Source: Vermamoeba vermiformis (Eukaryota). From it: a stretch of 64,000 bases of DNA. Below, piece after piece: positions 1-64,000 of this stretch (positions within the stretch are counted from its first letter, which is position 1; every line of letters begins with the position of its first letter). A program made the translations under genes and the position numbers. The stretch lies in contig JBEWZL010000257.1 in assembly GCA_045837725.1 (NCBI GenBank), forward strand, positions 186,001-250,000, given 5' to 3'. The notes below the pieces were generated by a model that saw only the letters and a program-made list of their open reading frames with translations, had not been told where the DNA came from and did not search any database.

Positions 1-850
1 ATGCCCATTTTAGGGTCGGATGCAGCACCGCGTAGAGTTCTGGACGAGTAGGCACGCCCTCCCCGCCCTTGAGCGTGACTGAGAGGTACTGACCAATCGC
101 TGCGCGCTGTTCGTGCGTGAGAGTGCGCGCTCTGCTGTCGAGCACCCAGCAGTGAATGCCTCTGCGGCCTGAGTAGATGAACATGATGTGCTCGTAGCCG
201 AACTCCTCCTTCAACACGTGCTCCAACACTTGCGCCGCTACACGCATGAGAGGCCAGCAGAGTGCACACATGGGCGTGCGCTGTTGTTTGCAGTCACAGC
301 CGCGCACATCGTCGTAGTCCGTCATGTCCACGTCAAACACCAGCTCTTTCTCGTCGGGTGCCATCGTGGTTTGGTGTTGCTTCGGCTGCAAGGGTCGTTA
401 ATGGGGAATAGTTATGCGCGTATAGTCGTGACGTACTGCGACGTTATAAATAGCGCCAATATCAATCTTGAGCACTGGGTTGTTCGCGCGTGTTTTTACT
501 AGATCTCGGCGCCAATCATCAACGTCCTTGTAGCTATTATAACGCGAATATACATCGCTACCATCGCGCATTGTTGTTGTAAAGGAGAATTCTCTGCGAG
601 AGAAGCGAGTGTTTGGTTGATCTTTATTTTCTATTTCGACGGATTAGTTTATATTTTAATGTTAGCATGCAATTTACCTCCATATGAAAGCCACTCGCCC
701 ATTAAATCGAACGGAAAAACGCGATCTGATGAAATTGTTAATACTACGTTATTAAGCTCTATTTCAGCTCTGTTTACCATAATAAATCTTTAGGTACTGC
801 TTAACCTCATCGGGGTTCATAGGTTCGACTTCCATCGCGCTATTAGCCAT
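1..850 (-). CDS. PRIM1: DNA primase small (catalytic) subunit, multi-exon, 3' end runs off the window
   Basis: Minus-strand exons read MANSAMEVEPMNPDEVKQYLKIYY / RVFPFDLMGEWLSY / REFSFT...KIDIGAIYN / EKELVFDVDMTDYDDVR...CWPLM...FIYSGRRGIHCWV. These match the primase motifs ELVFDxDxxDY and SGRRGxHCW. Confidence 0.95.
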
Positions 851-961
851 AGTGACGCGTGTGTTATTGTTCAGCGAGTGATTAGGACTGGAAGAATAAT
901 TCAAATTTTTTGAATTTTTGGCGGGCTCGTGCTTTTTGCGACCAAAATCAACAGGACAACC

Positions 962-1529
962 ATGTATGCTGTTAATATGCCAAAAGTTATAGTGCCTATG
1001 CCCCGAGTGCGGGATTCGGCTTGGTTTTTTGGCACTCAACCGAAGTTGATTGGGAATTCGTATCTGGTAAACGAAGAAGACATCCTCGATGCACTTGAAC
1101 GCGAGCTTCATGATAGGGTACATTAGTAGTACTAATGTAACATTATGGATATAATATAACTGCTCGATAGGACATCAAAATTCAGATGGCACCTGCGCCA
1201 ACACCAATTGGCACGCGCACTGACAAAGAGAAGGCTCGGGTAGCAGTTGGAGTCGACCCAGTTAATAATAGTGGCGAAGAAGAAGGTCAAGAGGCGATTG
1301 TAGCAGAAGAGGATCCCGACCTCGATCAACCTCTTATGTCATCCATTCAAGACGAGCAACAAGAGGGTGTCCAAGAGGAATTTATCGATGTTGAAGGGTT
1401 GGAAGAGATGGAGGGAATATACTCAGACGAGGTAATAGAGTTTCGAGCGTTGGATGCGCTTTGTACTGACACAGCTGATTGCAGGTGATTGATGCAGGTG
1501 AGTTTGAGGACTATGAAGATGACCAGTGA
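962..1529 (+). CDS. Anaphase-promoting complex subunit 15-like small acidic protein (3 exons)
   Basis: N-terminal PMPRVRDSAWF resembles the APC15 PRV...WF motif, followed by PIG and a long D/E-rich tail. Start could be 962 or 977. Confidence 0.6.
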
Positions 1530-1595
1530 AGCACCTTCATATTCGTGTAGTATAAATGTACATAAATCGCTATTAACTGTACATAGGCTTTATAT

Positions 1596-3667
1596 TTAAA
1601 AGTCCTTAATGATCATCAGCGTCTCATCGAGCTGCAGCAGTGAATTGAGCAGCAAGTCTTGAATGGTCTTCAATCGTTGCAGCGCTTGTTTGTCTTGATT
1701 CGATAGCACTGATATGTTTGTACCTTGCGCTTGCAACTTCTCTTCTTCTTCGGCCTTGTTGAGCACATCCGCGCTCAATTCCATGTGATGGAACAGACGC
1801 AGCTTCATATTGTGCATGGCCTTATATATCTCATTGACGAACAACAAATTGACTTGTTCTCGACGCACTGACCACAAGTAAAATGTCTTGGCGGGCTGAT
1901 GGTCTGCCATCTTGGGCACCTCTTGCAATTGCACCACGTCCTTGCTGAGCATCTTGTACAAGCGATCGCGCGTGTCTTTCACGGGGATCATTGCCAGCTC
2001 AGAGATTTGTTTCTGTTCCACGAGTCGTTTCGTCAACAACAAGCGCCAGATCCGCAGACTGGGCGCACCGAATTTGTGCAACACAATCGACTCGACGGAC
2101 TTCTGCTTGAGGATGTCAATCAGCGCGGTGGCATTGATCGTGTAGCCAGGCGGGGCGAGTACTTTGGTGAGAATGGGTGTCTTCTTGTCCTTGGCCATCA
2201 TATCGAGGTAATTGCGCAGTCGTTCGCTGCTCACTTTGAGCTTGTCGTGCTCCAAGATGCGTGCCATCAACTGCTCCTCACTCACCACACCTGTCAGCTG
2301 CGCATTAGCTTCGATTGCACTCGACTCCCGTGCATTACGTACAGTTGCTCGTGTCAGTGACGGGGGTGGTCGATTGTCGGAGACTAGGCTCGATAATATG
2401 AAACATCTCGCGTATGATCGTGGCCCCCACATTGTCAATCTTCTCTTGCACCAGCTGCACGATGAAGTCTTTGCGCAGCTCGTTCGTGAATCGATCGTAG
2501 TTCAGCGTCCACAACACTTTGGTGTCGTGCTGGCCAATCACGTGTCAGTCATCTCTGGTGCTATTTTTAGTCGCATTGTACTTACGAAAGCACCAATCTG
2601 CTGCGGCGCAGTGTTGTTGTTCGTGTTGTTGCCGTGGTCCGTGGCACTCTCAGCCATGAACACGTCAATTGGTGCTGGGGCGTGTGACACTTCGTTGACT
2701 TTTGTTGACCGCACTGACAACTTGCTCTTTTTGGGCGCACGCTTCGTGTTGGCGACTGGTTTGTCGTCCTCTTCTTCGTCGTCGTCTTCTTTGCGGGCAC
2801 GTTTCTGACATAATGACAGGTGTCAATCAGCGACTTCAGCTAGTAGACAGCTACTTACACGACCACGTGACTTTGCAGGTGTGTTGTCAGCACTCTCCGT
2901 GGCCGCTACATTGGTCTTGCTCACTCCAGGGCCTACATCCACACGCACGAGATATTGTTCCGCAATCATTTGCGTGATCAGCGCGCGCACGTGATCTTCC
3001 AGGGCCTCGTCGAGCTCTGCACCCAGCGTCGTGCGGAACTCGATTTCGCGGGCCATGACGGCTTTTTCGAGCTCCGGCACTGAGATGCGTCCTGCTGCTA
3101 GCAATTCTTCCGCTACGAGCTCGCCCTGAATAATATTCAGTGAATAGGATCTCAGTGGCCTGCGTGGGACATATTTGCATCCGTCATTGTGGGAAAATTA
3201 AAAGAAAATATGTTGGCAGTTAAAGACAAGCATTACATATTGTAGAATTGTATTACTTAATTTAAATAATATTATTTTAATTTTTTAATTTTTTTGACTT
3301 ACGCGATCGCCGAACCGCTCTTTGGCGTGCAGAATAAACTTCGCAAACCGTATTCTAATATTGACGGTGTCTATATTAACTGAGTAGTGATTGATTGCGA
3401 TATCTTTAACGATACTCTCAGTATAAAATATGAAGTTGTGCTGGATGCCGACCAATAAACTCTGTCGGATCTCGTCTAGAGTGAGTTGCGTCTCTTTACG
3501 CAATTGATCTAGAGTCATGCGGCCTTTGGTCATTAATTTACCACATACTTGCTGCAATAATAAAATGAGCTGTTATCAACGAGTGTTGGTAGATTTGTTA
3601 CCTCAACCAAGTCACCGAACTGCTCTTTGATAATATCTCGGGCTATTTTTATCTTGTAATCTGCCAT
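1596..3667 (-). CDS. POLR3C: RNA polymerase III subunit RPC3 (RPC82/POLR3C), multi-exon
   Basis: MADYKIKIARDIIKEQFGDLVE...LLVGIQHN N-terminus; C-terminal KFGAPSLRIWRLL...EQKQISELAM...LQEVPK...TFYLW. Confidence 0.92.
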
Positions 3668-3840
3668 GGGTGCAGCAATACTATTGTACTTGATATGTGT
3701 TAGTTCTCGGCAAGCAAGGAGACAAAACAAAACGGGTTTTATTTCTAAGTTGAAATTCCCACGCACGTGACAGCCCTGGTAGATGTACCGCGACGATAAT
3801 ACAAAAAAGTTATTTAATACAGTTAATACTATGTACATGA

Positions 3841-5004
3841 TCACAATTTGATCTTTTTGTTTGGATGCAGCGTCAGATCGGCATCAGCATCGAGGTCCAA
3901 TATGTTCCTAATGTCCACATCTTGATTGCTCTGATCGCGCTCATCGTCATTCGGTCGCGGTCTTTTGCGGTGAGTGCCAGCGCGGCGCGGCAATTCACTG
4001 AACACGGGCATGTAGTCACGTGACTTGGGCAGTGGTCGCTCTGCAAACCATTCATGAACGAGTGCTTCGCTGGCACTGATACGCTTGCGTGGGTCCCAAG
4101 TGAGCAGTTTGTTGAGCAAGTCAATGCCTGCATCGCTCAACTTGCCCTGAAAGCGGATCTTCAAGTCGTTGAACGGGTGCGTGGGCAGGACGAACTTGCT
4201 GGCGAGGGGCAGGGCAGTGAATCCAGGCCAGATCCGCTCCGAAGGTGTGCCGAGCAACTTGCACATGCGCGTGAGTTGTTCGAGCTCAGTCTGTCCTGCG
4301 AGCACTGGTCTGCCCAGCACGAGCTCGGCCATCACGCAGCCCAGCGACCACATGTCAATCGCCGTGTCGTAGTTCTCATCGCCGAACAACAGCTCTGGTG
4401 CGCGGTACCACAGCGTGACGACTTTAGGGGTGAGGCGATGATCTTTGAGCGGCCAGGCGTACAGGCGTGCCAGTCCAAAGTCCGCGAGCTTGATGTGGCC
4501 CTTGTTGTCGTAGAGCAAGTTGCTCATTTTGATGTCGCGGTGTATCAGCCACGACGAGTGCAGATAGTCCATGGCCTCGAACAGATCCAACATGAGGCGC
4601 TTCACTTCAGTCACGCTGAACATGGGCTTGAAGTTGTTGTGGTCGTGCAGATCTGCCAAGTCGATCGGCTCGTATTCAAATACGAGATAGACGTCATCGC
4701 GCTCACGGTCAATGCACACATCGAGCAGCGTTACAATAGACTCGTGCCGCACTGTCTTCAATATGTCAATCTCGCGGTAACTGGTAATTGATAGCCCTGG
4801 CTTGGGGCCTGCATTCTTGTCTTTGGGATCGTCCGGTGCTTGTCGAATCCGCACTTTCTTCAATGCACGCAGCTCATTCGTACGCTTATCGCGCGCTTTG
4901 TATACGACGCCATACGTGCCTTCACCTATCTTCTCAATGAGCTCGTAATCGTCTTTGACGTTGTTGCAGATCCCACGCACTTCTTGCCATTTTATACCGC
5001 GCAT
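3841..5004 (-). CDS. Cyclin-dependent kinase, CDK10/CDK11 family
   Basis: Complete kinase domain: GEGTYGVV, ITSYREI (PITSLRE/PISSLRE-like), HRDIK, DFGLAR, TPKVVTLWYRAPELLFG, LLGTPSERIWPGF. Confidence 0.9.
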   Translation of the reverse strand: MRGIKWQEVRGICNNVKDDYELIEKIGEGTYGVVYKARDKRTNELRALKKVRIRQAPDDPKDKNAGPKPGLSITSYREIDILKTVRHESIVTLLDVCIDRERDDVYLVFEYEPIDLADLHDHNNFKPMFSVTEVKRLMLDLFEAMDYLHSSWLIHRDIKMSNLLYDNKGHIKLADFGLARLYAWPLKDHRLTPKVVTLWYRAPELLFGDENYDTAIDMWSLGCVMAELVLGRPVLAGQTELEQLTRMCKLLGTPSERIWPGFTALPLASKFVLPTHPFNDLKIRFQGKLSDAGIDLLNKLLTWDPRKRISASEALVHEWFAERPLPKSRDYMPVFSELPRRAGTHRKRPRPNDDERDQSNQDVDIRNILDLDADADLTLHPNKKIKL

Positions 5005-5315
5005 TCAACTGCAAATAATATTTAATATTGCTACTACCAGGCATAATCTTAATAATGAGAATTATTTTATTATTTTTGAATTTTTTTTTGGATCTGCAGT
5101 GAGTTGTTGATGTTAAGTACCTTTTGAGTAATATTAGCCTTCCAATGAATATTTGTTGCTTTATGAATTGAATGTTGTAAAGTGCAGTTGTTGTTGTGTT
5201 GCACGATCTCGCGGACAATGAAATGCGCTTGTAACCCGCTACAAGCAAGATGTTTTCCTAGTTATTTACAACCACGCATTTATTGTTACAAGAGCTATAT
5301 ATACTAAGGTGTACA

Positions 5316-6431
5316 CTAAGCTTCGCATGACTCGAGAATCAGTGCGCGCAGCTGGTCAATGCCCAGATGTGAGTGCGTACTGGTCAACAACACTTCTGGA
5401 AAACACATGCGACCCCATGACGAAGTTGCTATTGTCGCTGTAGTCTTTTGATACACCTCTTGGAGCTCAGTCTGCGAGAGTTTGTCGACTTTCGTCAAGA
5501 TCAGCATCCAAGGAACATATTTCTCGCTCAAATAGCGCATTACTTCTTCATCACTCGCTGATATGCCAACTCGACTATCGATCAATAAGATTACTCGCCT
5601 TAAATGCAGCTTCAAGGTGCGCACATCAATTCGCGAGTGCCAGTACGCGCTGATGAGATCCGTCATTGAACGTCGCATGGCCTGTCCTACAGCTGCATAG
5701 CCATATCCAGGCAGATCTACGAGTACTAGACTGTGTTCTAATTGCAAGAAGTGTAGTGCGCGTGTACATCCAGGTGTAGAACTGACATTTGACACTACTC
5801 GCGGTCCTATATATCCAAGCACATTAGAACTTCATAGACAGAATTACACTTAATATGCCTGCGTACCTGTGAGCCCCTTGTCGCGCGCTAAGAGTGCATT
5901 GAGCAGCGAGGACTTGCCGACATTGCTGCGGCCGACAATAGCCACTTCAGGCAGTCGATGGCCGTGGTGCTCGAACACTGCTGCGCGCACCTGCTCCACA
6001 CTCTCTGCGACACTGCGTATGAAGGGCGACTTGGTGAACAAGCGCTGTGCTCGCGCCTGCAGATCTGGCGAGAAGTGGGTGAGAGGCGAATAGTCTACAT
6101 CGACTATAGGACCCTCTTTAGTATCACTGCGCGTATGTTCTTTTTTGTTCGGTTTAGCTGTTGCTGGTTTCAATTTCAATGCTGGATTGCGCCGCTGTCT
6201 GGCCAACGACTTGGCTATGCTATCTAACTCCGCTATTTGTTTGTACTGTGCTTCGCGCTTTTGTTCTATGACATTTTTGTAGAATTTTTTGCCGCTCTTG
6301 CGCGGGATCTGGTTGGATCTCTGCTTGTTACTCGTTAATCCTCGCGTATTTTCATTGACTGCGCTGCTACTCGCTCTAATATAAGTGCAATTAATATGGG
6401 CGCGAAAGACGAGACTGCGCAGCGTGTTCAT
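5316..6431 (-). CDS. EngB/YihA-family ribosome-biogenesis GTPase (GTPBP8-like) with probable organellar presequence, 2 exons
   Basis: PEVAIVGRSNVGKSSLLNAL (G1), STPGCT, VDLPGYGYA (G3), LTKVDK (G4); basic, acid-poor N-terminus. Confidence 0.92.
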
Positions 6432-6505
6432 GCTGTTGCGTGGAATAATTTCAAGACACTGAAAGCTAAATCAAATGCAATTACTTGATCGAGACTAGAG
6501 ACACA

Positions 6506-7240
6506 ATGACTATAGACACTACAACTCTCGCATCACTCACATGGCTCGTGGGTATCGTGAGCAGTGTGTTGAGTGTGATTGTCATGCTTAATCCGCTCAG
6601 ATTCGTGTTGGAGGTGACATCGAATGCTGATACCGCGAGTAATAATAAGAAAAATATATCAGTGCCGACATTTATTGCCCTCTTCGGCAATTTCTTGATC
6701 TGGAATGCCTACGGTCTGATCACCCGCAACCCCATCGTGTTCGTGCAGAACTTGCTGGGTGTGTGCATGGCGTCGTTCTATTTGTACCGCTTGTACTACT
6801 GCAAACACCTCGCACCCGAGCACAAGGTAAGGCCTGCTCTGCTGCTACTCGTGCTTACTCACTTGTCTTGGCAGCATCACATGACAGTCGGTGTGGGGGC
6901 CATATTGACGATCATATTCATCATCGGCGTATTATTCAAGCTGGAAATGCTCAATGTCTCGCTGATCGGCTGGGTGGCAGATCTGTTCTCACTCGCAGTG
7001 TTTGCTGCTCCCTTGAGCGAGCTCATGATGATCGTGCGCACTAAAAGCACTGAGAGCTTGTCCTTTTCCTTCGCTCTGACGTGCTGGCTGAGTGCTGCGT
7101 GTTGGAGTGTGTACGGCGTGTTGGTGGGCGATGTGAACATCTTGCTGCCCAATGCACTGGGCTTCATGTTGACCTGCCTGCAGCTGTCACTGTTCGTGTT
7201 GTATCCCAATAAGAAGAAGAAGAACTTGCTGTTCTTGTAA
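6506..7240 (+). CDS. SWEET / MtN3-saliva sugar transporter
   Basis: Two MtN3 repeats (WNAYGL...QNLLG; FAAPLS...IVRTKSTESLSF...WSVYG...PNALG). Probable 48-nt intron at 6827-6874. Confidence 0.92.
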   Translation: MTIDTTTLASLTWLVGIVSSVLSVIVMLNPLRFVLEVTSNADTASNNKKNISVPTFIALFGNFLIWNAYGLITRNPIVFVQNLLGVCMASFYLYRLYYCKHLAPEHKVRPALLLLVLTHLSWQHHMTVGVGAILTIIFIIGVLFKLEMLNVSLIGWVADLFSLAVFAAPLSELMMIVRTKSTESLSFSFALTCWLSAACWSVYGVLVGDVNILLPNALGFMLTCLQLSLFVLYPNKKKKNLLFL

Positions 7241-7345
7241 CCATGTGTCATATATAAACTGTACAGACCTTAAATGGATCTAACTCGAGTGTTACGCAAG
7301 TTAATTTATATCGCACAAAATAGAGATGAAAATATACAATAATGC

Positions 7346-9040
7346 CTATTCGTCGTCATCGTGCATAGTCTCATCGCCACGGAGGTACTCTTCTTCGTCT
7401 TCATCGTCCTCATCCGGTTTCTTCGCATTCACATCGTACACATTAATCTCCTCATCTTCAGCTACCGCACCGCTGCTATTGTTATTCGTGCTAGTGTTGA
7501 ATCGGGACTGCACAGAGCTCAACATGCCTGCATTCAACAGCAGGGGTTGACCGTGCTTGCCACCCACGGCCAGCAACAGCGGGGTGTCGGGCGAGAAGGC
7601 GAGCGAGAAGCTCGGACCCAAGCTCTTAGTCTTGCTATATACACAGCTGGGTTTGCCCACCGTCAGCTCGCCATTCACTGCCTCGCCGCGTATGTCCCAC
7701 AACTTGACGGGACTGTCGCGCTCCGGACTGCAGGTGGCAATCAATCCACTCACGCGACTGACACTGATCGCACTGCACGCGTCACTGTGTGCGGCACATT
7801 GCCACAACTGACCTGCACGTGGCTTCTGACCCAACTGTCGGATGTCAAAGGCGAACATGTTGCCACCCTCATCGCTGACGAGCACGTGATAGCTAGACCA
7901 GGGCAGCCACTGCACGCACTCGACGTCGTGACTGACACTCATCACTGCACCGCTCTTGCCCACACGAATGTCCGTCAAGTGCACTTTCTTGTCAAATCCT
8001 CCCGAGGCCAACATGGCTGCTTCACTCGTGTGCCAGGCCACGCACTGCACTGCGGCAGAGTGGTGTTGCAGTGTGAGCAGCGCGGCTTGTTTGCTCAAGT
8101 CCCAGCACTTGACGGTCTGATCCGCGGAAGACGAGGCGAGTACCGTGCGCTGCAACTGATTCCACGCGAGTCCGAGCACTGCATCGCGATGACTGTCAGG
8201 CACGAGTTGCTTGTGACGCGACTTCTTGTTCTGCATGCTCGACTTCTTGCCCTCTGCAGGCTGCAACAGGTCGTGTGAGAGCACTGAGCCACCCAATATA
8301 GCCACGGGCTTGGGCGTGTCCATCGTGTCGAGGTCCCAGATCTCAATGCCGGGCTCGAAGCTGCCCACGCAGACCATGTTGTGTGCCTTGTTCGGATCTG
8401 CAGCTCCGAGCACGGGGTGGTAGTTGAGCCAGGCCAAGCTGAGGGGCATGGCGGGCAACAAGTAGTCGTGGTGTATGTAGATGCTGGGGTCCTGCGCGTT
8501 CTGCACCTCATCGACGACATAGACGTCCAACTGACTCAGCTCCTCTTCGCTCGACACGCACGTCACGAGCAGCGAGTCGGTAGGACGGATCAGCACGTCT
8601 TCAATCTCATCTTGCTCGGCCTCATCGTGCAGGGTGATGTTCGGATCGTCTTTGTTGTTCTTGTACATGAGGCCCTTCATGCCGCCAATCAGCGCTGCCA
8701 AGTTGCTCTCGTCGCCTTCTTCGTCGTATTCGTCTAGACCGTACTTCTTGATGATATCTTCCTCATCGCTGACATCATTAATGTCTTCTTGATCTCTAAT
8801 TATTGGAGAAGAAAATAAGCATTAGTCTATTTAATTAATAGATGCAATCCAGATTTGCGATCATGATCGCAAAAAATAATATTTACAGGTGTATTAAATT
8901 ATATTATATACTCACTCATCCTCATTATCGACGCCTGCGTCATTTTCAACGTTTTCTTCCTCTTCCTGTTCTGGATCTTTAAAACGATCCGGCATGGATT
9001 TTGCGAATCCCTTTGGAACCCAACAGATAGCACTCAACAT
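7346..9040 (-). CDS. PWP1: Periodic tryptophan protein 1 (WD40 ribosome-biogenesis factor)
   Basis: First exon MLSAICWVPKG; then YIHHDYLLPAMPLSLAW, GSFEPGIEIWDLD, HRDAVLGLAWN...LASSSADQTVKCWDL. Confidence 0.93.
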
Positions 9041-9162
9041 GATATGACAGTAATGTATATATTCGTTTGATCTCGCAGTTGATGCCTGGTCTTCGCAAGG
9101 GAATTGAAGTGAGAATGGATCGCACTGTCGTTATTACTTCCTCGAGGCACTGAACAAACACA

Positions 9163-10379
9163 ATGAGCAACAATAAGATGGAAGTTGATAGTGAGGTGCT
9201 GGATGTTCGTGCGGCATTGCAAGCATCGAGCAAGAAGCAGAGCGAGCTGTTGGATCAAGTCCAGCCTGGCGTTGAATCCACGCAACAGATGGATCTTGGC
9301 AACTTAGTATTGTTTTCTTATGAAAATGTTGCCCCTGAAGAACTTGATCAGAAGGCAGTAGAGTTAACTCAAGCGCTCGTTGGTATGGATTATTTTAAAT
9401 ATTTAAATTGCGAATTTTTTGGTAACGATCTGCGATTCGATCTTTTTGATTACAGCAGGAACCTTCACCACAATTAAATAATAATGCATCTAATATTATT
9501 AAAATTAATTAAAATGCACAATCTATTGACAGTTCCAAAAGTTAAACAGATCGGGATCGCGTCAGATCGCATCTCAATATTTAATAACCGATTGTACAAT
9601 ACACAGGCGCTATATTTTCACTGCCTGCCGAGCGATCAGATGTTGGTCCCCTCGCACAACTCCCAGCAGGCGAGACAGTGCTGCCGCGTGCCAAGCCCAT
9701 CCCGCAAGCCAAGCCCCTCACGCGCTGGGAACAATTTGCGCGCGAGAAGGGCATTCAAAAGCGCAAGAAGAGCGCGATGGAGTGGGACCCCGTGGAGAAC
9801 AAGTACAAACCTCGCTGGGGCTACAATCGCATTGACAAGGACGATCAAGCGAATCCGAACGAAGAGAAGTGGGTGGTGGACGCCAAGGAGGGCGATCAAC
9901 TCGGCTCCGATCCCTGGCTCGAGCGACGTCAAGCCAAGCGTGAGCGCATTGCTGCGCAGAGCAAGAACGAGCGCCGCAACCGCGCCGTGGCTGCGAAGAG
10001 TGTGGCCGCGACGAGTGGCAGCAAGACGCACGTGCTGAATCACGTGGACGAGACACTGGTGCGCCGCATCAATCAAGCAGCACCTGGGGGCCACAACATG
10101 TCCAAGAATGACCTCGAGACGCAGGTCAAGTTAGCGCAGCGCTCCACAGCCTCCATGGGCAAGTTCGATGTGAAGCGTGCAGCAGAGCCCAAGCTGAAGG
10201 TGAAGAGCAAGAAGGAGCGCGCCACTGGCACTGGCAACGAACGCGCCGCTAACATGCAGATCTTGAACCGAATCATGGCCAAGGAAGAGGGTCAGATTGA
10301 GATGGACAAGGCTGTCAACCAACACATTGCTCAAGAACAACGCGCGAATAAGAACAAGAAGAGAAAATCGCGAGACTAG
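9163..10379 (+). CDS. RRS1: Ribosome biogenesis regulatory protein RRS1, 2 exons
   Basis: DLGNL N-terminal motif; LPRAKPIPQAKPLTRWEQFAREKGIQK, PRWGY, AQRSTASMGKFD. Confidence 0.95.
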
Positions 10380-10618
10380 AATAGCGAGTAATCCAATTAA
10401 TTGCCTAATTTGGTAAAAACACTGTCCGTCCTCTTGTACTGCTTAAACCACTTGTATATAGAACCAATGCGAATAAAGTCGTCACAATCCAACTGTTGCA
10501 GATAGCAATAATACAACACTAGTGCTGTGTAGTGAATTACATGTCATTGTGGTAACATAACTGGGTGTGCATCTGCTTATTTCATTTAACATCATTTTCG
10601 CGTTAGCGCCATACAACA

Positions 10619-12429
10619 ATGGAGACTAACGCGAACAATATTCAGCCAAGCGATTCTTCCACAAAGCAGAAGTTGACCGTGCTCAATATCGGTGTGCTCG
10701 GGCACATCGACAGTGGCAAGACGTCGCTGTGTGCTAGTCTGTCCACGGTATTGTCAACAGCTGCACTGGACAAATCTCCGCAGTCTGTTGAGCGCGGCAT
10801 TACTCTTGACTTGCAGTTCTCTGCTTTCACGCTGGATGTGCCTGAAAATTGTTCAAATCCGAATGTCAGCGGCCACAAAAAAATTCTTGTTTCACTAGTG
10901 GATTGTCCTGGCCATGCGTCATTAATTCGCACTATTATTGGTGGTAAGTCAATTGTACCTGATTTTTAATTGAATTTTTGAATTAAAATTGAATTTATTT
11001 AACTCTCGCACTATCCTAGGCGCGCAAATCATCGACATGGTGCTGCTCGTGATTGATGTCACCAAAGGCATTCAAACACAGACCGCTGAAGGCATTGTGG
11101 TCGCAGAAGTGACTACCAACAAGATGGTGATCGTACTCAACAAGGTGGATCTGCTGCCGCCGAACGAGGCTGAAGCGCGCATGACGAAGGTCACTGCGAC
11201 CATCAAGCGGGCACTGGCCGGCTCCAAGTTCGCCGATGCCCCCATCATCCCCTACGCCGCACGTCCCGCGAGTCCCACCACGAGCAGTGCTGCAGCGCTG
11301 CACGGCGCCATTCTCGCAGCAGCACCGAGTCTGACGCGCACGGACACGGACAGCAAGCACTTCTTGATGCTCGTCGATCACTGCTTTGCACTCAAGGGCA
11401 AGGGCACTGTCTGCACGGGCACGGTGCTGCGCGGAAGTATCTCCGTCGGTCAGTCCGTGGAATTTCCTAATTTGGGTGAGACCAAGAAAGTCAAGTCCAT
11501 TCACATCTTTCACGAGCCACACGACACGGCGCAGCAAGGTGATCGCATTGGCATGTTGGTGACACAACTCGACAGTCAACAGCTCGAGCGCGGCTATGCG
11601 TGCTATCCTGGCGCCATTCACAGCGGCGTGACGCACGTGTTGAGCAGCGTGCAGCAGATCAAGTACTTCAAAGCGGACCTCGCCTCGCAACAAACACTGC
11701 ACGTGACCATTGGCCACTACACCACCACCGCACGACTCGTGTTCATGAACAGTGCCGTGGACCCGAGCAGCAGTGAGTTCGGGGAGTGGTCTGCGCACGA
11801 GTATCCGTACGTGCCTGTCCTGCCCAGTGTCAAGAGCACTGACGCGCAAGTGACACCTGTCAAACACTATCTCGCACTCATCGAGTTCGACAAGCCCATG
11901 TTAGTGCCACCACATGCGCTATTAATAGCCTCAAAGCTCGACGCAGATATTCGTAAGTAGATCTCACTTTGACACGTGTCACGCGCTGACAGTCACGTGA
12001 CAGATCTGAATCAGTGTCGCATTGCCTTCAGCGGTCACGTGATCAGCACGCTGCAGCAGTCGCAGCTCGCGGAGCTCAAGATCTTCAAGACCAAGCACAA
12101 GCGCGGCGAGATTGAGCGTGTAAGTGCACATGTGTTGTCACGTGCCAGGGGACTAACCGCGACAGATGAATGACGAGCGCAATGCCATTGGTCGCAATCT
12201 GTTCAAGAAAGAGACGGACATGAACAAGTTCACCAACATGCACGTGACCATTGAGCGCGAGGGCAGCGTGATTGCGCGCGGTGTGATTGAGGGCGCATTC
12301 GGCAAGAGCGGCAAGTTCAAAGTGCGTCTCAGTCACGTGGAGAGTGGCGTGAGTGTGCAGCCACGTGATCAGATTGTACTGGCACTCAAACGATACACTT
12401 TTGATAAGACCAAGCGCAACTATCAGTAG
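10619..12429 (+). CDS. EEFSEC: Selenocysteine-specific elongation factor eEFSec, multi-exon
   Basis: NIGVLGHIDSGKT, AALDKSPQSVERGITLDL, VDCPGHASLIRTIIGGAQIID, GIQTQTAE, DHCF, SKLDADI...CRIAF, GVIEGAFGKSGKFK. Confidence 0.95.
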
Positions 12430-12648
12430 ATCTGCGCTGATCGCACTGCTTGTATTAAATCCACTGTACATATTGTCAAATAGAATTCACTGCGAGGTAC
12501 ACTACGCTCATCTGAATATTGAAACTGAAAATGCAAAAATACGAAAAAACAGAAATGCAATTGAGTTGAGTGATTTTCAATTTTACCAACAACGCCGTTA
12601 ATTCAATTCAACTACCACATACACCGCAACACCTCTCCGTTCAGTGTC

Positions 12649-15136
12649 ATGGACGGACTCATTCCAGTGATCAACAAGCTGCAAGATGTATTCAATGCCG
12701 TGGGGGCAGACAGCATTGACTTGCCGCAGATCGTCGTGGTGGGCAGTCAGTCCTCGGGCAAGAGCTCCGTGCTCGAGAACATTGTAGGACGCGACTTCTT
12801 ACCGCGCGGCAGTGGTATTGTCACGCGCCGTCCTCTCGTCTTGCAGCTCATTAACATTCCGTGGGATGGCAAGCCCAAAGGTAATTTTCGTAAATTAAAT
12901 AAAAATACGCAAAATAATAAGCACCCTCGCATCAATATCCTCGACTAGTCCGCGCACTATCCGACTATTTAAAAATGCAAAGACAAGACTGACGCGGTCG
13001 TTGACAGAGTTTGAAGAGTGGGGTGAATTCTTGCACTTGCCTGGCGAGATATTCCACGACTTCCGCAAGATTAAAGAGGAAATTGAGCGCGAGACTGATC
13101 GCCTCGTTGGCAAGAATAAGGGTGTATCACCTGTACCCATCAACTTGAAGATCTACAGTCCGCGCGTGTTGAATCTGACGCTGGTCGATCTGCCGGGCAT
13201 TACGCGCGTGCCAGTCGGAGATCAGCCCTCGGACATTGAAGCGCAATTGCGTCGCATGATCCTGTCGTACATTGAGAAGCCCAACAGCTTGATCTTGGCC
13301 GTCACTCCCGCCAACACAGATCTCACCAACAGCGATGCACTGCAACTCGCGCGCTCAGTGGACTCAGAGGGCACGCGCACGATTGGTGTGGTGTCGAAGA
13401 TCGATCTGATGGACAAGGGCACGCACGCGCTGGACATTCTGCAGGGCCGCGTGGTGCCGCTCAAGCTGGGCTTTGTGGGCGTGGTGAATCGCTCGCAGCA
13501 GGACATCATCACGGAGAAGAGCATTCAGGAGAGTCTGAAGGACGAGCAGAAGTTCTTTGCCAATCATCCGCTCTACAAGCCCATCGCGCACAAGTGTGGC
13601 ACGCCCTATTTGGCCAAGACACTCAACAAGCTGCTCATGAACCACATCCGCAACTGTCTGCCAGATCTCAAGATCCGCATCAACAAGATGCTGCAAGATG
13701 CCAAGCAAGAGCTGCAGAGCTATGGCGACCCCCTCTACGACACGCACAACAGTCAGGGGGCACTGTTGCTGCAGATCCTGACCAAGTTTGCCAGCGATTA
13801 CAAGGACACGATCGATGGCAAATTGACGGACAAACTTTCAGTGAACGAGCTGTACGGTGGTGCGCGCATCAACTACATCTTCTTCGAGGTGTTTGGCTCG
13901 TGCTTGTATCGCATGGATCCGCTGGACGGACTGACGCTGAACGACATTCGCACGGCCATCAAGAACGCCTCGGGTCCGCGCACCTCGCTGTTCGTGCCCG
14001 AAGTGAGCTTTGAACTGCTGGTGAAGAAACAGATTGAACGACTGCTCAAGCCCAGTCTGCAGTGCGTGGACTTGGTGTACGATGAACTGCAGCGCATAGT
14101 CTCGGAGGCGGAGACCAAAGAGCTGCTGCGCTTCAACAATCTGCGCGAGCGCGTGATCGATGTCATGAACATGATGCTGCAACGAGCACGCAAGCCCACG
14201 ATTGAGATGATACAGAATCTGATCAACATTGAGCTCGCCTTCATCAACACGAGTCACCCGGACTTTGTGGGCAGCGAGGGTGCCATCACCCAAGTGATCG
14301 ATGGACTCGCGGAGAAGAAGGTCAAAGATCGGCAGAGTGTCGTCACTGCACTGCCTGTCAGTCCCAGCGTGCCCGTGCCCAACACCAATCAGCCCGTGAC
14401 ACCTGTCACACCTGTCAACCCTGCCAGTGCAGTGCCCGTGCAGCCAGTCAATGCCCAGTCCGTCACACCCTACACCGCCGAGTCACAGTCGCGCAGTGCG
14501 GTGAATGGACAGAGTGCCAGCAACAATCCGCAGTCCTCCAACTTCTTCTCTGCCATATTTGGCAAGCAGACCAGTCCTGCAGCCACACCCAGCACCAGCT
14601 CCACCACTGCGCGCAAGACCAAGTCGGGCTCAGTCTCCTCCACCGCACCGCAGAACACAGTCAACACAGCCCCCGTGAACAACGCGCCCAATCCCTACTC
14701 GCAGTCACCCACCAATCAGTCCATGCTCGCGTCATCCGTCACGCAGAGCACGCAGACACTCAGCAGCAGTGGCTACAGACGACGCGATCGCTTGGACGAA
14801 GTGCCTTCAGTGCTGCAAGCTGGATCTGTCACCACTGACCGCGAGCAGTTTGAAACTGAATTAATTCGCTCGCTGCTCGTGTCTTACTTCAACATTGTGC
14901 GCAAGAACATTCAAGACACCGTGCCCAAGTCCGTGATGCAGTTCTTGGTAAACAGATCCAAGAATGACATTCAAAACGAGCTGGTTAAGTCACTTTACAA
15001 AGAGGAGCTGTTTGACGAGCTGTTGGAGGAGTCGCCTGCCATCGCCTCTCGTCGCAAGGCCTGCAAACAGATGGTAGATATGCTCTCTCGGGCGCAAGAG
15101 ATCTTAAATGAAGTTAGAGACTTTAACATCAAATAA
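12649..15136 (+). CDS. Dynamin-related GTPase (Drp1/Dnm1/Vps1-like), 2 exons
   Basis: [38 protein letters not shown], middle domain, S/T/P/N-rich variable insert, C-terminal GED ([19 protein letters not shown]). Confidence 0.96.
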
Positions 15137-15199
15137 GCTTATGTACAATAAAAACAGTTTGCAATATTGTTAGCTCATCGTTAGGTCGTGTGAAAATTA

Positions 15200-16860
15200 A
15201 CAAAGCCAGACACTCCAGCAATTCATCCCGGCAGTTAAAAGGACTGAAAGTCAATGGCGTACCAAGTTAAAGGTTTCGAATGTTTTGTACCCCTTCATTA
15301 AAAAAGGATTTGCCACCAGTAGTACTTACAACCATATATAGTATGGAGATGCACATAAATTTTTTATTTATTTCGTTACATAAATCAGCCAAATTTCAAG
15401 CTATATTCATTGTGTAGTTGTGTACCAAACGTGCTTAGTTGGGTTCATAAATGTTGCTGTTTTTCCCATTGCATTGTGTCACTCAATGATGATTACTACT
15501 GTCTGCGTTAGATAGTGCAGTGCAGCGGATTCAAGTTAAAATGGTATTGCAGCATAACGAACAAAGTTCGATTATGTACTTTGAAGGCACAGCCCAGACA
15601 GATGAACAATTATTGGTGGCAGGACATCCACCATGGATGAGTCCTAAATTTTTGGTAGCACAATCTTCTGATATTGAGCGCGGTAAATTGTGAACAGACA
15701 GCATGGTGATCCTGGCACAAGATTGGTACAATCCAACGACATATTTTCAAAAATAAAGTTTGCTCAAAGCATTGTCACTATAGGCGCATTTGCACGTTAA
15801 GGTTGCAGTAAAAGAACAAGTCATTGCAGCAAATCAACAGTGTTCTAGTGCGCCATATGCCAGCCTACCTCCAAGTTCTTTGTAGAACATTGCCATTTTC
15901 AGCCTCCAGCGCTTAGCCCAAAGCCTCCTGATGCCAATAGTAGTCCTTCTTCGGTCCGCTGGTGCTAATGGCAAAGTTTGGTATAAGTTGGTCAATTACT
16001 AACATCAGCGGACGGACGCAGGTCCACGTATGGACGAAAAATTTTTGGTGGCAGGACGTCCACCTTGGTTGTCCACACTAATCGGTGTCTGGGATACAGT
16101 GTGTTGGACAGCCGACCAAGAACAACAAACATCAATGGCATGATGCCTTCTAACTGGGTTCAGGGGAGGATGGCCAATCCAGGGTGGATGACATAGCCAG
16201 CCAGGGTGAGATGTCCAGCCCGGCTAAGTTATCCCCCGGACAAGTCTCATGTCCCGGACAAGTAAAAACTTCCGGATAAGTATATGGAGGGTTTGCAAAG
16301 AACTTCTTTCTGTGTTGGGTAACTATAATGCACTAAGTAACCATTGTTCATTCAATTATGAACCTATTAGCTGAAAAGGTAACGAAGATCATGCAACTAT
16401 GTGGATCATAATAAATGCTACCCAAAGGATTTGAACCCAGACCTCAGTGCGGTTGACGGTTGCCCTTGAGCAGGTACCAAGCCATACAAATAAATAAAAA
16501 TCAGGTATGCCAGCTGGGATTTGAACCTGGGACTTCTGCATGGTTGCCAACCCAAGTTTCCACTACTTGCCTCTGGAAGCCGAAACGTTGAGGATAGCCG
16601 AGCCAAGCCGGACTGGCCATCTTCCAGGGTCATACCTTCCCTCAAATATCCAAACAAAGATGGGAGTGGTTAGGCGTTTGCATCACTGTAAACTGAGTCA
16701 ATGGAGTGCAGAAAGCAGGCAGATAACAACACCTCAATGGACAGGCATTTTTTCTGGATAGGAGCTCTCCTACTGACAGTAGACCCCAGTTTGGCAGGCA
16801 AAGTCTCCCCCTTGTCCACCAACATCCCCATTTGGCTGGGAAGCAACACGTTCCAATTTC
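15200..16860. other. Non-coding, CpG-poor intergenic island; possible decayed mobile-element or tRNA-derived sequence
   Basis: Longest gene-free stretch in the window; no credible ORF; internal direct repeats; two GGTTCAAATCC (B-box-like) motifs. Confidence 0.4.
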
Positions 16861-16880
16861 AGTGCTATTCACAATTTATT

Positions 16881-19641
16881 TTACAGTTTTTTCTTTTTGA
16901 CAGGCAGGCTAGCATAGTCAGAAGATATTTTAAACGAGAGCGTCATGTCTTCACTTGATTTCCAATAATACGTCTTTGCAGTGGCCAAACTCATATTGTT
17001 GTCCAACTCCTTGTCGTGACAGCAAATGGTCAAGTACTCCTCAGCCGTGCAAGTGCGTGACTCGTCACTGCAGTGCTTGGGCAGTTCTAGTCCAAGCTTG
17101 TCTTTGACGAGGTACTCTTTGATTTTCTTGATCTTCATTATGCGCAGTGTGGAGAATCTGCTCTTCAATCTGCGACAGGAATGGTCAGTCATGCGGACAA
17201 ACAGCACTGTCGACATCGTGCGTTGAAATTACCCGACACTAATCTTGTCATCTTTGCAGGTGAGGAAGAAGCTGATTTTGTTGTTGGTGCGTGATGGCAC
17301 TTTGTTCTATTCAGTGAATGTCAGCAAGTGTCAAACGTGTCAAACTTGTCAAAAAGTGTCACTCACCAGCAGCAGACAGTCCAATACCCAATTAGGAATC
17401 ATGCGCTCGCGGCCAGTGAGTTCACCAATCGGTGCTCGGAACAATAGTCGTCCCGTGCCCTCTTCGGTAATCATCACGTGACCCTGTGCTGGCAGTGTGA
17501 AAGGTGCCACCACAGGAGCGATCTCCGCCTCGGACTCTTCGGAGCTGTCAGACTCGTCACGACTCGAGCTCGGAGTTTCGGATCTATTATTAGCTGCTGT
17601 TCTATTATTAGTCTCGGGTCGTGCAGTGCCCACCACGACACCAGGGCCCAATCGTGCCGTGTATGTCGTGCTCTGATTTGCCTCGCTGTTCTGTGGCACG
17701 GTGTCACGTGGTGCGGAGGGAGTGTTGTCACGTGCTTCAGTGCTATTATTAGCCTCAGCTTTGTTCTCCACTCTCGCACTCGCATCAGTGCTATTAATAG
17801 CTTCACTCTTGCTGTCACTCTCCTCGCTCGTGCTCGCTTTGTAGCCCGTCAACCAGTGCTCGAACAGTGCCTTGAGCGTGTGTTGACCGAGATTGACTGG
17901 ATGACACGTGTCAGTGCTGCACAGGACTGCACACACACAAGGGTGCACTTACCGACAGGCTCGTCGTGTTCCTTGTCCCCCGGTGGATAAGTGACCTCCA
18001 GGCCTGCATCCGAGGCATACACCTCCGCGCTGAAACACTGCGGGAAGTCCAAGTGCAGTGTGAGGGCACCAGTGCGCGTGTCCACCGAGTACCAGTTGGG
18101 GATGCTCGTCTGCACATCGAGGCACTTGATCCACTCCTCAAAGCTGCGCTCGCCACTCTCGCTCTTGAGATCGCGCTCACACACACCGCGCGTAATGTCC
18201 CACAGCTGCATGGTGCCAGCACTGTCTTGCGTGAGCACGTGACGGCGATCACTGAGCAGATGATGACGAATCAGCCCTGGTCGACCACCCTGACTCCACA
18301 CGGGTCCTGTGCGCAGTGGCACCAGTGACTCGCGCGTCATCTCGCTGTCTTCAACGAGCAGACTGTTGCTATTATTGGCCGCACTATTGTTAGTGGTGGT
18401 GTTGTTGGTGTTGTTCTGCGCATCGATAGAGAATGCACTTGGACTTGTGGCCAGCAGCACCATGCCGTGTGGCACTGTGCCACTCGATTCCGAGTCACGT
18501 GGATCCCACAGCGACATGCCCTGTGTGGTGGAGACCCAAAGACGCGTGTCAGCATCACGTGACTGCGGTGCGAGTGCCAGCACGTGCGCACTCTCCACGC
18601 CAACGAGTGTGCTCTGGTGCGTGGTGAGGTGGGTGCGGAACAGCGCGCGATCACGTCCTGCAGAGTAGAGCTGTGTGTCGTGCAGTGCGAGGGTCCACAC
18701 CGAGTCCTCGTGCATGAGATAGGTGTGCTGACACTTGTGCACGCGCAAGTCCCACACTTTGACCTGTCCGTCGCTGCTGCCACTGATCACCGTGTGTCCC
18801 TCCGCGCTGAACACGAGGGCGCGCACATTGTCGCTGTGGCCCTTCAGCTTCGCACTCCGCTCACCACTGCGCGTGTCCCACACTCGAATCACCGTGTCCG
18901 TGCCTGCAGCAGCGAGCAGTGGCGTGGTGTCAGCGAGGGCGAGTGACCAGAGCGAGGCACGTGACTTGGCGCAGTACTGTGTGGCACTGTGGTGCGGACT
19001 GCTCGTGTCCAGTTCACTCGGGTCCCACAGATAGGCACAGCCGTCCAGACCCGCTGAAGCTGCGTAGCCGTGCACCGAGGACCACTTGAGAGCTTTGACG
19101 TAGTCGTGGTGCCAGGTCCACGTGTGCAACAAGCGATGCGAGAGGTCAGGATCTGTGTTCCAGAGCTTGACCGTGCTGTCTGAACTGCAGGACATTACTG
19201 GTGCAAGAGTACTGTCAGCATGCGTGTCCTATGTGTCTGCAGTCGATTACTACTCACATTTGCAGCCATCAATGAGCACAATGTCATTCACCCAGTCACT
19301 GTGGTGTTCGTACGAGTGGATCAGTTCTGGACTCGCTGTAAACTCGTTCTGTTCATTTTTATATTAGCATATTCGATTGTTCGTATTCAATAAGCTCGAA
19401 TGTTCTCGTTATTGTCTCAAAATAATTTTTTTACCTTTTTGCTTGGATCTAATTTCCACGCTTTAATTGTTGAGTCGCGTCCAGCTGAGTATAGTACATT
19501 ATTTACATCATCCAATGTGATTGCATTGACACCAAAGCAATGTCCTGCATTGAGTTGCGCTGGATGTGGAATGGAATATGATACACGATTCTTCTTGACG
19601 CGGATCAGCGCAGAATTGCCGGGTAGAAGAGGTCGTGCCAT
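16881..19641 (-). CDS. WDR48: WD repeat protein 48 (UAF1, USP1 cofactor), multi-exon
   Basis: LYSAGRDSTIKAW, HSDWVNDI, SCSSDSTVKLW, HHDYVKAL, KLKGHSDNVRAL, SIPNWYSVDTRTG, NLG...LKALF, C-terminal LRIMKIKKIKEYL...MSLATAKTYYWK. Confidence 0.94.
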
Positions 19642-19847
19642 TACAATCGCTGCATATATATCTATATTGTAGTCAACTAGTGCAGTGTGGACATGTGGTG
19701 CTTTATTAAAAGATACTACTATTTTACACTGCGCGCAATTCGCACCTAACTGCGTACAAGACATATATAACACATTGCTGGGTATGTAATACCATCGAGT
19801 ATATGCAACACTAGTACATATCAGTGCTCGTATGATCATCGCAGCGG

Positions 19848-20282
19848 TTATTCATTCGCATCTGGCTGTAAAGAACCGAGTTGAGCTTCGAGGAACGTCT
19901 GTGCGGCCGTTAGTGACTGAATGGTCGTATAATATTTAACTACGGCTATATACGCCCTATAATCGTTAATTATAGCTTACCACTTGGCGCTCGAGCATAT
20001 TTAATTTTTCATTAATTTTCGCGAGTCTGAACTTGGTGGAGGTCTCTAGTGACAATTATCAGCACAATTGCATCACACTATACTATGGCAATATAGGGAC
20101 TATTAACAGCAATATAACGCACCGAATTTGTTCAAAAACTCGACGACTTTCTTCAGATTGGTGTTCACGCCTTCGATCCACTCGCGCTGTTCCCAATCAG
20201 CTTGAATATAGGACTTGCTGCCAGGTGCAGTGCGCTTGAGTGGCGCGACATCGAGGTCTTGCGTCTTGGACTTCTTGGACAT
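19848..20282 (-). CDS. BRK1: BRICK1/HSPC300 subunit of the SCAR/WAVE complex, 3 exons
   Basis: Spliced reading IQADWEQREWIE...KKVVEFLNKF / ETSTKFRLAKINEKLNMLERQV / TFLEAQL matches BRK1. Confidence 0.92.
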
Positions 20283-20332
20283 TGTGCTGTGTTCAATGTA
20301 ATAATAATTAATTTGCTTTGACGAGCGCCACA

Positions 20333-20939
20333 ATGGAGTCCGCACTCAAGGGCAGTGGCTGGATCATATGCTATCCTATATATCTCGATGCTAAGAAGAC
20401 CATCGCTGAGGGCAGACGTATACCCAAAGAGAAAGCTGTAGAAAATCCAACTTTTGAAGAGGTTCAGATGTGCTTGCAAGCTCTCAAGCTCGAACATGTT
20501 GGATTTGTAAGATTATGTTATTCGACGTATTCTATTCCATATATATATACTGATTAATTGATTTTCAAAAATAATTACCAAATATTATTTGGATCAGCCT
20601 CTGACGTCATTTTCGTCGAGCAGTCACCTCAATTAATCGAACACATATTAATCAGCGATATATTATTACTATTATAGCCCGATAAGGCCTATCCACGCGA
20701 CTTTTTACAACAAGGAATGCTCAGAATTCGTGTTCAAGATGCGTCAGGCAACAAGCTATACACGAGTACGTGCCTCATATAGTGCAGTATAATACTGCGC
20801 AATATCCTAATCGCGGGCACATTAATTGATGCGTATTGCAGGACAAGCGCTGTGGCTCAAGCTCGCAGAGATGATCCCGAGTCTAGAGACGCGCAACACC
20901 ACCAACACGAGTGGTGCGGGCAAGAAGAAGAAGAAGTGA
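20333..20939 (+). CDS. SRP19: Signal recognition particle 19 kDa protein, 3 exons
   Basis: CYPIYLDAKKTIAEGRRIPKEKAVENPT / PDKAYPRDF...RIRV / AEMIPSLETR...GKKKKK. Confidence 0.95.
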
Positions 20940-20979
20940 ACTGTAGTAAATAGACGTGTATTTAATATCGCTCTAGTGT

Positions 20980-21540
20980 TTATACTCGTGCTGTCACTGT
21001 CCACACACCCGCTGCCGGATCTTCGGTCAGATCCGAGACTTGAACGACTGCATCTGTGTTCAATGTGCCGTAGAGCTGTCCGCGAGTTAGAACTAATACT
21101 ACGCTGTGGTCGCAATACTCACGTGTGGGAAAGGGGGCTCATTGGGCTCGCTGTATTCGTATTTGAGGGGCGATCGCAGTGCGGATCTGTTGAGTTTGAG
21201 CAAAATAATTCCCTTCTGACCCTTAAAAAATCTATTTAAAGTCCTATAATAATATAGTTATGTATTTGCACTCAAGGTGTATGTTTAGACGTACTTGGGA
21301 TATTGCGCGTCAGTTGAAAAGTGAATGAAGCCTTCCTATGATGCTATTAATACAGTGCTAGTCATGCGGTGCAATCCTTGCCACATTGCTATATATATAT
21401 GTGTATTACATATACAGCAGGGCAGCTGTACGTACCGTGGCGAGTGACTCGTGCGAGTAAGTGCCTGATTGCAGTGCCTTGGTGTAGTCCTCTTCCACCG
21501 CTATGTGATAGACGTACTCGTGATCGGTGGGGTGATTCAT
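20980..21540 (-). CDS. DUF952-family small protein, multi-exon
   Basis: VYHIAVEEDY...GTYSHESL / EGFIHFST / LKYE...PFPH / YGTLNTDAVV matches the DUF952 pattern (YHI...GFIH.S...FPH.YG.L..DAV). Confidence 0.8.
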
Positions 21541-21752
21541 TGCTTGCTTATATATATGTCTGGTACTAATGTAGGTGAGGTGAGTTGGTGTGATTGTTAT
21601 TAGCACTCGAATGAACACCTCCACTGAACACCACAACCACACTTAATGCAGTGCATCTACGACTACTATTCACACGTGATTTACTTCACCATTCTGTACA
21701 AATTACAACATAACCAATGAGGGGATGTTTTGATGTCACATCCAACACGTTT

Positions 21753-22661
21753 TCACCGCGCTTGATCCAACTGTTTGATGAATGCCTCGAACTTGTCCTC
21801 GTGACTCCGATTGGTCAGTTGCACGGACTGCAGCAGCGCATTCAACAACTTCTCGCCCAACAAGCTCTGCACGCGCTGCTTGTTCTCCTCGCGCTGTTCG
21901 TTGAAGTAGCGCGTCATGAACAGCAGCACGGCACTCAGCTTGTGTCGCACTTCACTGCGCGTGGACTTGTGTTTGAGCTGTTCGATCAGCGTCTTCAGGC
22001 CCTGGTGCGCGTGAAACACATTCTGCACCTCGACTGCATCGACCATCACCGCGAGCAAGGTGTCGAGGGCACTGAGCTGCACGTGCACGGACTGCGCGCT
22101 GGTGACGTACTCGAGCAGCTGTTTGACACCTTGACACTCCACGCCAATCAGTCGCTTGGACGGGTAGTGCAGCAGACAACAGCCCTGCACCACATCGAGG
22201 GCATCGGCCAGCTCACTCGCGCTGATCACACGGCCCTCGCTCTCTTTGGGTTTGAGGGTTTGTTTTGGATCCAGCAAATTATTCCAAATTTGGTAGGCCA
22301 CTAGAATCAGTTAGATTCGTGTAAGCGCATTAAATGTATATATTAATAATTAAAATACTCACGATTTTCGTCCACGGAATTTTGCAAACGAATAAAGGCT
22401 TCTTGATCTTCTTCGTTCATAGTGCGCATAAATGCTAGTATTTCTGTCAAGGCCTCAATGCGCACGTACGAATGTTTTGTTCTCAACTAATCACAAATTA
22501 ATCGAATTGCGTATTTCCATAAAAAGAGGGCAGATTGGATCCAATCTGAATACCTTCGCTATCCAACAAGTGAGTTGAAACTGCAGTTCTCTATTGCGCT
22601 TGTCTTGATTGAGCCATGAATAGTAGCTCGTAGTGAAGTCTGTAGTCTCTGCTGCCGACAT
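21753..22661 (-). CDS. Septation-initiation-network Cdc14-like ARM protein (S. pombe Cdc14 type, not the phosphatase)
   Basis: FIRLQNS...; ALDVVQGCCLLHYPSK; ALDTLLAVMVD...NVF...GL resembles the SIN Cdc14 family. First exon reads MSAAETTDF. Confidence 0.65.
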
Positions 22662-22863
22662 CTCTCGACTTTGCCGCGGGCCGTAGAATTATTAAAAATT
22701 GTTCCGAAACAAACGTTGTGGTTGTGGTTTGAGAAGTTAGAATAAATTGTAAACTGGGCAAGATGGTTTCGTTTCTGTCCACGAAATCCTGCGGGTTGAA
22801 CAAATTGCGCCAAACGTTCCATTTTTTAAAAATTCTTGTAACAGAAACAACAACTACAGCAAC

Positions 22864-23292
22864 ATGAATACACCAACTAAAGGCACCAATTACGAACAAG
22901 CGAAGCCTACTCCTCGCGTTAATCAGGCACTGATGGCTACTAATGTCGGCGAGATTGTTCGCTTAATCTGTCGCGTCATCTCCTCCAACCAACACGGCAG
23001 ACAAGTGCAGACCGCCGATGGTGCTACTGTACAAGTACAAACTGAGCCCACATCGCTGATGCACGTTCCGGGTGCACTTATTGAAATTATTGGTCGCGTC
23101 AGTGATCCTCACACCATCCAAGAATTTTCCTCAGTTGCATTACGTGAGGACCAGCCATTCGGTAAGTTGATATTCATTTTTTAACATTATTTTAATATTA
23201 ATATTTGCGACTAATTTTTCTTGGAAGATTTCGCCAATTACAATGCTCTCTTGCATCTCCAGCAGAATGCCGGTGAGATATTTGGTTTGTAA
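22864..23292 (+). CDS. RPA3: Replication protein A 14 kDa subunit (RPA3), 2 exons
   Basis: PTPRVN...VGEIVRLICRV...IEIIGRV...F / DFANYNAL; small OB-fold protein. Confidence 0.85.
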
Positions 23293-23402
23293 TTACTTGT
23301 AAATGACTGCAGTTCAGTGTAAATAAAAACATGCCGTGCGATCAGTCGGTAACGGTTACTTTTAAAAAATACAGATCTTTTTATGTAACAACTACAACAG
23401 CA

Positions 23403-28799
<5,397 letters not shown>

Positions 28800-29066
28800 G
28801 AGCACAATACTGCCACTACGCTATTATATGAACACTATTGTCGAGTCTATGTGCTGATTGGGACTAGTGCTCGTCTGCAGCCGAATTTGAAAAAAAATCC
28901 AATTGTGCACACAGCAACTGTTTATTGTTCGCGGCGCAGAATCTGATTCGCAACGACCACACCGGGAGTCGCGAGGATAGGTGCAGCGAGGGTAGGGAAC
29001 GAGTGCGGATGTCTAGTGTCCCGCTCGAGTGGTGATCCAGCATCGCCGTTCAGTGAATGCCGTTGC

Positions 29067-30323
29067 TCACAGAGGTGCTTGTAGGTGCGCGAATTCTTGC
29101 AACGGTTGCGCTGATTGACAGCTCGCTTGACATGTGTACACTGCCAGCACACCCCACTCGTGCACGGGGCGGGGCTGCAGGTTCTGAATCAGTGTCGGCA
29201 TGAGCTGCAGTTCGAACACACGTGGCTGTCCACATGTACATCTGGGAATGTTCCCTGGCTCCTGATTGGTCAGCCACAGAGGTTCGCCTTGCCACTGATA
29301 TCTGTCGCGTGTCAGAGTACAGCATTACAAGTGACACGTGTCACTCACCGCAACACTTGACTGGGACTGCGGGCCAATCGCTTCTGAAATTTCCGCAAAG
29401 ACTTGTCAGTCTTGCTGGCAGACTCGTAGTGTTCTTGCTGATAGTCTTCGTCCTCCATATTCAGCACGCCCTTCTTGCTCGCTTGGTCCAGACGCTTCTC
29501 TTCCTCTTCGTACTGTCGCAGCAGTCGTCGCTCGCTCTCCGTGAGTTCAATCTGCGCGGGCTCGGGCTCGAGATCGAGGGCCAAGTAGTGCGCCTTGTAC
29601 GTGCCGTCCACTGCCAGCTGTCAGTCTGAGCGTGGCGTGATGATGCGAGGGACTTACCGTGCAGTGGATCTGCTTTCTTCTTGCTCTTCTTGACGGGCGT
29701 CTCATTGACAGGTGTCTCGTTGACAGGTGTCACATTGGTGTTCAGTGACATGTCGCGTAGCTTCAACAGCGCTTCAAGATCTGCATCTCCACTGCTCGGA
29801 GAGCTAAAGTCAAACGCACTCGTGCTCGCAGGGGTATTTGTGTTGTTAGTAGTAATGGTATTGAAGGTGCTCGTAAAGTCAAAGTCCAAGCTGCTTTTGG
29901 CTTGTGCGGGCTCGGGTGTCGGATCCACCGTCGCGTGTTCAGTCAGAGTACTCTGCATGCGATACACTTGCCAGCTGCAAAATAGTGAGCAATATATAAG
30001 CGGACTAGGACGCACCTTCCAGGACAGTTCTTATTGTGACAACTGAATACAAGGAGCGATCGAGGCTGATCGGAGAACTGCGGCAAAGGAGCATATAATT
30101 GCACGACTAGACGCATGTTCTCGTTGCAATTGACGCAGAGTGGCGCAGCAGCGAGCTTGCAGTCCTCGAACCATACCTGCGTGGAGGGTGTTATTAGCCG
30201 TAAATATTTTGATAATTACTATTCACGCACGGGAACGCCTCCTATTTTAGAAGAATATGCGTCGGTATCGTCTGTTACGCGGGTGTCTTTGTATCCCAAA
30301 TATATCTCGTTAAACTTCTCCAT
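29067..30323 (-). CDS. PDCD2/PDCD2L (Tsr4-like) uS5 chaperone, multi-exon
   Basis: SKIGGVP / W...CVNC...LLVQLYAP; FQKRLARSPSQVLRY; CGQPRVFELQLMP...EWGVLAVYTCQASC (PDCD2_C). Confidence 0.9.
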
Positions 30324-30538
30324 CCGATGCGATCTGTTTCGCGATCCAACTAAAAAATTATTGCTGGCGGGATTGATGCTAAAATAATGTAGCTACGCAA
30401 GGGGTATTATAAGTGCTGCTGTTTGTGTTTGTTCAGCGGCACGACAAATGCTGAATGACGATTGCCGCTCTTTTTTTATTCTGCTGATCGAACAACAACG
30501 CAACTGATCCGTGTCCACAACGTTGTAGCTAATAGCAG

Positions 30539-33500
30539 ATGGATGAATCACAGTCGCAGAGTTTCAAAGACATTTGGCACGAGATCTATTCCTTCATCCA
30601 TTATGCTCACTATGGCACGCCCAGAAAATTGCAAATAATTCTGCGGCAAAACAAAGGAAAATTTTTGAGTTTATTGAAGAACAATGTACGTATAGTAGCG
30701 GCTCAATATGGCCCTTGCTAATTAATTTAAAAAAATTAACACTTTTTCTGCAGCCGAAAGATCCTGAAGAACGCAAGAAGGTCGAATCAGGAGAGATAAT
30801 ATTGCACGGTGTCAGACGACGATTGTCCGCAGAGTTCATTAAACAAGTAATGCAGTCTCGTTAACGTGGTTGGATCGCAGCTAGCATTACTAACACGGCC
30901 TTTGTTATTATTCAGGTGATAGCACTGAGTGACGGACTGAATTTGAATGAATTCGATTGCGTGGATTTGTTGTGGAGAGCTTTTCAACAGGTACACTGCG
31001 GTTCAGTTCCTGTGATGACCACTGATATTTAATTTCCTAATTTAGCAATCCAAATATCTCGGACTGGATCCGAAAGACATTGCAGAGCTGTTGTATTTCC
31101 AAGAGCGCAGCTATTTGATCAACTCGATTACACTGCTGATCAAGGTCAGTGCGCATTACCAAATATAGTAACTGTCACTCACCACGCAGCAGGCGCGCAA
31201 TGACTCGACACTGCAGGACAAGGCCGATCTGATCGTGCAATTCAGCAACGAACTGCTGGTGGACGGACTGGCCAGCAACATCTTGAAGCTGCTGCAGGAC
31301 GACAAAGATCTCAGCAAGCTGCCCGAGTCACAGCGCATGCACCGCGTCAAAGAGCGCAAGAGTCTGTGCGAGCTGTTGTTCTACATCTACTACGTGACCA
31401 CCATCACTGGCGACGAATTGACACGTGTCACTGCTGTCACGCGCGAGTACTCGCAGCTGATCAAGAGTGCCCCAGCAGACACGCCCCTGTATCAGATCGG
31501 TTACATATTGACGACCACCATCATCTCCGCACTCGACACCTCGTACGAGCTCGTGGATCCGCGCACTGGCCTCAAGACTGGCAATCACCTCGCTGATCAG
31601 GCTGACTTTGTGCGCAAATTTGCAGAGCTCTTGAATGGCGAGTGGGCATTCAGTAAGTGTCAGAACCAAATATAGTAATATCATACTGACGGGAAATTCA
31701 GCGGGATTTCAGAGCGTGTTGTTGCTGGCCTGGAGCATCTTCTTGCTGAGCAGCGGACACGAGACTGATGAGCGCGTGGAGAGCACGTGCAACAAGGCCA
31801 TCTCTCTGGTACGTGCTGCTATTTTTAGGCACCAATCCGAGAGTGATTAATTTTCATTTGCAGAATTTCTCCGTTGCCCTGCGCCAAGTGATCGAACAGA
31901 CGAGTTTCAAGACCGATGCGGAGAATTACGATCTATTTATAGGCGTGTACGACGATCTGATCGTCAATTTCCTCACAAAGATGTCACCCAAAGTGCGCGA
32001 CATGAAGAACGACGAGGAGGAACAGTACCGCGCGCTCGAGACCTATGCGCAGTACGGCATTGGTACCAAGCCTGGTGTGTAGCACTCCATTTGACACCTG
32101 TCACATGTCATTAACACCTGTTTAGAACCGCCCAAGCACAACTTTGAGAATCTCATGCTGTTGATTGCGGCACTATATAAGGTAAGTGGCATGCAATGAG
32201 ACTTGCAGGTTAGCGTTTGACACCTGTCACAGAATCAACCAGCCCTGGCACTCAAATACTGGACGGGACAAGGAGCGCATCAACGATTGCAACAATTTAT
32301 CCGCTTTGCAGGTGACATCGTGATGGAGTACTTCTTCGTGCCGTACATTCGCATGTTGACGGCACTCGCTTCGGGACCGGAGTGCGCCCTATTTGTAAGT
32401 GTTGCGCCAGGCCACGGAAACAGTTCACTGAACAATATTTGCAGACCTTTGAATTCGTGAACAACAACGGCAGCAAATACATCTCGTGGAACAATTTTTT
32501 CACGGTGCTGGCAAGATATTACGAAGATTTCCAAGAACAACAGCCCGAACAGAGTCAGAACTATCGACCAGGGCCCAAGATACCCAAGGCCATCAAGCCG
32601 GAGGATGTCGTTGCCCTCGAGGCCATTCTCGATCTCATGGCTGCCGTGCTGCGCGAGTCCGAAGAAGTGCGCGGCAAGATGCAAGAGAACAGCAGCTGGC
32701 ACGCGGTGGAGATGTTCTTTGGACTGCTCGGCTGTCCCGTGCCACCCTCGCTCAAAGCCAAACTCGCGCATGCTCTCGCTCAGTTCGCCAAGTCTCCTGG
32801 CCTGGTCAACAAGGTAAGCTGCAAAGATCTCACGTGTGTCATCCGTACTGATTCACATTTGCAGATCTGGTCGCTGTTGGAGGCCAGTCAAGTGCTGCAA
32901 ACAGCGCCGCAGAACAAAGGAGTGCGCGAGGGCGGCATCAAATTCGAGCTGAGTGAGATCGAGTCGCCGAATGAGGAGTACCCGTTTGTCGCGGCATTCA
33001 TGGAGCTCATTCGACAACTGCTGCACTACCTCTACGTGCCGGGGGACTTGGGACTGCCGCATCGCGTGCCTGGCATTTGGCCATTCATCGACTTCATTCG
33101 CGACGAGGTCTTCTTGCGGTAAGTCACGTGACTCATGTGCGTGCCAGCTCACGCGCTATTTTTAGCTTCAACAATCGCGGCTACAAGCACCCCACCGAGA
33201 AGTGGAAGATTGCGCGCCAATGTTTGGACATCTTCTACACCCTGCTAGAACAGTACTCGCCGCTGCCTGAAGACTTTGAGACCCGCGTGATTGAAGTGCA
33301 GGGCCGCACTTATCCCGCGCAGAAGTCAGTCGGCTACGAACTGATGCAAAGCTTGTTGAAGCAGTCAGCGCTGCTCAAGAAGATCATGTACATCATCTCT
33401 TACGGCGTAAGTAGCGATCAGTCACGTGGTGTGCGGTCACTGACACGTGTCATTTGCAGATCAAGAACTTTGATGAAGAGCGCGTGAAGGGCGATGACAA

Positions 33501-36500
33501 CCAATTCGAATCATCTTTGCAGCTATGTTTGCAGATTGTACAGCTGGTGCTCGAGAAGCAAGGCGAGTTCCTGTATCTGAACCAGTCCGCTGCCTCGCCT
33601 GTCGTGCTCACGCCCCTCGACCAAGCACTGCTGCTCGATCGCTCGCTGATTGTGCACATCGCGCAGTTCATTCACTATCCCTACAACAGCGAGATCAATC
33701 TGCTCTCCGTGCGCATTGTGCACCTGCTCAGTCTGCGCCAAGAGAAGCACAACAAGCTGGTCGGAGTGCTGCACGAGGCCGGTCAACAAAAGTCCATGAT
33801 AGCTGGCTATGTCGAACAGCTCGAGACCGAAGAGGAGTATCAGAGCGAGGGTGCGGCTGATGCGATGGACACGGAGAGTGAGGGCACAGAGCTCGCGCCC
33901 CTCGATGCACACCACGACGAGAGTGCGCGATCAGTGCGCATGGCCATCCTCGATCTGATGGCGAGTGAGGTGCACAAGCCCTGGCCCAATCTGGTGCACT
34001 TCTTGCTCGGCTACGACATTCAACTGCCCATCCGTGCGGGATATCAGCCCGATCCGACCGATCAGCACCGCACTCTGCGAACGTGTCTGCACGCCATTGT
34101 CGATCTGTTCCACGACCCTGAATTCACCACGCACCACCCACAACTCGCTGAGCGGTGCATGCACTTGTTGTACGCCATGGCGCGTGACAGCACACTGATG
34201 CCCATGCTGATGCGCTATCTCAAGAGTCCCAGCACGGACTTCTTGCGCCGTCAACTGCACGCCCTCGATCGCGAGCTGAGTGCACCACAACGCGTGGCAC
34301 AGCTGCACTACCGCGCTTGGCTGCTCAAGACTGTGGCCCTGGAGCTGCACACCACGGCCACGAGTGAACAGCGCACTTCGAATGCGGCACTGCTGGCACT
34401 GCTGTTCGGCAACACGGTGCCGGAAGCTGGAGGTAAGTGGCCGAGTGCCAGTCCATGATCAGTGCACTGACTGCTGACAGATGAACACGTGGACGAGCTG
34501 GACGACTATCACATGCTGCCCCAAGCACGCATGAAGATGCGCGAGTTGTTGGACGGTAAGTAGCACCCTGCACTCGCGCCCTGCCACTGACACCTTGCCA
34601 GTGCTGGACAATGCCCCCAGCGATCCCGAGCCCCTGCAGAGTCCACTGCTGCACAAGATCCGACTCGACGAGTGCACGCAGATCGATGAGCGCGGATTCC
34701 CGCACATTGACATTGAACTGCTGCACGCGGCACTCAACGACGCACACCTCGCCAAGCCACAGCACGATGAGCTCGCTGTGACGCAGCCCAATGCGCAGAG
34801 TGCACTGCGACGCGAGATAGTGGCACTGCTCAAGTGTGCCATCGCGTGGAATGAGGTCTATGCCATATATGGTGCGATGTATCACATGTTCGAGGCGTGG
34901 CGTCAGATCCTGGAAATTTCACTGAACGAGTGCTACGAACAACTGCGCGGCGAGACAGTGGTGTACGAGATGATACAAGTGCTGTTGGCACTGCTCACTG
35001 CGGAGAGAACGCGCACGGAACTCGCCACGGCTGCGAGTCAGTCCTTGGTGGCACTGGTCGCCAAGCTGCGCGTCTCCTTCCTCAGCTACACGGTCAATCT
35101 CGCGGGGGATGCGAGCTTCAATCCCGAGAACTACTTGCCCGTGGAACAGCTGCACACCATGCTGCGCGGCATTGTCACCGCACTACTGCGCAGCGAGTCC
35201 ACGCCAGCAATGCGCGGCAATCTCTACACGGTGCTGCTCAACTACCTGCAGTTCACGCACACCCCTGCCCTCTCGCTGCACACGCACATTCAGCACCAGG
35301 ACAAGCTGGTACGTATCACCTATATATATATATCTGTTAGTCCGTACTCATCGCAGTGCAGTGGGTGGCAGAAGAGATCGAGTCGCAGCACAAGCGACTG
35401 ATGCAAGGCAACATGCGCATCTTGGACGAGCTGGCAGGCGACAAGTTGATTGAAGTGCTCGCCAAGGACGCGTCAGACTCCTCGCCGCTCTGGCGCTCAG
35501 TGGCATTCTCCACCCTCGATCTGCTCGTGCACTACGACGCACAGCACAAGTGGCTCAACTACCTCACGCACCGCGGCTACTTGCGCCAATTCCTCGAAGA
35601 CATTGTGCGCCAAGACGAGGCACTGCTCTCGCTGCTCACCACCAGTCCCGAGTCCCTCACGCTGCTCTACGTGTTCGAGTCCAAGCTCTCGCTGCTCATT
35701 CGCATCGCTCAGACTGCGCGCGGTGCCTCGTACTTGTTGGAGAATGGTGTCGTGCGCGTGCTGTCACAGGCCAGCTTCATCGATCAGCGACCCGAAGAGT
35801 CCATGGTGGACATCAACACGAGCTCCTGGCTGCCCACCGTGATGGACCGCTACGAACAGCTGCTGTTGCCCGTGCTGCGCCTGTTTGTGGCCCTGTTGAC
35901 TGCCCTGCCGCACCACACCGATGCAGCCTCGCAAGTGCTCGATCTCATCACGCAGCACAGCGAACTGTTCTCAGCCGTGCTCAAGGACCGTGCTCCAGTG
36001 ATCACACTCGTGTCCCTCAACGAACTCGCCCTCACCACGCAGCTGTTCTATCTCCTCGCACACCACGATGCACTGCTCTATGACAAGGTAAGTCCGCTCC
36101 TCGATGCTGATTGTGCACGCCACTGACGAGTGCTGCAGCTGGACACGCGCTGGGTCAAGTATCAGAATCAGATGCTCAATCTGCTCTCCAAGTACAGCAT
36201 CCGAGAGCGCTGGAGCAGCAAGATCCGCACTCCGTCCTCGAGTCTCGCGACACCGCTCACCGCGCAACAGGACAAGCACAAGCACAAGCTGCTGCTCGCA
36301 CGTGAACGCGAACAAGTGGAAGCACTGGTGCGCACTGTCACGGGCAATGTGGTGGCATTCTTACGCGTCATCACCGATCCTCCGCGCGGTACGTAGCTGA
36401 CACGTGATATTCATGACACGATGACAGGTGTTGACATGTTGACAGTTGGTGGCACTCGCAGCGCCAAGATCGTGTTCACGCCGAGTCTCGAGCTCGACTT

Positions 36501-37178
36501 CCCCTCCATGGCCACGAGCACGCGCGTCACCTATCGCTTGCCCTCGCTGGGCACGCTGATTGTCTTCTTGAAGGCCGCACTCGATCAGCTTGCAGCAGTG
36601 AGCACCGAACTCAAAGAGAGCTCGCGACAACTGCACGCTGGTGCCACGCCACTGCTGTCCCTCGAAGCACGCTACATCGGCCTGCACGAACAAGACGAGT
36701 CGCGCTTGGATCCGCAACAGCGCGAGTTACTGCAACAACGGCGCGCGAGTCAGTTTGTGCACGAACAGAAGCGTGCTCAGCGCGAGTTGTACTACATTGC
36801 CGAGAACACGCTGCTGCTGCTGTGGCGCCACTTGGACTACTTCATCAGCGCGGCACCGCTGTACGACGAGACGATGGAGTTGATGGATCTGAACACGGGG
36901 CAGCAAGAGGAGCGCAAGAAGCACAGCAGCACGAACAGACTCGAACAGCAGATGAAGTTGAGTCGTGAGCAGCGCGCCCATCTGATCAAAGAGACGGTCA
37001 ATGTACTGGATCAGGATCAGCACCGCACCCTCGATCGATTCAGCAAACTGTTCAGCGTATGTAGCATATAACCCTTAATATTGACCCCCACTAACGCGTC
37101 TTCTATTTACAGCCGAATGAAGTCAATTTTGTTACTGTGTTAATTAGACGCATCCGCGAGCTGTTGTCTGCGAGTTAA
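30539..37178 (+). CDS. NUP205: Nucleoporin Nup205/Nup192, many exons
   Basis: LSDGLNLNEFDCV, LYFQERSYL, GLLGCPVPPSLKAKL...FAK, IWSLLEASQ, ELSEIESPNEEYP, RGYKHPTEKW, PNLVHFLLG, RTCLHAI, RGNLYTVLLNYL; ~6.6 kb all-helical gene. Confidence 0.92.
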
Positions 37179-37250
37179 ATAGCGCTGTACAATGACCAAA
37201 TAAACCAATACTTTGTGAATAAATACTATTTACACGTATACTACAAGCTA

Positions 37251-40200
37251 TTACAGGTTGATGTCTGCCTCCACAAGCAACATCTCAGCGCGGCGTTCGA
37301 GTCGAGTGCAGATCTGCTCAAACGAGGGTCGCTCAGCTGGATTCTGTCGCAAGCAGTCCTTAATCAACAGCTGCATGCTCGTGTCCCACTCTGAGTCGAT
37401 TGGTGGCACGAGTCCCTTGTCGCGAATCTTGAATGCGACGGACATGGGATCGATATTCAAGTGCGGCTCTTGGCGGCTCATAATCTGCAAGCACTGATTA
37501 GCTACTAGCGACTTCAAAGGATAATTGGATATAGGCAGCACTCACCTCCCACATGACGATACCAAACGACCACACATCAGTAGCCTCGCTGTAGAACTTG
37601 TCGTCGCGCAGTGATTCAGGAGCCATCCAGCGCACGGGACCCAGATCTGACTTGGTCGTGCCTTGACGCGTGTCATCGACCAATCGCGACAGGCCAAAGT
37701 CCGAGATCTTGGGCTGACCACCTGACAGCTGTCAAACGGGTCAGTGTCACGCACAACGGACCAATCAGCGCACTACGTACCAAAATGTTGCGTGCAGCGA
37801 GATCGCGGTGAATGATGTTGTTCTTGTGCAAGTGCAGCATGCCTCGTGCAATGCCCGAGATGAGATCGAGCTGCACGGACAGCGAGGGCTTGAAGTGCGC
37901 GTCTTGCACGAACTTGTCCACACTGCCGCCCTCGCAGTACTCGAGCACCAGCACGGGATAGGGCCCGTCAATGCTCACACCGAGCAGTCGCAGCACATTG
38001 GGGTGGGGACGCAATTCACTGAATGATGCAAAGATCAGTTTGTGACACGTGTCATTTGCAGATGTCAAACTTACACCATCAGACGCGCCTCTTTCAAGAA
38101 GTCTTCACTCGTGCCAACGGTGCTGATCTTGAGTGCCACTTGCGTCTGTTGCCACTCGCCTTCATAGACTTTGCCGTAATCTCCCGAGCCAATCTCGCGA
38201 CTGAATTTGAGTTCTTTGTACGGGATGGTGAAATTGTGCTGCACCACTGAAGCGACGTTCGGTGTGCTGGGAATGGTCGTGTATTTAGTGGGCACTTCAC
38301 TCGAGGGCTGTTGTTGAAAGGTCAGTTCCGGTCTTATTAACTAAGCACTGCTGTACCTCTGAAGTGGCCTTGCTAGCATCACTCGCGTCTGCCACCTTTG
38401 TGCGCTTTCTACGTCTTCTGCGCAGGAACAGCACTAAAAATAGAATCAAACCAGCAGCGACAACAGCAGCGATGATTGGCACGACAATGTACAGCACGAC
38501 ATTGAAGTCATTTTGCGGCGTGACCACTTGCTCGCCTGACCCTGTGTCGGGGCTGTTGACGGGCGACGGAACTGTGAGAGGAGGCTCAACGATGATGTCC
38601 GAGGAGATGGGGGGCTCGCCAGGCAGTACGGCAATGGGTGTGTCAGGTGTCGGGACCACGCAGTCACCACCTGAGGGGACATAGCCCTGCGCGCAATAGC
38701 AATTGATTGTCGTGTTGCCAGCGACCACTGCGGCCCATTGAGGACCCACAGGACAGGTGCAATTGTTGCTGCAGCCATAGCCGCTGTCGCACTCCTCGTC
38801 CGCATCTCTGTAGCCGTCACCGCAGTGTCGCAGCCACAAAAATGCACCAGTGACACGTGTCGCTGAGTTGGTGGTGGCCTCCCAATTGATATTGACACGC
38901 CAGGGACTAGCAGCGGAGATGTAGGCCTTGCTGACTTGCACATTGGTGTCATTGGCGAGCACTTGTGGTACACTCAGTTGCGTGCCTGATAGAAGTTAGC
39001 TCTAGTCCAGTACTACTACTACATGGCAGCGCCGTACCGAGTGCATCGCGTTGTTGCGCGTAGAGGACAGAGCCGTCGGTCCACGTCACAATCAGATTGC
39101 CACTGCCCATGGGTGGCGTGGTCGTGGAAAAAGAGGCTGACTGGCTGCTCGTCACGACCCACTTCGCCGAGAGTGGCACAGTGCCGTTGAATGCACGTGC
39201 CCAGAGACCAGTTGAGCTCTGCGCAGTGACAATCCAACTCGCGCCACCCAGTGCGACAGTGTTGTGAATGACATTGCTGGCTGCATCGAGTGCCACGAAC
39301 TCATTGGAGAGCGGCGTAATGGCACCGCCACTGCACAATCTGATCAGTACGTGTCAACATGTCACAAGTGTCAAATCTCTCTCACCTGAATTGAAGTAGT
39401 CTCGCATTAATACGACCATTGTAGTACCATGTTGAAATAAATTGACCGTTGTCCAGCGCTGCAATGCGTGGTTTGAATGAGATCGCGTTGTTGGTCACTG
39501 CAAAGGCGTCACTTGCAGCACTGCCATCAGGGTTGAATACGCGCACTCGCACGTCAAATTGATTCAGCAGCACGAGCACGCCGAGCAGATCCAACAGCTG
39601 TGGATTGTGTTCCCACGACACGACAAAGTGCCCCGTGCTGAGTGCGGCAACATCAGCGTAGCGCATGTCAGCACTGGTGCTCAACACTTTGACGTCCTCC
39701 GCGATCACTTGATCGTTTGTGTACATCACAATGGTGAAGCGCACTTCGTAGATGACGGACAGGAAGATGTCGTCCTCTGCGTACACGAGCACCAATCTGT
39801 CGCTCAGTGCTGCTACAGCAGGGTACTCAGTGTTGCGTTGTTGTGAACCAAAGTTGACGACAATGTTCTCGAGCGAGGTGGAGTTGAAGAGAGAATAGGC
39901 GATTTGATAATTACCCCCATTGTTGTTGTCGTTCCACACCACCGCTGTCAAACCATTCGCGGAGTGCGACTGCGGCGAGAGTTGTGTTGACACTGCTGGA
40001 TTGGCGGCATAAGTGTGCTCTGGTCGCAAGAACTCTGCCCCTATAATATTGTGGTCAATAATATCGCTTAATTAATTAAGAAACAAAGAAGATTTTTTGT
40101 ACATGTCTCGGATGTCACGCTTAATTTATGTGAGACGATATACTGATAGAAAGGCACAATGTATACTGATATCTAATGCTTATGGAGACTATCATATATC

Positions 40201-40460
40201 ATTTGGTGTTCTATTTTAGTGCCGAACAAGAAATTCTTCCGATCGGAGTTGGATTTGATCGAGTTTTTAACTTTAATGGCAGTATTGGTTGGTGATTAGG
40301 CTTCTATAGCAAATAATAGCAGTATAAAATATAATAATGCCCGTAAAAATTGTAATAAATAAGTTTGAGGGTAAATGTTCAGTTAGATGTACTCTGTCTG
40401 TGGTTACTTACGCGAATAGAGGGTCAAAGATAAGAAACACACGACTAGCAGCCACCGCAT
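37251..40460 (-). CDS. Single-pass receptor kinase with tyrosine-kinase signatures
   Basis: Probable signal peptide [14 protein letters not shown] (5' exon structure uncertain); ectodomain; [28 protein letters not shown] then RRRRRKR; kinase [39 protein letters not shown]. Confidence 0.88.
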
Positions 40461-40963
40461 TGGATGGGTGTATTCGTTGCGAGACTAGTGGTGGTGTTGT
40501 GTAGTATTCAACGTGTGAAAATAAACTAAATTTCTTAACGCGTGTCACCTTTCCTTAATCTGATGACAGTCCTATTTAGGACAATATATCAGCAATCTAT
40601 TACAATCAACTAGATTCACTCTCTCCAACCACATATGCAGCTGAGATGATCTTAAGGGCGCTAGGATCGTTCATGGCAGTACCCTGGATTCTCGGATCCA
40701 ATTCACTTCGCTGATTCCACTCTGCTGAGAATAGATCAACAAGTAATGAGTTCGCATCGATTATAATATCTCCATGTATATATATCATCGCGATGTTCAT
40801 TAATTTGACGACCAATGAAATTTTACGTCAATTTACGCGAGCAAATTCATTCTATCAACACTGTTGTAAATAGCACTATACTTATTTATTACTGTACATT
40901 ACTAGCGCTATATTTGTATTTAATAGCATTGCATAAGACGACATGTCTACCCGGTAACGGTCA

Positions 40964-42949
40964 ATGGAACGCGATCTGAATAATTCGAACGGAGATATAT
41001 GTACGAGTAGCATATTATAATTAGCAATAATATGGGCAGTAATTGACCGATCTATTAACAGCTAAAAGCTCCGCGCCACTACAGCTGCCGGATTTAAGTT
41101 TTGAAGTGACAAAATTTCTCAACTCGTGGAAGAGATATACTCAACGCACTATAGTATTAACGGCGTATGTAATAATTTATTGTTGCGAATAATATGCGTA
41201 ATTTCAACGTGAAATTCGGGCATTAAATATTCAATAGAATTACGTTTCAAAATACCGGTCGTTAAATATACTCACAAATACAATTAATAGCAAAGGTATT
41301 CAAAACGTAAGGCGCAATGGTGAAGTTAGCTCGGTGCATCCGTACGATAAGATCAAGCGGATTGCTATGAAAGACGTAGAGACGTTTGTAATTAACTACG
41401 AGGACGGCAAGCACGATTATATATACTCGTCGCCAGTAAGTACATATTAGCAATGTTGTTAGCAAGTTGCAAGTAACGAACAACGCTACAGATCGGCATG
41501 CAAATAGTGCAAGAGATCAAGTCACGCACGAAGCTGCAGCAAGACAAGAAGAAGCTGCGCAGTACCAATGACTATTCTAAAGTGTTTCAAGAGAAGCTCG
41601 TGAGTACTGCATTGATTAGTGACTAGCATTCAGTGCTGATCGGTGCTGCAGATCGAAGAGGAGTGCAAAGACCAACAAGTCACCCACACTAGCAACAACA
41701 ACAATAATAATACTACGACTAAATACACCACTCACGAGGGGGCGGAGAACATACGTACTCGTGCTTCGACACGTGTGCGCAAAGCCCTCAAGTTGAGTGC
41801 GCTGCTCGGTGACAGCGAAGAACAGCGCATTGAACAGTACATCAGCAAGTGCGTCGTTGATACGCGTCACATTGATAGCATAGGCACCGATACTAACACG
41901 TGACTGTTGCAGAATTATCATGGACACCTCGACGTGTGAAGGCAAGGCCCTGGCACAGATGAACAGCGCGCACATCAGCGAGAACACCGCGACACTGCCG
42001 CTCAACATGCAACAGTTCTTGCTGTCACTGCGCGAGTCCATCATGCAGAACTATCTCGAACAGCTCAAGAAGCTCATGATTCAGACTGCGGAGGTGAGTG
42101 ACTTTGACACCTGTCACCGGTGACTAATCACGTGCCAGTCCAATGATCCGAGCAAGAATGCCGCGAACAGCACCTCCCTCGCGAGTGTGATCTGGTCGTC
42201 GCTCGAGAGACTCGTGCTCGTGCGGCTACACACGCGAATATGGCGCGCAATCAAGAGCACCACGCACGACACTGACGACTTGATTGCACGCAAAAAGAAT
42301 GCAATTCTGTGCGAGGGCTGTGCTAATCTGCTGAGCGATGTGCCGGTAAGTGTTTGACACCTGCATGAGCTCACTATTGACACGTGTCACAGGAAAAATT
42401 CCGCCACACCCAAGACTGGCAGGTGGCCATTGCAGATCTGAATGACGTGGACAAGAGCATTGAGCCCAGTCAAAAACTGACCGCCATTCTCGATGCCGCC
42501 AGAGCTATTTACGACTCAGTTCGACTGCGCTACGGTCACGTGATTCTCAGCGGCGATGACTTTCTGCCGGTAAGTGAAGTGACACCTGTCAAATCTGACA
42601 CTTGACTCACGTGACTTTGCAGATATTTATCTACGTGGTGGTGAACAGTGAGCTGCGCGATCTCGAGACTACAGCGAATTACATATGGAACTTGTCCGAG
42701 CCTGAGGCCCTTAGTGGCGAGGGTGGCTATTACTTGACGGTGTTCTGCTCCGCGATTGAGTTCATCAAGAACTTCGAGGCCTCATCGACGAGTACCTCCG
42801 TCACAGCCAGCACCACGAGCACACCGCGCATCAGTCAGCCGCCCTCACCGCGCGCAGTGCCGAGCATTGACTCGACCACGAGTGAGAGCTCGAGTATTTA
42901 TCAAGGGGCGATGAAAGATCTCACCGCGCATCTGAAGACACCGCTCTGA
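40964..42949 (+). CDS. VPS9-domain (Rab5-family GEF) protein with probable N-terminal PH-like domain; start uncertain
   Basis: PSQKLTAIL...LSGDDFLP / IFIYVVV...LSGEGGYYLTVFCSAIEFI (VPS9 motifs). 5' exons FEVTKFLNSWKRYTQRTIVLT / KGIQNVR look PH-like. Confidence 0.82.
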
Positions 42950-43092
42950 GTCCCCTCACGCCCTTGTATCGGACTCACTTGTATCATAGTAATTATCGTT
43001 TGTACAAACACGCGCAATTTTATTTCAACTGGTCAAAATAATTTGATTAATTTTATCAATAAGCATAATAATAACAAGCACAAAACAACGCC

Positions 43093-43718
43093 ATGAATCA
43101 AATAGACACTAGTATGTACCCACCACATATACAGAAGCTTTTCGAAAAGCAAAAACAGCAACGTGCAGCGGTGGAAGCAGATCGCATGACCATGCCCGTG
43201 AAAGAAGGGCCCAAGACCGCTCAATTGCGCGAATATTTGCATCGACGACTCGCAGTGGAGATATCTGACGGCAGACGATTCGAAGGACGATTTATGAGCT
43301 ACGACAAACAACAAAATATCGTACTCACTGAATGCATTGAAATTAGAAAGACTGTTCCTATTCCCAAACCACTAGGTAATTATAAGGCACATATTTCGCA
43401 TTTAATTCTTATTTTTTGAAATTATTAATCCAAATATTTTCTGTTGCAGAAGAGGATCTGTTGTCAAAAGACAAGAACAAACCAGAGGATGAAGCATTGA
43501 TGACTATAATTGAAGATAAAAAGCGAGGCATTAGTCGTCGCAATTTAATGGGCTGCGTGCTCATTCCTGGCAAACACATCCAAAAGGTCTATCTTGATCT
43601 CAATTCCAAAGATGATTTAACCTCACCCCAAGATATCAATACACCTAATAATACAACTTATGTCAATACAACGGATAATAAGCTGAATACTGCTTCTGAG
43701 ACAGCAGCCGCGAAATAA
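43093..43718 (+). CDS. LSm-domain protein, probably NatC auxiliary subunit NAA38/Mak31
   Basis: LHRRLAVEISDGRRFEGRFMSYDKQQNIVLTEC (Sm1) ... MGCVLIPGKHIQKV (Sm2). Confidence 0.8.
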
Positions 43719-44041
43719 ACCTGACCCAGGTTCCTTGAACTCGAGGCGTTTCCGTTTAAAATCTGTATTTAAGTTGGACGGATCTAGCTCGCGATGCTAC
43801 TTACATGGGGCTAACATAATACAAGTCAATTTTCATACTTACCCACTCCATGTTAAATATGCGTGCCGACGTCATTACCCGATCCATTTTCGTTTTTCGA
43901 CTTGTTTTTTATTTTTCAAATAACTGAACACGGCAAGTCAAACAACGCTAGATCATACTTGCCTTCATTCAACGTTATTTGATCTTAGCACTATTGACAA
44001 CCACCACTGCTGTATGAGAAGTTAGATTTACAAGTTTAATC

Positions 44042-45177
44042 ATGGATGCAACAAAAGTTGCTGAAACAAGCGATAATAATATGCGATATATTGCACATAT
44101 CGCAGGCATGGTGGCTGCATTGTGTTTCTTTGTTCAGTAAGTCCTTCATATTAACGGTTAATTTTTCAATATTTACAAAAAATCGGGAGAATTTATATCG
44201 CTTGATGATCATCAAACTTCAATATTATTACCATAGATATATGTTAAATAATATGCTTTTAGATATGTACCGCAAATGTGGTTAAACTATCAACGAAAAC
44301 ATGTCAAAGGGTTCAGCAAACTCGGCATTGTTATAAAACACGTTGGTGCGTCATTTCTCTGGGTGAACAGCATGATATTAGGCGGTACGTCATATACAAC
44401 CCGTTATACTATTCTTTGAGTATGCTCATACTTGGATCAGAGACCTTTTCAGTGATTAGCTACGGTCTGTTCAATGTGTTGCAGCACTCGACCTTCATGC
44501 TACAGTAAGCACACTATATATATGCCTCGTCTATTATCACCACCGCTCACCACACGCGCAGGTTCACACTGTACGGCGACACACCCGAGTCCAAGGGCAA
44601 TTCGAACTACTTGTTGTGGCTCATGTTCCCCCTCGTGCCTGCCATGCTCGGCATGCGCTATCCAAACACGATCAGTACGTTGCATTGAACTCGCATTGTA
44701 GCTGCGACTGACAGCTGTCTTTAGCACTCACCAACTCGTTCAAGCCCATTGCGCAGGTGTTGAGTCACTTGCCACAGCTCGCGGAGTGCATCAAATTGAA
44801 GACGACGATTGGCTGCTCGTTGATGTCGCAACACATCAATTTTGTTGGCGGGTTGTTGGGCCTGTTCAGTACGTCACTGTTGTGTACCCGTGGATGATAT
44901 ACCTATTAACCCTATTGTTCCCGCAGTGTGCTATTGGATTCCACCCGTCGCTAAAACTACCTACTTAATTTATTTATTCTCGACGCTGCAAGCTGTCTCG
45001 ATTTATTTCCTCGCATTTAAATACGGAGAACTCTTCAATCGCACTGGACCTGCCAAATTTAGTAAGTGCTCAATATAGTACTAACATGTGCCTTCGTACT
45101 GACCGCGTGTGGTAGAACAAGACGGTGACAGGGAACCAGGCAACAATGGTCTGGACCTCAAAGAAGTCAAAGTGTGA
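44042..45177 (+). CDS. PQ-loop repeat membrane transporter, multi-exon
   Basis: Spliced reading ...CFFVQ/YVPQMWLNYQRKHVKGFS... and LSHLPQLAECIKLKTTIGCS gives two PQ-loop repeats with hydrophobic helices. Confidence 0.8.
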
Positions 45178-45282
45178 ATATGAGCGGAGAATAGCATCAA
45201 AATCTCTTTTGTAAATAAATCAACTGCGAATTAACTCGAGGAGCGGACAGGTACAATAACAGCGCTATTTATAGCTCACTTT

Positions 45283-46662
45283 TTACAACTTGAGACCCAT
45301 CTCTTCGAAGGCAATCTTTCGCTCTTCAAGCAGTTCTTGTGCCGTCAAGTCCATCTTTTGGCGCGAGAAGTTGTCAATGCTGAGTCCTTGCACAATCTTC
45401 CACTCGCCGTTGTGGCACGAGACTGGGTACGAGTACACGAGACCCTTGGGCACGTTGTAGCTGCCGTCAGACACCACTGCCATAGAGACCCACTCGCCCT
45501 AATCACTGATGGTTAGTACGACAATATTGGAACTAATGGCACGTGACACATACAGCAGGAGTGCCCAAGAACCAGTCGCGCACGTGATCGACAATGGCAC
45601 GTGCAGCTGAAAGAGCGCTGCTCTGACCTCGCGCGTCCAAGATAGCAGCACCACGCTTTTGAATCTTCGTCACGAATTCAGTGTTGAGATAGGTGTCGTC
45701 ATTGAGCACGCGACGAATGGCCAAACGAGGTTCATTGGGCTGAAGTGTCAATCAGTATACTTTCTATATTAGGAGAATTCTGGATATACCTTCGCGAGTA
45801 CGGCGTGATTGACATCAGGGTACTGCGTGGCCGAGTGATTGCCCCAAATAGTGACGCCCTTCACAGAGGAGGGTGCTACGTGCAGTTGATTGGCCAATGA
45901 GCCCACAGCGCGGTTGTGATCCAAGCGAGTGAGTGCCGAGAAGTTTTTGGCGGGAATATTCGGTGCAAACTGTTGCGCCAAGAGACAGTTGGTGTTGGCA
46001 GGATTACCGACAACAAGGACCTAGTTAATAGCAATAGTTAGCTCACTGTAATAGTAATATTATGGAGGTCAGGTACCTTGACATTACGTGAAGCAAAATC
46101 ATTGAGGGCTTGGCCTTGAGCCTTGAAAATCTTGCCGTTTTGAGACAACAAGTCCTTGCGCTCCATACCCGGCTTTCTTGGGAAAGCTCCGACGAGGATA
46201 GCGACATCTACGTCTTTGAAACCAACTTTGGGATCTGAAGTGGCCACAATGCCCTCAAGGAGTTCAAAGGCACCATCTTCTAATTCCATAACGACGCCTG
46301 TATTATAATCATTTAGTAAATTTATATTGAATTTTTATTTTAATTTTGTTGCGTCTCGGTGAATTATTGAAAATTTCTGCTGCAAGGCTTTATATAATTG
46401 TGCGATACGAACCCTTGAGTGCTTTCTCGGCTTGTGGAATTTCTAACAAATGCAAAATGACTTTGCGATTGGGGCCGAACATTTGACCGCTGGCGATCAG
46501 CGGCAACAAAGCGTAGCCGATCTGACCAGCAGCACCAGTGACAACTACACGAAGAGTCTTTTGAGAGTCTACACCACCCGTTGGTTGCACAGTCAAGTCA
46601 GCGGCGGCTTGAGATTGAGCGAGGTGTGAAGTCAAGACTTGGATGCGACGATTGGCTTGCAT
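45283..46662 (-). CDS. Malate dehydrogenase (MDH1/cytosolic-type fold) with N-terminal PTS2 peroxisomal signal, 5 exons
   Basis: [67 protein letters not shown]-terminal RIQVLTSHL. Confidence 0.96.
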
Positions 46663-47455
46663 TGCGGACTAATATTATGATATGGCTTTATAGTATACAG
46701 AAGTGAAGGCTATTGAAAATGAACGAAACATTTCGCGAGCCATTTTACTCAGGCACGTGCTAAACTGGTGTACCAATTTAAATCACTCTTTAAAGCTGTA
46801 ATGCTCAAATCTCGTTACATCGTGGCTGGACAGCTCTTGCCTTAAGTAAAGATTAATTTTAACCGGCATAAAAGAAAGATATCTCGAGAGGTCCGACTAG
46901 ATCTAAATATGGTTATTCTTAGTTCATGCGCCCGGCACGAGTGGGTGTCTCAGATTGAGCATAATTAGCACTCCTACTCCCTTCGGTGCTTAAACAGAGT
47001 TCTATGTGTTGTTACTTAGCTCCCGGTATCGTGTCGATCCGATTTCAAACCTTTGAATCCAGCTGAATAAGCATACTGAACACAACTGCACTACAATCTT
47101 TGCTAATTGATGGTCTATTGTTGGCAATTTAAATACCTCCCTAAAATTGCCTCAATCTGTATTCACCGGAGATTTGCTGCGTATCTTCAGTAAATTTGAA
47201 ATCAGGTAAAAATCTTTTTCGATTTTGTGATCCTGTTGAAATTGAAAAATACCGCTGTGTCTGTAAATAGCACTTAGTATTCGCCTTTTTACTCCACCGA
47301 ACTGGACCTCGCAAACTTATTTGTACTGTACAAATCCGCAATTTATTCACAAAAAAAAACTACTATCTAGCCTCTACTACAAAATTGGTTAGAAATAGTG
47401 TTGCTGCACTGTATACTACACTACTACGCCATTGCTGGCTGAATGGGGTGGGTTG

Positions 47456-48661
47456 TTATTGGGTGGTAATGAATCTGGGTGAGCTCGAACCATCGCGCGT
47501 AGACTCCATAGACATGGGATAGTTATAAGTCTCGCTGCAGGTTGTTGTCATATTAATGGGTTGTTGAAAGAGGACCACTAACGGCACCTTGTTGGGTGCT
47601 TGACAGCTTACAACATCCGAAGTTGCAGGTCTTTCTACGAGATTATTGATGCCCAATCGAGTGCTCGTTGGTGCAGCTAATGTGGTGTTCTTCGGTGTAA
47701 TGCTCGTGGTGAATTTGACTGGCATAAAGCCTTGTTTCTTCAATTGCTCGTCGCGATGTATCTCAGTATCCAGGGTTGAGAGAATGTTTGCAATGCTCTT
47801 GCGACGTTGAGTGCCTGGTGAGTCAGGTCGCGGTACATTTGAGTTGGCGGCAGAACTATTGGATATGGCAGTCTTAATGACCGGCAACGAAGGAGCCGAC
47901 TGAGGCGAAGAGGGCACTGATTTGCTCTCCGATGATGATGTATCGCAGCTAAGGTCGGAACTCTTTCTCTTCTGCTTTTGTCTATACTTCTAAAGTCGGA
48001 ATAGTTCGGTTAATTAATGTTCAAAACTGATCAGATCAATTTCGCAAATGACAACACAAAAAAAAAAGATACGATACGATTCTCATTTAATGATTTCAAG
48101 GAATAGGAACACATGCGTAAAAGCGCTCAAGCTTTGGCGAAACTTACTTGCAAGTGGCTGGCAACGTGCTCTCGAGTGAGTCCTTCAACGTTCATATACC
48201 GCAAAATCAATGTTGGGACAGCTATAGAGAAATTGACATTAGTACGATGACCCAATAATATGGTACAAGCAAGTATCGGCAATAAAGGGTCGTCAGATCA
48301 ACATTGAATAACGCCAAATAAGGAAAGATTCATCCGTGAAGGGGAGATTAACGGGAGATAAAGATTTTTGATATGAAGACGTGTGCGAGTGCAAAATACT
48401 TGCAAAATTGTATCATAAATTGTGAAGTAAATCGAATTAGATCCGATTCCGAAACATTACTGAAGTAGCATGAGGAACTGGAAAGACATTTTTACCTTTG
48501 TCACCGAGCGCGGCAAGTGCTTTTTTGAACTTTGTGTGCAGAGCTTTGTCCCAAACCAAGCGGTTTGAGACGGACCTCTTCACGAGAGAGACGTCGTTCT
48601 CCATCTTATAGCGCCATCGCTTGTCGTTGCTATGTGTCGAGTCGATCTGCATCTCAGACAT
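47456..48661 (-). CDS. GARP/G2-like MYB (SHAQKY-class) transcription factor, 3 exons
   Basis: Spliced reading RLVWDKALHTKFKKALAALGDK / AVPTLILRYMNVEGLTREHVASHLQ / KYRQKQKR is a canonical GARP DNA-binding domain, followed by an S/P/T-rich tail. Confidence 0.92.
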
Positions 48662-49917
48662 TGATAGTAATGTACAATAGTATTAACAAAGATATATATA
48701 CAATAGAAAAGCCTGAAAGGCTGAAAGTTTAGTGACGCGTGGTCGTCTGTGTAGGAAAAAAGATTGAATGGGTTTTGTGAAGTTTGTCGCTTTTTATTTT
48801 TTCGGCCGATGATTCTTCCGCAAAACTAAAACACGTGATGTATCCGCCGATGAGCGCACAAATATTAATGCACCGAACATAGACATTTCCCACGTGAGGC
48901 TTTATCATCTCATACTATTTGAAAGTTGGATTCTATGTTTGCCTCTTTATAAAGCTGATCTCCGATAAAGGATCGAGATCTAGTCTTGTAAATTGCTATT
49001 TTGAATTTTGCCTCACTTTTCAATGAGATATGCCTTTATTTTTCTATATCGCAACCATGGTAGACGACCGGTCCACTTGCTGTCGCAGGACGGTCCGATG
49101 AGAATCTTTGTAGTGTCGATCTGTCCGCAATATCTTTTTGGAATGCATTTAGAAGCATAACCGAACATGAATACGGGCCGTGGGAAGATACTCTCCATTT
49201 AATATAAACTTCTTGTGTGCTGATAATTGACTTTTAAGGTCATTCACAACGATTAATTAACACAGACACGGAATTACCGCAATGCCCATAAGTCGGGTTA
49301 AGTACCCAACACAAATCCTCGGGCCCAAAATCTTTTCGGACGACACTTTTGGCACGCGATTTTTGAGTACCAGAGAATCCAAACTATTTCATAGTTTAGT
49401 GCAGCAGATCTCGTTAAATCGCTGCAATGGCAATATCAATCGCGCTACTTGATTGCCAACTATTAAAATTATTAGTATATCGGCATTTGTATGGGTTTTA
49501 TACCGATTGTAACACGCAATAAATAGTGAATTAATGTTTCATTGAAACAAACACTGAACTGTCATTCGTCATTCGAGATCGAACTTCGGAGCTCAATGAA
49601 ACTGAACACAAGCGGTTTTAACTTACCATTTCACCCATGCAAGATAACATATCGGCGTAAAAGGAACTGGCACTGCGAGCGCGGAGGAGTTGACATCCGG
49701 GTGATCCAAGCAGAGCGAGTTTGATGAACTTGTTTGTACCACTAGGTAACTAATGTCGATGAACGTATTAGCAACGGGACGTATTTCGTAAATACGCAAA
49801 GTGTCATCAAAGTGACGAGCGGATTTTGCCGAGCAGATATTAAATTTCCTTATTAGGCTAAAATTTAATTTAACGATTTAGATTTACCGAATCTTTTGGT
49901 CGCCTTTCTTCGGAGTA

Positions 49918-50855
49918 TCAGCTGTCATGCAGCTCGTCGAGTGCACTAACCAACTCTTGCAAGTCGGTTGGGATTGAGCATTTCAGACCTCGTTTCAATC
50001 GCGTTTTCAGCATGGCCTGCAGTCGTTTGAGCTCATCGCCAGTGGGCAGAGCTATGTTGTCTTCAACGTAGTGCTCTACTATTCTTCTAACTTGCTCCGC
50101 TGGTGCTTCGCCGTCGACGATCAGTACGTCGTCCCTGTCACGAAGAGGTTTGTTGTACTTGACGTAATGTGGCCACAACAGCTCTTCAAAGTACTTGACA
50201 GGCACTGCTTTAGTTCGCATGCGCCGTTCAAAGCAAGTCTGTTTGCTGATGCTCAAAAACACCTTCTTGTCGAATAACGCGCAGAGTGTTGGCCGCTGGA
50301 AGAGCAAAAAGCCCTCTACGATGATATAATGTGGTTTGTTATATGCTTTGGTCTTTTTGATTTTCTTTTCTAACGTCTTTTTAGCTTGGATAATATCTTC
50401 TTCGAGTTTTGCTGAATCTAGAGCTTCAGGACATTCCTAAAGCCTATTGTTATTAACTCGAACATGATATGAGCAATTTCATACCCAGTTTTCATATTTA
50501 GTCTTCTTGTGGATGGGGAGGTCTGTCTAACGGTAATTTCAGTGTGCGAGCACAAGCACAAATAATTATCGTTTAAATAATTTTACCTTGAAGTATACAT
50601 CCTGGCAAAATACAGTGCCCACTCCGAGGTCGTACTTCTCACTAAAAGCTCGGATTAACGAACTTTTGCCGCTAAAATTTGTAAGTAAATATTTTTTTAT
50701 TGCCGGTTATTTAATCGAGAATAATTTGGAATTACTTGTTATGAATTATAATTAAAATAATCTGCAATAGGTAAACTCATTAAATATTATTACCTGCGTG
50801 TCGCTCCAGCAATACCGACTATAATGATATTAATATTTTTCTTAGTCTCTGCCAT
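49918..50855 (-). CDS. Nicotinamide riboside kinase / uridine kinase-like P-loop kinase, multi-exon
   Basis: IVGIAGATR/SGKSSL, CQDVYFK, NW/ECPEALD, IIVEGFLLF, CFERR...YFEELLWPHY. The NWxxPEALD and YFxxxxWPxY motifs favour NRK. Confidence 0.82.
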
Positions 50856-51238
50856 TTTTGTTTACGAATTCTGCAGGTCGCGCAGTGTTCTTCCTCTGCG
50901 TGTTGCAGTCAACATTGATTCGAATGACACGTGTTTCATGAACTGCTTGCAATTCATCAAATAGACTCGTAATTAACTGCTGGCAACTCTAGTACTGGTC
51001 CCAGGTAGTGTTCAATAATACTACGCGTTTACTCATGTGCACCGCAATGGTACGAGCCGCGTGTAAGAATTTGCGCGGTATATTTTCGAGGTCGCAATAT
51101 CACAATAATATCAGTAATAGTCGCATTCAGTATTTAACGATTTATTTTTGTACAGGTACTCAAATGAAGCGCCGCTGAGACATCTTCACTCAAGGTAATT
51201 AAATTAAATTCGCAGTTATTCGATAGTGTTCGACAGCA

Positions 51239-52829
51239 TTACAGCTTGCTGTTGTGGTGGAATTGTTGTTCTTCAGTGGAGCCCTTGAGCGCAGAAGTCG
51301 AGCTCTGACCACCAGTGATGGTCATCAAAATCTTGTCGAAGTAGCCAGTACCAACTTCGCGTTGATGCTTGGTGGCAGTGTAGCCAGCTTTTTCAGCAGC
51401 GAATTCTTGTTGTTGCAACTCGACGTAAGCAGTCATGCCCTTTTCAGTGTATTTCTTGGCCAAGTCGAAGGTGTAGAAGTTGACGGTGTGCCAGCCAGCG
51501 AGAGTGATGAATTGGAACTTGTAGCCCATGCGACCGAGCTCTTGTTGGAAGGTAGCGATGGTCTTGTCGTCCAAGTGCATCTTCCAGTTGAAAGAAGGCG
51601 AGCAGTTGTAGGCCAACAACTTGCCGGGGAACTTGGCGTGAATGGCTTGAGCGAATTGGCGAGCTTGTTCCATATCGGGCTCAGAGGTCTCGAACCAGAG
51701 CAAGTCGGCGTAAGGAGCATAAGCGAGACCACGGTGAATGGCAGACTCGAGGCCAGCCTTGACGCGGAAGTAGCCTTCAGGAGTGCGCTCAGAGCTCTCG
51801 AGGAACGGACGGTCATAAGGGTCCACATCGCTGGTCATCAATGTGGCACCAAGAGCGTCAGTGCGGGCAATGATGATGGTGGGGGTCTCGAGCACATCAG
51901 TGGCGAGACGAGCACCGATCAAAGTCTTGACGAATTGAGAAGTGGGCACGAGGACCTTACCGCCCAAGTGACCGCACTTCTTTTCAGAGGCGAGTTGATC
52001 TTCAAAGTGAACACCAGCAGCACCAGCTTCAATCATGGCCTTGGTCAACTCAAAACCGTGCAAAGGACCACCGAATCCGGCTTCAGCATCGGCAACGATG
52101 GGCAAGAACCAGTTACGAGGAGGCTTGCCTTCAGATCTAATATGAACAGTAAGTATTGGTTGAAGATATTGCAATTGTTTCTAGAAGATCTGATCGGAAA
52201 AATGCATTACCTGTCGATTTCGTCACCACGCATCATAGCGTTGTTGAGTCTGCGGATCAAGTTGGGCACACTGTTGCTGGGGTAGAGAGATTGATCGGGA
52301 TAAGTGTTCAAGCTCAAGTTGGCATCAGCGGCCACTTGCCAGCCAGACAAGTAGACGGATTTGACGCCAGCCTTGACCATCTGCACAGCTTGGGCACCAG
52401 TCATGGCACCGAATGTGGCAACGTAGGGCTCGGAGTGGAGCAACTTCCACAAGTTCTCAGCGCCAAACTTGGCAATGGAGTACTCGATCTTCAAGGAGGT
52501 GCGCAAGGCAACAACTTCTTCAGGAGTGTAAGGGCGTTGGACACCTAGACGAAGATATTATATTAGTTCTGCAATCTATTTTAGGATTGTTTTTGTTTAA
52601 ACAATTTTGACGTTTTCGTGGGCCCGAATTTCTACGAGTTCCACGCATAAACGTTAGAAAAAATCAACCAGGGCTACTAAACAATTCAGAAACAGCCACA
52701 GAACAGTAGAAACAATCGGGACTGATATCTTGGTCTTAAAGTCGCAGACTGATACTTGCCTTTGTATCGGGGGCTGGTCCATTGTTCCTTCAAAATGCGG
52801 ACTTGTTGTTCGGGAGTGCCTCTCAACAT
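51239..52829 (-). CDS. ICL: Isocitrate lyase, short (AceA-like) form, C-terminal PTS1 SKL, 3 exons
   Basis: [41 protein letters not shown] (catalytic), [25 protein letters not shown]; ends HNSKL*. Confidence 0.98.
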
Positions 52830-53356
52830 ATTTGATTATCTAATACGCAAACATTAGCATAGTTACAGAAAAGATTGAGGAACGATTTGATTTGATTTGA
52901 TCGATACATTACGGAATTAAATAAAAAAGTTTTTTCGATCGAGTTCGAAAGTGTCAAACAAGCGTGGGACTTGACCGCGTACCAGTTGTAAAGTATGGGG
53001 TTAGAACGGGTGTAGACTGCGAGTAGCGTCGCGAGATGTGTTCGTTGCTTGCTAAAAGCTAATTGAATGAATAGGCACGGTGGATCCCGACCGCTTTTTA
53101 CAGCTTCCTCGCCCAGGGCTTTCCAGGGCTCTCCGAAGGAAATCCGCCCAAAATTCGAAGGTTTATTTGCGAGCCAGTGGGAAAAAGTCACAAACCTTAA
53201 CCAAAACAGTCAGTGAAATTATAACTGCGTGAAATTTCAGTGAGTTGAGACTTGCTGCCCGATTATTTGGCAAGCAAGCTTAGGAACGCAATAACAAAAG
53301 AATCTTTCCAGCACTCGTACTCGCGCAACTTAGTTAGAAACTTTGTAACGAACATC
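52830..53356. promoter_or_regulatory. Putative bidirectional promoter shared by ICL and malate synthase
   Basis: 527 nt between divergent start codons (52829 on -, 53357 on +). Confidence 0.6.
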
Positions 53357-55821
53357 ATGAATACGAACAGAACACCCGTTGGAGTTAGCGTTCTCGGACA
53401 ACGCAATGCTGATGCAGAGAAGATCTTGACGCCAGGTGCTTTAGAGTTCTTGGCTCAATTGCACCGCAACTTTGGCATGCGCCGATTGAAGTTGTTGAAG
53501 GCCCGCAGCAATCGTCTCAAGAGGTAAACAATTAATTTCTGTTGGTGAAGGCACCGCAATTAATTTTTTTATACTTGCCTAGTATTGGATACAATCATTA
53601 ATATGATACCTAATTGTTTCCGTATTTATTTAAAATTTTGGTTGCGGAAATGGGTCCGGTGCAGGATCTGTTTCAAAAAAACAATTACTGATTCACAAAA
53701 CCCTTAACTAAACAAATACCATTGCTTCAGACTTCAAGAAGGTGTCGAGGTATTGGACTTTTTGCCTCAAACAAAGCAAATCCGCAACAACCCTCACTGG
53801 CGCGTGGCTCCCGCACCAAAGGATCTGGACAAACGATGGGTTGAAATTACTGGCCCCGTCGACCGCAAAATGGTAATTGTGACGTGATTCGCTCATGCCG
53901 TTCAGTATTAATTTTGACACTTATGCACTAATTGGGACCGCGGATCAGATCTTGTATTTACTGAACTGATTTCCTGAACAAATCTGATTCAATACCACAT
54001 TATACACGCATCGGTAGAGCACGACCGAATTTCCTATTGAAATCACTCGACTGTGCAGAGTGCAATCAAGTTTTTCAATTTAGAAATAACATTTTGAATT
54101 CGACCGAGTTTTCTTCGCGATCAAGTGCGATGCACTGACCGATATATATCATATTAATGCTTAATTACCACTATTTCTATTAGTTGACATCGAGTTTATG
54201 TTATTTGGTGACTGATCAAGTTCGCAGGTCATCAACGCGTTGAACTCTGGTGCCGACTGCTTTATGGCTGATTTTGAGGACAGTTTGACTCCTCGATGGT
54301 AAGTCATATTAAATATGTCTTATCCGAGCCTAGCGCTTCTATTTCTTGTGGGTTACGGATTTGCTCTTGGGTTTTTTAGAAGAACCGACGATTAAACGCA
54401 GTACCAACAGTAAATCTAATTATATCGATTAGGGACAAGCTGCTTAATGGCCAAGTTAACCTTATGGACGCGGTGCGAAGAAAAATTGAGTTTGCCAAGT
54501 AAGCGGATCCGCTCCATTCAATTGCACTCGACTAATCGCGATTATTATTATAGTCCTGATGGCAAGAAGTACATCTTGAAGTCCGACAGCAAGACCACTT
54601 TGATTGTGCGTCCTCGTGGCTGGCACTTGAACGAGAGATTCTTGCGTAAGTGCTGCAGATCTGACTCGCGCACCTCAATGCACAAATTACGCCTAATTTT
54701 AATAATTATTATTCATATCTAATATGCTCGTTATTGCAGTGGTCGATGGCCAGCCAATGTCAGGCAGTTTGTTCGACTTCGGGCTCTACTTCTACCACAA
54801 CGCCAAAGAATTGTTGTCGCGCGGCTCAGGACCTTATTTCTACTTGCCTAAAATGGAAAGTCACTTGGAGGCTCGTCTCTGGAACAACGTCTTCAACTTC
54901 GCTCAGGACTACATGGACATTCCTCGCGGCACCATTCGCGCGACAGTGTTGATTGAGACACTGCCTGCTGCCTTTGAAATGGAAGAAATTCTGTACGAGC
55001 TGCGTGACCACGCCGCTGGTCTCAATGCTGGTCGCTGGGACTACATCTTCAGCGCCATCAAGAAGAGCTACTGGAACAACAAGACCATTCTGCCTGACCG
55101 CGCTCAAGTCACGATGACTGTGCCCTTCATGCGCTCTTATGTCCTCGCCATGGTCGCTACTTGCCATCGCCGCGGAGCTCACGCCATTGGTGGCATGTCC
55201 GCAGTCATTCCTTCAGGCGAGAACAAAGAAGTGTTCGACAAGGTGCGCGCTGACAAAGAGCGTGAGGTGAATGACGGTTGTGATGGCTCGTGGGTCGCTC
55301 ACCCTGGTCTCGTGGACACTGTGCGCAAGGTGTTCGAGGCCAAGTTGGGCACCAAGAACAATCAAAAGGACAGACTTCGCGAGGACGTTAAAGTTACCGC
55401 GGAACAACTGCGCAACGTTGGTGTAACGGACGGCAAGATCACTGAGGCAGGCATGCGCATGAACATCGATGTCGCCTTGCAATATTTGAACTCGTGGTTG
55501 CTCGGCAACGGCGCTGCTGCCATTCACGGACTGATGGAAGACGCAGCCACCGCTGAGATTTCGCGTACTCAGATTTGGCAGTGGATCTATCACGCTTCCA
55601 AGCTCGATGACGGTCGCACGATCACTCGCGACTTGTACCGCAAGATGATGGAAGAAGAGTACCGCAGATTGACGCAAAATGTCAAGGCGGGCAACAGATT
55701 CAAGGACGCCGCAGAGATTTTGAACAATTTGATCTTGCGCGACGACCTCGTTGACTTCTTGACCCTCCCTGCCTACGACTACTTGTCTGACGGTGTTACG
55801 TCCCTCACTTCCAAGTTGTAA
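53357..55821 (+). CDS. Malate synthase (type A, AceB-like), C-terminal PTS1 SKL, multi-exon
   Basis: [26 protein letters not shown] / INALNSGA...[62 protein letters not shown]; ends TSKL*. Confidence 0.98.
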
Positions 55822-55922
55822 TTTTCTATATCTAGTGTAGATAAACTTTCCATTGTATTCAGAGCTTCGATAACATTATTTATTCGCGCAAAAAAAGAAA
55901 TACAGTAATTATCAAGGGAGTC

Positions 55923-58433
55923 TTATTTGTGTTCTTCATCACTGTCCATAAACAGCTCGTCGTCCATTTGATCAATCAACTCTTGGCGGTACTCTTCGAA
56001 TGTGCCGTCGTAGACTTGTACCTTTTGATCGCCGCACACCCAAAGCTCATCGCACACTTTGGAGATCAAGCGCTGATCGTGACTGATCAACACAACAGCG
56101 CCTTGGAACTCAGCCAATGACTCGCTCAACGCGTCAACACTTTGAATGTCCAAGTGATTCGTGGGCTCGTCGAGCAACAAAATGTGAGGCAATTCGAGTG
56201 ACAACGTGCACAAGGCGACACGTGACTTTTGACCACCAGAGAGCAGTTGAATGGGCTGCAAATGAGTCTTGCCGCTGAGGCCGAACTTGCCCAATGTGTT
56301 ACGCACTTCTTGGGGCTTGAGTTCGGGGAACTTCTTGCCAACAAACTCGACAGGCGTGTCAGTCATAGTCAACTGATCGACAAAGTGCTGCGAGAACTTG
56401 GAGACGCGCAGCTTGCGGTTGCGAATGATCTCACCGCTGACCGGGTTCAAGTCACCCAAAATCAAGTTCATCAATGTGGACTTGCCAATACCGTTAGGAC
56501 CCACAATAGCAACACGACTCTCCATACCGACATTCAACTCGACCTAAAACAGACATTAATATTTGACACGTGTCATGAAATCAGGCTTACGTTGCGGAAC
56601 AAAATCTTTTCAGGCGAGTAACCAAAAGTGACGTCTTTGATCTGCACGACAGGAATGCTGAGTGGTCCAGGGTCAGCGAAAATGAACTTGACGCTGTACT
56701 CTTTGTCATCGCGCTGCAACAATCCCTCTTTTTCCATCTTTTTCTTCTTGTCGTTGGCAGTCTTGGTCTGTTTCTCTTGCAATTTGTTCTTTTCTTTCTC
56801 TTGCAACTTGTATTTCTTGTCGCGTTGCTTCTTCTTGTCCAAAAAAATCTTTTCGAATGAGTCGTAATCGCCCTTGTAGTAGTCAAGGCGTTGTTTGTGC
56901 AAGTGAATAATGTCTGTCACAATGTAGTTCAAGAAATCTCTGTCGTGTGACACGACCTAATCATTCGATTAGTACCGATAACTGACAATAGAGGCACATC
57001 GGTGCGGTACTTACGAGCAATGTTTTCTTCCACTTGCGCAAATAGGCTTCGAGCCAAATGACGGCGTTCAAGTCCAAGTGATTGGTCGGCTCGTCGAGCA
57101 ACAACAAATCAGGGCTCAAGAACAAGGCACGGGCCAAAGCGATACGCATACGCCAACCACCGCTAAAACAGCCTATTAGCCAAGACCATAGCAATCAGAC
57201 TACTATTGTATTGCACGTACCTAAATTTCTTCGTGGGCATCTTCTTCATTTCTTCGGTGAATTGCAAACCAGACAAAATAGCTGAAGCACTGTGACAATG
57301 ACACGGTGAGTTAAAGTGTCACAAATGCGAGTAATTAACGACACTACGTACCGGCCCTCAGCTGAGTAGGCATTGATTTCTTTGAGTCGCTTGTACACTT
57401 CCATCAAGCGGTCGTTGGCTTTGAAGCCCTCGTCAGTGTTCTCAGCGGACACCTTTTTGAGCTCTTTTTCTTCGGCCAACAGTTGCAATCGCTCTTGATC
57501 GGCTTCCAACACAGCGTCCAAGGCGAGAGTGTCAGTACCTTCGACCTGCGGGGTGGATCACGTGCGTTAGTGGTGCATCAACGGGTGACAATGTAACTGT
57601 GAAATATTTACCTCTTGTTCGACGTGCAGAATGCGAATGTGCGCGGGGATGGGCAAGTGACGTTGCGAAATGTGTTTCAACAAGGTACTTTTACCTGCAA
57701 ATAGTACTGTTAGTTACTGCAATATTAAAGACCTGGATCTGCGCGAGGATCCAGTCTTGAGTGATAAGACATACCCATGCCGTTAGGGCCAATAAGACCG
57801 TATTTGCGACCGTATGAAATTTTCAAGTCAGCGTCGTGGAAGAGAACTTTGCCGTGATAGGCCAAAGTGAACTTTTCGACTTGGATGTCCTTGGTGTTGG
57901 ATGTGATCACACCCTTTTTTGCTTCATAGCTCTGCAAAGCACTCTCATTTTGTTCACGTGCAATATAGGCCTCCTTAGACTCGACTTGTTGGCTAGCTCC
58001 GTAGTTAGGGTCGAGCATCTGGCGCTGTTCCTCCGTGAGCTTGCCCTAAGAGATCGAACAAATGTAAGTATTTTCTAAAATTTTAGTAATTAAATTCTTA
58101 TCAATAAATTCATACCGCTTTGCGCAATTTGTTTAATTTTCTCAAATCCTTTTTGGTTAATTTTTTCTGGCCTCCAGGAGCAGTCTTATCGTCGTCTTGA
58201 CCGTCTTCACCGCTCTCCTCATCACTGCCATCCTTTTCAGGGTTCTCTTGTGGCTCTTTCTTAATTACATTGCCTTCCTCGTCGAACTCAGCATCCGAGT
58301 CGTAATCCTCTTCAGGTTCGGGTTCATAAGAGGGCTTCTTTTGCTGCTCCTTCTTCTTGGGCTCTGATTGTTGCTTGCCTGCGCCCTTCTTGGCGTTGGC
58401 AGCATTATTATTGTTCTTATTTTTTGAAGACAT
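55923..58433 (-). CDS. ABCF-family (TM-less) ABC ATPase, multi-exon
   Basis: Two NBDs (GPNGMGKS...FSGGWRMR...[19 protein letters not shown]...LSGGQKSR...[10 protein letters not shown]); charged N-terminal extension; no TM segments. Confidence 0.95.
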
Positions 58434-58919
58434 GTTGCGATCTGATCTCAATGGATAAAAAAATGGCCGGTAGAAAGCAAAGCAGTTTTATTCCAGCGAT
58501 AGCGATACTGAAGAATTCTCAGCTCTAATACGCCCTGGTAAATTCGTCCGGGGCCATATGAACGCGAAAATAAACGGAAAAAGGTTACCCGGCTTGGATC
58601 TGATCGCAGATGTCGTTCGAACTGGTACTTCTCATCACCCTTACTTAAGCAAAATATGCTCAAATAATTAGCAGTCCACTCTGAGGTTGTCTTAAGATCC
58701 TGATGAACTCATAAAGGGATGTAATTGACCTCAAAGATAACGTAATGAATAAATTATAATAATTGGTGCATTCACTAAATTAGCCACATTTTTAACCACA
58801 ACGGGTTGGAATATGTCCGTGACGTGCCATAAGAGTTGTGTTCGCGTGTGTTGGTCATTCTTCTTTTTTTTCAACAACTATCGTCCACAGAGCTCTAACA
58901 GTCACCTTCAAACTTCAAA

Positions 58920-61900
58920 ATGACGACCTTTTCAGCTGCTGCCATTTTGGAAAAGGTAAGTGGCACGGGCCCGCTAATGCCTCGTGGTCTTATGAATATC
59001 AGAAGTTGAATCAAGACCAACCCCCGTTCTTAGCACAATGCCATGAAACTGACCTGGTATTAATTTTATAGATGACCCACGAGGACAGAGATTTGCGCTT
59101 CATGGCTATCTCTGATCTTTCAAACGCCTTACAAAAGGAAAATTTTAAGCTCGATGTTGATTCAGAACGCAAAATTGTCGAGAGACTTTTGAAGATGGTT
59201 GCCACCGATAAATCAAGTGACGTCCAAGGTCTTGCTATTAAATGGTAATTATTGTCCACAAATACTCAATTTTTTTCTAAGATGAGAATTTTATTTAATT
59301 TTCTAAAAATTAGTCTTGGTCCCTTCGCCGCCAAGGTGCAAGAGCAACAAGCTCAAACTATGGTCGACACTTTGTCAGACAATTTGTTGAACCAAAAAGA
59401 AGACGACCTTCGAGATATTTCCAGCAGCTGCTTGAAGGCTATCATTACCGAAATTCCTGCCGAATCCATTAACACTATCCGCCTCATCGTTAAGAGAGTT
59501 ACTCCTAAGCTTCTCAGAGCTATTGTAAGTATTTTTATTTTGAATTTCAACGCAAATTTTTAAATTGCATCCGAGCAAATCAATTTCATTCATTGGCTGA
59601 CGAAGCGGTATTAATTATATTTCTGAATTAGGAGGAAGATCCTAACTCTGAAATTGCCAACTTGGCTTTGGACACTTTGAACGACATGTTGAACCGCTTC
59701 CCTGGTGAATTGGCTGCTGACTACGAGAAGATCCAAAAGGCTGTTTTGCCTCAATTGACCTCCTCGCGCACTGCCTCCAGAAAGAAGGCCATTAGCTGCC
59801 TCAGCAGATTGGCTGTCTCTTCTAGCGACGCTTTGTTCCAAAAGTTGATGGACTACTTGGTTGAAAAGATTGAAAGCTCCAAGAAGGCTGATCACATTCG
59901 CACTTTGATCTCCAGCATTGGCTCGATCACGTAAGCATTGAGTCTATTTTTGGCGTTGTGACAATCAACTAACGGTTAAATTCTAGTCGTGCTGTTGGCT
60001 CCAAGGTCGGCAAGAAGACTGAGAAGTTCATGCCTCTCGTCATTAAATACACCGATCACGACGACAGTGACGAAACTAAGGAGAACTGCTTCACAGCCTT
60101 CGAAGCTGTTATTTTGCGATGCCCTAAGGAAGCCACTCCTTACTTGGACAAAATCATTGAGTTGTCTCTCAAGTTCATCAAGTACGATCCCAACTACGCT
60201 GGATCAGACGAAGAGGAGGGTTCTGATATGGACGTCAGCGACCAATCCGACGAAGAGGACGAGTAAGTTAGAGGTGTCATTGCACGTCGGGACCGATTGA
60301 CTGACAGTTATTTGTAACAGTGGTGATGACTACTCCGACGATGACGACATGAGCTGGAAGGTCCGCAAGGGTTCTTCTCGCTGCTTGGCTGCCATCATTC
60401 AAACCAGACCTGAGTTGCTCAAGACTGTCTACGACAAGGTTGCTCCCACTTTGGTTGCTCGCTTCAAGGAACGCGAAGAGAACGTCAAGCTCGATGTCTT
60501 CGCCACTTTCATCGACTTGTTGAAGCAAACCGGCAACGTTTCTCGCTACCAACGCGCTGATGACAAGGACAGCCCTGTTGCCAAGTTGCAATCGATGGTT
60601 CCCAAGGTTGTCTCTGGTTTGAGCAAAGAATTGAAGCAAAAGTCACTCAAGACTCGCATTGGTGTCTTCCAATTGCTCAAGGAACTTGTCACTGTTCTTC
60701 CTGGTGCTTTGAACGATCACATTGGTGCCGTTGTTCCTGCTATCTCTGCTGCTCTCGCTGACAAGGGTTCAAGCTCTCCTCTCAAGATTGAGGCTCTCGA
60801 ATTCCTCCGCGTTGCTTTGCCTTCCCACAACGCCACCGTCTTCCACCCTCACATGAAGGGCATTACTACCCCTGTCTTCAAGGCTGTCGGTGACACTTAC
60901 TACAAGATCACTGCCGAGGCTCTTCGCGTTTGCTGCGAAATCACTCGTGTATTGAGACCTCAACAGAACTCTTCCTTCGATTACACTCCCTTCGTCAAGG
61001 ACTTATACAAGGCCGCTTTGGATAAACTCAAGGCTACCGAAATTGATCAAGAAGTCAAGGAAATTGCTATCACTTGCATGGGTTTGATCATCTCCATCCT
61101 TGGCGATCAATTGAAGGCCAACCTCGAAGAGAGCTTGAAGATTTTGTTGGACAGATTGAAGAACGAAATTACTCGTCTCACTGCCGTTAAGGCATTTGCC
61201 CAAATTGCTGCTTCTCCCTTGCAAATCGACACTAGCCTTGTTTTGAACGACGTTCTCAACGAGATGGCTACTTTCCTCCGCAAACAGAACCGTCAATTGA
61301 AGCAAGCCACTTTGACCTCTTTGAGCGTCATTGTGCACAACCAAGCTAGCCACAAGTCAGTCACTGCTCTTTCTGATACTATCTTGAAGGAAGACGCTGC
61401 TCTCATCAGCGACTCTGATTTGCACTTGAGCCACTTGGCTTTGCGCTTGGCCACTGCCATCCTCCAAGTCAACCCTGGCTCTGCTGCCACTATTCACAGC
61501 ACAGTTCTTCCTCAATGCCTCGAGCTTTTGAAGAGCACCTTGTTGCAAGGCATGGCCTTGGAGTCTATGTTGGGCCTGTTCGAGCAAATGATCAAGGTTA
61601 ACGCCAAGCAACTCTCCTTCGAGACTCTCTTGGAGACTTTGGTCGCTTTGGTCCACAAGAAGACTGGTGATTTGAGCAGACAAAGCATCTTGTCTATTGC
61701 TCAATGCATTGCCGTCATTGTTGCCAGCAAGCCCGAGTCTGTCTCCGCCACTGTCACCCGCTTCGTCTCCGACCTTAAGGGTGGTAAGGACGACAGCATC
61801 AAGCTCTTGGCCGTCTACACTGTGGGAGAGGTCGGTCGCCGAATTGACTTGAGTGGCAACAAGGACTTGCGCAAGGTTGTTCTCGCTGCTTTCGAAGACG

Positions 61901-63021
61901 CCTCCGAAGACGTCAAGACTGGTGCTTCTGTTGCCTTGGGTAACATCGCCATCGGTAACATGGGTGCCGTCCTCCCTGATATCTTCGCCGAAATTCAAGC
62001 TCACCCCAAGAAGCAATACTTGTTGTTGGGCTCTCTCCGAGAAGTCATTGTCCGCCAATCTGGTACCAAGGAAGGTGTTACTGCTTTGAGCGCTTACTTT
62101 GATCAATTCCTCACTGTTTTGTTCAACAACACTCAAAGCGAGGAAGAAGGTACTCGTAACGTCGTCTCTGAATGCTTGGGTAAATTGGCTTTGATCAACC
62201 CCGAGAAGGTCATCCCTGCTCTTCGCGAGCGCATTGGCAGCGACAGCCCCTTCACCAGAGGTATCGTCGTCACTGCCGTCAAGTTCACTATTGCCGAGCA
62301 ACCCTTGCCCGTTGACGATGTTCTCAAGAAGGAGATCGCCGCATTCTTGGAGGTCTTGAAGGACGCCAACATTGATGTCCGCCGCTCTGCCCTCTTGACC
62401 TTGAACTACGTCGCTCACCACAAATCCAAGTTGATCCGTGAATTGTTGCCCAAGTACTTGCCTGTGCTTTACGGTGAGACTAAGGTTAGACCCGAGTTGA
62501 TCCGTGAAGTCGATTTGGGCCCATTCAAGCACAAGGTTGACGACGGTTTGGAGTTGAGAAAGGCTGCTTTCGATGTTATGTACACTTTGTTGGACACTAG
62601 CATTGATCGCTTGGACTTGTCCGAGTTCATCAACCACATGGTCAATGGTCTCAACGATCAATACGACATTAAGATGTTGAACCAAATGATGTTGGTCCGC
62701 TTGGCTCAACGCGCTGGTGCTGCTTTGCTCGCTGGCCTCGACAACTTGATCGAGCCTATGCGCCAGACTGTCACCACCAAGGTGAAGGACAACTCCATTC
62801 AACAGCAAGTTGAGCGTAACGAAGAAATGATTCGCTCCGCTCTTCGTGCCGTTGCTGCCATTAACAGCATTCCTCAATCGGACACCAACCAAAGATGGGC
62901 TGACTTCATGAAGACCACCATCAGAACTCCCGACCTCAACGACAAATTCGAGCAGGTTGCTAAGGAAGCTGCTGATAGCCGAATTGATGTCCAAAAGGTT
63001 GACGCCATGGACTTGTCTTAA
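58920..63021 (+). CDS. CAND1: Cullin-associated NEDD8-dissociated protein 1, multi-exon
   Basis: DRDLRFMAISDL, KYDPNY, YSDDDDMSWKVRK, RFKEREENVK, LKNEITRLTAVKA, EEGTRNVVSECLGKL, REVDLGPFKHKVDDGLELRKAAF. Confidence 0.97.
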
Positions 63022-63206
63022 ATGACAACATTTTCTCACTTGTAACAAGAGTACAGTAAACTGTTTCGTAAAATATAACGCGGTTGTGTGCTGCAAACAT
63101 CAAAATAATTCGGCTAAAAATACCAGAAACGGCAAAATTTAATTAATTTGAGCCAGTATTTGCAACCTTCCTTTTATTAAATACAAAGTTACGAGTAAGA
63201 AACACG

Positions 63207-64000
63207 ATGGAGAAGAAGAAAGTTGTGGATTATCACTACGAATTCCCTCACGATCTGACTCTTGAGGAAGTTCAAGAAGTCGTGAAAGGGCGAAAGGATA
63301 TCATGGCGTATGTTCGTCGTGATGGTGATTGGTTATCTTTTGATTACGTCTTCGTACAAGAAGGCACGTTCCCTCATCCTTCAACTGCATCTGATCCAAA
63401 GTAAGCAGAGAAAAATATAATTAACAAAGTGCTGTATATTAGAAGAGGAAATCACATTAGCCCTGCGCAATTCCATATTTATTCTAAATTTTTAAAATAG
63501 GATCGCTCGGCAGTTGGCAATTCGGAGGGAATGCAGAGGACTAATATTTGATGCAAAAACTGGAGAATTATTATCACGCAGATTTCATAAATTTTTCAAC
63601 GTAAACGAAAAAGAAGAATCAATGCTCGAGAACATGACAGACTTGACTGGCGGGCACATCATTCTTGAAAAGCTGGATGGCAGCATGATAGGTTAGTCGC
63701 AACGATCGTTGACGATCTTATAAGTTACTAATGCCAGCAATAGGAGCATTTTTGTGGCAAGGAGAAGTGATTTATGGCACTAAGCTCGGAGACTCAATCG
63801 TAAGATTACTCAGCTTTATATACTTGGCTGACTTTCGTTATAGATTGCTGGTCAAGCAGCTGAATACGTCAAATCAGTGAGCGCAACATATTTCTACGAT
63901 GAATTTTGTAAAAAGTGGATCGGAGCTGGTACGAACACCCGCTTGAGATATGTGGCCTCTAATTTACCTATTTTCAGGCTGGACTCCCATATTCGAGTGG
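63207..64000 (+). CDS. T4 Rnl1-like RNA ligase (nucleotidyltransferase), multi-exon, runs off the window
   Basis: RRECRGLIFD...SRRFHKFFNVNE, motif I EKLDGSMI, then GTK and WTPIFEW (motif III) at the window end. Confidence 0.85.

Follow-up and report, generated by a model that had tools for sequence, protein, structure and literature searches.

A TGACA palindrome of minimal introns in Vermamoeba vermiformis: a possible splicing element built on the branch site

Background

In intron-rich eukaryotes the branch site is, as a rule, a short and degenerate sequence. Other sequence motifs resident in introns are the G-triplets of short human introns and the plant intron-mediated-enhancement motif; like the motif described here these are short intron-enriched words that occur in many unrelated genes, are redundant and are prone to turnover, but they are non-palindromic, do not extend over an exact 12 nt and have no double role as a branch site. 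Palindromes of related sequence are known from DNA-binding proteins, the palindromic dimer site of TALE-homeodomain (MEIS/TGIF-type) proteins being TGACAG-S-TGTCA and the E-box/G-box being CACGTG.

Strong branch-point consensus motifs (ACTAAC, ACTGAC, CTGACA) are found in short-intron or intron-poor eukaryotes: CTGACA is the most frequent 6-mer at branch sites in Cryptococcus neoformans, whose median intron is 55 nt, and GACTGACG is an extended motif in Ostreococcus (Irimia and Roy 2008, PMC2483917). In Entamoeba, a lineage-specific intron signal at the 5' splice site has been explained by extended pairing to a changed U1 snRNA, the gene for which was found (Roy and Bowser, bioRxiv 10.1101/2022.06.08.495308). 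Repeated sequence common to many introns is also a hallmark of introner families, whose similarity reaches both splice boundaries and whose positions are lineage-specific, and inverted repeats together with one splice site are a feature of some introners of algae and dinoflagellates (Gozashti et al., bioRxiv 10.1101/2022.06.06.494994). The accessible text of the published Vermamoeba draft genome paper (PMC7125106) gives intron counts only. We analyzed a window of 64,000 nt of nuclear DNA from this amoeba, in which a palindromic 12-mer recurs in introns; we found no description of this palindrome in the literature searched.

Results and discussion

Form and abundance of the palindrome

The preliminary description of this DNA had listed about 20 copies of a palindromic 12-mer. 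A search of the window with TGACASSTGTCA recovered exactly these 20 sites at the same coordinates, against a mean of 0.05 and a maximum of 2 in dinucleotide shuffles of the window, and a wider pattern, TGACANNTGTCA, revealed a 21st copy, TGACAAGTGTCA, at 26816. These sites, hereafter dyads, have on the + strand the centres CG (11), CC (6), GG (2), GC (1) and AG (1). Their spacing is strict, in that TGACA-Nk-TGTCA occurs 21 times in the window at k=2 and never at k=0, 1 or 3-8, and exact copies outnumber the 10 one-mismatch copies. No other 5-N2-5 palindrome is enriched in the window, the next best occurring 3 times.

Markov models of the whole window (orders 1, 3 and 5) predict 0.26, 0.22 and 0.43 dyads. 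Models of orders 0-4 trained on the 67 short introns of the window predict from 0.003 to 1.2 dyads in these introns, where 16 are observed, with a maximum of 7 in 2000 simulations; a Markov background of intron composition, which the preliminary description had named as a possible refutation of the motif, therefore fails to explain the counts. The reading that the dyads are a product of chance, or of base composition and word usage in introns, could appeal to the branch site as making TGACA and CTGAC frequent intron words, but in view of these counts, of the exclusive spacing of 2 and of the same excess in a second species (see below) we regard its probability as negligible and the reading as already refuted.

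Placement in introns and exons

The introns of the window are 40-60 nt long with GT..AG boundaries. Gene models and intron calls come mostly from our own ad hoc gene finder, which recovered 10 of 13 introns confirmed by RNA contigs; at least 13 introns are so confirmed among the 15 listed of 64 joints, and at least four dyad-bearing introns (27078-27126, 27321-27367, 27578-27624 and 42094-42138) are spliced in RNA contigs among those same joints. In these models, 16 of the 21 dyads lie within the 67 short introns, which make up 4.06 kb or 6% of the window, in keeping with the earlier observation that the motif sits mostly in short internal introns. Four of the other five are exonic and one spans an acceptor; none maps to the approximately 25 kb that our models leave outside genes. 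Per kb there are about 4 dyads in introns, 0.11 in exons and none elsewhere. It had also been stated that ten of the eleven copies then called exact are intronic, and this holds in the present gene model, the sole exonic one being that at 31419. Furthermore, the dyads are confined to the shortest introns: one exact 12-letter palindrome, often the only possible branch site, is present in 16 of 45 introns of up to 56 nt and in none of the 22 that exceed this length (P=0.0007). The dyads reside in unrelated genes of housekeeping type (CYFIP-like, Nup205-like, VPS9-like, GTPase, WD40 and kinase). Dyads occur in adjacent introns of one gene as 6 pairs versus 2.4 expected (P=0.017), with runs of four consecutive introns in the CYFIP-like, three in the VPS9-like and two in the Nup205-like gene, while four dyads are singletons within their genes. 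The individual sites are collected in Table 1.

Table 1. Dyads and TGACA direct-repeat introns in the window (positions in the window; "relative" is the metagenome contig described in the text)
Feature	Position	Strand	Context
Dyad	2814..2825	-	Sense TGACACCTGTCA; predicted intron 2805-2858; TTGAC is 3'-most branch-like site, 18 nt before 3' end
Dyad, exonic, CC centre	11851..11862	+	Codes V-T-P-V, GTPase-like gene
Dyad	11970..11981	+	Predicted intron from 11953; acceptor 11992 or 12003
Dyad, exonic	14397..14408	+	Low-complexity linker of dynamin gene, VTPVTPV; stretch retained in relative's transcriptome protein
Dyad	17902..17913	-	Predicted intron 17897-17952; sole branch-like site, 14 nt before 3' end
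Dyad, 21st copy	26816..26827	-	Sense TGACACTTGTCA; predicted intron 26811-26861; absent from earlier list
Dyad	27079..27090	-	RNA-confirmed intron 27078-27126, 3' end ...TGACACGTGTCAG
Dyad	27327..27338	-	RNA-confirmed intron 27321-27367; sole branch-like site inside dyad
Dyad	27583..27594	-	RNA-confirmed intron 27578-27624; sole branch-like site inside dyad
Dyad	29332..29343	-	Predicted intron 29295-29348; adjoins donor (GTGAG/TGACA...); spacing-4 variant in relative
Dyad, exonic	29721..29732	-	TPVNE repeat, V-T-P-V; not kept in relative
Dyad, exonic	31419..31430	+	L-T-R-V, Nup205-like gene; within 26-nt block identical in relative, no synonymous change
Dyad	32092..32103	+	Intron 32075-32125; separate TTAAC branch site downstream; kept in relative (CC to CG), intron remainder diverged
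Dyad	32218..32229	+	Predicted intron 32182-32232, 3' end, then CAG; relative retains TTGACA, no dyad
Dyad	33441..33452	+	Predicted intron 33407-33459; ACTGAC aligns with relative's ACTGAC, second half missing there
Dyad, GC centre	37723..37734	-	Across predicted acceptor of intron 37729-37780 (TGACAG/CTGTCA)
Dyad	38043..38054	-	Middle of predicted intron 38019-38074; separate CTGAT branch site downstream
Dyad	42105..42116	+	RNA-confirmed intron 42094-42138, position +12; separate CTAAT branch site downstream
Dyad	42378..42389	+	Predicted intron 42346-42392, 3' end, then CAG; sole branch-like site
Dyad	42580..42591	+	Predicted intron 42570-42622, position +11
Dyad	56564..56575	-	Predicted intron 56544-56590; sole copy in AT-richer right third of window
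TGACA direct-repeat intron	36389..36445	+	RNA-confirmed; mostly sense TGACA repeats; best-conserved intron versus relative (44/58)
TGACA(C) direct-repeat intron	17307..17366	-	Predicted; five sense-strand repeats

Strand asymmetry and the branch site

Relative to transcription the intronic dyads are asymmetric. All 16 read TGACAC-N-TGTCA on the sense strand, with N being G in ten, C in five and T in one; the GG-centred form is absent from the sense strand of these 16, possibly because AG and GT are avoided inside introns. Pyrimidines occupy the position 5' of the dyad in 12 of 16 cases versus 4 of 16 at the mirror position (P=0.012). The bias extends to sequence outside the dyads, where TGACA exceeds TGTCA on the sense strand by 31 to 13 (P=0.0096), and the sense to antisense counts are 10:0 for CTGACAC and 13:2 for TTGACAC. 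The enrichment is thus both intron-specific and sense-biased, as for an intronic splicing enhancer (asymmetries P=0.01-0.03).

The suggestion that the first half doubles as a CTGAC-type branch site is borne out, in that the CTGAC or TTGAC of the dyad is the 3'-most YTRAY of the branch zone (a sense YTRAY about 8-34 nt before the 3' splice site) in 10 of the 16 introns and the sole YTRAY in nine. The weak TTGAC form accounts for 5 of these 10 branch sites versus 3 of 43 others (P=0.004). In the other six introns the dyad lies upstream of another YTRAY, too far 5' to serve as the branch site. The earlier remark that copies are also found near 5' donors agrees with the gene model, where a dyad is donor-proximal in six introns. 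Speaking against a branch-site function, the preference of the dyad for the branch zone is marginal (9 of 16 versus 5.4 expected, P=0.053), and an AC extension is not clearly seen at those branch sites that lie outside dyads.

In light of these observations we tentatively favour, as a good possibility short of a probable one, a splicing element that acts in minimal introns at the RNA level and is built on the branch site. It would be a distinct cis-acting element in introns of the shortest class (40-56 nt), read on the pre-mRNA, with its 5' half YUGAC-AC acting as the branch-point sequence and the A of UGAC as the putative branch adenosine, to judge from its position and the absence of an alternative site; the RNA data, contigs with few raw reads, yielded no lariat reads. 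A dyad located 10-20 nt upstream of the acceptor would then be the branch site of its intron, and the added ACNUGUCA may reinforce a weak TTGAC- or CTGAC-type site, either by pairing further with U2 snRNA, at the nucleotides directly 5' of GUAGUA, for which the motif reads AC-N-UG, or through a factor recognizing the whole 12-mer. The donor-proximal copies could serve as additional binding sites resembling intronic enhancers. The perfect extension for U2 snRNA pairing 5' of GUAGUA would be ACUUG; Rfam detects no snRNA genes in the window. The U1 case of Entamoeba offers a precedent from the same supergroup for the proposed AC-N-UG/U2 pairing, but it concerns the 5' splice site and a known snRNA gene, whereas the pairing in Vermamoeba would be a putative one to U2. 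Compared with the strong branch-point consensus motifs of other short-intron eukaryotes, the 5' half of the dyad is of the same CTGAC/TTGAC type and is placed 10-20 nt ahead of the 3' splice site; however, its exact complement follows at a constant interval of 2 nt, giving a 12-nt palindrome that also occurs away from the branch zone, whereas the motifs listed in PMC2483917 are non-palindromic. Of the three options offered in the preliminary description, a strand-symmetric splicing signal comes closest: the part that stands is the splicing signal, while the evidence favours a sense-strand reading over symmetry.

The main weakness of the RNA-level model is that it leaves the exact complementarity of the second half to the first unexplained. 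Perfect 5+5 half-sites, one fixed spacing and a free centre are the mark of a dimer bound to double-stranded DNA rather than of a single-stranded RNA signal, and the conserved intronic dyad, at 32092, is among the six that are too far upstream for a branch site. The potential RNA hairpin of the dyad is weak (-2.1 kcal/mol), and dyad introns show no extra structure relative to shuffles (mean z -0.17).

A serious rival, which we nonetheless consider somewhat improbable, is a gene-body site in double-stranded DNA for a symmetric dimer of TALE-homeodomain-, bZIP/ABRE- or bHLH-like type, which coding constraint would limit in exons and whose TGAC near the 3' splice site would have been co-opted as a branch point. 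The strict half-sites, the invariant spacing with a variable centre (CG, CC/GG, GC or AG), the lack of any comparable palindrome and the clustering in neighbouring introns all fit such a site. So does the presence of 4 exonic dyads versus 0.02 expected from codon shuffles, three of them within 700 bp of an intronic dyad and one, at 31419, in a block unchanged in the relative, as well as the enrichment in exons of CACGTG (38 versus 12.9 expected) and of the related palindrome TCACGTGA. Nevertheless, the absence of dyads from DNA outside gene models and from introns of more than 56 nt, the asymmetry of flanks and centre relative to transcription and the unrelated housekeeping nature of the host genes are difficult to reconcile with it, and 3 of the 4 exonic dyads sit in low-complexity coding repeats (TPV). 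As regards the named protein families, the proposal of a TALE or bHLH site holds for the inverted TGACA half-sites, the fixed 2-bp centre and its free composition, but not for distribution, half-site or strand: of 42 half-sites, as derived from the centre counts, 31 are TGACAC, 10 TGACAG and 1 TGACAA, so that the TGACAG of the TALE consensus is in the minority, and the dyads are intronic rather than intergenic and asymmetric on the transcribed strand. The CACGTG core of the bHLH/bZIP E-box/G-box is present in only 11 of the 21 dyads, the remaining ten centres being CACCTG, CAGCTG or CAAGTG.

Comparison with a relative

We compared the window with one relative, represented by an 8.4-kb metagenome contig (L001). 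All 16 window introns that project on this contig, four of them dyad-bearing, have GT..AG at the same positions, and the contig contains 3 dyads versus 0.03 expected, which is the same enrichment. Introns are 58% identical between the two and exons 84%. The dyad at 32092 is retained within an intron that has diverged, while the other compared dyads have turned over; two of the relative's orthologous introns keep the TGAC that aligns with the dyad as a branch-like site but lack the second half, and the presence of a dyad is accompanied by no gain in intron length. We propose from these alignments that the dyad is kept by selection and yet turns over between introns.

The shared intron positions, the same enrichment and the turnover of dyads argue against the footprint of an intron-generating element, a possibility raised in the preliminary description together with a check for lineage-specific positions of the motif-bearing introns, of which there are none among the 16 in this one relative. 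Introner families resemble the present case in the sharing of a repeated sequence by many introns, but here the similarity is limited to 12 nt and all 16 compared positions are shared with this relative. In an all-against-all blastn comparison of the 67 introns with 20-nt flanks, nearly all matches are 14-27 nt long and centred on the dyad, rather than reaching both splice boundaries; the inverted repeat of the dyad is internal to the intron, with its halves abutting.

More generally, the dyad could have been propagated by a DNA mechanism of the copy-and-paste or templated type, for example a tiny mobile module, template switching or ectopic gene conversion between introns, and could persist as a functionless sequence harmless in introns, a reading that we judge distinctly unlikely. 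In addition to the excess of exact over one-mismatch copies, the clusters in consecutive introns and the gain and loss between species, some introns share longer stretches: between those at 11953 and 42094, 33 of 39 nt agree in a stretch reaching the 3' splice site, that at 33407 shares 21 of 21 nt with the reverse strand of that at 38019, and those at 27321 and 33407 share 26 of 27 nt including 7 exon bases. Yet these extensions consist mostly of splice-site consensus (TTGCAG) and common words, and similarity outside the dyad is not raised (mean local score 10.4 in dyad introns versus 11.8 in others). Target-site duplications or terminal repeats at intron ends are not evident in the intron listing, the general excess of palindromes expected of template switching is missing, and one dyad is conserved amid intron sequence otherwise near saturation; the shared positions of the compared introns and the lack of a length gain with the dyad are also unfavourable to copying.

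RNA pairing between introns

Copies in neighbouring introns of one pre-mRNA could also pair over 12 bp and loop out the exon between them, which would coordinate splicing or promote circular RNA or exon skipping. In its CG form the motif is far more stable as a self-duplex (-19.3 kcal/mol) than as the hairpin, CG is both the commonest centre and the only fully self-complementary one, exact copies are favoured over near matches, and the runs of consecutive introns would supply partners. Against this, 5 of the 16 sense copies are CC-centred with no sense GG partner, their pairing reaching only -10 to -13.5 kcal/mol; the singletons lack a partner in their genes, these exons undergo ordinary linear splicing in RNA contigs, and the branch-site context is left without a reason. 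We therefore hold this to be very improbable. A broader version, which we rate as unlikely, is a self-complementary intron tag acting in double-stranded form, either as a 12-bp RNA duplex (formed by neighbouring introns of one pre-mRNA, or by the pre-mRNA with a small RNA that has the same palindrome) or as a dimer DNA site coupling transcription to the splicing of minimal introns. If true, it would add a new level to the way introns are defined, or would label host transcripts, in an amoeba that commonly hosts giant viruses.

Implications

Were the RNA-level splicing element correct, it would show how very short introns get recognized and would provide a second amoebozoan case of possible co-evolution between an intron signal and the splicing machinery. 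The DNA reading, if true, would imply a protein site in gene bodies that is almost confined to introns, an unusual arrangement. One exact 12-letter palindrome is present in about a quarter of the short introns, and the dyad is a practical gene-prediction feature for Vermamoeba-like genomes.

A palindromic element of fixed spacing

A pattern search of the window for TGACASSTGTCA recovered exactly the 20 sites that the preliminary description had read from the sequence alone, against a mean of 0.05 and a maximum of 2 in dinucleotide-preserving shuffles, and leaving the two central bases free added one extra copy (TGACAAGTGTCA, at 26816), for a total of 21 (plus-strand centers CG 11, CC 6, GG 2, GC 1 and AG 1). 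All 21 join TGACA and TGTCA at a spacing of two bases, with no site in the window at spacings of 0, 1 or 3-8, and the recurrence of this 12-mer, hereafter the dyad, is both confirmed and strengthened. No other 8-, 10- or 12-mers are as frequent in the window as the dyad and the words within it, and 21 exact copies stand against 10 with one mismatch. Among 5-N2-5 palindromes TGACA accounts for 21 sites and the runner-up for three; all together they number 100 against 62 expected. A general palindrome-making mutation was ruled out because the other 5-N2-5 palindromes are close to expectation, as was a CpG or ACGT context bias, because the observed/expected ratio of CpG is 0.9-1.07 in every class and ACGT is not generally enriched.

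Genes and introns of the window

The long open frames of the window code for dynamin, CAND1-like and Nup192/205-like proteins, kinases, WD40 proteins and malate synthase. The closest named relatives of the dynamin are from Amoebozoa, and a 93%-identical protein is labelled Vermamoeba vermiformis by its source. RNA evidence covers 26000-45900 and consists of the contigs of three RNA-like runs and the raw RNA reads of a fourth. Among the joints listed (15 of 64) are GT..AG introns of 45-57 nt, plus two of 105 and 115 nt; after adjustment to GT..AG these give at least 13 RNA-confirmed introns, four of which carry a dyad. The remaining introns come from our own small dynamic-programming gene finder, which recovered 10 of the 13 RNA-confirmed introns and missed two that are apparently 5'-UTR introns and one for which it chose a wrong acceptor. 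Ten predicted introns longer than 135 nt were dropped from the statistics as likely gene merges, and three corrections were made by hand: the RNA-confirmed 27578-27624 took the place of 27542-27624 and 11953-11992 that of 11900-11992, and 17897-17952 was put back from a stricter version of the gene finder. The final set holds 67 short introns (4,063 nt), and the counts built on it carry its errors.

The RNA-confirmed introns 28301-28415 and 28494-28598 (minus strand, 115 and 105 nt) are AT-rich and lack dyads; both precede the start codon predicted for a CYFIP-like gene and are probably 5'-UTR introns. In one contig, from run X1, 26078 is followed directly by 27168; the 1089 nt left out have GA..GG ends and are not bounded by splice sites, and the contig may be chimeric or reflect a rearranged form. 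Small RNA-like runs from 12 studies, with about eleven different organism labels, match parts of 26500-36400 at 95-99% identity, a pattern consistent with a widespread, free-living amoeba that is carried along as a passenger in many samples.

Distribution of the dyads

Based on our own gene models, 16 of the 21 dyads lie in short introns, four are exonic and one crosses a predicted acceptor, with none in the roughly 25 kb of the window outside gene models. Markov models trained on the introns yield from 0.003 (order 0) to 1.2 copies (order 4; maximum 7 in 2000 simulations) against the 16 observed, and therefore a background of intron composition, which the preliminary description had named as a possible refutation, does not explain the counts. 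These figures, together with the shuffles of the window, leave chance a very small probability. The dyad is a discrete, real element, concentrated in introns. It is further confined to the shortest of them, being present in 16 of 45 introns of up to 56 nt and in none of 22 longer ones (P=0.0007), a contrast that is also seen in the first 43.5 kb (15/42 vs 0/11; P=0.023). Adjacent introns both carry a dyad in six pairs against 2.4 expected (P=0.017; P=0.029 in the GC-richer part alone). Tandem duplication of exon-intron units in the CYFIP-like gene was discarded as an explanation, since the encoded protein shows no repeats in that part.

The GC content drops from 0.47-0.57 in about 1-43000 to 0.43-0.47 in about 43000-64000, and to the right of this break introns are AT-richer (0.375 vs 0.47), many are longer, and CTAAC and CTAAT predominate among the branch sites; this AT-richer right third of the window holds a single dyad. 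A 33-nt stretch at 29701-29733 comprises a tandem near-dyad and dyad in a TPVNE coding repeat. The contigs of two runs match this stretch alone and then continue into unlike sequence on either side, which points to variation between strains or to a paralogous repeat.

Coordinates of individual dyads, introns and other palindromes (window positions; a slash within a sequence marks a splice junction)
Feature	Position	Observation
Dyad at acceptor	37723	Straddles predicted acceptor, TGACAG/CTGTCA
Exonic dyad	14397	Dynamin linker, low-complexity; V-T-P-V; retained in related transcriptome protein
Exonic dyad	11851	V-T-P-V in low-complexity stretch
Exonic dyad	29721	V-T-P-V in low-complexity stretch
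Exonic dyad	31419	Encodes L-T-R-V
Dyad intron	27078-27126	RNA-confirmed by joint
Dyad intron	27321-27367	RNA-confirmed by joint
Dyad intron	27578-27624	RNA-confirmed by joint
Dyad intron	42094-42138	RNA-confirmed by joint
Dyad compared with L001	32092	Conserved, center CC to CG, intron otherwise diverged; not the branch-proximal site
Dyad compared with L001	29332	Spacing-4 variant instead
Dyad compared with L001	32218	TGAC branch-like site kept, second half absent
Dyad compared with L001	33441	TGAC branch-like site kept, second half absent
Intron pair	11953 and 42094	33/39 nt common, up to 3' splice site
Intron pair	33407 and reverse strand of 38019	21/21 common
Intron pair	27321 and 33407	26/27 common, 7 exon bases included
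Exonic CACGTG/TCACGTG, examples	4016, 12035, 17474, 18555, 24448, 42536
CAGATCTG	4648, 6060, 6978, 12001, 25882, 27942, 32862, 37309, 37642, 42433, 54656

Sense-strand anatomy and the branch site

Of the 67 introns, 53 have a branch-like YTRAY, mostly CTGAC, CTAAC or CTAAT, 8-22 nt upstream of the 3' end. The first half of the dyad is of the CTGAC or TTGAC type; CTGAC- and CTGACA-type branch motifs are ordinary among short-intron species (PMC2483917). The link to the branch site that had been drawn earlier holds, in that the YTGAC of the dyad is the 3'-most branch-like site in 10 of 16 introns and the sole one in the zone in nine; the dyad thus often supplies an intron's only branch-like sequence. 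In the remaining six introns the dyad is 29-46 nt away from the 3' end and is followed by a further YTRAY, and the enrichment of dyads in the branch zone as such is marginal (9/16 vs 5.4 expected if uniform; P=0.053). The weak form TTGAC makes up five of the 10 dyad-borne branch sites but only three of the 43 others (P=0.004), and GTRAGT donors are found in 10 of 16 dyad introns and 18 of 51 others.

Furthermore, the intronic dyads are asymmetric. Read on the sense strand, all 16 are TGACAC-N-TGTCA (N being G in 10, C in five and T in one), and no copy has a GG center in this orientation, an absence that is not decisive because it could result simply from introns avoiding internal AG and GT. 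A pyrimidine immediately precedes the dyad in 12 of 16 cases, against four of 16 at the mirror position (P=0.012). With dyads excluded, TGACA outnumbers TGTCA on the sense strand of introns by 31 to 13 (P=0.0096), although outside the branch zone the difference (17 vs 8) is not significant; sense to antisense counts in introns are 10:0 for CTGACAC and 13:2 for TTGACAC. Three direct-repeat introns (17307-17366, 36389-36445 and 39331-39385) carry 3-6 sense-strand copies of TGACA(C) at 3-6 nt spacing, and 36389-36445 is the intron best conserved in the relative described below (44/58).

Comparison with a relative and the origin of the dyads

A single metagenome scan provided one related locus, the 8,398-nt contig L001, and searches of genome contigs with the CAND1-like protein and of viral contigs with the dynamin yielded no further relative. 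L001 carries the same Nup205-like exon (86% amino-acid identity) and is collinear with 28197-36618 at 72-80% nucleotide identity; exons are 84% identical and introns, in window-anchored columns, 58%. It contains three copies of TGACANNTGTCA against 0.03 expected, and the dyad is an element common to two species and partly conserved. All 16 window introns projected onto L001 have GT..AG at the same places, and one dyad of its own (TGACATGTGTCA) lies in the intron orthologous to 33119-33165, whose window counterpart has none. In light of these shared positions and of dyads variously gained, lost and kept, the introns themselves are old; inside them the dyads turn over, and selection maintains at least some. 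Around the exonic dyad at 31419, the 26-nt coding block 31414-31439 (TTGACACGTGTCACTGCTGTCACGCG) shows no difference from L001 (about 3182-3207), for which we calculate a chance of about 0.01 at 84% identity per site; the sequence here suggests a constraint beyond the protein.

The proposal that the dyad is the footprint of an intron-generating element is not borne out by these common positions, nor by blastn of all introns against each other, in which nearly all matches are 14-27 nt long and centered on the dyad; outside it, the similarity among dyad introns does not exceed that among the others (10.4 vs 11.8). Similarity from end to end and positions that are new define an introner (bioRxiv 10.1101/2022.06.06.494994, the text of which does not mention Amoebozoa, amoeba or Vermamoeba), and neither feature was found in the dyad introns of the window. 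The longer matches of three intron pairs are a weak hint that a copy-and-paste process without function spread the dyad, but they consist largely of splice-site consensus and common words. We consider such spreading improbable.

An RNA signal or a DNA site

Of the earlier interpretation, then, the link to the branch site stands and the intron-generating footprint falls, and between the two remaining readings we favor RNA over DNA. We tentatively propose that the dyad is an RNA-level splicing element built on the branch site. Recognition would take place on the pre-mRNA, with the first half of the dyad as the branch site, and the AC-N-UG that follows may add pairing to the U2 nucleotides beside GUAGUA, a perfect extension of which would be ACUUG; alternatively, the added bases could bind a factor, and the upstream copies might serve as enhancer-like extra sites. 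Rfam gave no match in the window, to an snRNA gene or otherwise. The U6 snRNA contains UGACACG, a resemblance that is probably coincidental. This splicing reading does not explain why the second half has to complement the first exactly and to follow it at a distance of precisely two bases.

That feature is one of those that would fit a double-stranded DNA site, since symmetry, spacing and free center are as expected of a dimer on DNA. Such a site could also accommodate the four exonic dyads, where codon shuffles give 0.02 (three of the four, though, belong to repeats not represented in the shuffling), and the excess in coding exons, without a general CpG or ACGT bias, of CACGTG (about threefold, 38 vs 12.9 from codon shuffles of all predicted exons) and TCACGTG (about sevenfold, 17 vs 2.4). 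However, intergenic DNA and the longer introns are devoid of dyads, the intronic copies show the sense-strand asymmetries and the host genes are unrelated, and we hold a DNA site to be unlikely, if a serious contender. A hairpin in the RNA (-2.1 kcal/mol) was rejected because dyad introns are no stabler than their shuffles, nor unusually stable (mean z -0.17 vs 0.17), and it does not account for the absence of spacings 3-8. The CG form has a self-duplex of -19.3 kcal/mol; RNA pairing between the dyads of different introns is in our estimate very improbable. Whatever probability these readings leave belongs to something we have not thought of.

The paper on the draft genome of Vermamoeba vermiformis, which reports 3.5 introns per gene, does not contain the words "motif" or "palindrom" (PMC7125106), and the literature searched yielded no description of the dyad as a palindromic intron element and the 12-mer string only in two unrelated virology papers. 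An intron signal that co-evolved with the U1 snRNA is reported in a study of Entamoeba (bioRxiv 10.1101/2022.06.08.495308). We describe the dyad as an extended branch or intronic splicing signal whose palindromic design, so far unexplained, could mean that it is more than that.

Other enriched palindromes

The CACGTG excess is gene-specific, being absent from the exons of the dynamin, CAND1-like, isocitrate-lyase-like and malate synthase genes, and outside gene models the hexamer is near expectation. Exons also show a sense bias for GTCAC (73 vs 32.7 expected; GTGAC 37 vs 44). A third palindrome, CAGATCTG, has 11 sites in the window against 1.9 expected; those at 12001 and 32862 span a 3' splice junction (CAG/ATCTG), and the one at 42433 seems to do the same. 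In exons, AGATCT occurs 27 times against 7.7 expected.

Follow-up and report, generated by a model that had tools for sequence, protein, structure and literature searches.

Two adjacent, divergently transcribed genes of Vermamoeba vermiformis, encoding ICL and malate synthase (MS), are in our judgement probably a bacterial ace operon, acquired horizontally from a Chloroflexota-like donor and subsequently tagged for the peroxisome; the malate dehydrogenase (MDH) encoded nearby is a host enzyme. The genes lie in a stretch of 64,000 nucleotides, referred to below as the window. Positions 45283-55821 of the window contain five intron-containing genes, whose models were assembled by coordinates from the window sequence:

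46662-45283, minus strand: MDH, 367 aa (exons 46662-46413, 46297-46077, 46020-45790, 45739-45554, 45498-45283)
48661-47456, minus strand: SHAQKYF/GARP MYB, 257 aa, with SHLQKYR (exons 48661-48496, 48221-48148, 47989-47456)
50855-49918, minus strand: NRK-like kinase, 235 aa (exons 50855-50794, 50671-50587, 50526-50485, 50436-49918)
52829-51239, minus strand: ICL, 433 aa, ending NSKL (coding exons 52829-52760, 52544-52211, 52136-51239)
52830-53356: divergent upstream region of ICL and MS, 527 bp from ATG to ATG
53357-55821, plus strand: MS, 539 aa, ending TSKL (exons 53357-53523, 53731-53872, 54228-54298, 54433-54498, 54554-54645, 54740-55821)

The initial annotation had placed these five genes here, and they are borne out by the models, by family matches and by RNA splice joints, which back 10 of the 16 modelled coding introns. 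POLR3C, dynamin, Nup192, CAND1, ABC-F and similar genes surround them. The predicted peroxisomal signals of the three enzymes are also present (SKL on ICL and on MS, RIQVLTSHL on MDH). Thus, the observation of genes and signals is confirmed, and its interpretation as a co-regulated eukaryotic cluster is partly supported. The enzymes are not consecutive, as had been stated, because two unrelated genes (MYB and the NRK-like kinase) separate MDH from ICL, an order that the annotation itself also gives.

Bacterial affinities of ICL and MS

Judged by its sequence, ICL is of the short bacterial type. Both exons tested matched Pfam ICL, and a 98% identical ortholog (P0003) scored 728 bits over the full length of PRK15063, a model of 430 positions. 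Exon 3 aligned with bacterial-size ICLs of 428-450 aa in a single stretch (E 2e-140 to 1e-124) and with fungal-size ICLs of 538-563 aa in two stretches (E 5e-78 or weaker). In this alignment, the amoeba protein lacks the insertion typical of plant and fungal ICL, which is described by Kondrashov et al. (2006, PMC1630690). MS is classified as malate synthase A: exons 1 and 6 matched Pfam MS_N, MS_TIM-barrel and MS_C, exon 2 had no Pfam match, and a 97% identical ortholog (P0121) scored 744.8 with TIGR01344 (cut-off 594.5).

Each of the two homolog searches, restricted in length, scored 8000 proteins, of which the top 120 were listed. For ICL, these include three copies with 97-98% identity, one of which is labelled 'Vermamoeba_vermiformis' (Amoebozoa, Tubulinea) in EukProt; the remaining matches listed share 71-78%, and the named ones are all bacteria (Ardenticatenia, Oligoflexia, Roseiflexus, Marinithermus). 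For MS, five relatives are 96-97% identical and one (P0126) is 73% identical; the other matches listed reach at most 68% (62-68%), the named ones being Caldilineaceae, Thermomicrobium and Anaerolineae.

Identities this high to bacterial proteins could also stem from bacterial contamination or a chimeric assembly of the ICL-MS stretch. This reading is ruled out by the RNA splice joints: seven coding introns of GT-AG or GC-AG type are spliced in an RNA contig, namely both of ICL (the first being GC-AG) and all five of MS, and three of these were seen in raw reads as well (the 74-nt ICL intron in five reads, and two of MS). A further RNA-seen intron of ~145 nt lies in the 5'UTR of ICL. Moreover, the stretch runs unbroken into eukaryotic housekeeping genes on both sides, further runs and a transcriptome contain independent copies, and the PTS1 tails described below are absent from bacterial ICL and MS. 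The GC3 values of ICL (0.63) and MS (0.65) are within the range of the other 10 coding stretches (0.52-0.72).

In an IQ-TREE quick tree of MS, the amoeba clade falls into a set of nine rows with four Chloroflexota (SH-aLRT 95). The same four Chloroflexota were found by FastTree (support 97) in 178 rows after the addition of 121 cluster representatives, among them six fused forms of more than 900 aa. In the ICL tree, the amoeba clade belongs to a set of 15 rows with seven Chloroflexota, three Gemmatimonadota and one Bdellovibrionota (SH-aLRT 99). Note that all support values are of the SH-aLRT or FastTree kind, and that the trees are without named ICL or MS of other eukaryotes (Dictyostelium, Acanthamoeba, Nematostella, algae, fungi), which may belong to the same clade.

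A scan of bacterial genomes gave at least 595 stretches, 80 loci of which were kept; the nearest donor group therefore rests on this sample. MS and ICL adjoin on one strand in 55 of the 80 loci (47 in the order MS to ICL, eight in the order ICL to MS), none is divergent, and 25 are without MS in the flanks. The pair likewise adjoins on one strand in 22 of 25 metagenome loci; the metagenome scan yielded bacteria only. L026 (Ardenticatenaceae) is the best bacterial locus for both genes, with 72.9% identity for ICL and 62.5% for MS. In the trees, the loci nearest to the amoeba sequences are the same for both genes: L026, L027, L045 and L054, then L043, L029, L046 and L044.

ICL and MS share a bacterial type and bacterial tree neighbours, and they adjoin in most of these loci; we therefore infer that they were inherited from a bacterial operon by a single co-transfer. 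This explains their linkage better than the eukaryotic invention which had been proposed. Two separate transfers, or one transfer and a later chance juxtaposition, are improbable. The ICL set is wider than the MS set, including Gemmatimonadota and Bdellovibrionota besides Chloroflexota, and the ICL and MS of nematodes and Nematostella group with different bacteria (PMC1630690); however, one event suffices, since the same eight loci are nearest to both genes, L026 is best for both, and the genes adjoin in most bacteria sampled. An inversion must be assumed, as no divergent arrangement was found among the 77 bacterial loci with the pair (55 genomic, 22 metagenomic).

Less probable still is vertical inheritance, in which ancestral eukaryotic genes would resemble those of Chloroflexota due to slow evolution or a transfer from eukaryote to bacterium. 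P0126 represents a second, more distant lineage with the same MS, which would fit such descent, and the trees were built without named sequences of other eukaryotes. Yet the amoeba clade is nested among operon-carrying bacteria of several phyla, ICL is without the plant/fungal-type insertion (PMC1630690), and the fused forms of eukaryote size (six proteins of 967-1192 aa) are only 39-50% identical to the amoeba MS and far off in the tree. The latter finding points to separate events for the fused ICL-MS forms and the amoeba pair.

Predicted targeting signals and MDH

In alignments with bacterial proteins, ICL extends 4-5 aa beyond the bacterial C-termini, reaching SKL, and MS carries an add-on of 9 aa, ending SKL. 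None of the 13 bacterial ICLs and none of the 15 bacterial MSs aligned ends in a PTS1-like tripeptide. SKL is kept in all three close copies of ICL and in all five of MS; the more distant MS of P0126 ends ANL.

MDH is a host enzyme, assigned by family matches to the eukaryotic cytosolic type. Pfam Ldh_1_N/Ldh_1_C matched all five exons (exon 1 under the cut-off), and a 96% identical ortholog (P0241) scored 504.8 with TIGR01758 MDH_euk_cyt (cut-off 470.4). The closest named relative is from Arcella intermedia (65%). A cytosolic-type MDH was not detected in the flanks of the 80 bacterial loci (tblastn, E<=1e-20), with a query that would not pick up the LDH-like type of MDH found in many bacteria. 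One of the four MDH introns (45499-45553) was seen, in 36 RNA reads; the other three are absent among the 15 joints listed, besides which 23 further joints exist.

The protein begins with an extension of ~37 aa containing RIQVLTSHL (RIx5HL) at residues 6-14. This nonapeptide matches the PTS2 motif [RK][LVI]x5[HQ][LAF], as given in PMC7710942, with Leu at position 5. Nine of 105 MDH matches, with 56-62% identity, contain R[LIVA]x5HL, one of them from Difflugia compressa; the rest of the extension is unconserved among these relatives. MDH is located 4.6 kb from ICL, a proximity that may reflect selection or chance.

Probable bystander genes, upstream regions and expression

Exon 2 of MYB matched TIGR01557 myb_SHAQKYF with 32.1 bits (cut-off 29.3) and exon 1 matched it weakly (E 0.01); searched one by one, the exons had no Pfam match. 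RNA confirms both MYB introns; judging by a poly(A)-like loose end at 47320, the transcript has its 3' end near this position. The product of the NRK-like gene is, by similarity, a P-loop kinase of the NRK/uridine kinase family: exon 4 matched human NRK1 structures in the PDB (E 3e-8), an NRK2 cluster of the Atlas was matched at 0.94, and uridine kinase NF004018 was matched with E 1.4e-6, far under the model cut-off. None of its introns is among the RNA joints listed. Neither protein has a PTS1 or PTS2.

ICL and MS have one short divergent upstream region in common, which includes the intron-containing 5'UTR of ICL. X5 contigs reach ~53031 on the ICL side and begin at 53324 on the MS side; the stretch without transcript evidence thus spans at most ~53032-53323. 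The longest k-mer common to the ICL-MS upstream region and those of MDH, MYB and the NRK-like gene has 9 bases and is not beyond chance (null mean 9.4, reached by 83.5% of 200 shuffles). An 8-mer common to the MS and MYB upstream regions, chosen after being seen, occurs twice in the window versus 2.36 times expected.

In three raw RNA runs, the depth of ICL and MS was ~0-2, versus 10-32 for the ABC-F neighbour, and that of the NRK-like gene was ~0; MYB and MDH were expressed. These reads stem from a strain which is 95-99% alike, and many match in part only. In X5 contigs, the word depth was 15.5 for ICL, 13.5 for MS, 9.9 for MDH and 9.1 for the ABC-F neighbour; in X21-X23, all three enzyme genes were far below this neighbour. 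Co-expression of the cluster genes was not evident in the RNA data examined.

These results bear on a eukaryotic cluster assembled by selection, in which MDH, ICL, MS, a MYB regulator and perhaps the NRK-like kinase would be co-regulated for peroxisomal use of acetate or lipids. We regard it as unlikely, though less so than the other alternatives. Three enzymes of one pathway, each with a peroxisomal signal, are indeed encoded among five genes in 10.5 kb, and the chance of a related neighbour is roughly estimated at ~1 in 100, assuming ~30 flaggable genes, a ~16 kb window for this count and a genome of ~50 Mb. A weak hint is that ICL, MS and MDH shift alike relative to ABC-F between X5 and X21-X23. 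However, no selection for clustering is needed for ICL and MS, because their linkage is inherited; the upstream k-mers, including the MS/MYB 8-mer, are at chance level, the runs that show MYB expression have little ICL and MS and a silent NRK-like gene, and MYB and the kinase lack PTS1 and PTS2. The proposals that MYB is the cluster's own regulator and that the kinase is a member thus found no support; both genes are probably bystanders.

Related systems and proposed origin

In the glyoxysomal or peroxisomal glyoxylate cycle of plants and yeasts, ICL and MS carry PTS1, and the plant peroxisomal MDH, which is of the mitochondrial-like class, carries PTS2. The amoeba MDH differs in belonging to the cytosolic class (TIGR01758). 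Plant and fungal ICL is of the long eukaryotic type and the genes are not known to be linked, whereas the amoeba ICL is short and linked to MS. The signals themselves are alike: ICL and MS end in a PTS1 of the form [SA][KR][LMI], and an MDH bears a PTS2 of the RIx5HL type (in part PMC7710942). Bacterial aceBA(K) shares with the amoeba the direct adjacency of MS A and a short ICL, but is co-directional, co-transcribed and without introns or targeting tails.

Uptake of a bacterial ace operon by eukaryotes is a kind of case already described in 2006 (PMC1630690). According to that paper, Nematostella vectensis possesses intron-containing bacterial-type ICL and MS on opposite strands, 5'-5', read as an ace operon with one gene inverted; the two genes grouped with different bacteria, and the authors left an assembly artefact possible. 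The amoeba pair resembles this arrangement in being nuclear, bacterial in type, side by side, 5'-5' and interrupted by introns. In contrast to what is described there, ICL and MS of the amoeba have common Chloroflexota-like neighbours; additional features are RNA-seen splice joints, SKL tails on both proteins and a PTS2-tagged MDH nearby. The same paper explains the fused ICL-MS or MS-ICL of nematodes and Euglena by uptake of bacterial ace operons, and a fused ICL/MS protein of Acanthamoeba is reported in mitochondria (PMC13632651). Operon uptake with juxtaposition kept is common to these cases and ours; the fused forms are one polypeptide, whereas the amoeba has two divergent genes with peroxisomal tags.

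We therefore picture the acquired operon as follows. An ancestor of the amoeba would have taken up MS A and ICL from a Chloroflexota-like bacterium. The genes would have stayed neighbours, one being inverted, such that both are transcribed outward from a common region of ~0.5 kb, which may co-regulate them. Spliceosomal introns and a host-like codon composition would have been picked up, and short C-terminal SKL tails may have led both proteins into peroxisomes through the PTS1/PEX5 route. In the same organelle, the predicted import of the PTS2-bearing host NAD-malate dehydrogenase would allow oxidation of the malate made by MS; alternatively, MDH may shuttle reducing equivalents there.

Gene models, families and transcripts

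Five gene models were built from coordinates by means of open frames and GT/GC-AG rules, reading both strands, and family membership was tested with single exons and with stored orthologs of 96-98% identity. [quoted passage not shown]

Gene models at the locus
46662-45283, minus strand: MDH, 5 exons, 367 aa
48661-47456, minus strand: MYB protein, 3 exons, 257 aa
50855-49918, minus strand: NRK-like kinase, 4 exons, 235 aa
52829-51239, minus strand: ICL, 3 coding exons, 433 aa
53357-55821, plus strand: MS, 6 exons, 539 aa

The window is eukaryotic nuclear DNA with short introns. Three non-homologous genes of one pathway (MDH, ICL and MS) lie here within five genes and 10.5 kb; ICL and MS are juxtaposed and divergent, with an ATG-to-ATG distance of 527 bp, and 4.6 kb separate the ICL stop from the MDH start. 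Pfam assigned Ldh_1_N/C to 5/5 MDH exons, with exon 1 scoring below the cut-off, and the ICL family to each of the two ICL exons examined. MS exons 1 and 6 matched MS_N, MS_TIM-barrel and MS_C, and MS exon 2 had no Pfam match. The MDH ortholog scored 504.8 with NCBIfam TIGR01758, the eukaryotic cytosolic type (cut-off 470.4), and the ICL ortholog fits the 430-position PRK15063 end to end with 728 bits in the NCBIfam search. MS is a malate synthase A, its 97% ortholog P0121 reaching 744.8 with TIGR01344 (equivalog cut-off 594.5), and it groups with bacterial MS proteins whose gene adjoins ICL. According to a 2023 study (PMC10120013), true MS and ureidoglycolate-lyase-like proteins form separate branches, and eukaryotic MS proteins are intermixed with those of bacteria.

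The two remaining genes gave no usable Pfam match at exon level. An intron splits the SHAQKYF domain of the MYB protein, and TIGR01557 (SHAQKYF class) was scored exon by exon: exon 2 reached 32.1 bits against a cut-off of 29.3 over profile positions 28-51, and exon 1 gave a weak match (E 0.01, positions 2-23). For the NRK-like kinase, the family scores come from exon 4 only, which matched human NRK1 structures in the PDB (E 3e-8) as well as, far under the respective cut-offs, NCBIfam uridine kinase (E 1.4e-6) and Pfam PRK (E 0.17). Together with an Atlas match of the gene to an NRK2 cluster (0.94), these similarities make its putative NRK identity modestly supported. No obvious gene occupies the 1.25 kb from the MYB start to the NRK-like stop (48662-49917), a long gap for a window so densely packed with genes; past the 5' end of MYB, RNA depth in this gap is close to zero.

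RNA was placed on 43001-58000 from three raw runs of one study, carrying the same species label, and from one contig set. The raw reads are 95-99% alike and represent another strain, and more than 60% of the fits are partial (322/507, 339/493 and 356/498). Given the large share of partial fits, depths serve solely to tell which genes are transcribed, and genes were not ranked by them.

RNA depth in the three raw runs
ICL and MS: about 0-2
NRK-like kinase: about 0
MDH: 0.5-6
MYB protein: 1-13
ABC-F neighbour: 10-32

Splicing is documented best for the pair: all seven coding introns of ICL and MS are removed in RNA (2/2 and 5/5, respectively), one of the ICL introns being of the GC-AG type, and a further intron lies in the ICL 5'UTR. 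Both MYB introns were seen spliced. For MDH, intron 4 is spliced in RNA, and the other three introns are absent among the 15 joints listed (23 more exist); no joint matching an NRK-like intron occurred in the RNA data examined. The GC donor belongs to the first coding intron of ICL (52545-52759, minus strand), whose removal is seen in a contig of the RNA set X5. The 5'UTR intron measures about 145 nt, at about 52840-52982.

The MYB region shows two peculiarities in the raw reads, namely joints of the type 'opposite strands' in exon 1 and the 3'UTR (48526-48662, 47357-47393) and long loose read ends at 48526, 48562 and 48662. Such joints may arise when the other strain carries an inverted duplication here, or as fold-back artefacts of the library. 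In addition, reads of this strain cease to match 1-2 bases upstream of the ATGs of MDH (46664) and MYB (48662), which indicates that the 5'UTRs diverge sharply between strains. The unlike sequence beyond these breaks differs between the two genes, and the breaks do not look like the trace of a common spliced leader.

Ancestry of the ICL and MS genes

ICL exon 3 aligned with bacterial-size ICLs (428-450 aa) in one stretch (E 2e-140 to 1e-124), whereas fungal-size ICLs (538-563 aa) were matched in two stretches with E 5e-78 or weaker. The protein is consequently of the short bacterial type, lacking the plant/fungal insertion. The best 120 of 8000 ICL matches include three proteins of 97-98% identity, each with NSKL as its last four residues, and one of these carries the label Vermamoeba vermiformis in EukProt; the remaining ones listed lie at 71-78%, and those with names are bacteria. 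For MS, the matches listed comprise five copies at 96-97%, then P0126, a relative at 73%, and otherwise proteins of at most 68%, the named ones from Caldilineaceae, Thermomicrobium and Anaerolineae.

Gene order was studied in prokaryotes with one genome per species, the 80 loci being the matches listed. An Ardenticatenaceae genome was the best among these for both proteins (ICL 72.9%, MS 62.5%). In 55 of these 80 listed loci the MS and ICL genes are direct neighbours on a common strand, with MS first in 47 and ICL first in 8; none is a divergent pair, and in 25 the flanks contain no MS. With MS exon 6 as query, a metagenome scan yielded 25 loci, all bacterial-looking and of at most 55% identity, with no close eukaryotic contig among them; in 22 of these, MS and ICL are again adjacent on one strand. 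In the MS tree, the amoeba clade including P0126 is joined with four Chloroflexota (SH-aLRT 95; FastTree 98), and the same four were retained after adding 121 cluster representatives (97). In the ICL tree, for which FastTree was also run, the amoeba clade falls into a set of seven Chloroflexota, three Gemmatimonadota and one Bdellovibrionota (SH-aLRT 99). Apart from the amoeba clade, the named sequences in these trees are bacterial, and support is expressed as SH-aLRT and FastTree values.

Judged from the sequences, the ICL-MS linkage is better explained as an inheritance from bacteria. The earlier interpretation is partly supported: the three enzymes and their plausible peroxisomal signals stand, but the ICL-MS linkage as a eukaryotic invention is not supported, in view of the bacterial adjacency in 55 of 80 and 22 of 25 listed loci. 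The simplest account would be a single uptake of an MS-ICL operon from a Chloroflexota-like donor, after which one gene would have been inverted, introns gained, the sequence ameliorated and PTS1 tails appended; through the inversion, each gene would obtain a separate start facing outwards.

Two variants of such a history were rejected. Fused ICL/MS forms do exist (six among all cluster representatives, 967-1192 aa), and kinship with them was dismissed because they are only 39-50% identical and distant in the tree. Arrival of MDH along with the operon was likewise discarded, since MDH is of the eukaryotic cytosolic type and an MDH of this type occurs in the flanks of none of the 80 listed loci. 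MDH belongs to the host and acquired, then retained, its PTS2.

The pair is embedded in eukaryotic surroundings: the neighbours are POLR3C, a kinase, WD40 proteins, RRS1, a SelB-like factor, dynamin, Nup192, ABC-F and CAND1, and GC3 is 0.63 for ICL and 0.65 for MS, both within the 0.52-0.72 spanned by the other genes. Selenoproteins are probably made by this organism, given that an exon at 10974-11957 (plus strand) matches euk_SelB_III, the eukaryotic selenocysteine-specific elongation factor (E 9e-19). P0126 ends in ANL and is encoded on JGI contigs no longer than 6.9 kb; in the MS tree it branches as sister to the amoeba clade. Its existence suggests that the transfer would predate the divergence of two rather distant lineages.

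Targeting signals of the three enzymes

The peroxisomal signals noticed initially on all three enzymes were recovered. ICL ends in NSKL and MS in TSKL, both conforming to the PTS1 type [SA][KR][LMI], and SKL is retained in 3/3 close ICL copies and 5/5 close MS copies. A PTS1-like C-terminal tripeptide is missing from all 13 bacterial ICLs and all 15 bacterial MSs in the alignment. The tails of the amoeba proteins are additions, 4-5 residues long in ICL and 9 in MS.

MDH carries RIQVLTSHL at residues 6-14, with leucine at position 5, which fits the PTS2 pattern [RK][LVI]x5[HQ][LAF] within the first 40 residues; the canonical pattern with a hydrophobic residue in mid-motif is quoted in PMC7710942. 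Among 105 MDH matches of at least 300 aa, the motif occurs in nine (eight canonical, one with alanine at position 2), all of which fall in one starred set of 19 rows. In these nine relatives (56-62% identity) R[LIVA]x5HL is retained, and the surrounding extension is otherwise not conserved. They include a EukProt sequence labelled Difflugia compressa; the closest named MDH, that of Arcella intermedia (65%), has no N-terminal extension. On the strength of these motifs, peroxisomal targeting of MDH, ICL and MS is likely.

Linkage, regulation and significance

The MYB and NRK-like genes had also been counted as members of the candidate cluster, with the MYB as its possible regulator. This assignment was not borne out: their proteins carry neither PTS1 nor PTS2, and no words are shared with the upstream regions of the other members beyond chance. 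The longest k-mer common to the upstream regions has length 9, at a null mean of 9.4, and is reached by 83.5% of the shuffles; no shared cis-elements beyond chance were detected in these regions. One 8-mer has only two copies in 64 kb, at 49101 upstream of MYB and at 53299, 58 bp upstream of the MS start. It was rejected as evidence, as two copies compare with 2.36 expected and the word was chosen post hoc. In the three raw runs of one study and the contig set, MYB and MDH show expression, ICL and MS stay at low levels and the NRK-like gene is silent, and the MYB and NRK-like RNA levels do not track those of ICL and MS in these few runs from another strain. A regulated cluster of five genes is unlikely. 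Similarly improbable is a peroxisomal module of three enzymes built around a retargeted ace operon, in which the PTS2-bearing MDH would have been kept or moved beside the pair and the GARP-type MYB would act as a switch, e.g. in starvation or encystment. If this module were real, a horizontal transfer would have provided the seed of a gene cluster for primary metabolism.

Nothing is overturned by these results, as operon-derived ICL-MS linkage in eukaryotes has been published since 2006. Kondrashov et al. 2006 (PMC1630690) describe ace operons transferred into nematodes and Euglena as fusions and, in Nematostella, ICL and MS genes paired 5'-5' on opposite strands; ICL-MS juxtaposition is there otherwise considered a bacterial trait. 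The locus in V. vermiformis adds features of its own, namely the common Chloroflexota-like affinity, SKL tails on both enzymes, RNA-proven splicing and a PTS2-tagged MDH nearby. In the literature searched, no paper on this locus was found, nor any that treats amoeba ICL/MS together with peroxisomes and PTS1; a query for head-to-head or bidirectional ICL/MS pairs returned nothing relevant, and the match seen for Vermamoeba and isocitrate lyase concerns a viral ribosomal protein. The V. vermiformis draft-genome paper of 2020 in Sci Rep reportedly has transferred-gene tables, which, like any supplements, may already list ICL and MS.

In Acanthamoeba, which is also amoebozoan, an MS-ICL fusion is reported in mitochondria by a 2026 paper (PMC13632651), whereas ICL and MS are separate here and have predicted peroxisomal tails. 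In that case, Amoebozoa would have acquired this pathway on two occasions and placed it in two different compartments. The pair provides a clean, RNA-supported example of a bacterial operon turned into eukaryotic genes, the steps exemplified being one inversion, intron gain, codon amelioration and tails of 4-9 residues that would redirect both enzymes to an organelle. The nearby PTS2-tagged MDH of the cytosolic class, conserved in Tubulinea, suggests that the peroxisomal malate/oxaloacetate step may be served by another MDH class than in plants. The locus also makes testable the question of whether horizontally acquired gene pairs attract functionally related host genes.

Follow-up and report, generated by a model that had tools for sequence, protein, structure and literature searches.

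In the amoeba Vermamoeba vermiformis, the genes for isocitrate lyase (ICL) and for malate synthase (MS) stand head to head at 51239..55821 of a 64,000-nucleotide stretch of DNA (GCA_045837725.1, JBEWZL010000257.1:186001-250000; hereafter the window, whose numbering we use throughout), and both proteins fall within one bacterial operon lineage. The explanation that best fits the sequence comparisons, and to which we give a probability of roughly 0.6, is that one bacterial aceB-aceA operon would have been transferred as a unit and one of its genes later inverted. The locus itself is real and expressed, and the initial annotation described it correctly: ICL is on the minus strand, MS is on the plus strand, and the genes diverge from a spacer of 527 nt, measured from ATG to ATG.

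The ICL gene has three coding exons and encodes 433 amino acids. On the minus strand, exon 1 (52760..52829) begins with an ATG at 52829, giving the same N-terminus as in P0006, P0007 and P0244. It is followed by a 215-nt GC-AG intron (52545..52759), exon 2 of the gene model (52211..52544), a 74-nt GT-AG intron (52137..52210) and exon 3 (51239..52136), which carries the KKCGH catalytic loop, contains no insert, and runs to an SKL tail (HHNSKL) and the stop. The boundaries given for intron 1 were the only choice, among those tried, that restored the reading frame. A further GT-AG intron, of about 143 nt, lies in the 5' UTR (about 52840..52982, minus strand) and was placed from splice signals and from an RNA-derived joint, 52834-52983, with four letters between its two sides. 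The claim that the ICL is of bacterial length (~430 aa) and lacks the ~100-aa insert of plant and fungal enzymes was borne out. Exon 3 matched the short model NF011645 (430 positions) in one stretch and TIGR01346 (527 positions) in two, and solved ICLs of 538-563 aa also matched the amoeba protein in two stretches. Similarly, alignment A1 has a gap in the amoeba ICL opposite two long, SKL-ending ICLs, and the linker that joins DRPFL to RTPEGYFRV consists of four residues, ESSE. The inserted domain by which the available text of PMC1630690 defines the long ICLs of plants, fungi and ciliates is absent, and the protein has the features of the short, AceA-type enzyme.

The MS gene, on the plus strand, has six exons and encodes 539 amino acids ending in TSKL. 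Exon 1 (53357..53523, with the ATG at 53357) is followed in the gene model by exons 2 (53731..53872), 3 (54228..54298), 4 (54433..54498) and 5 (54554..54645), and by a last exon of 1082 nt (54740..55821) that carries the SKL tail, the stop and the match to TIGR01344, malate synthase A. Introns 1-4, which separate exons 1-5 across 53357..54645, measure 207, 355, 134 and 55 nt, and intron 5 (54646..54739) measures 94 nt. All five are of the GT-AG type and lie inside the first 179 codons, in agreement with the claim that introns are confined to the 5' part and that the last exon is about 1.1 kb; the SKL tags ascribed to the two proteins are likewise present on both. The last exon alone matched TIGR01344 with an E value of 2.6e-157, a score that falls below the whole-protein cut-off because the query was a partial protein.

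RNA evidence came from four of 23 listed runs: three of raw RNA reads filed under the same species label, and one of contigs presumed to be RNA (X1). Runs X21 and X22 represent one sample, and the reads are unstranded, of low depth and mostly 90-95% alike. The raw reads, which derive from another strain, contained joints for ICL intron 2 and for all five MS introns. The ICL intron 2 joint (52136-52211) was found in X21, X22 and X1, and the five MS joints were present in X1 as well as in the raw reads. ICL intron 1 and the 5' UTR intron each come from one spliced X1 contig. In all, eight introns have RNA joints: the seven coding introns and the one in the 5' UTR.

The locus sits in a eukaryotic setting. 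The assembly totals 43.3 Mb and contains a eukaryotic SSU rRNA, and the same window encodes the eukaryotic flanking genes CAND1, dynamin, RRS1 and EFSec. The nearest named match of the ICL is the EukProt Vermamoeba vermiformis ICL (98% identical), and orthologues of both proteins from other strains are 96-98% identical. The codon use of the pair is host-like: its GC3 is 0.63-0.65, as compared with 0.62-0.73 in eight native ORFs, and its RSCU correlates with that of native ORFs at r=0.84 and with that of a bacterial ICL at 0.52.

ICL converts isocitrate to succinate and glyoxylate, and MS combines glyoxylate with acetyl-CoA to form malate. At 17 of 17 compared positions, including the KKCGH loop, the amoeba ICL equals E. 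coli AceA, and at 17 of 17 the MS equals E. coli AceB; we take these positions to be the metal- and glyoxylate-binding sites of ICL and the glyoxylate and acetyl-CoA sites of MS. In length, TIGR01344 match and sites, the MS is a malate synthase A. The genome contains one ICL locus and one PrpB-like match, and it encodes PEX14 and PEX19; with C-terminal SKL on both proteins and import machinery genes present, both are predicted to carry a PTS1 signal. Contig C204 carries another MS-like gene, whose product is 40% identical to the window MS and also ends in SKL. This paralogue has a change at W365 and a 2-residue insertion and so resembles ureidoglycolate lyase (UGL), since the hallmarks of UGL/MS-like proteins in the available text of PMC10120013 are a W365 change, an eroded acetyl-CoA site and a 2-aa insertion. 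The window MS retains W365 and the TGP motif, lacks the UGL/MS-like features, and has no intron position in common with the paralogue. Judged by these features, the window genes are the amoeba's sole recognisable ICL and predicted true malate synthase A. Because the residues are conserved, the ICL locus is single, PEX14 and PEX19 are encoded and the C204 protein is UGL-like, we infer that the pair very probably serves a peroxisomal glyoxylate shunt, with acetyl-CoA for MS probably supplied by peroxisomal beta-oxidation.

Among the best 120 of 8000 matches to the ICL, the 116 beyond Vermamoeba-type rows are 71-78% identical and the named ones are all bacterial; in the corresponding best 120 of 8000 for MS, 114 of 115 are 63-68% identical, again with every named one bacterial. 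The MS exception, P0129, is 73% identical and ends in ANL, and a variant of it continues into a GT-type interruption where the window MS has no intron. We read P0129 as probably the MS of a second eukaryote. P0129's placement as sister of the amoeba MS (100/100) would make the transfer older than the species Vermamoeba vermiformis. Searches of metagenome contigs for a P0129-type eukaryote returned no loci with the first clade motif and 26 with the second; 17 of these encode MS, all intronless and GC-rich, and we read them as bacterial. Four candidate viral contigs included no relative. A search of 50% representatives gave mostly fragments, with a Strongyloides fusion as the sole nameable eukaryote, and the family-level ESM Atlas returned a cluster of 428 aa, in which Cnidaria are commonest, tied with bacterial clusters at 0.98.

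Maximum-likelihood trees had been proposed as the check on bacterial co-transfer. The ICL falls inside a bacterial clade marked by the motifs GPLH and AGWH (FastTree 100; SH-aLRT 98; 97/94), which occur in 96 and 98 of its best 120 matches of 8000, respectively. The MS nests among Anaerolineae-type sequences (SH-aLRT 95-99; 93/87 and 94/99). These placements support the assignment of both proteins to one bacterial aceB-aceA operon lineage, that of Anaerolineae/Ardenticatenia, Bdellovibrionota and Gemmatimonadota. The smaller trees used LG+G4, the long-branch sequence L087 was left out of one MS tree, and nesting within bacteria is favoured because similarity to the query decided which bacterial rows were included. 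Eukaryotic sampling is partial: the trees were built without Dictyostelium, Acanthamoeba, chlamydomonad, cnidarian or ciliate sequences and without plant or fungal MS, and the only named short eukaryotic ICL compared was a nematode's. Forced grouping with the Strongyloides (nematode) fusion was rejected for both ICL (p-AU 0.044) and MS (p-AU 0.0055). Within the bacterial clade the sister of the ICL varies by tree, being the Phototrophicales sequence P0026, the Bdellovibrionales sequence P0074 (98/97), or P0026 together with L217, and neither Phototrophicales nor Bdellovibrionales is rejected (p-AU 0.57 and 0.31). The amoeba MS does not join the MS encoded by L199, the operon of P0074. Descent from a bacterial aceA/aceB locus that gained introns and SKL tags is thus supported by the shared operon lineage, the native introns, the PTS1 signals and the host-like codons, but falls short of proof, since the immediate sisters are unstable and differ between genes and trees and the eukaryotic sampling is partial.

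Both proteins point to one operon lineage. Of the 45 bacterial or nematode pairs present in both trees, 22 lie in Vermamoeba's ICL clade; the MS clade of Vermamoeba contains 25, and these include all 22. Likewise, in a set of 68 operon pairs the five most like the amoeba ICL are five of the six most like its MS; over all 68 pairs the correlation between ICL and MS similarity is weak (rho 0.20, p 0.09). Gene order bears on the second step. Both genes were present in 52 of 80 bacterial loci and co-directional in all 52 (38 aceB-aceA and 14 aceA-aceB), and the same was true in 19/19 (of 20 loci), 19/19 (of 20) and 12/12 (of the 26 metagenome loci) in three further sets; a few genomes recur between the four sets, and none of the four contained a head-to-head ICL/MS pair. 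Because all of these bacterial pairs are co-directional, the head-to-head state requires an inversion. In our preferred history, a single ancient transfer of an aceB-aceA operon would have brought in both genes, from a lineage represented today by Anaerolineae/Ardenticatenia, Bdellovibrionota and Gemmatimonadota, the trees indicating this lineage rather than pinning down the exact donor. Inversion of one gene would have turned both 5' ends toward a single short promoter region. Spliceosomal introns, SKL tags and the codon use of the host would then have been acquired.

Of the competing histories, the one that survives best, although we consider it improbable, is a single older acquisition within Amoebozoa: the Vermamoeba pair would share one transfer, of an operon or a fused gene, with the Dictyostelium ICL and/or the Acanthamoeba fusion, and splitting, inversion or retargeting would have followed. 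The Dictyostelium ICL is bacterial-type in the available text of PMC1630690, Acanthamoeba has a mitochondrial MS-ICL fusion according to the accessible part of PMC13632651, and fusions with MS ahead of ICL are present in Bdellovibrio and in other rows of the same ICL clade; the sister position of P0129 is also in keeping with a transfer before this species. If the donor carried a Bdellovibrio-like fusion, a gene split or gain of SKL on the MS would be required. Against a shared acquisition, no further named eukaryote appeared among the best 120 matches of the ICL, MS or longer-ICL searches, and grouping the MS with two MS-ICL fusions costs 27 log units, although it is not rejected (p-AU 0.078).

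Next in order, and likewise improbable, is that the two genes had different bacterial donors, or that MS arrived through another eukaryote (for example as the ciliate MLS-1 type), and that selection for co-regulation joined them. The differing immediate sisters and the want of head-to-head pairs among the sampled bacterial loci would fit such separate origins, and in the available text of PMC1630690 the genes of Nematostella and of nematodes group with different bacteria. Ciliate MLS-1 also lies near some of the same bacteria in the accessible portion of PMC5755239, whose Fig. S11 prints ciliate/Chromera MLS-1 beside Roseiflexus and Thermomicrobium; both genera lie within the amoeba's MS clade, and the MS may therefore have a wider eukaryotic link. 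Yet ICL and MS fall in the same operon lineage out of the many sampled, and their adjacency in a 43-Mb genome would be most simply explained as inherited linkage.

Vertical descent since early eukaryotes, the ICL having lost its insert, is very improbable. The AU test does not exclude a grouping of the ICL with three long ICLs (p-AU 0.153), and this history gains some room from trees that hold neither plant nor fungal MS; but the ICL shows 72-73% identity with bacterial ICLs as against 38-41% with long ones (P0244 row in A1) and shares GPLH and AGWH with most of its top matches, and joining the MS with the C204 paralogue, with which it has no common intron position, and the nematode is rejected (p 0.0014). 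Bacterial contamination or misassembly, suggested by the bacterial top matches, is ruled out by splicing at eight introns, the SKL tails, the eukaryotic flanks, host-like codon use and near-identical orthologues in other strains.

The X1 contigs extend to about 53044 on the ICL side, as inferred from piece lengths, and to 53283 on the MS side, and the gap between them (53045..53282, about 238 nt) is a candidate shared promoter; contig ends cannot give true starts, and the raw reads are also shallow over this interval. The transcripts thus lie about 238 nt apart, not 527, and therefore the spacer is not entirely promoter. A putative bidirectional promoter within it, for which one would expect divergent starts no more than about 1 kb apart and elements that drive both genes, is plausible. 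We rejected the length of the 527-nt spacer as evidence in itself because two other divergent pairs in the window are closer, with ATGs 74 and 122 nt apart. Near the ends of the gap lies an inverted pair of 12-mers: arm 1 (53045..53056, minus strand) faces ICL, and arm 2 (53266..53277, plus strand), which matches at 11/12 positions, faces MS. An inverted 12-mer pair arose anywhere in 311 of 1000 shuffles, and 2 of the 1000 gave one close to the ends of both contigs, the latter test having been chosen post hoc; because the pair was noticed after the fact, it is a lead only. As a general promoter motif the 12-mer was rejected: the genome holds 42 copies, as compared with 25 for the reversed control, and 18 of the 30 copies examined lie inside ORFs of at least 90 codons.

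To the glyoxylate cycle's known record of mobility these findings add an amoebozoan example that is well supported and in which both genes point to a single bacterial operon lineage, a result that the 2006 analysis was unable to give for nematodes or the sea anemone. If the amoeba pair arose independently of the anthozoan one, this suggests that inversion to a divergent pair is a repeated eukaryotic route to co-regulation of operon genes. A bolder proposal, possible but doubtful, is that the amoeba and the anthozoans each independently made a captured aceBA operon into a head-to-head pair with one promoter, run in the amoeba by the mirror-image 12-mers. If true, there would be three separate amoebozoan acquisitions (the Dictyostelium ICL, the mitochondrial Acanthamoeba fusion and the peroxisomal Vermamoeba pair), and conversion of an operon to a bidirectional promoter would be directly testable in a culturable protist. 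The surprise is modest, because the enzymes and the arrangement are already known.

The initial annotation had suggested that the pair would be a different solution from the ICL-MS fusion of nematodes and Euglena. We found no description of the Vermamoeba pair in the literature searched, whose coverage of subscription journals is incomplete; head-to-head bacterial-type pairs are, however, already published. The available text of PMC1630690 (Kondrashov et al.) reports that Dictyostelium, chlamydomonads, Nematostella and nematodes obtained short ICLs from bacteria, and that in Nematostella the ICL and MS genes lie in tandem, 5'-5', on opposite strands; the accessible part of PMC4083563 reports Acropora ICL and MS1 head to head with conserved synteny. 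Like the amoeba pair, the anthozoan pair (Nematostella vectensis, Acropora digitifera) is unfused and 5'-5', with an intron-bearing ICL in a bacterial clade, an ace-operon transfer proposed, and a second MS-like gene elsewhere; unlike it, the host is an animal, and in the 2006 trees, as far as the source is available, the two genes cluster with different bacteria rather than with one operon lineage. The ICLs of Dictyostelium and chlamydomonads are likewise insert-free and ascribed to bacterial transfer, whereas linkage to MS, as in the amoeba, is not mentioned for them in the available text of PMC1630690. Fusions couple the two enzymes physically too, as MS-ICL in Acanthamoeba (PMC13632651 and PMC5755239, in their available portions) and Euglena and as ICL-MS in nematodes, but each is one polypeptide, described in the available sources as mitochondrial in Acanthamoeba and Euglena, whereas the amoeba pair is two genes with predicted PTS1 signals. 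A bacterial origin has been argued, in the sources as available, for the nematode fusion as well, a grouping with which was rejected for both amoeba proteins. Among bacteria, the aceB-aceA operons of Ardenticatenia/Anaerolineae and Bdellovibrionota (L012, L148-L151, L199-L218) combine a short ICL with malate synthase A, whose identity to the amoeba proteins reaches 73% and 63%, respectively, as compared with 64% and 52% for E. coli aceBAK; unlike the amoeba pair, bacterial operons are co-directional, intronless and without PTS1. The Vermamoeba locus is a new example and not a new kind, as anthozoans already have the same arrangement and the short ICL also has precedent.

The isocitrate lyase gene (ICL) contains a GC-AG intron (window 52545-52759, minus strand). 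Elsewhere in the assembly, we found a PrpB-like gene of the methylisocitrate lyase family (contig G000:C145, locus L007, about 2957-3508), with 28% identity to ICL.

An ABC-F-type ATPase gene (window 55923 to about 58050, minus strand) is convergent with the malate synthase A gene (MS), with 101 nt between the two stop codons, and its RNA coverage far exceeds that of ICL or MS in runs X21-X23, which come from another strain under the same species label. Two divergent pairs in the window are very tight: GTPase/SWEET-type transporter (6431/6506, spacing 74 nt) and WD40 protein/RRS1 (9040/9163, spacing 122 nt). The window also carries a eukaryotic selenocysteine elongation factor gene (10974-11954, plus strand; PF21208), which suggests that selenoprotein synthesis takes place in the amoeba.

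A second MS-like gene (contig G000:C204, locus L006, 3590-5605, plus strand) has 8 exons and encodes 525 aa with a C-terminal SKL. Sequence comparison with MS revealed an altered W365, no TGP motif and two inserted residues; this gene probably encodes a ureidoglycolate lyase of purine catabolism. The sister of the amoeba MS is the MS of a second eukaryote-like organism (protein rows P0129 and P0260-P0263). The P0129-type MS ends in ANL and has an intron-like interruption at a site where the window MS has no intron; the contigs bearing it reach 6.9 kb.

Bacterial MS-ICL fusions occur frequently among the matches listed (P0265-P0384), for instance in Bdellovibrio, Bacteriovorax and Anaeromyxobacter, and many of them carry an extra PF01814 domain. 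These bacterial fusions are a possible source of the mitochondrial MS-ICL fusion of Acanthamoeba.
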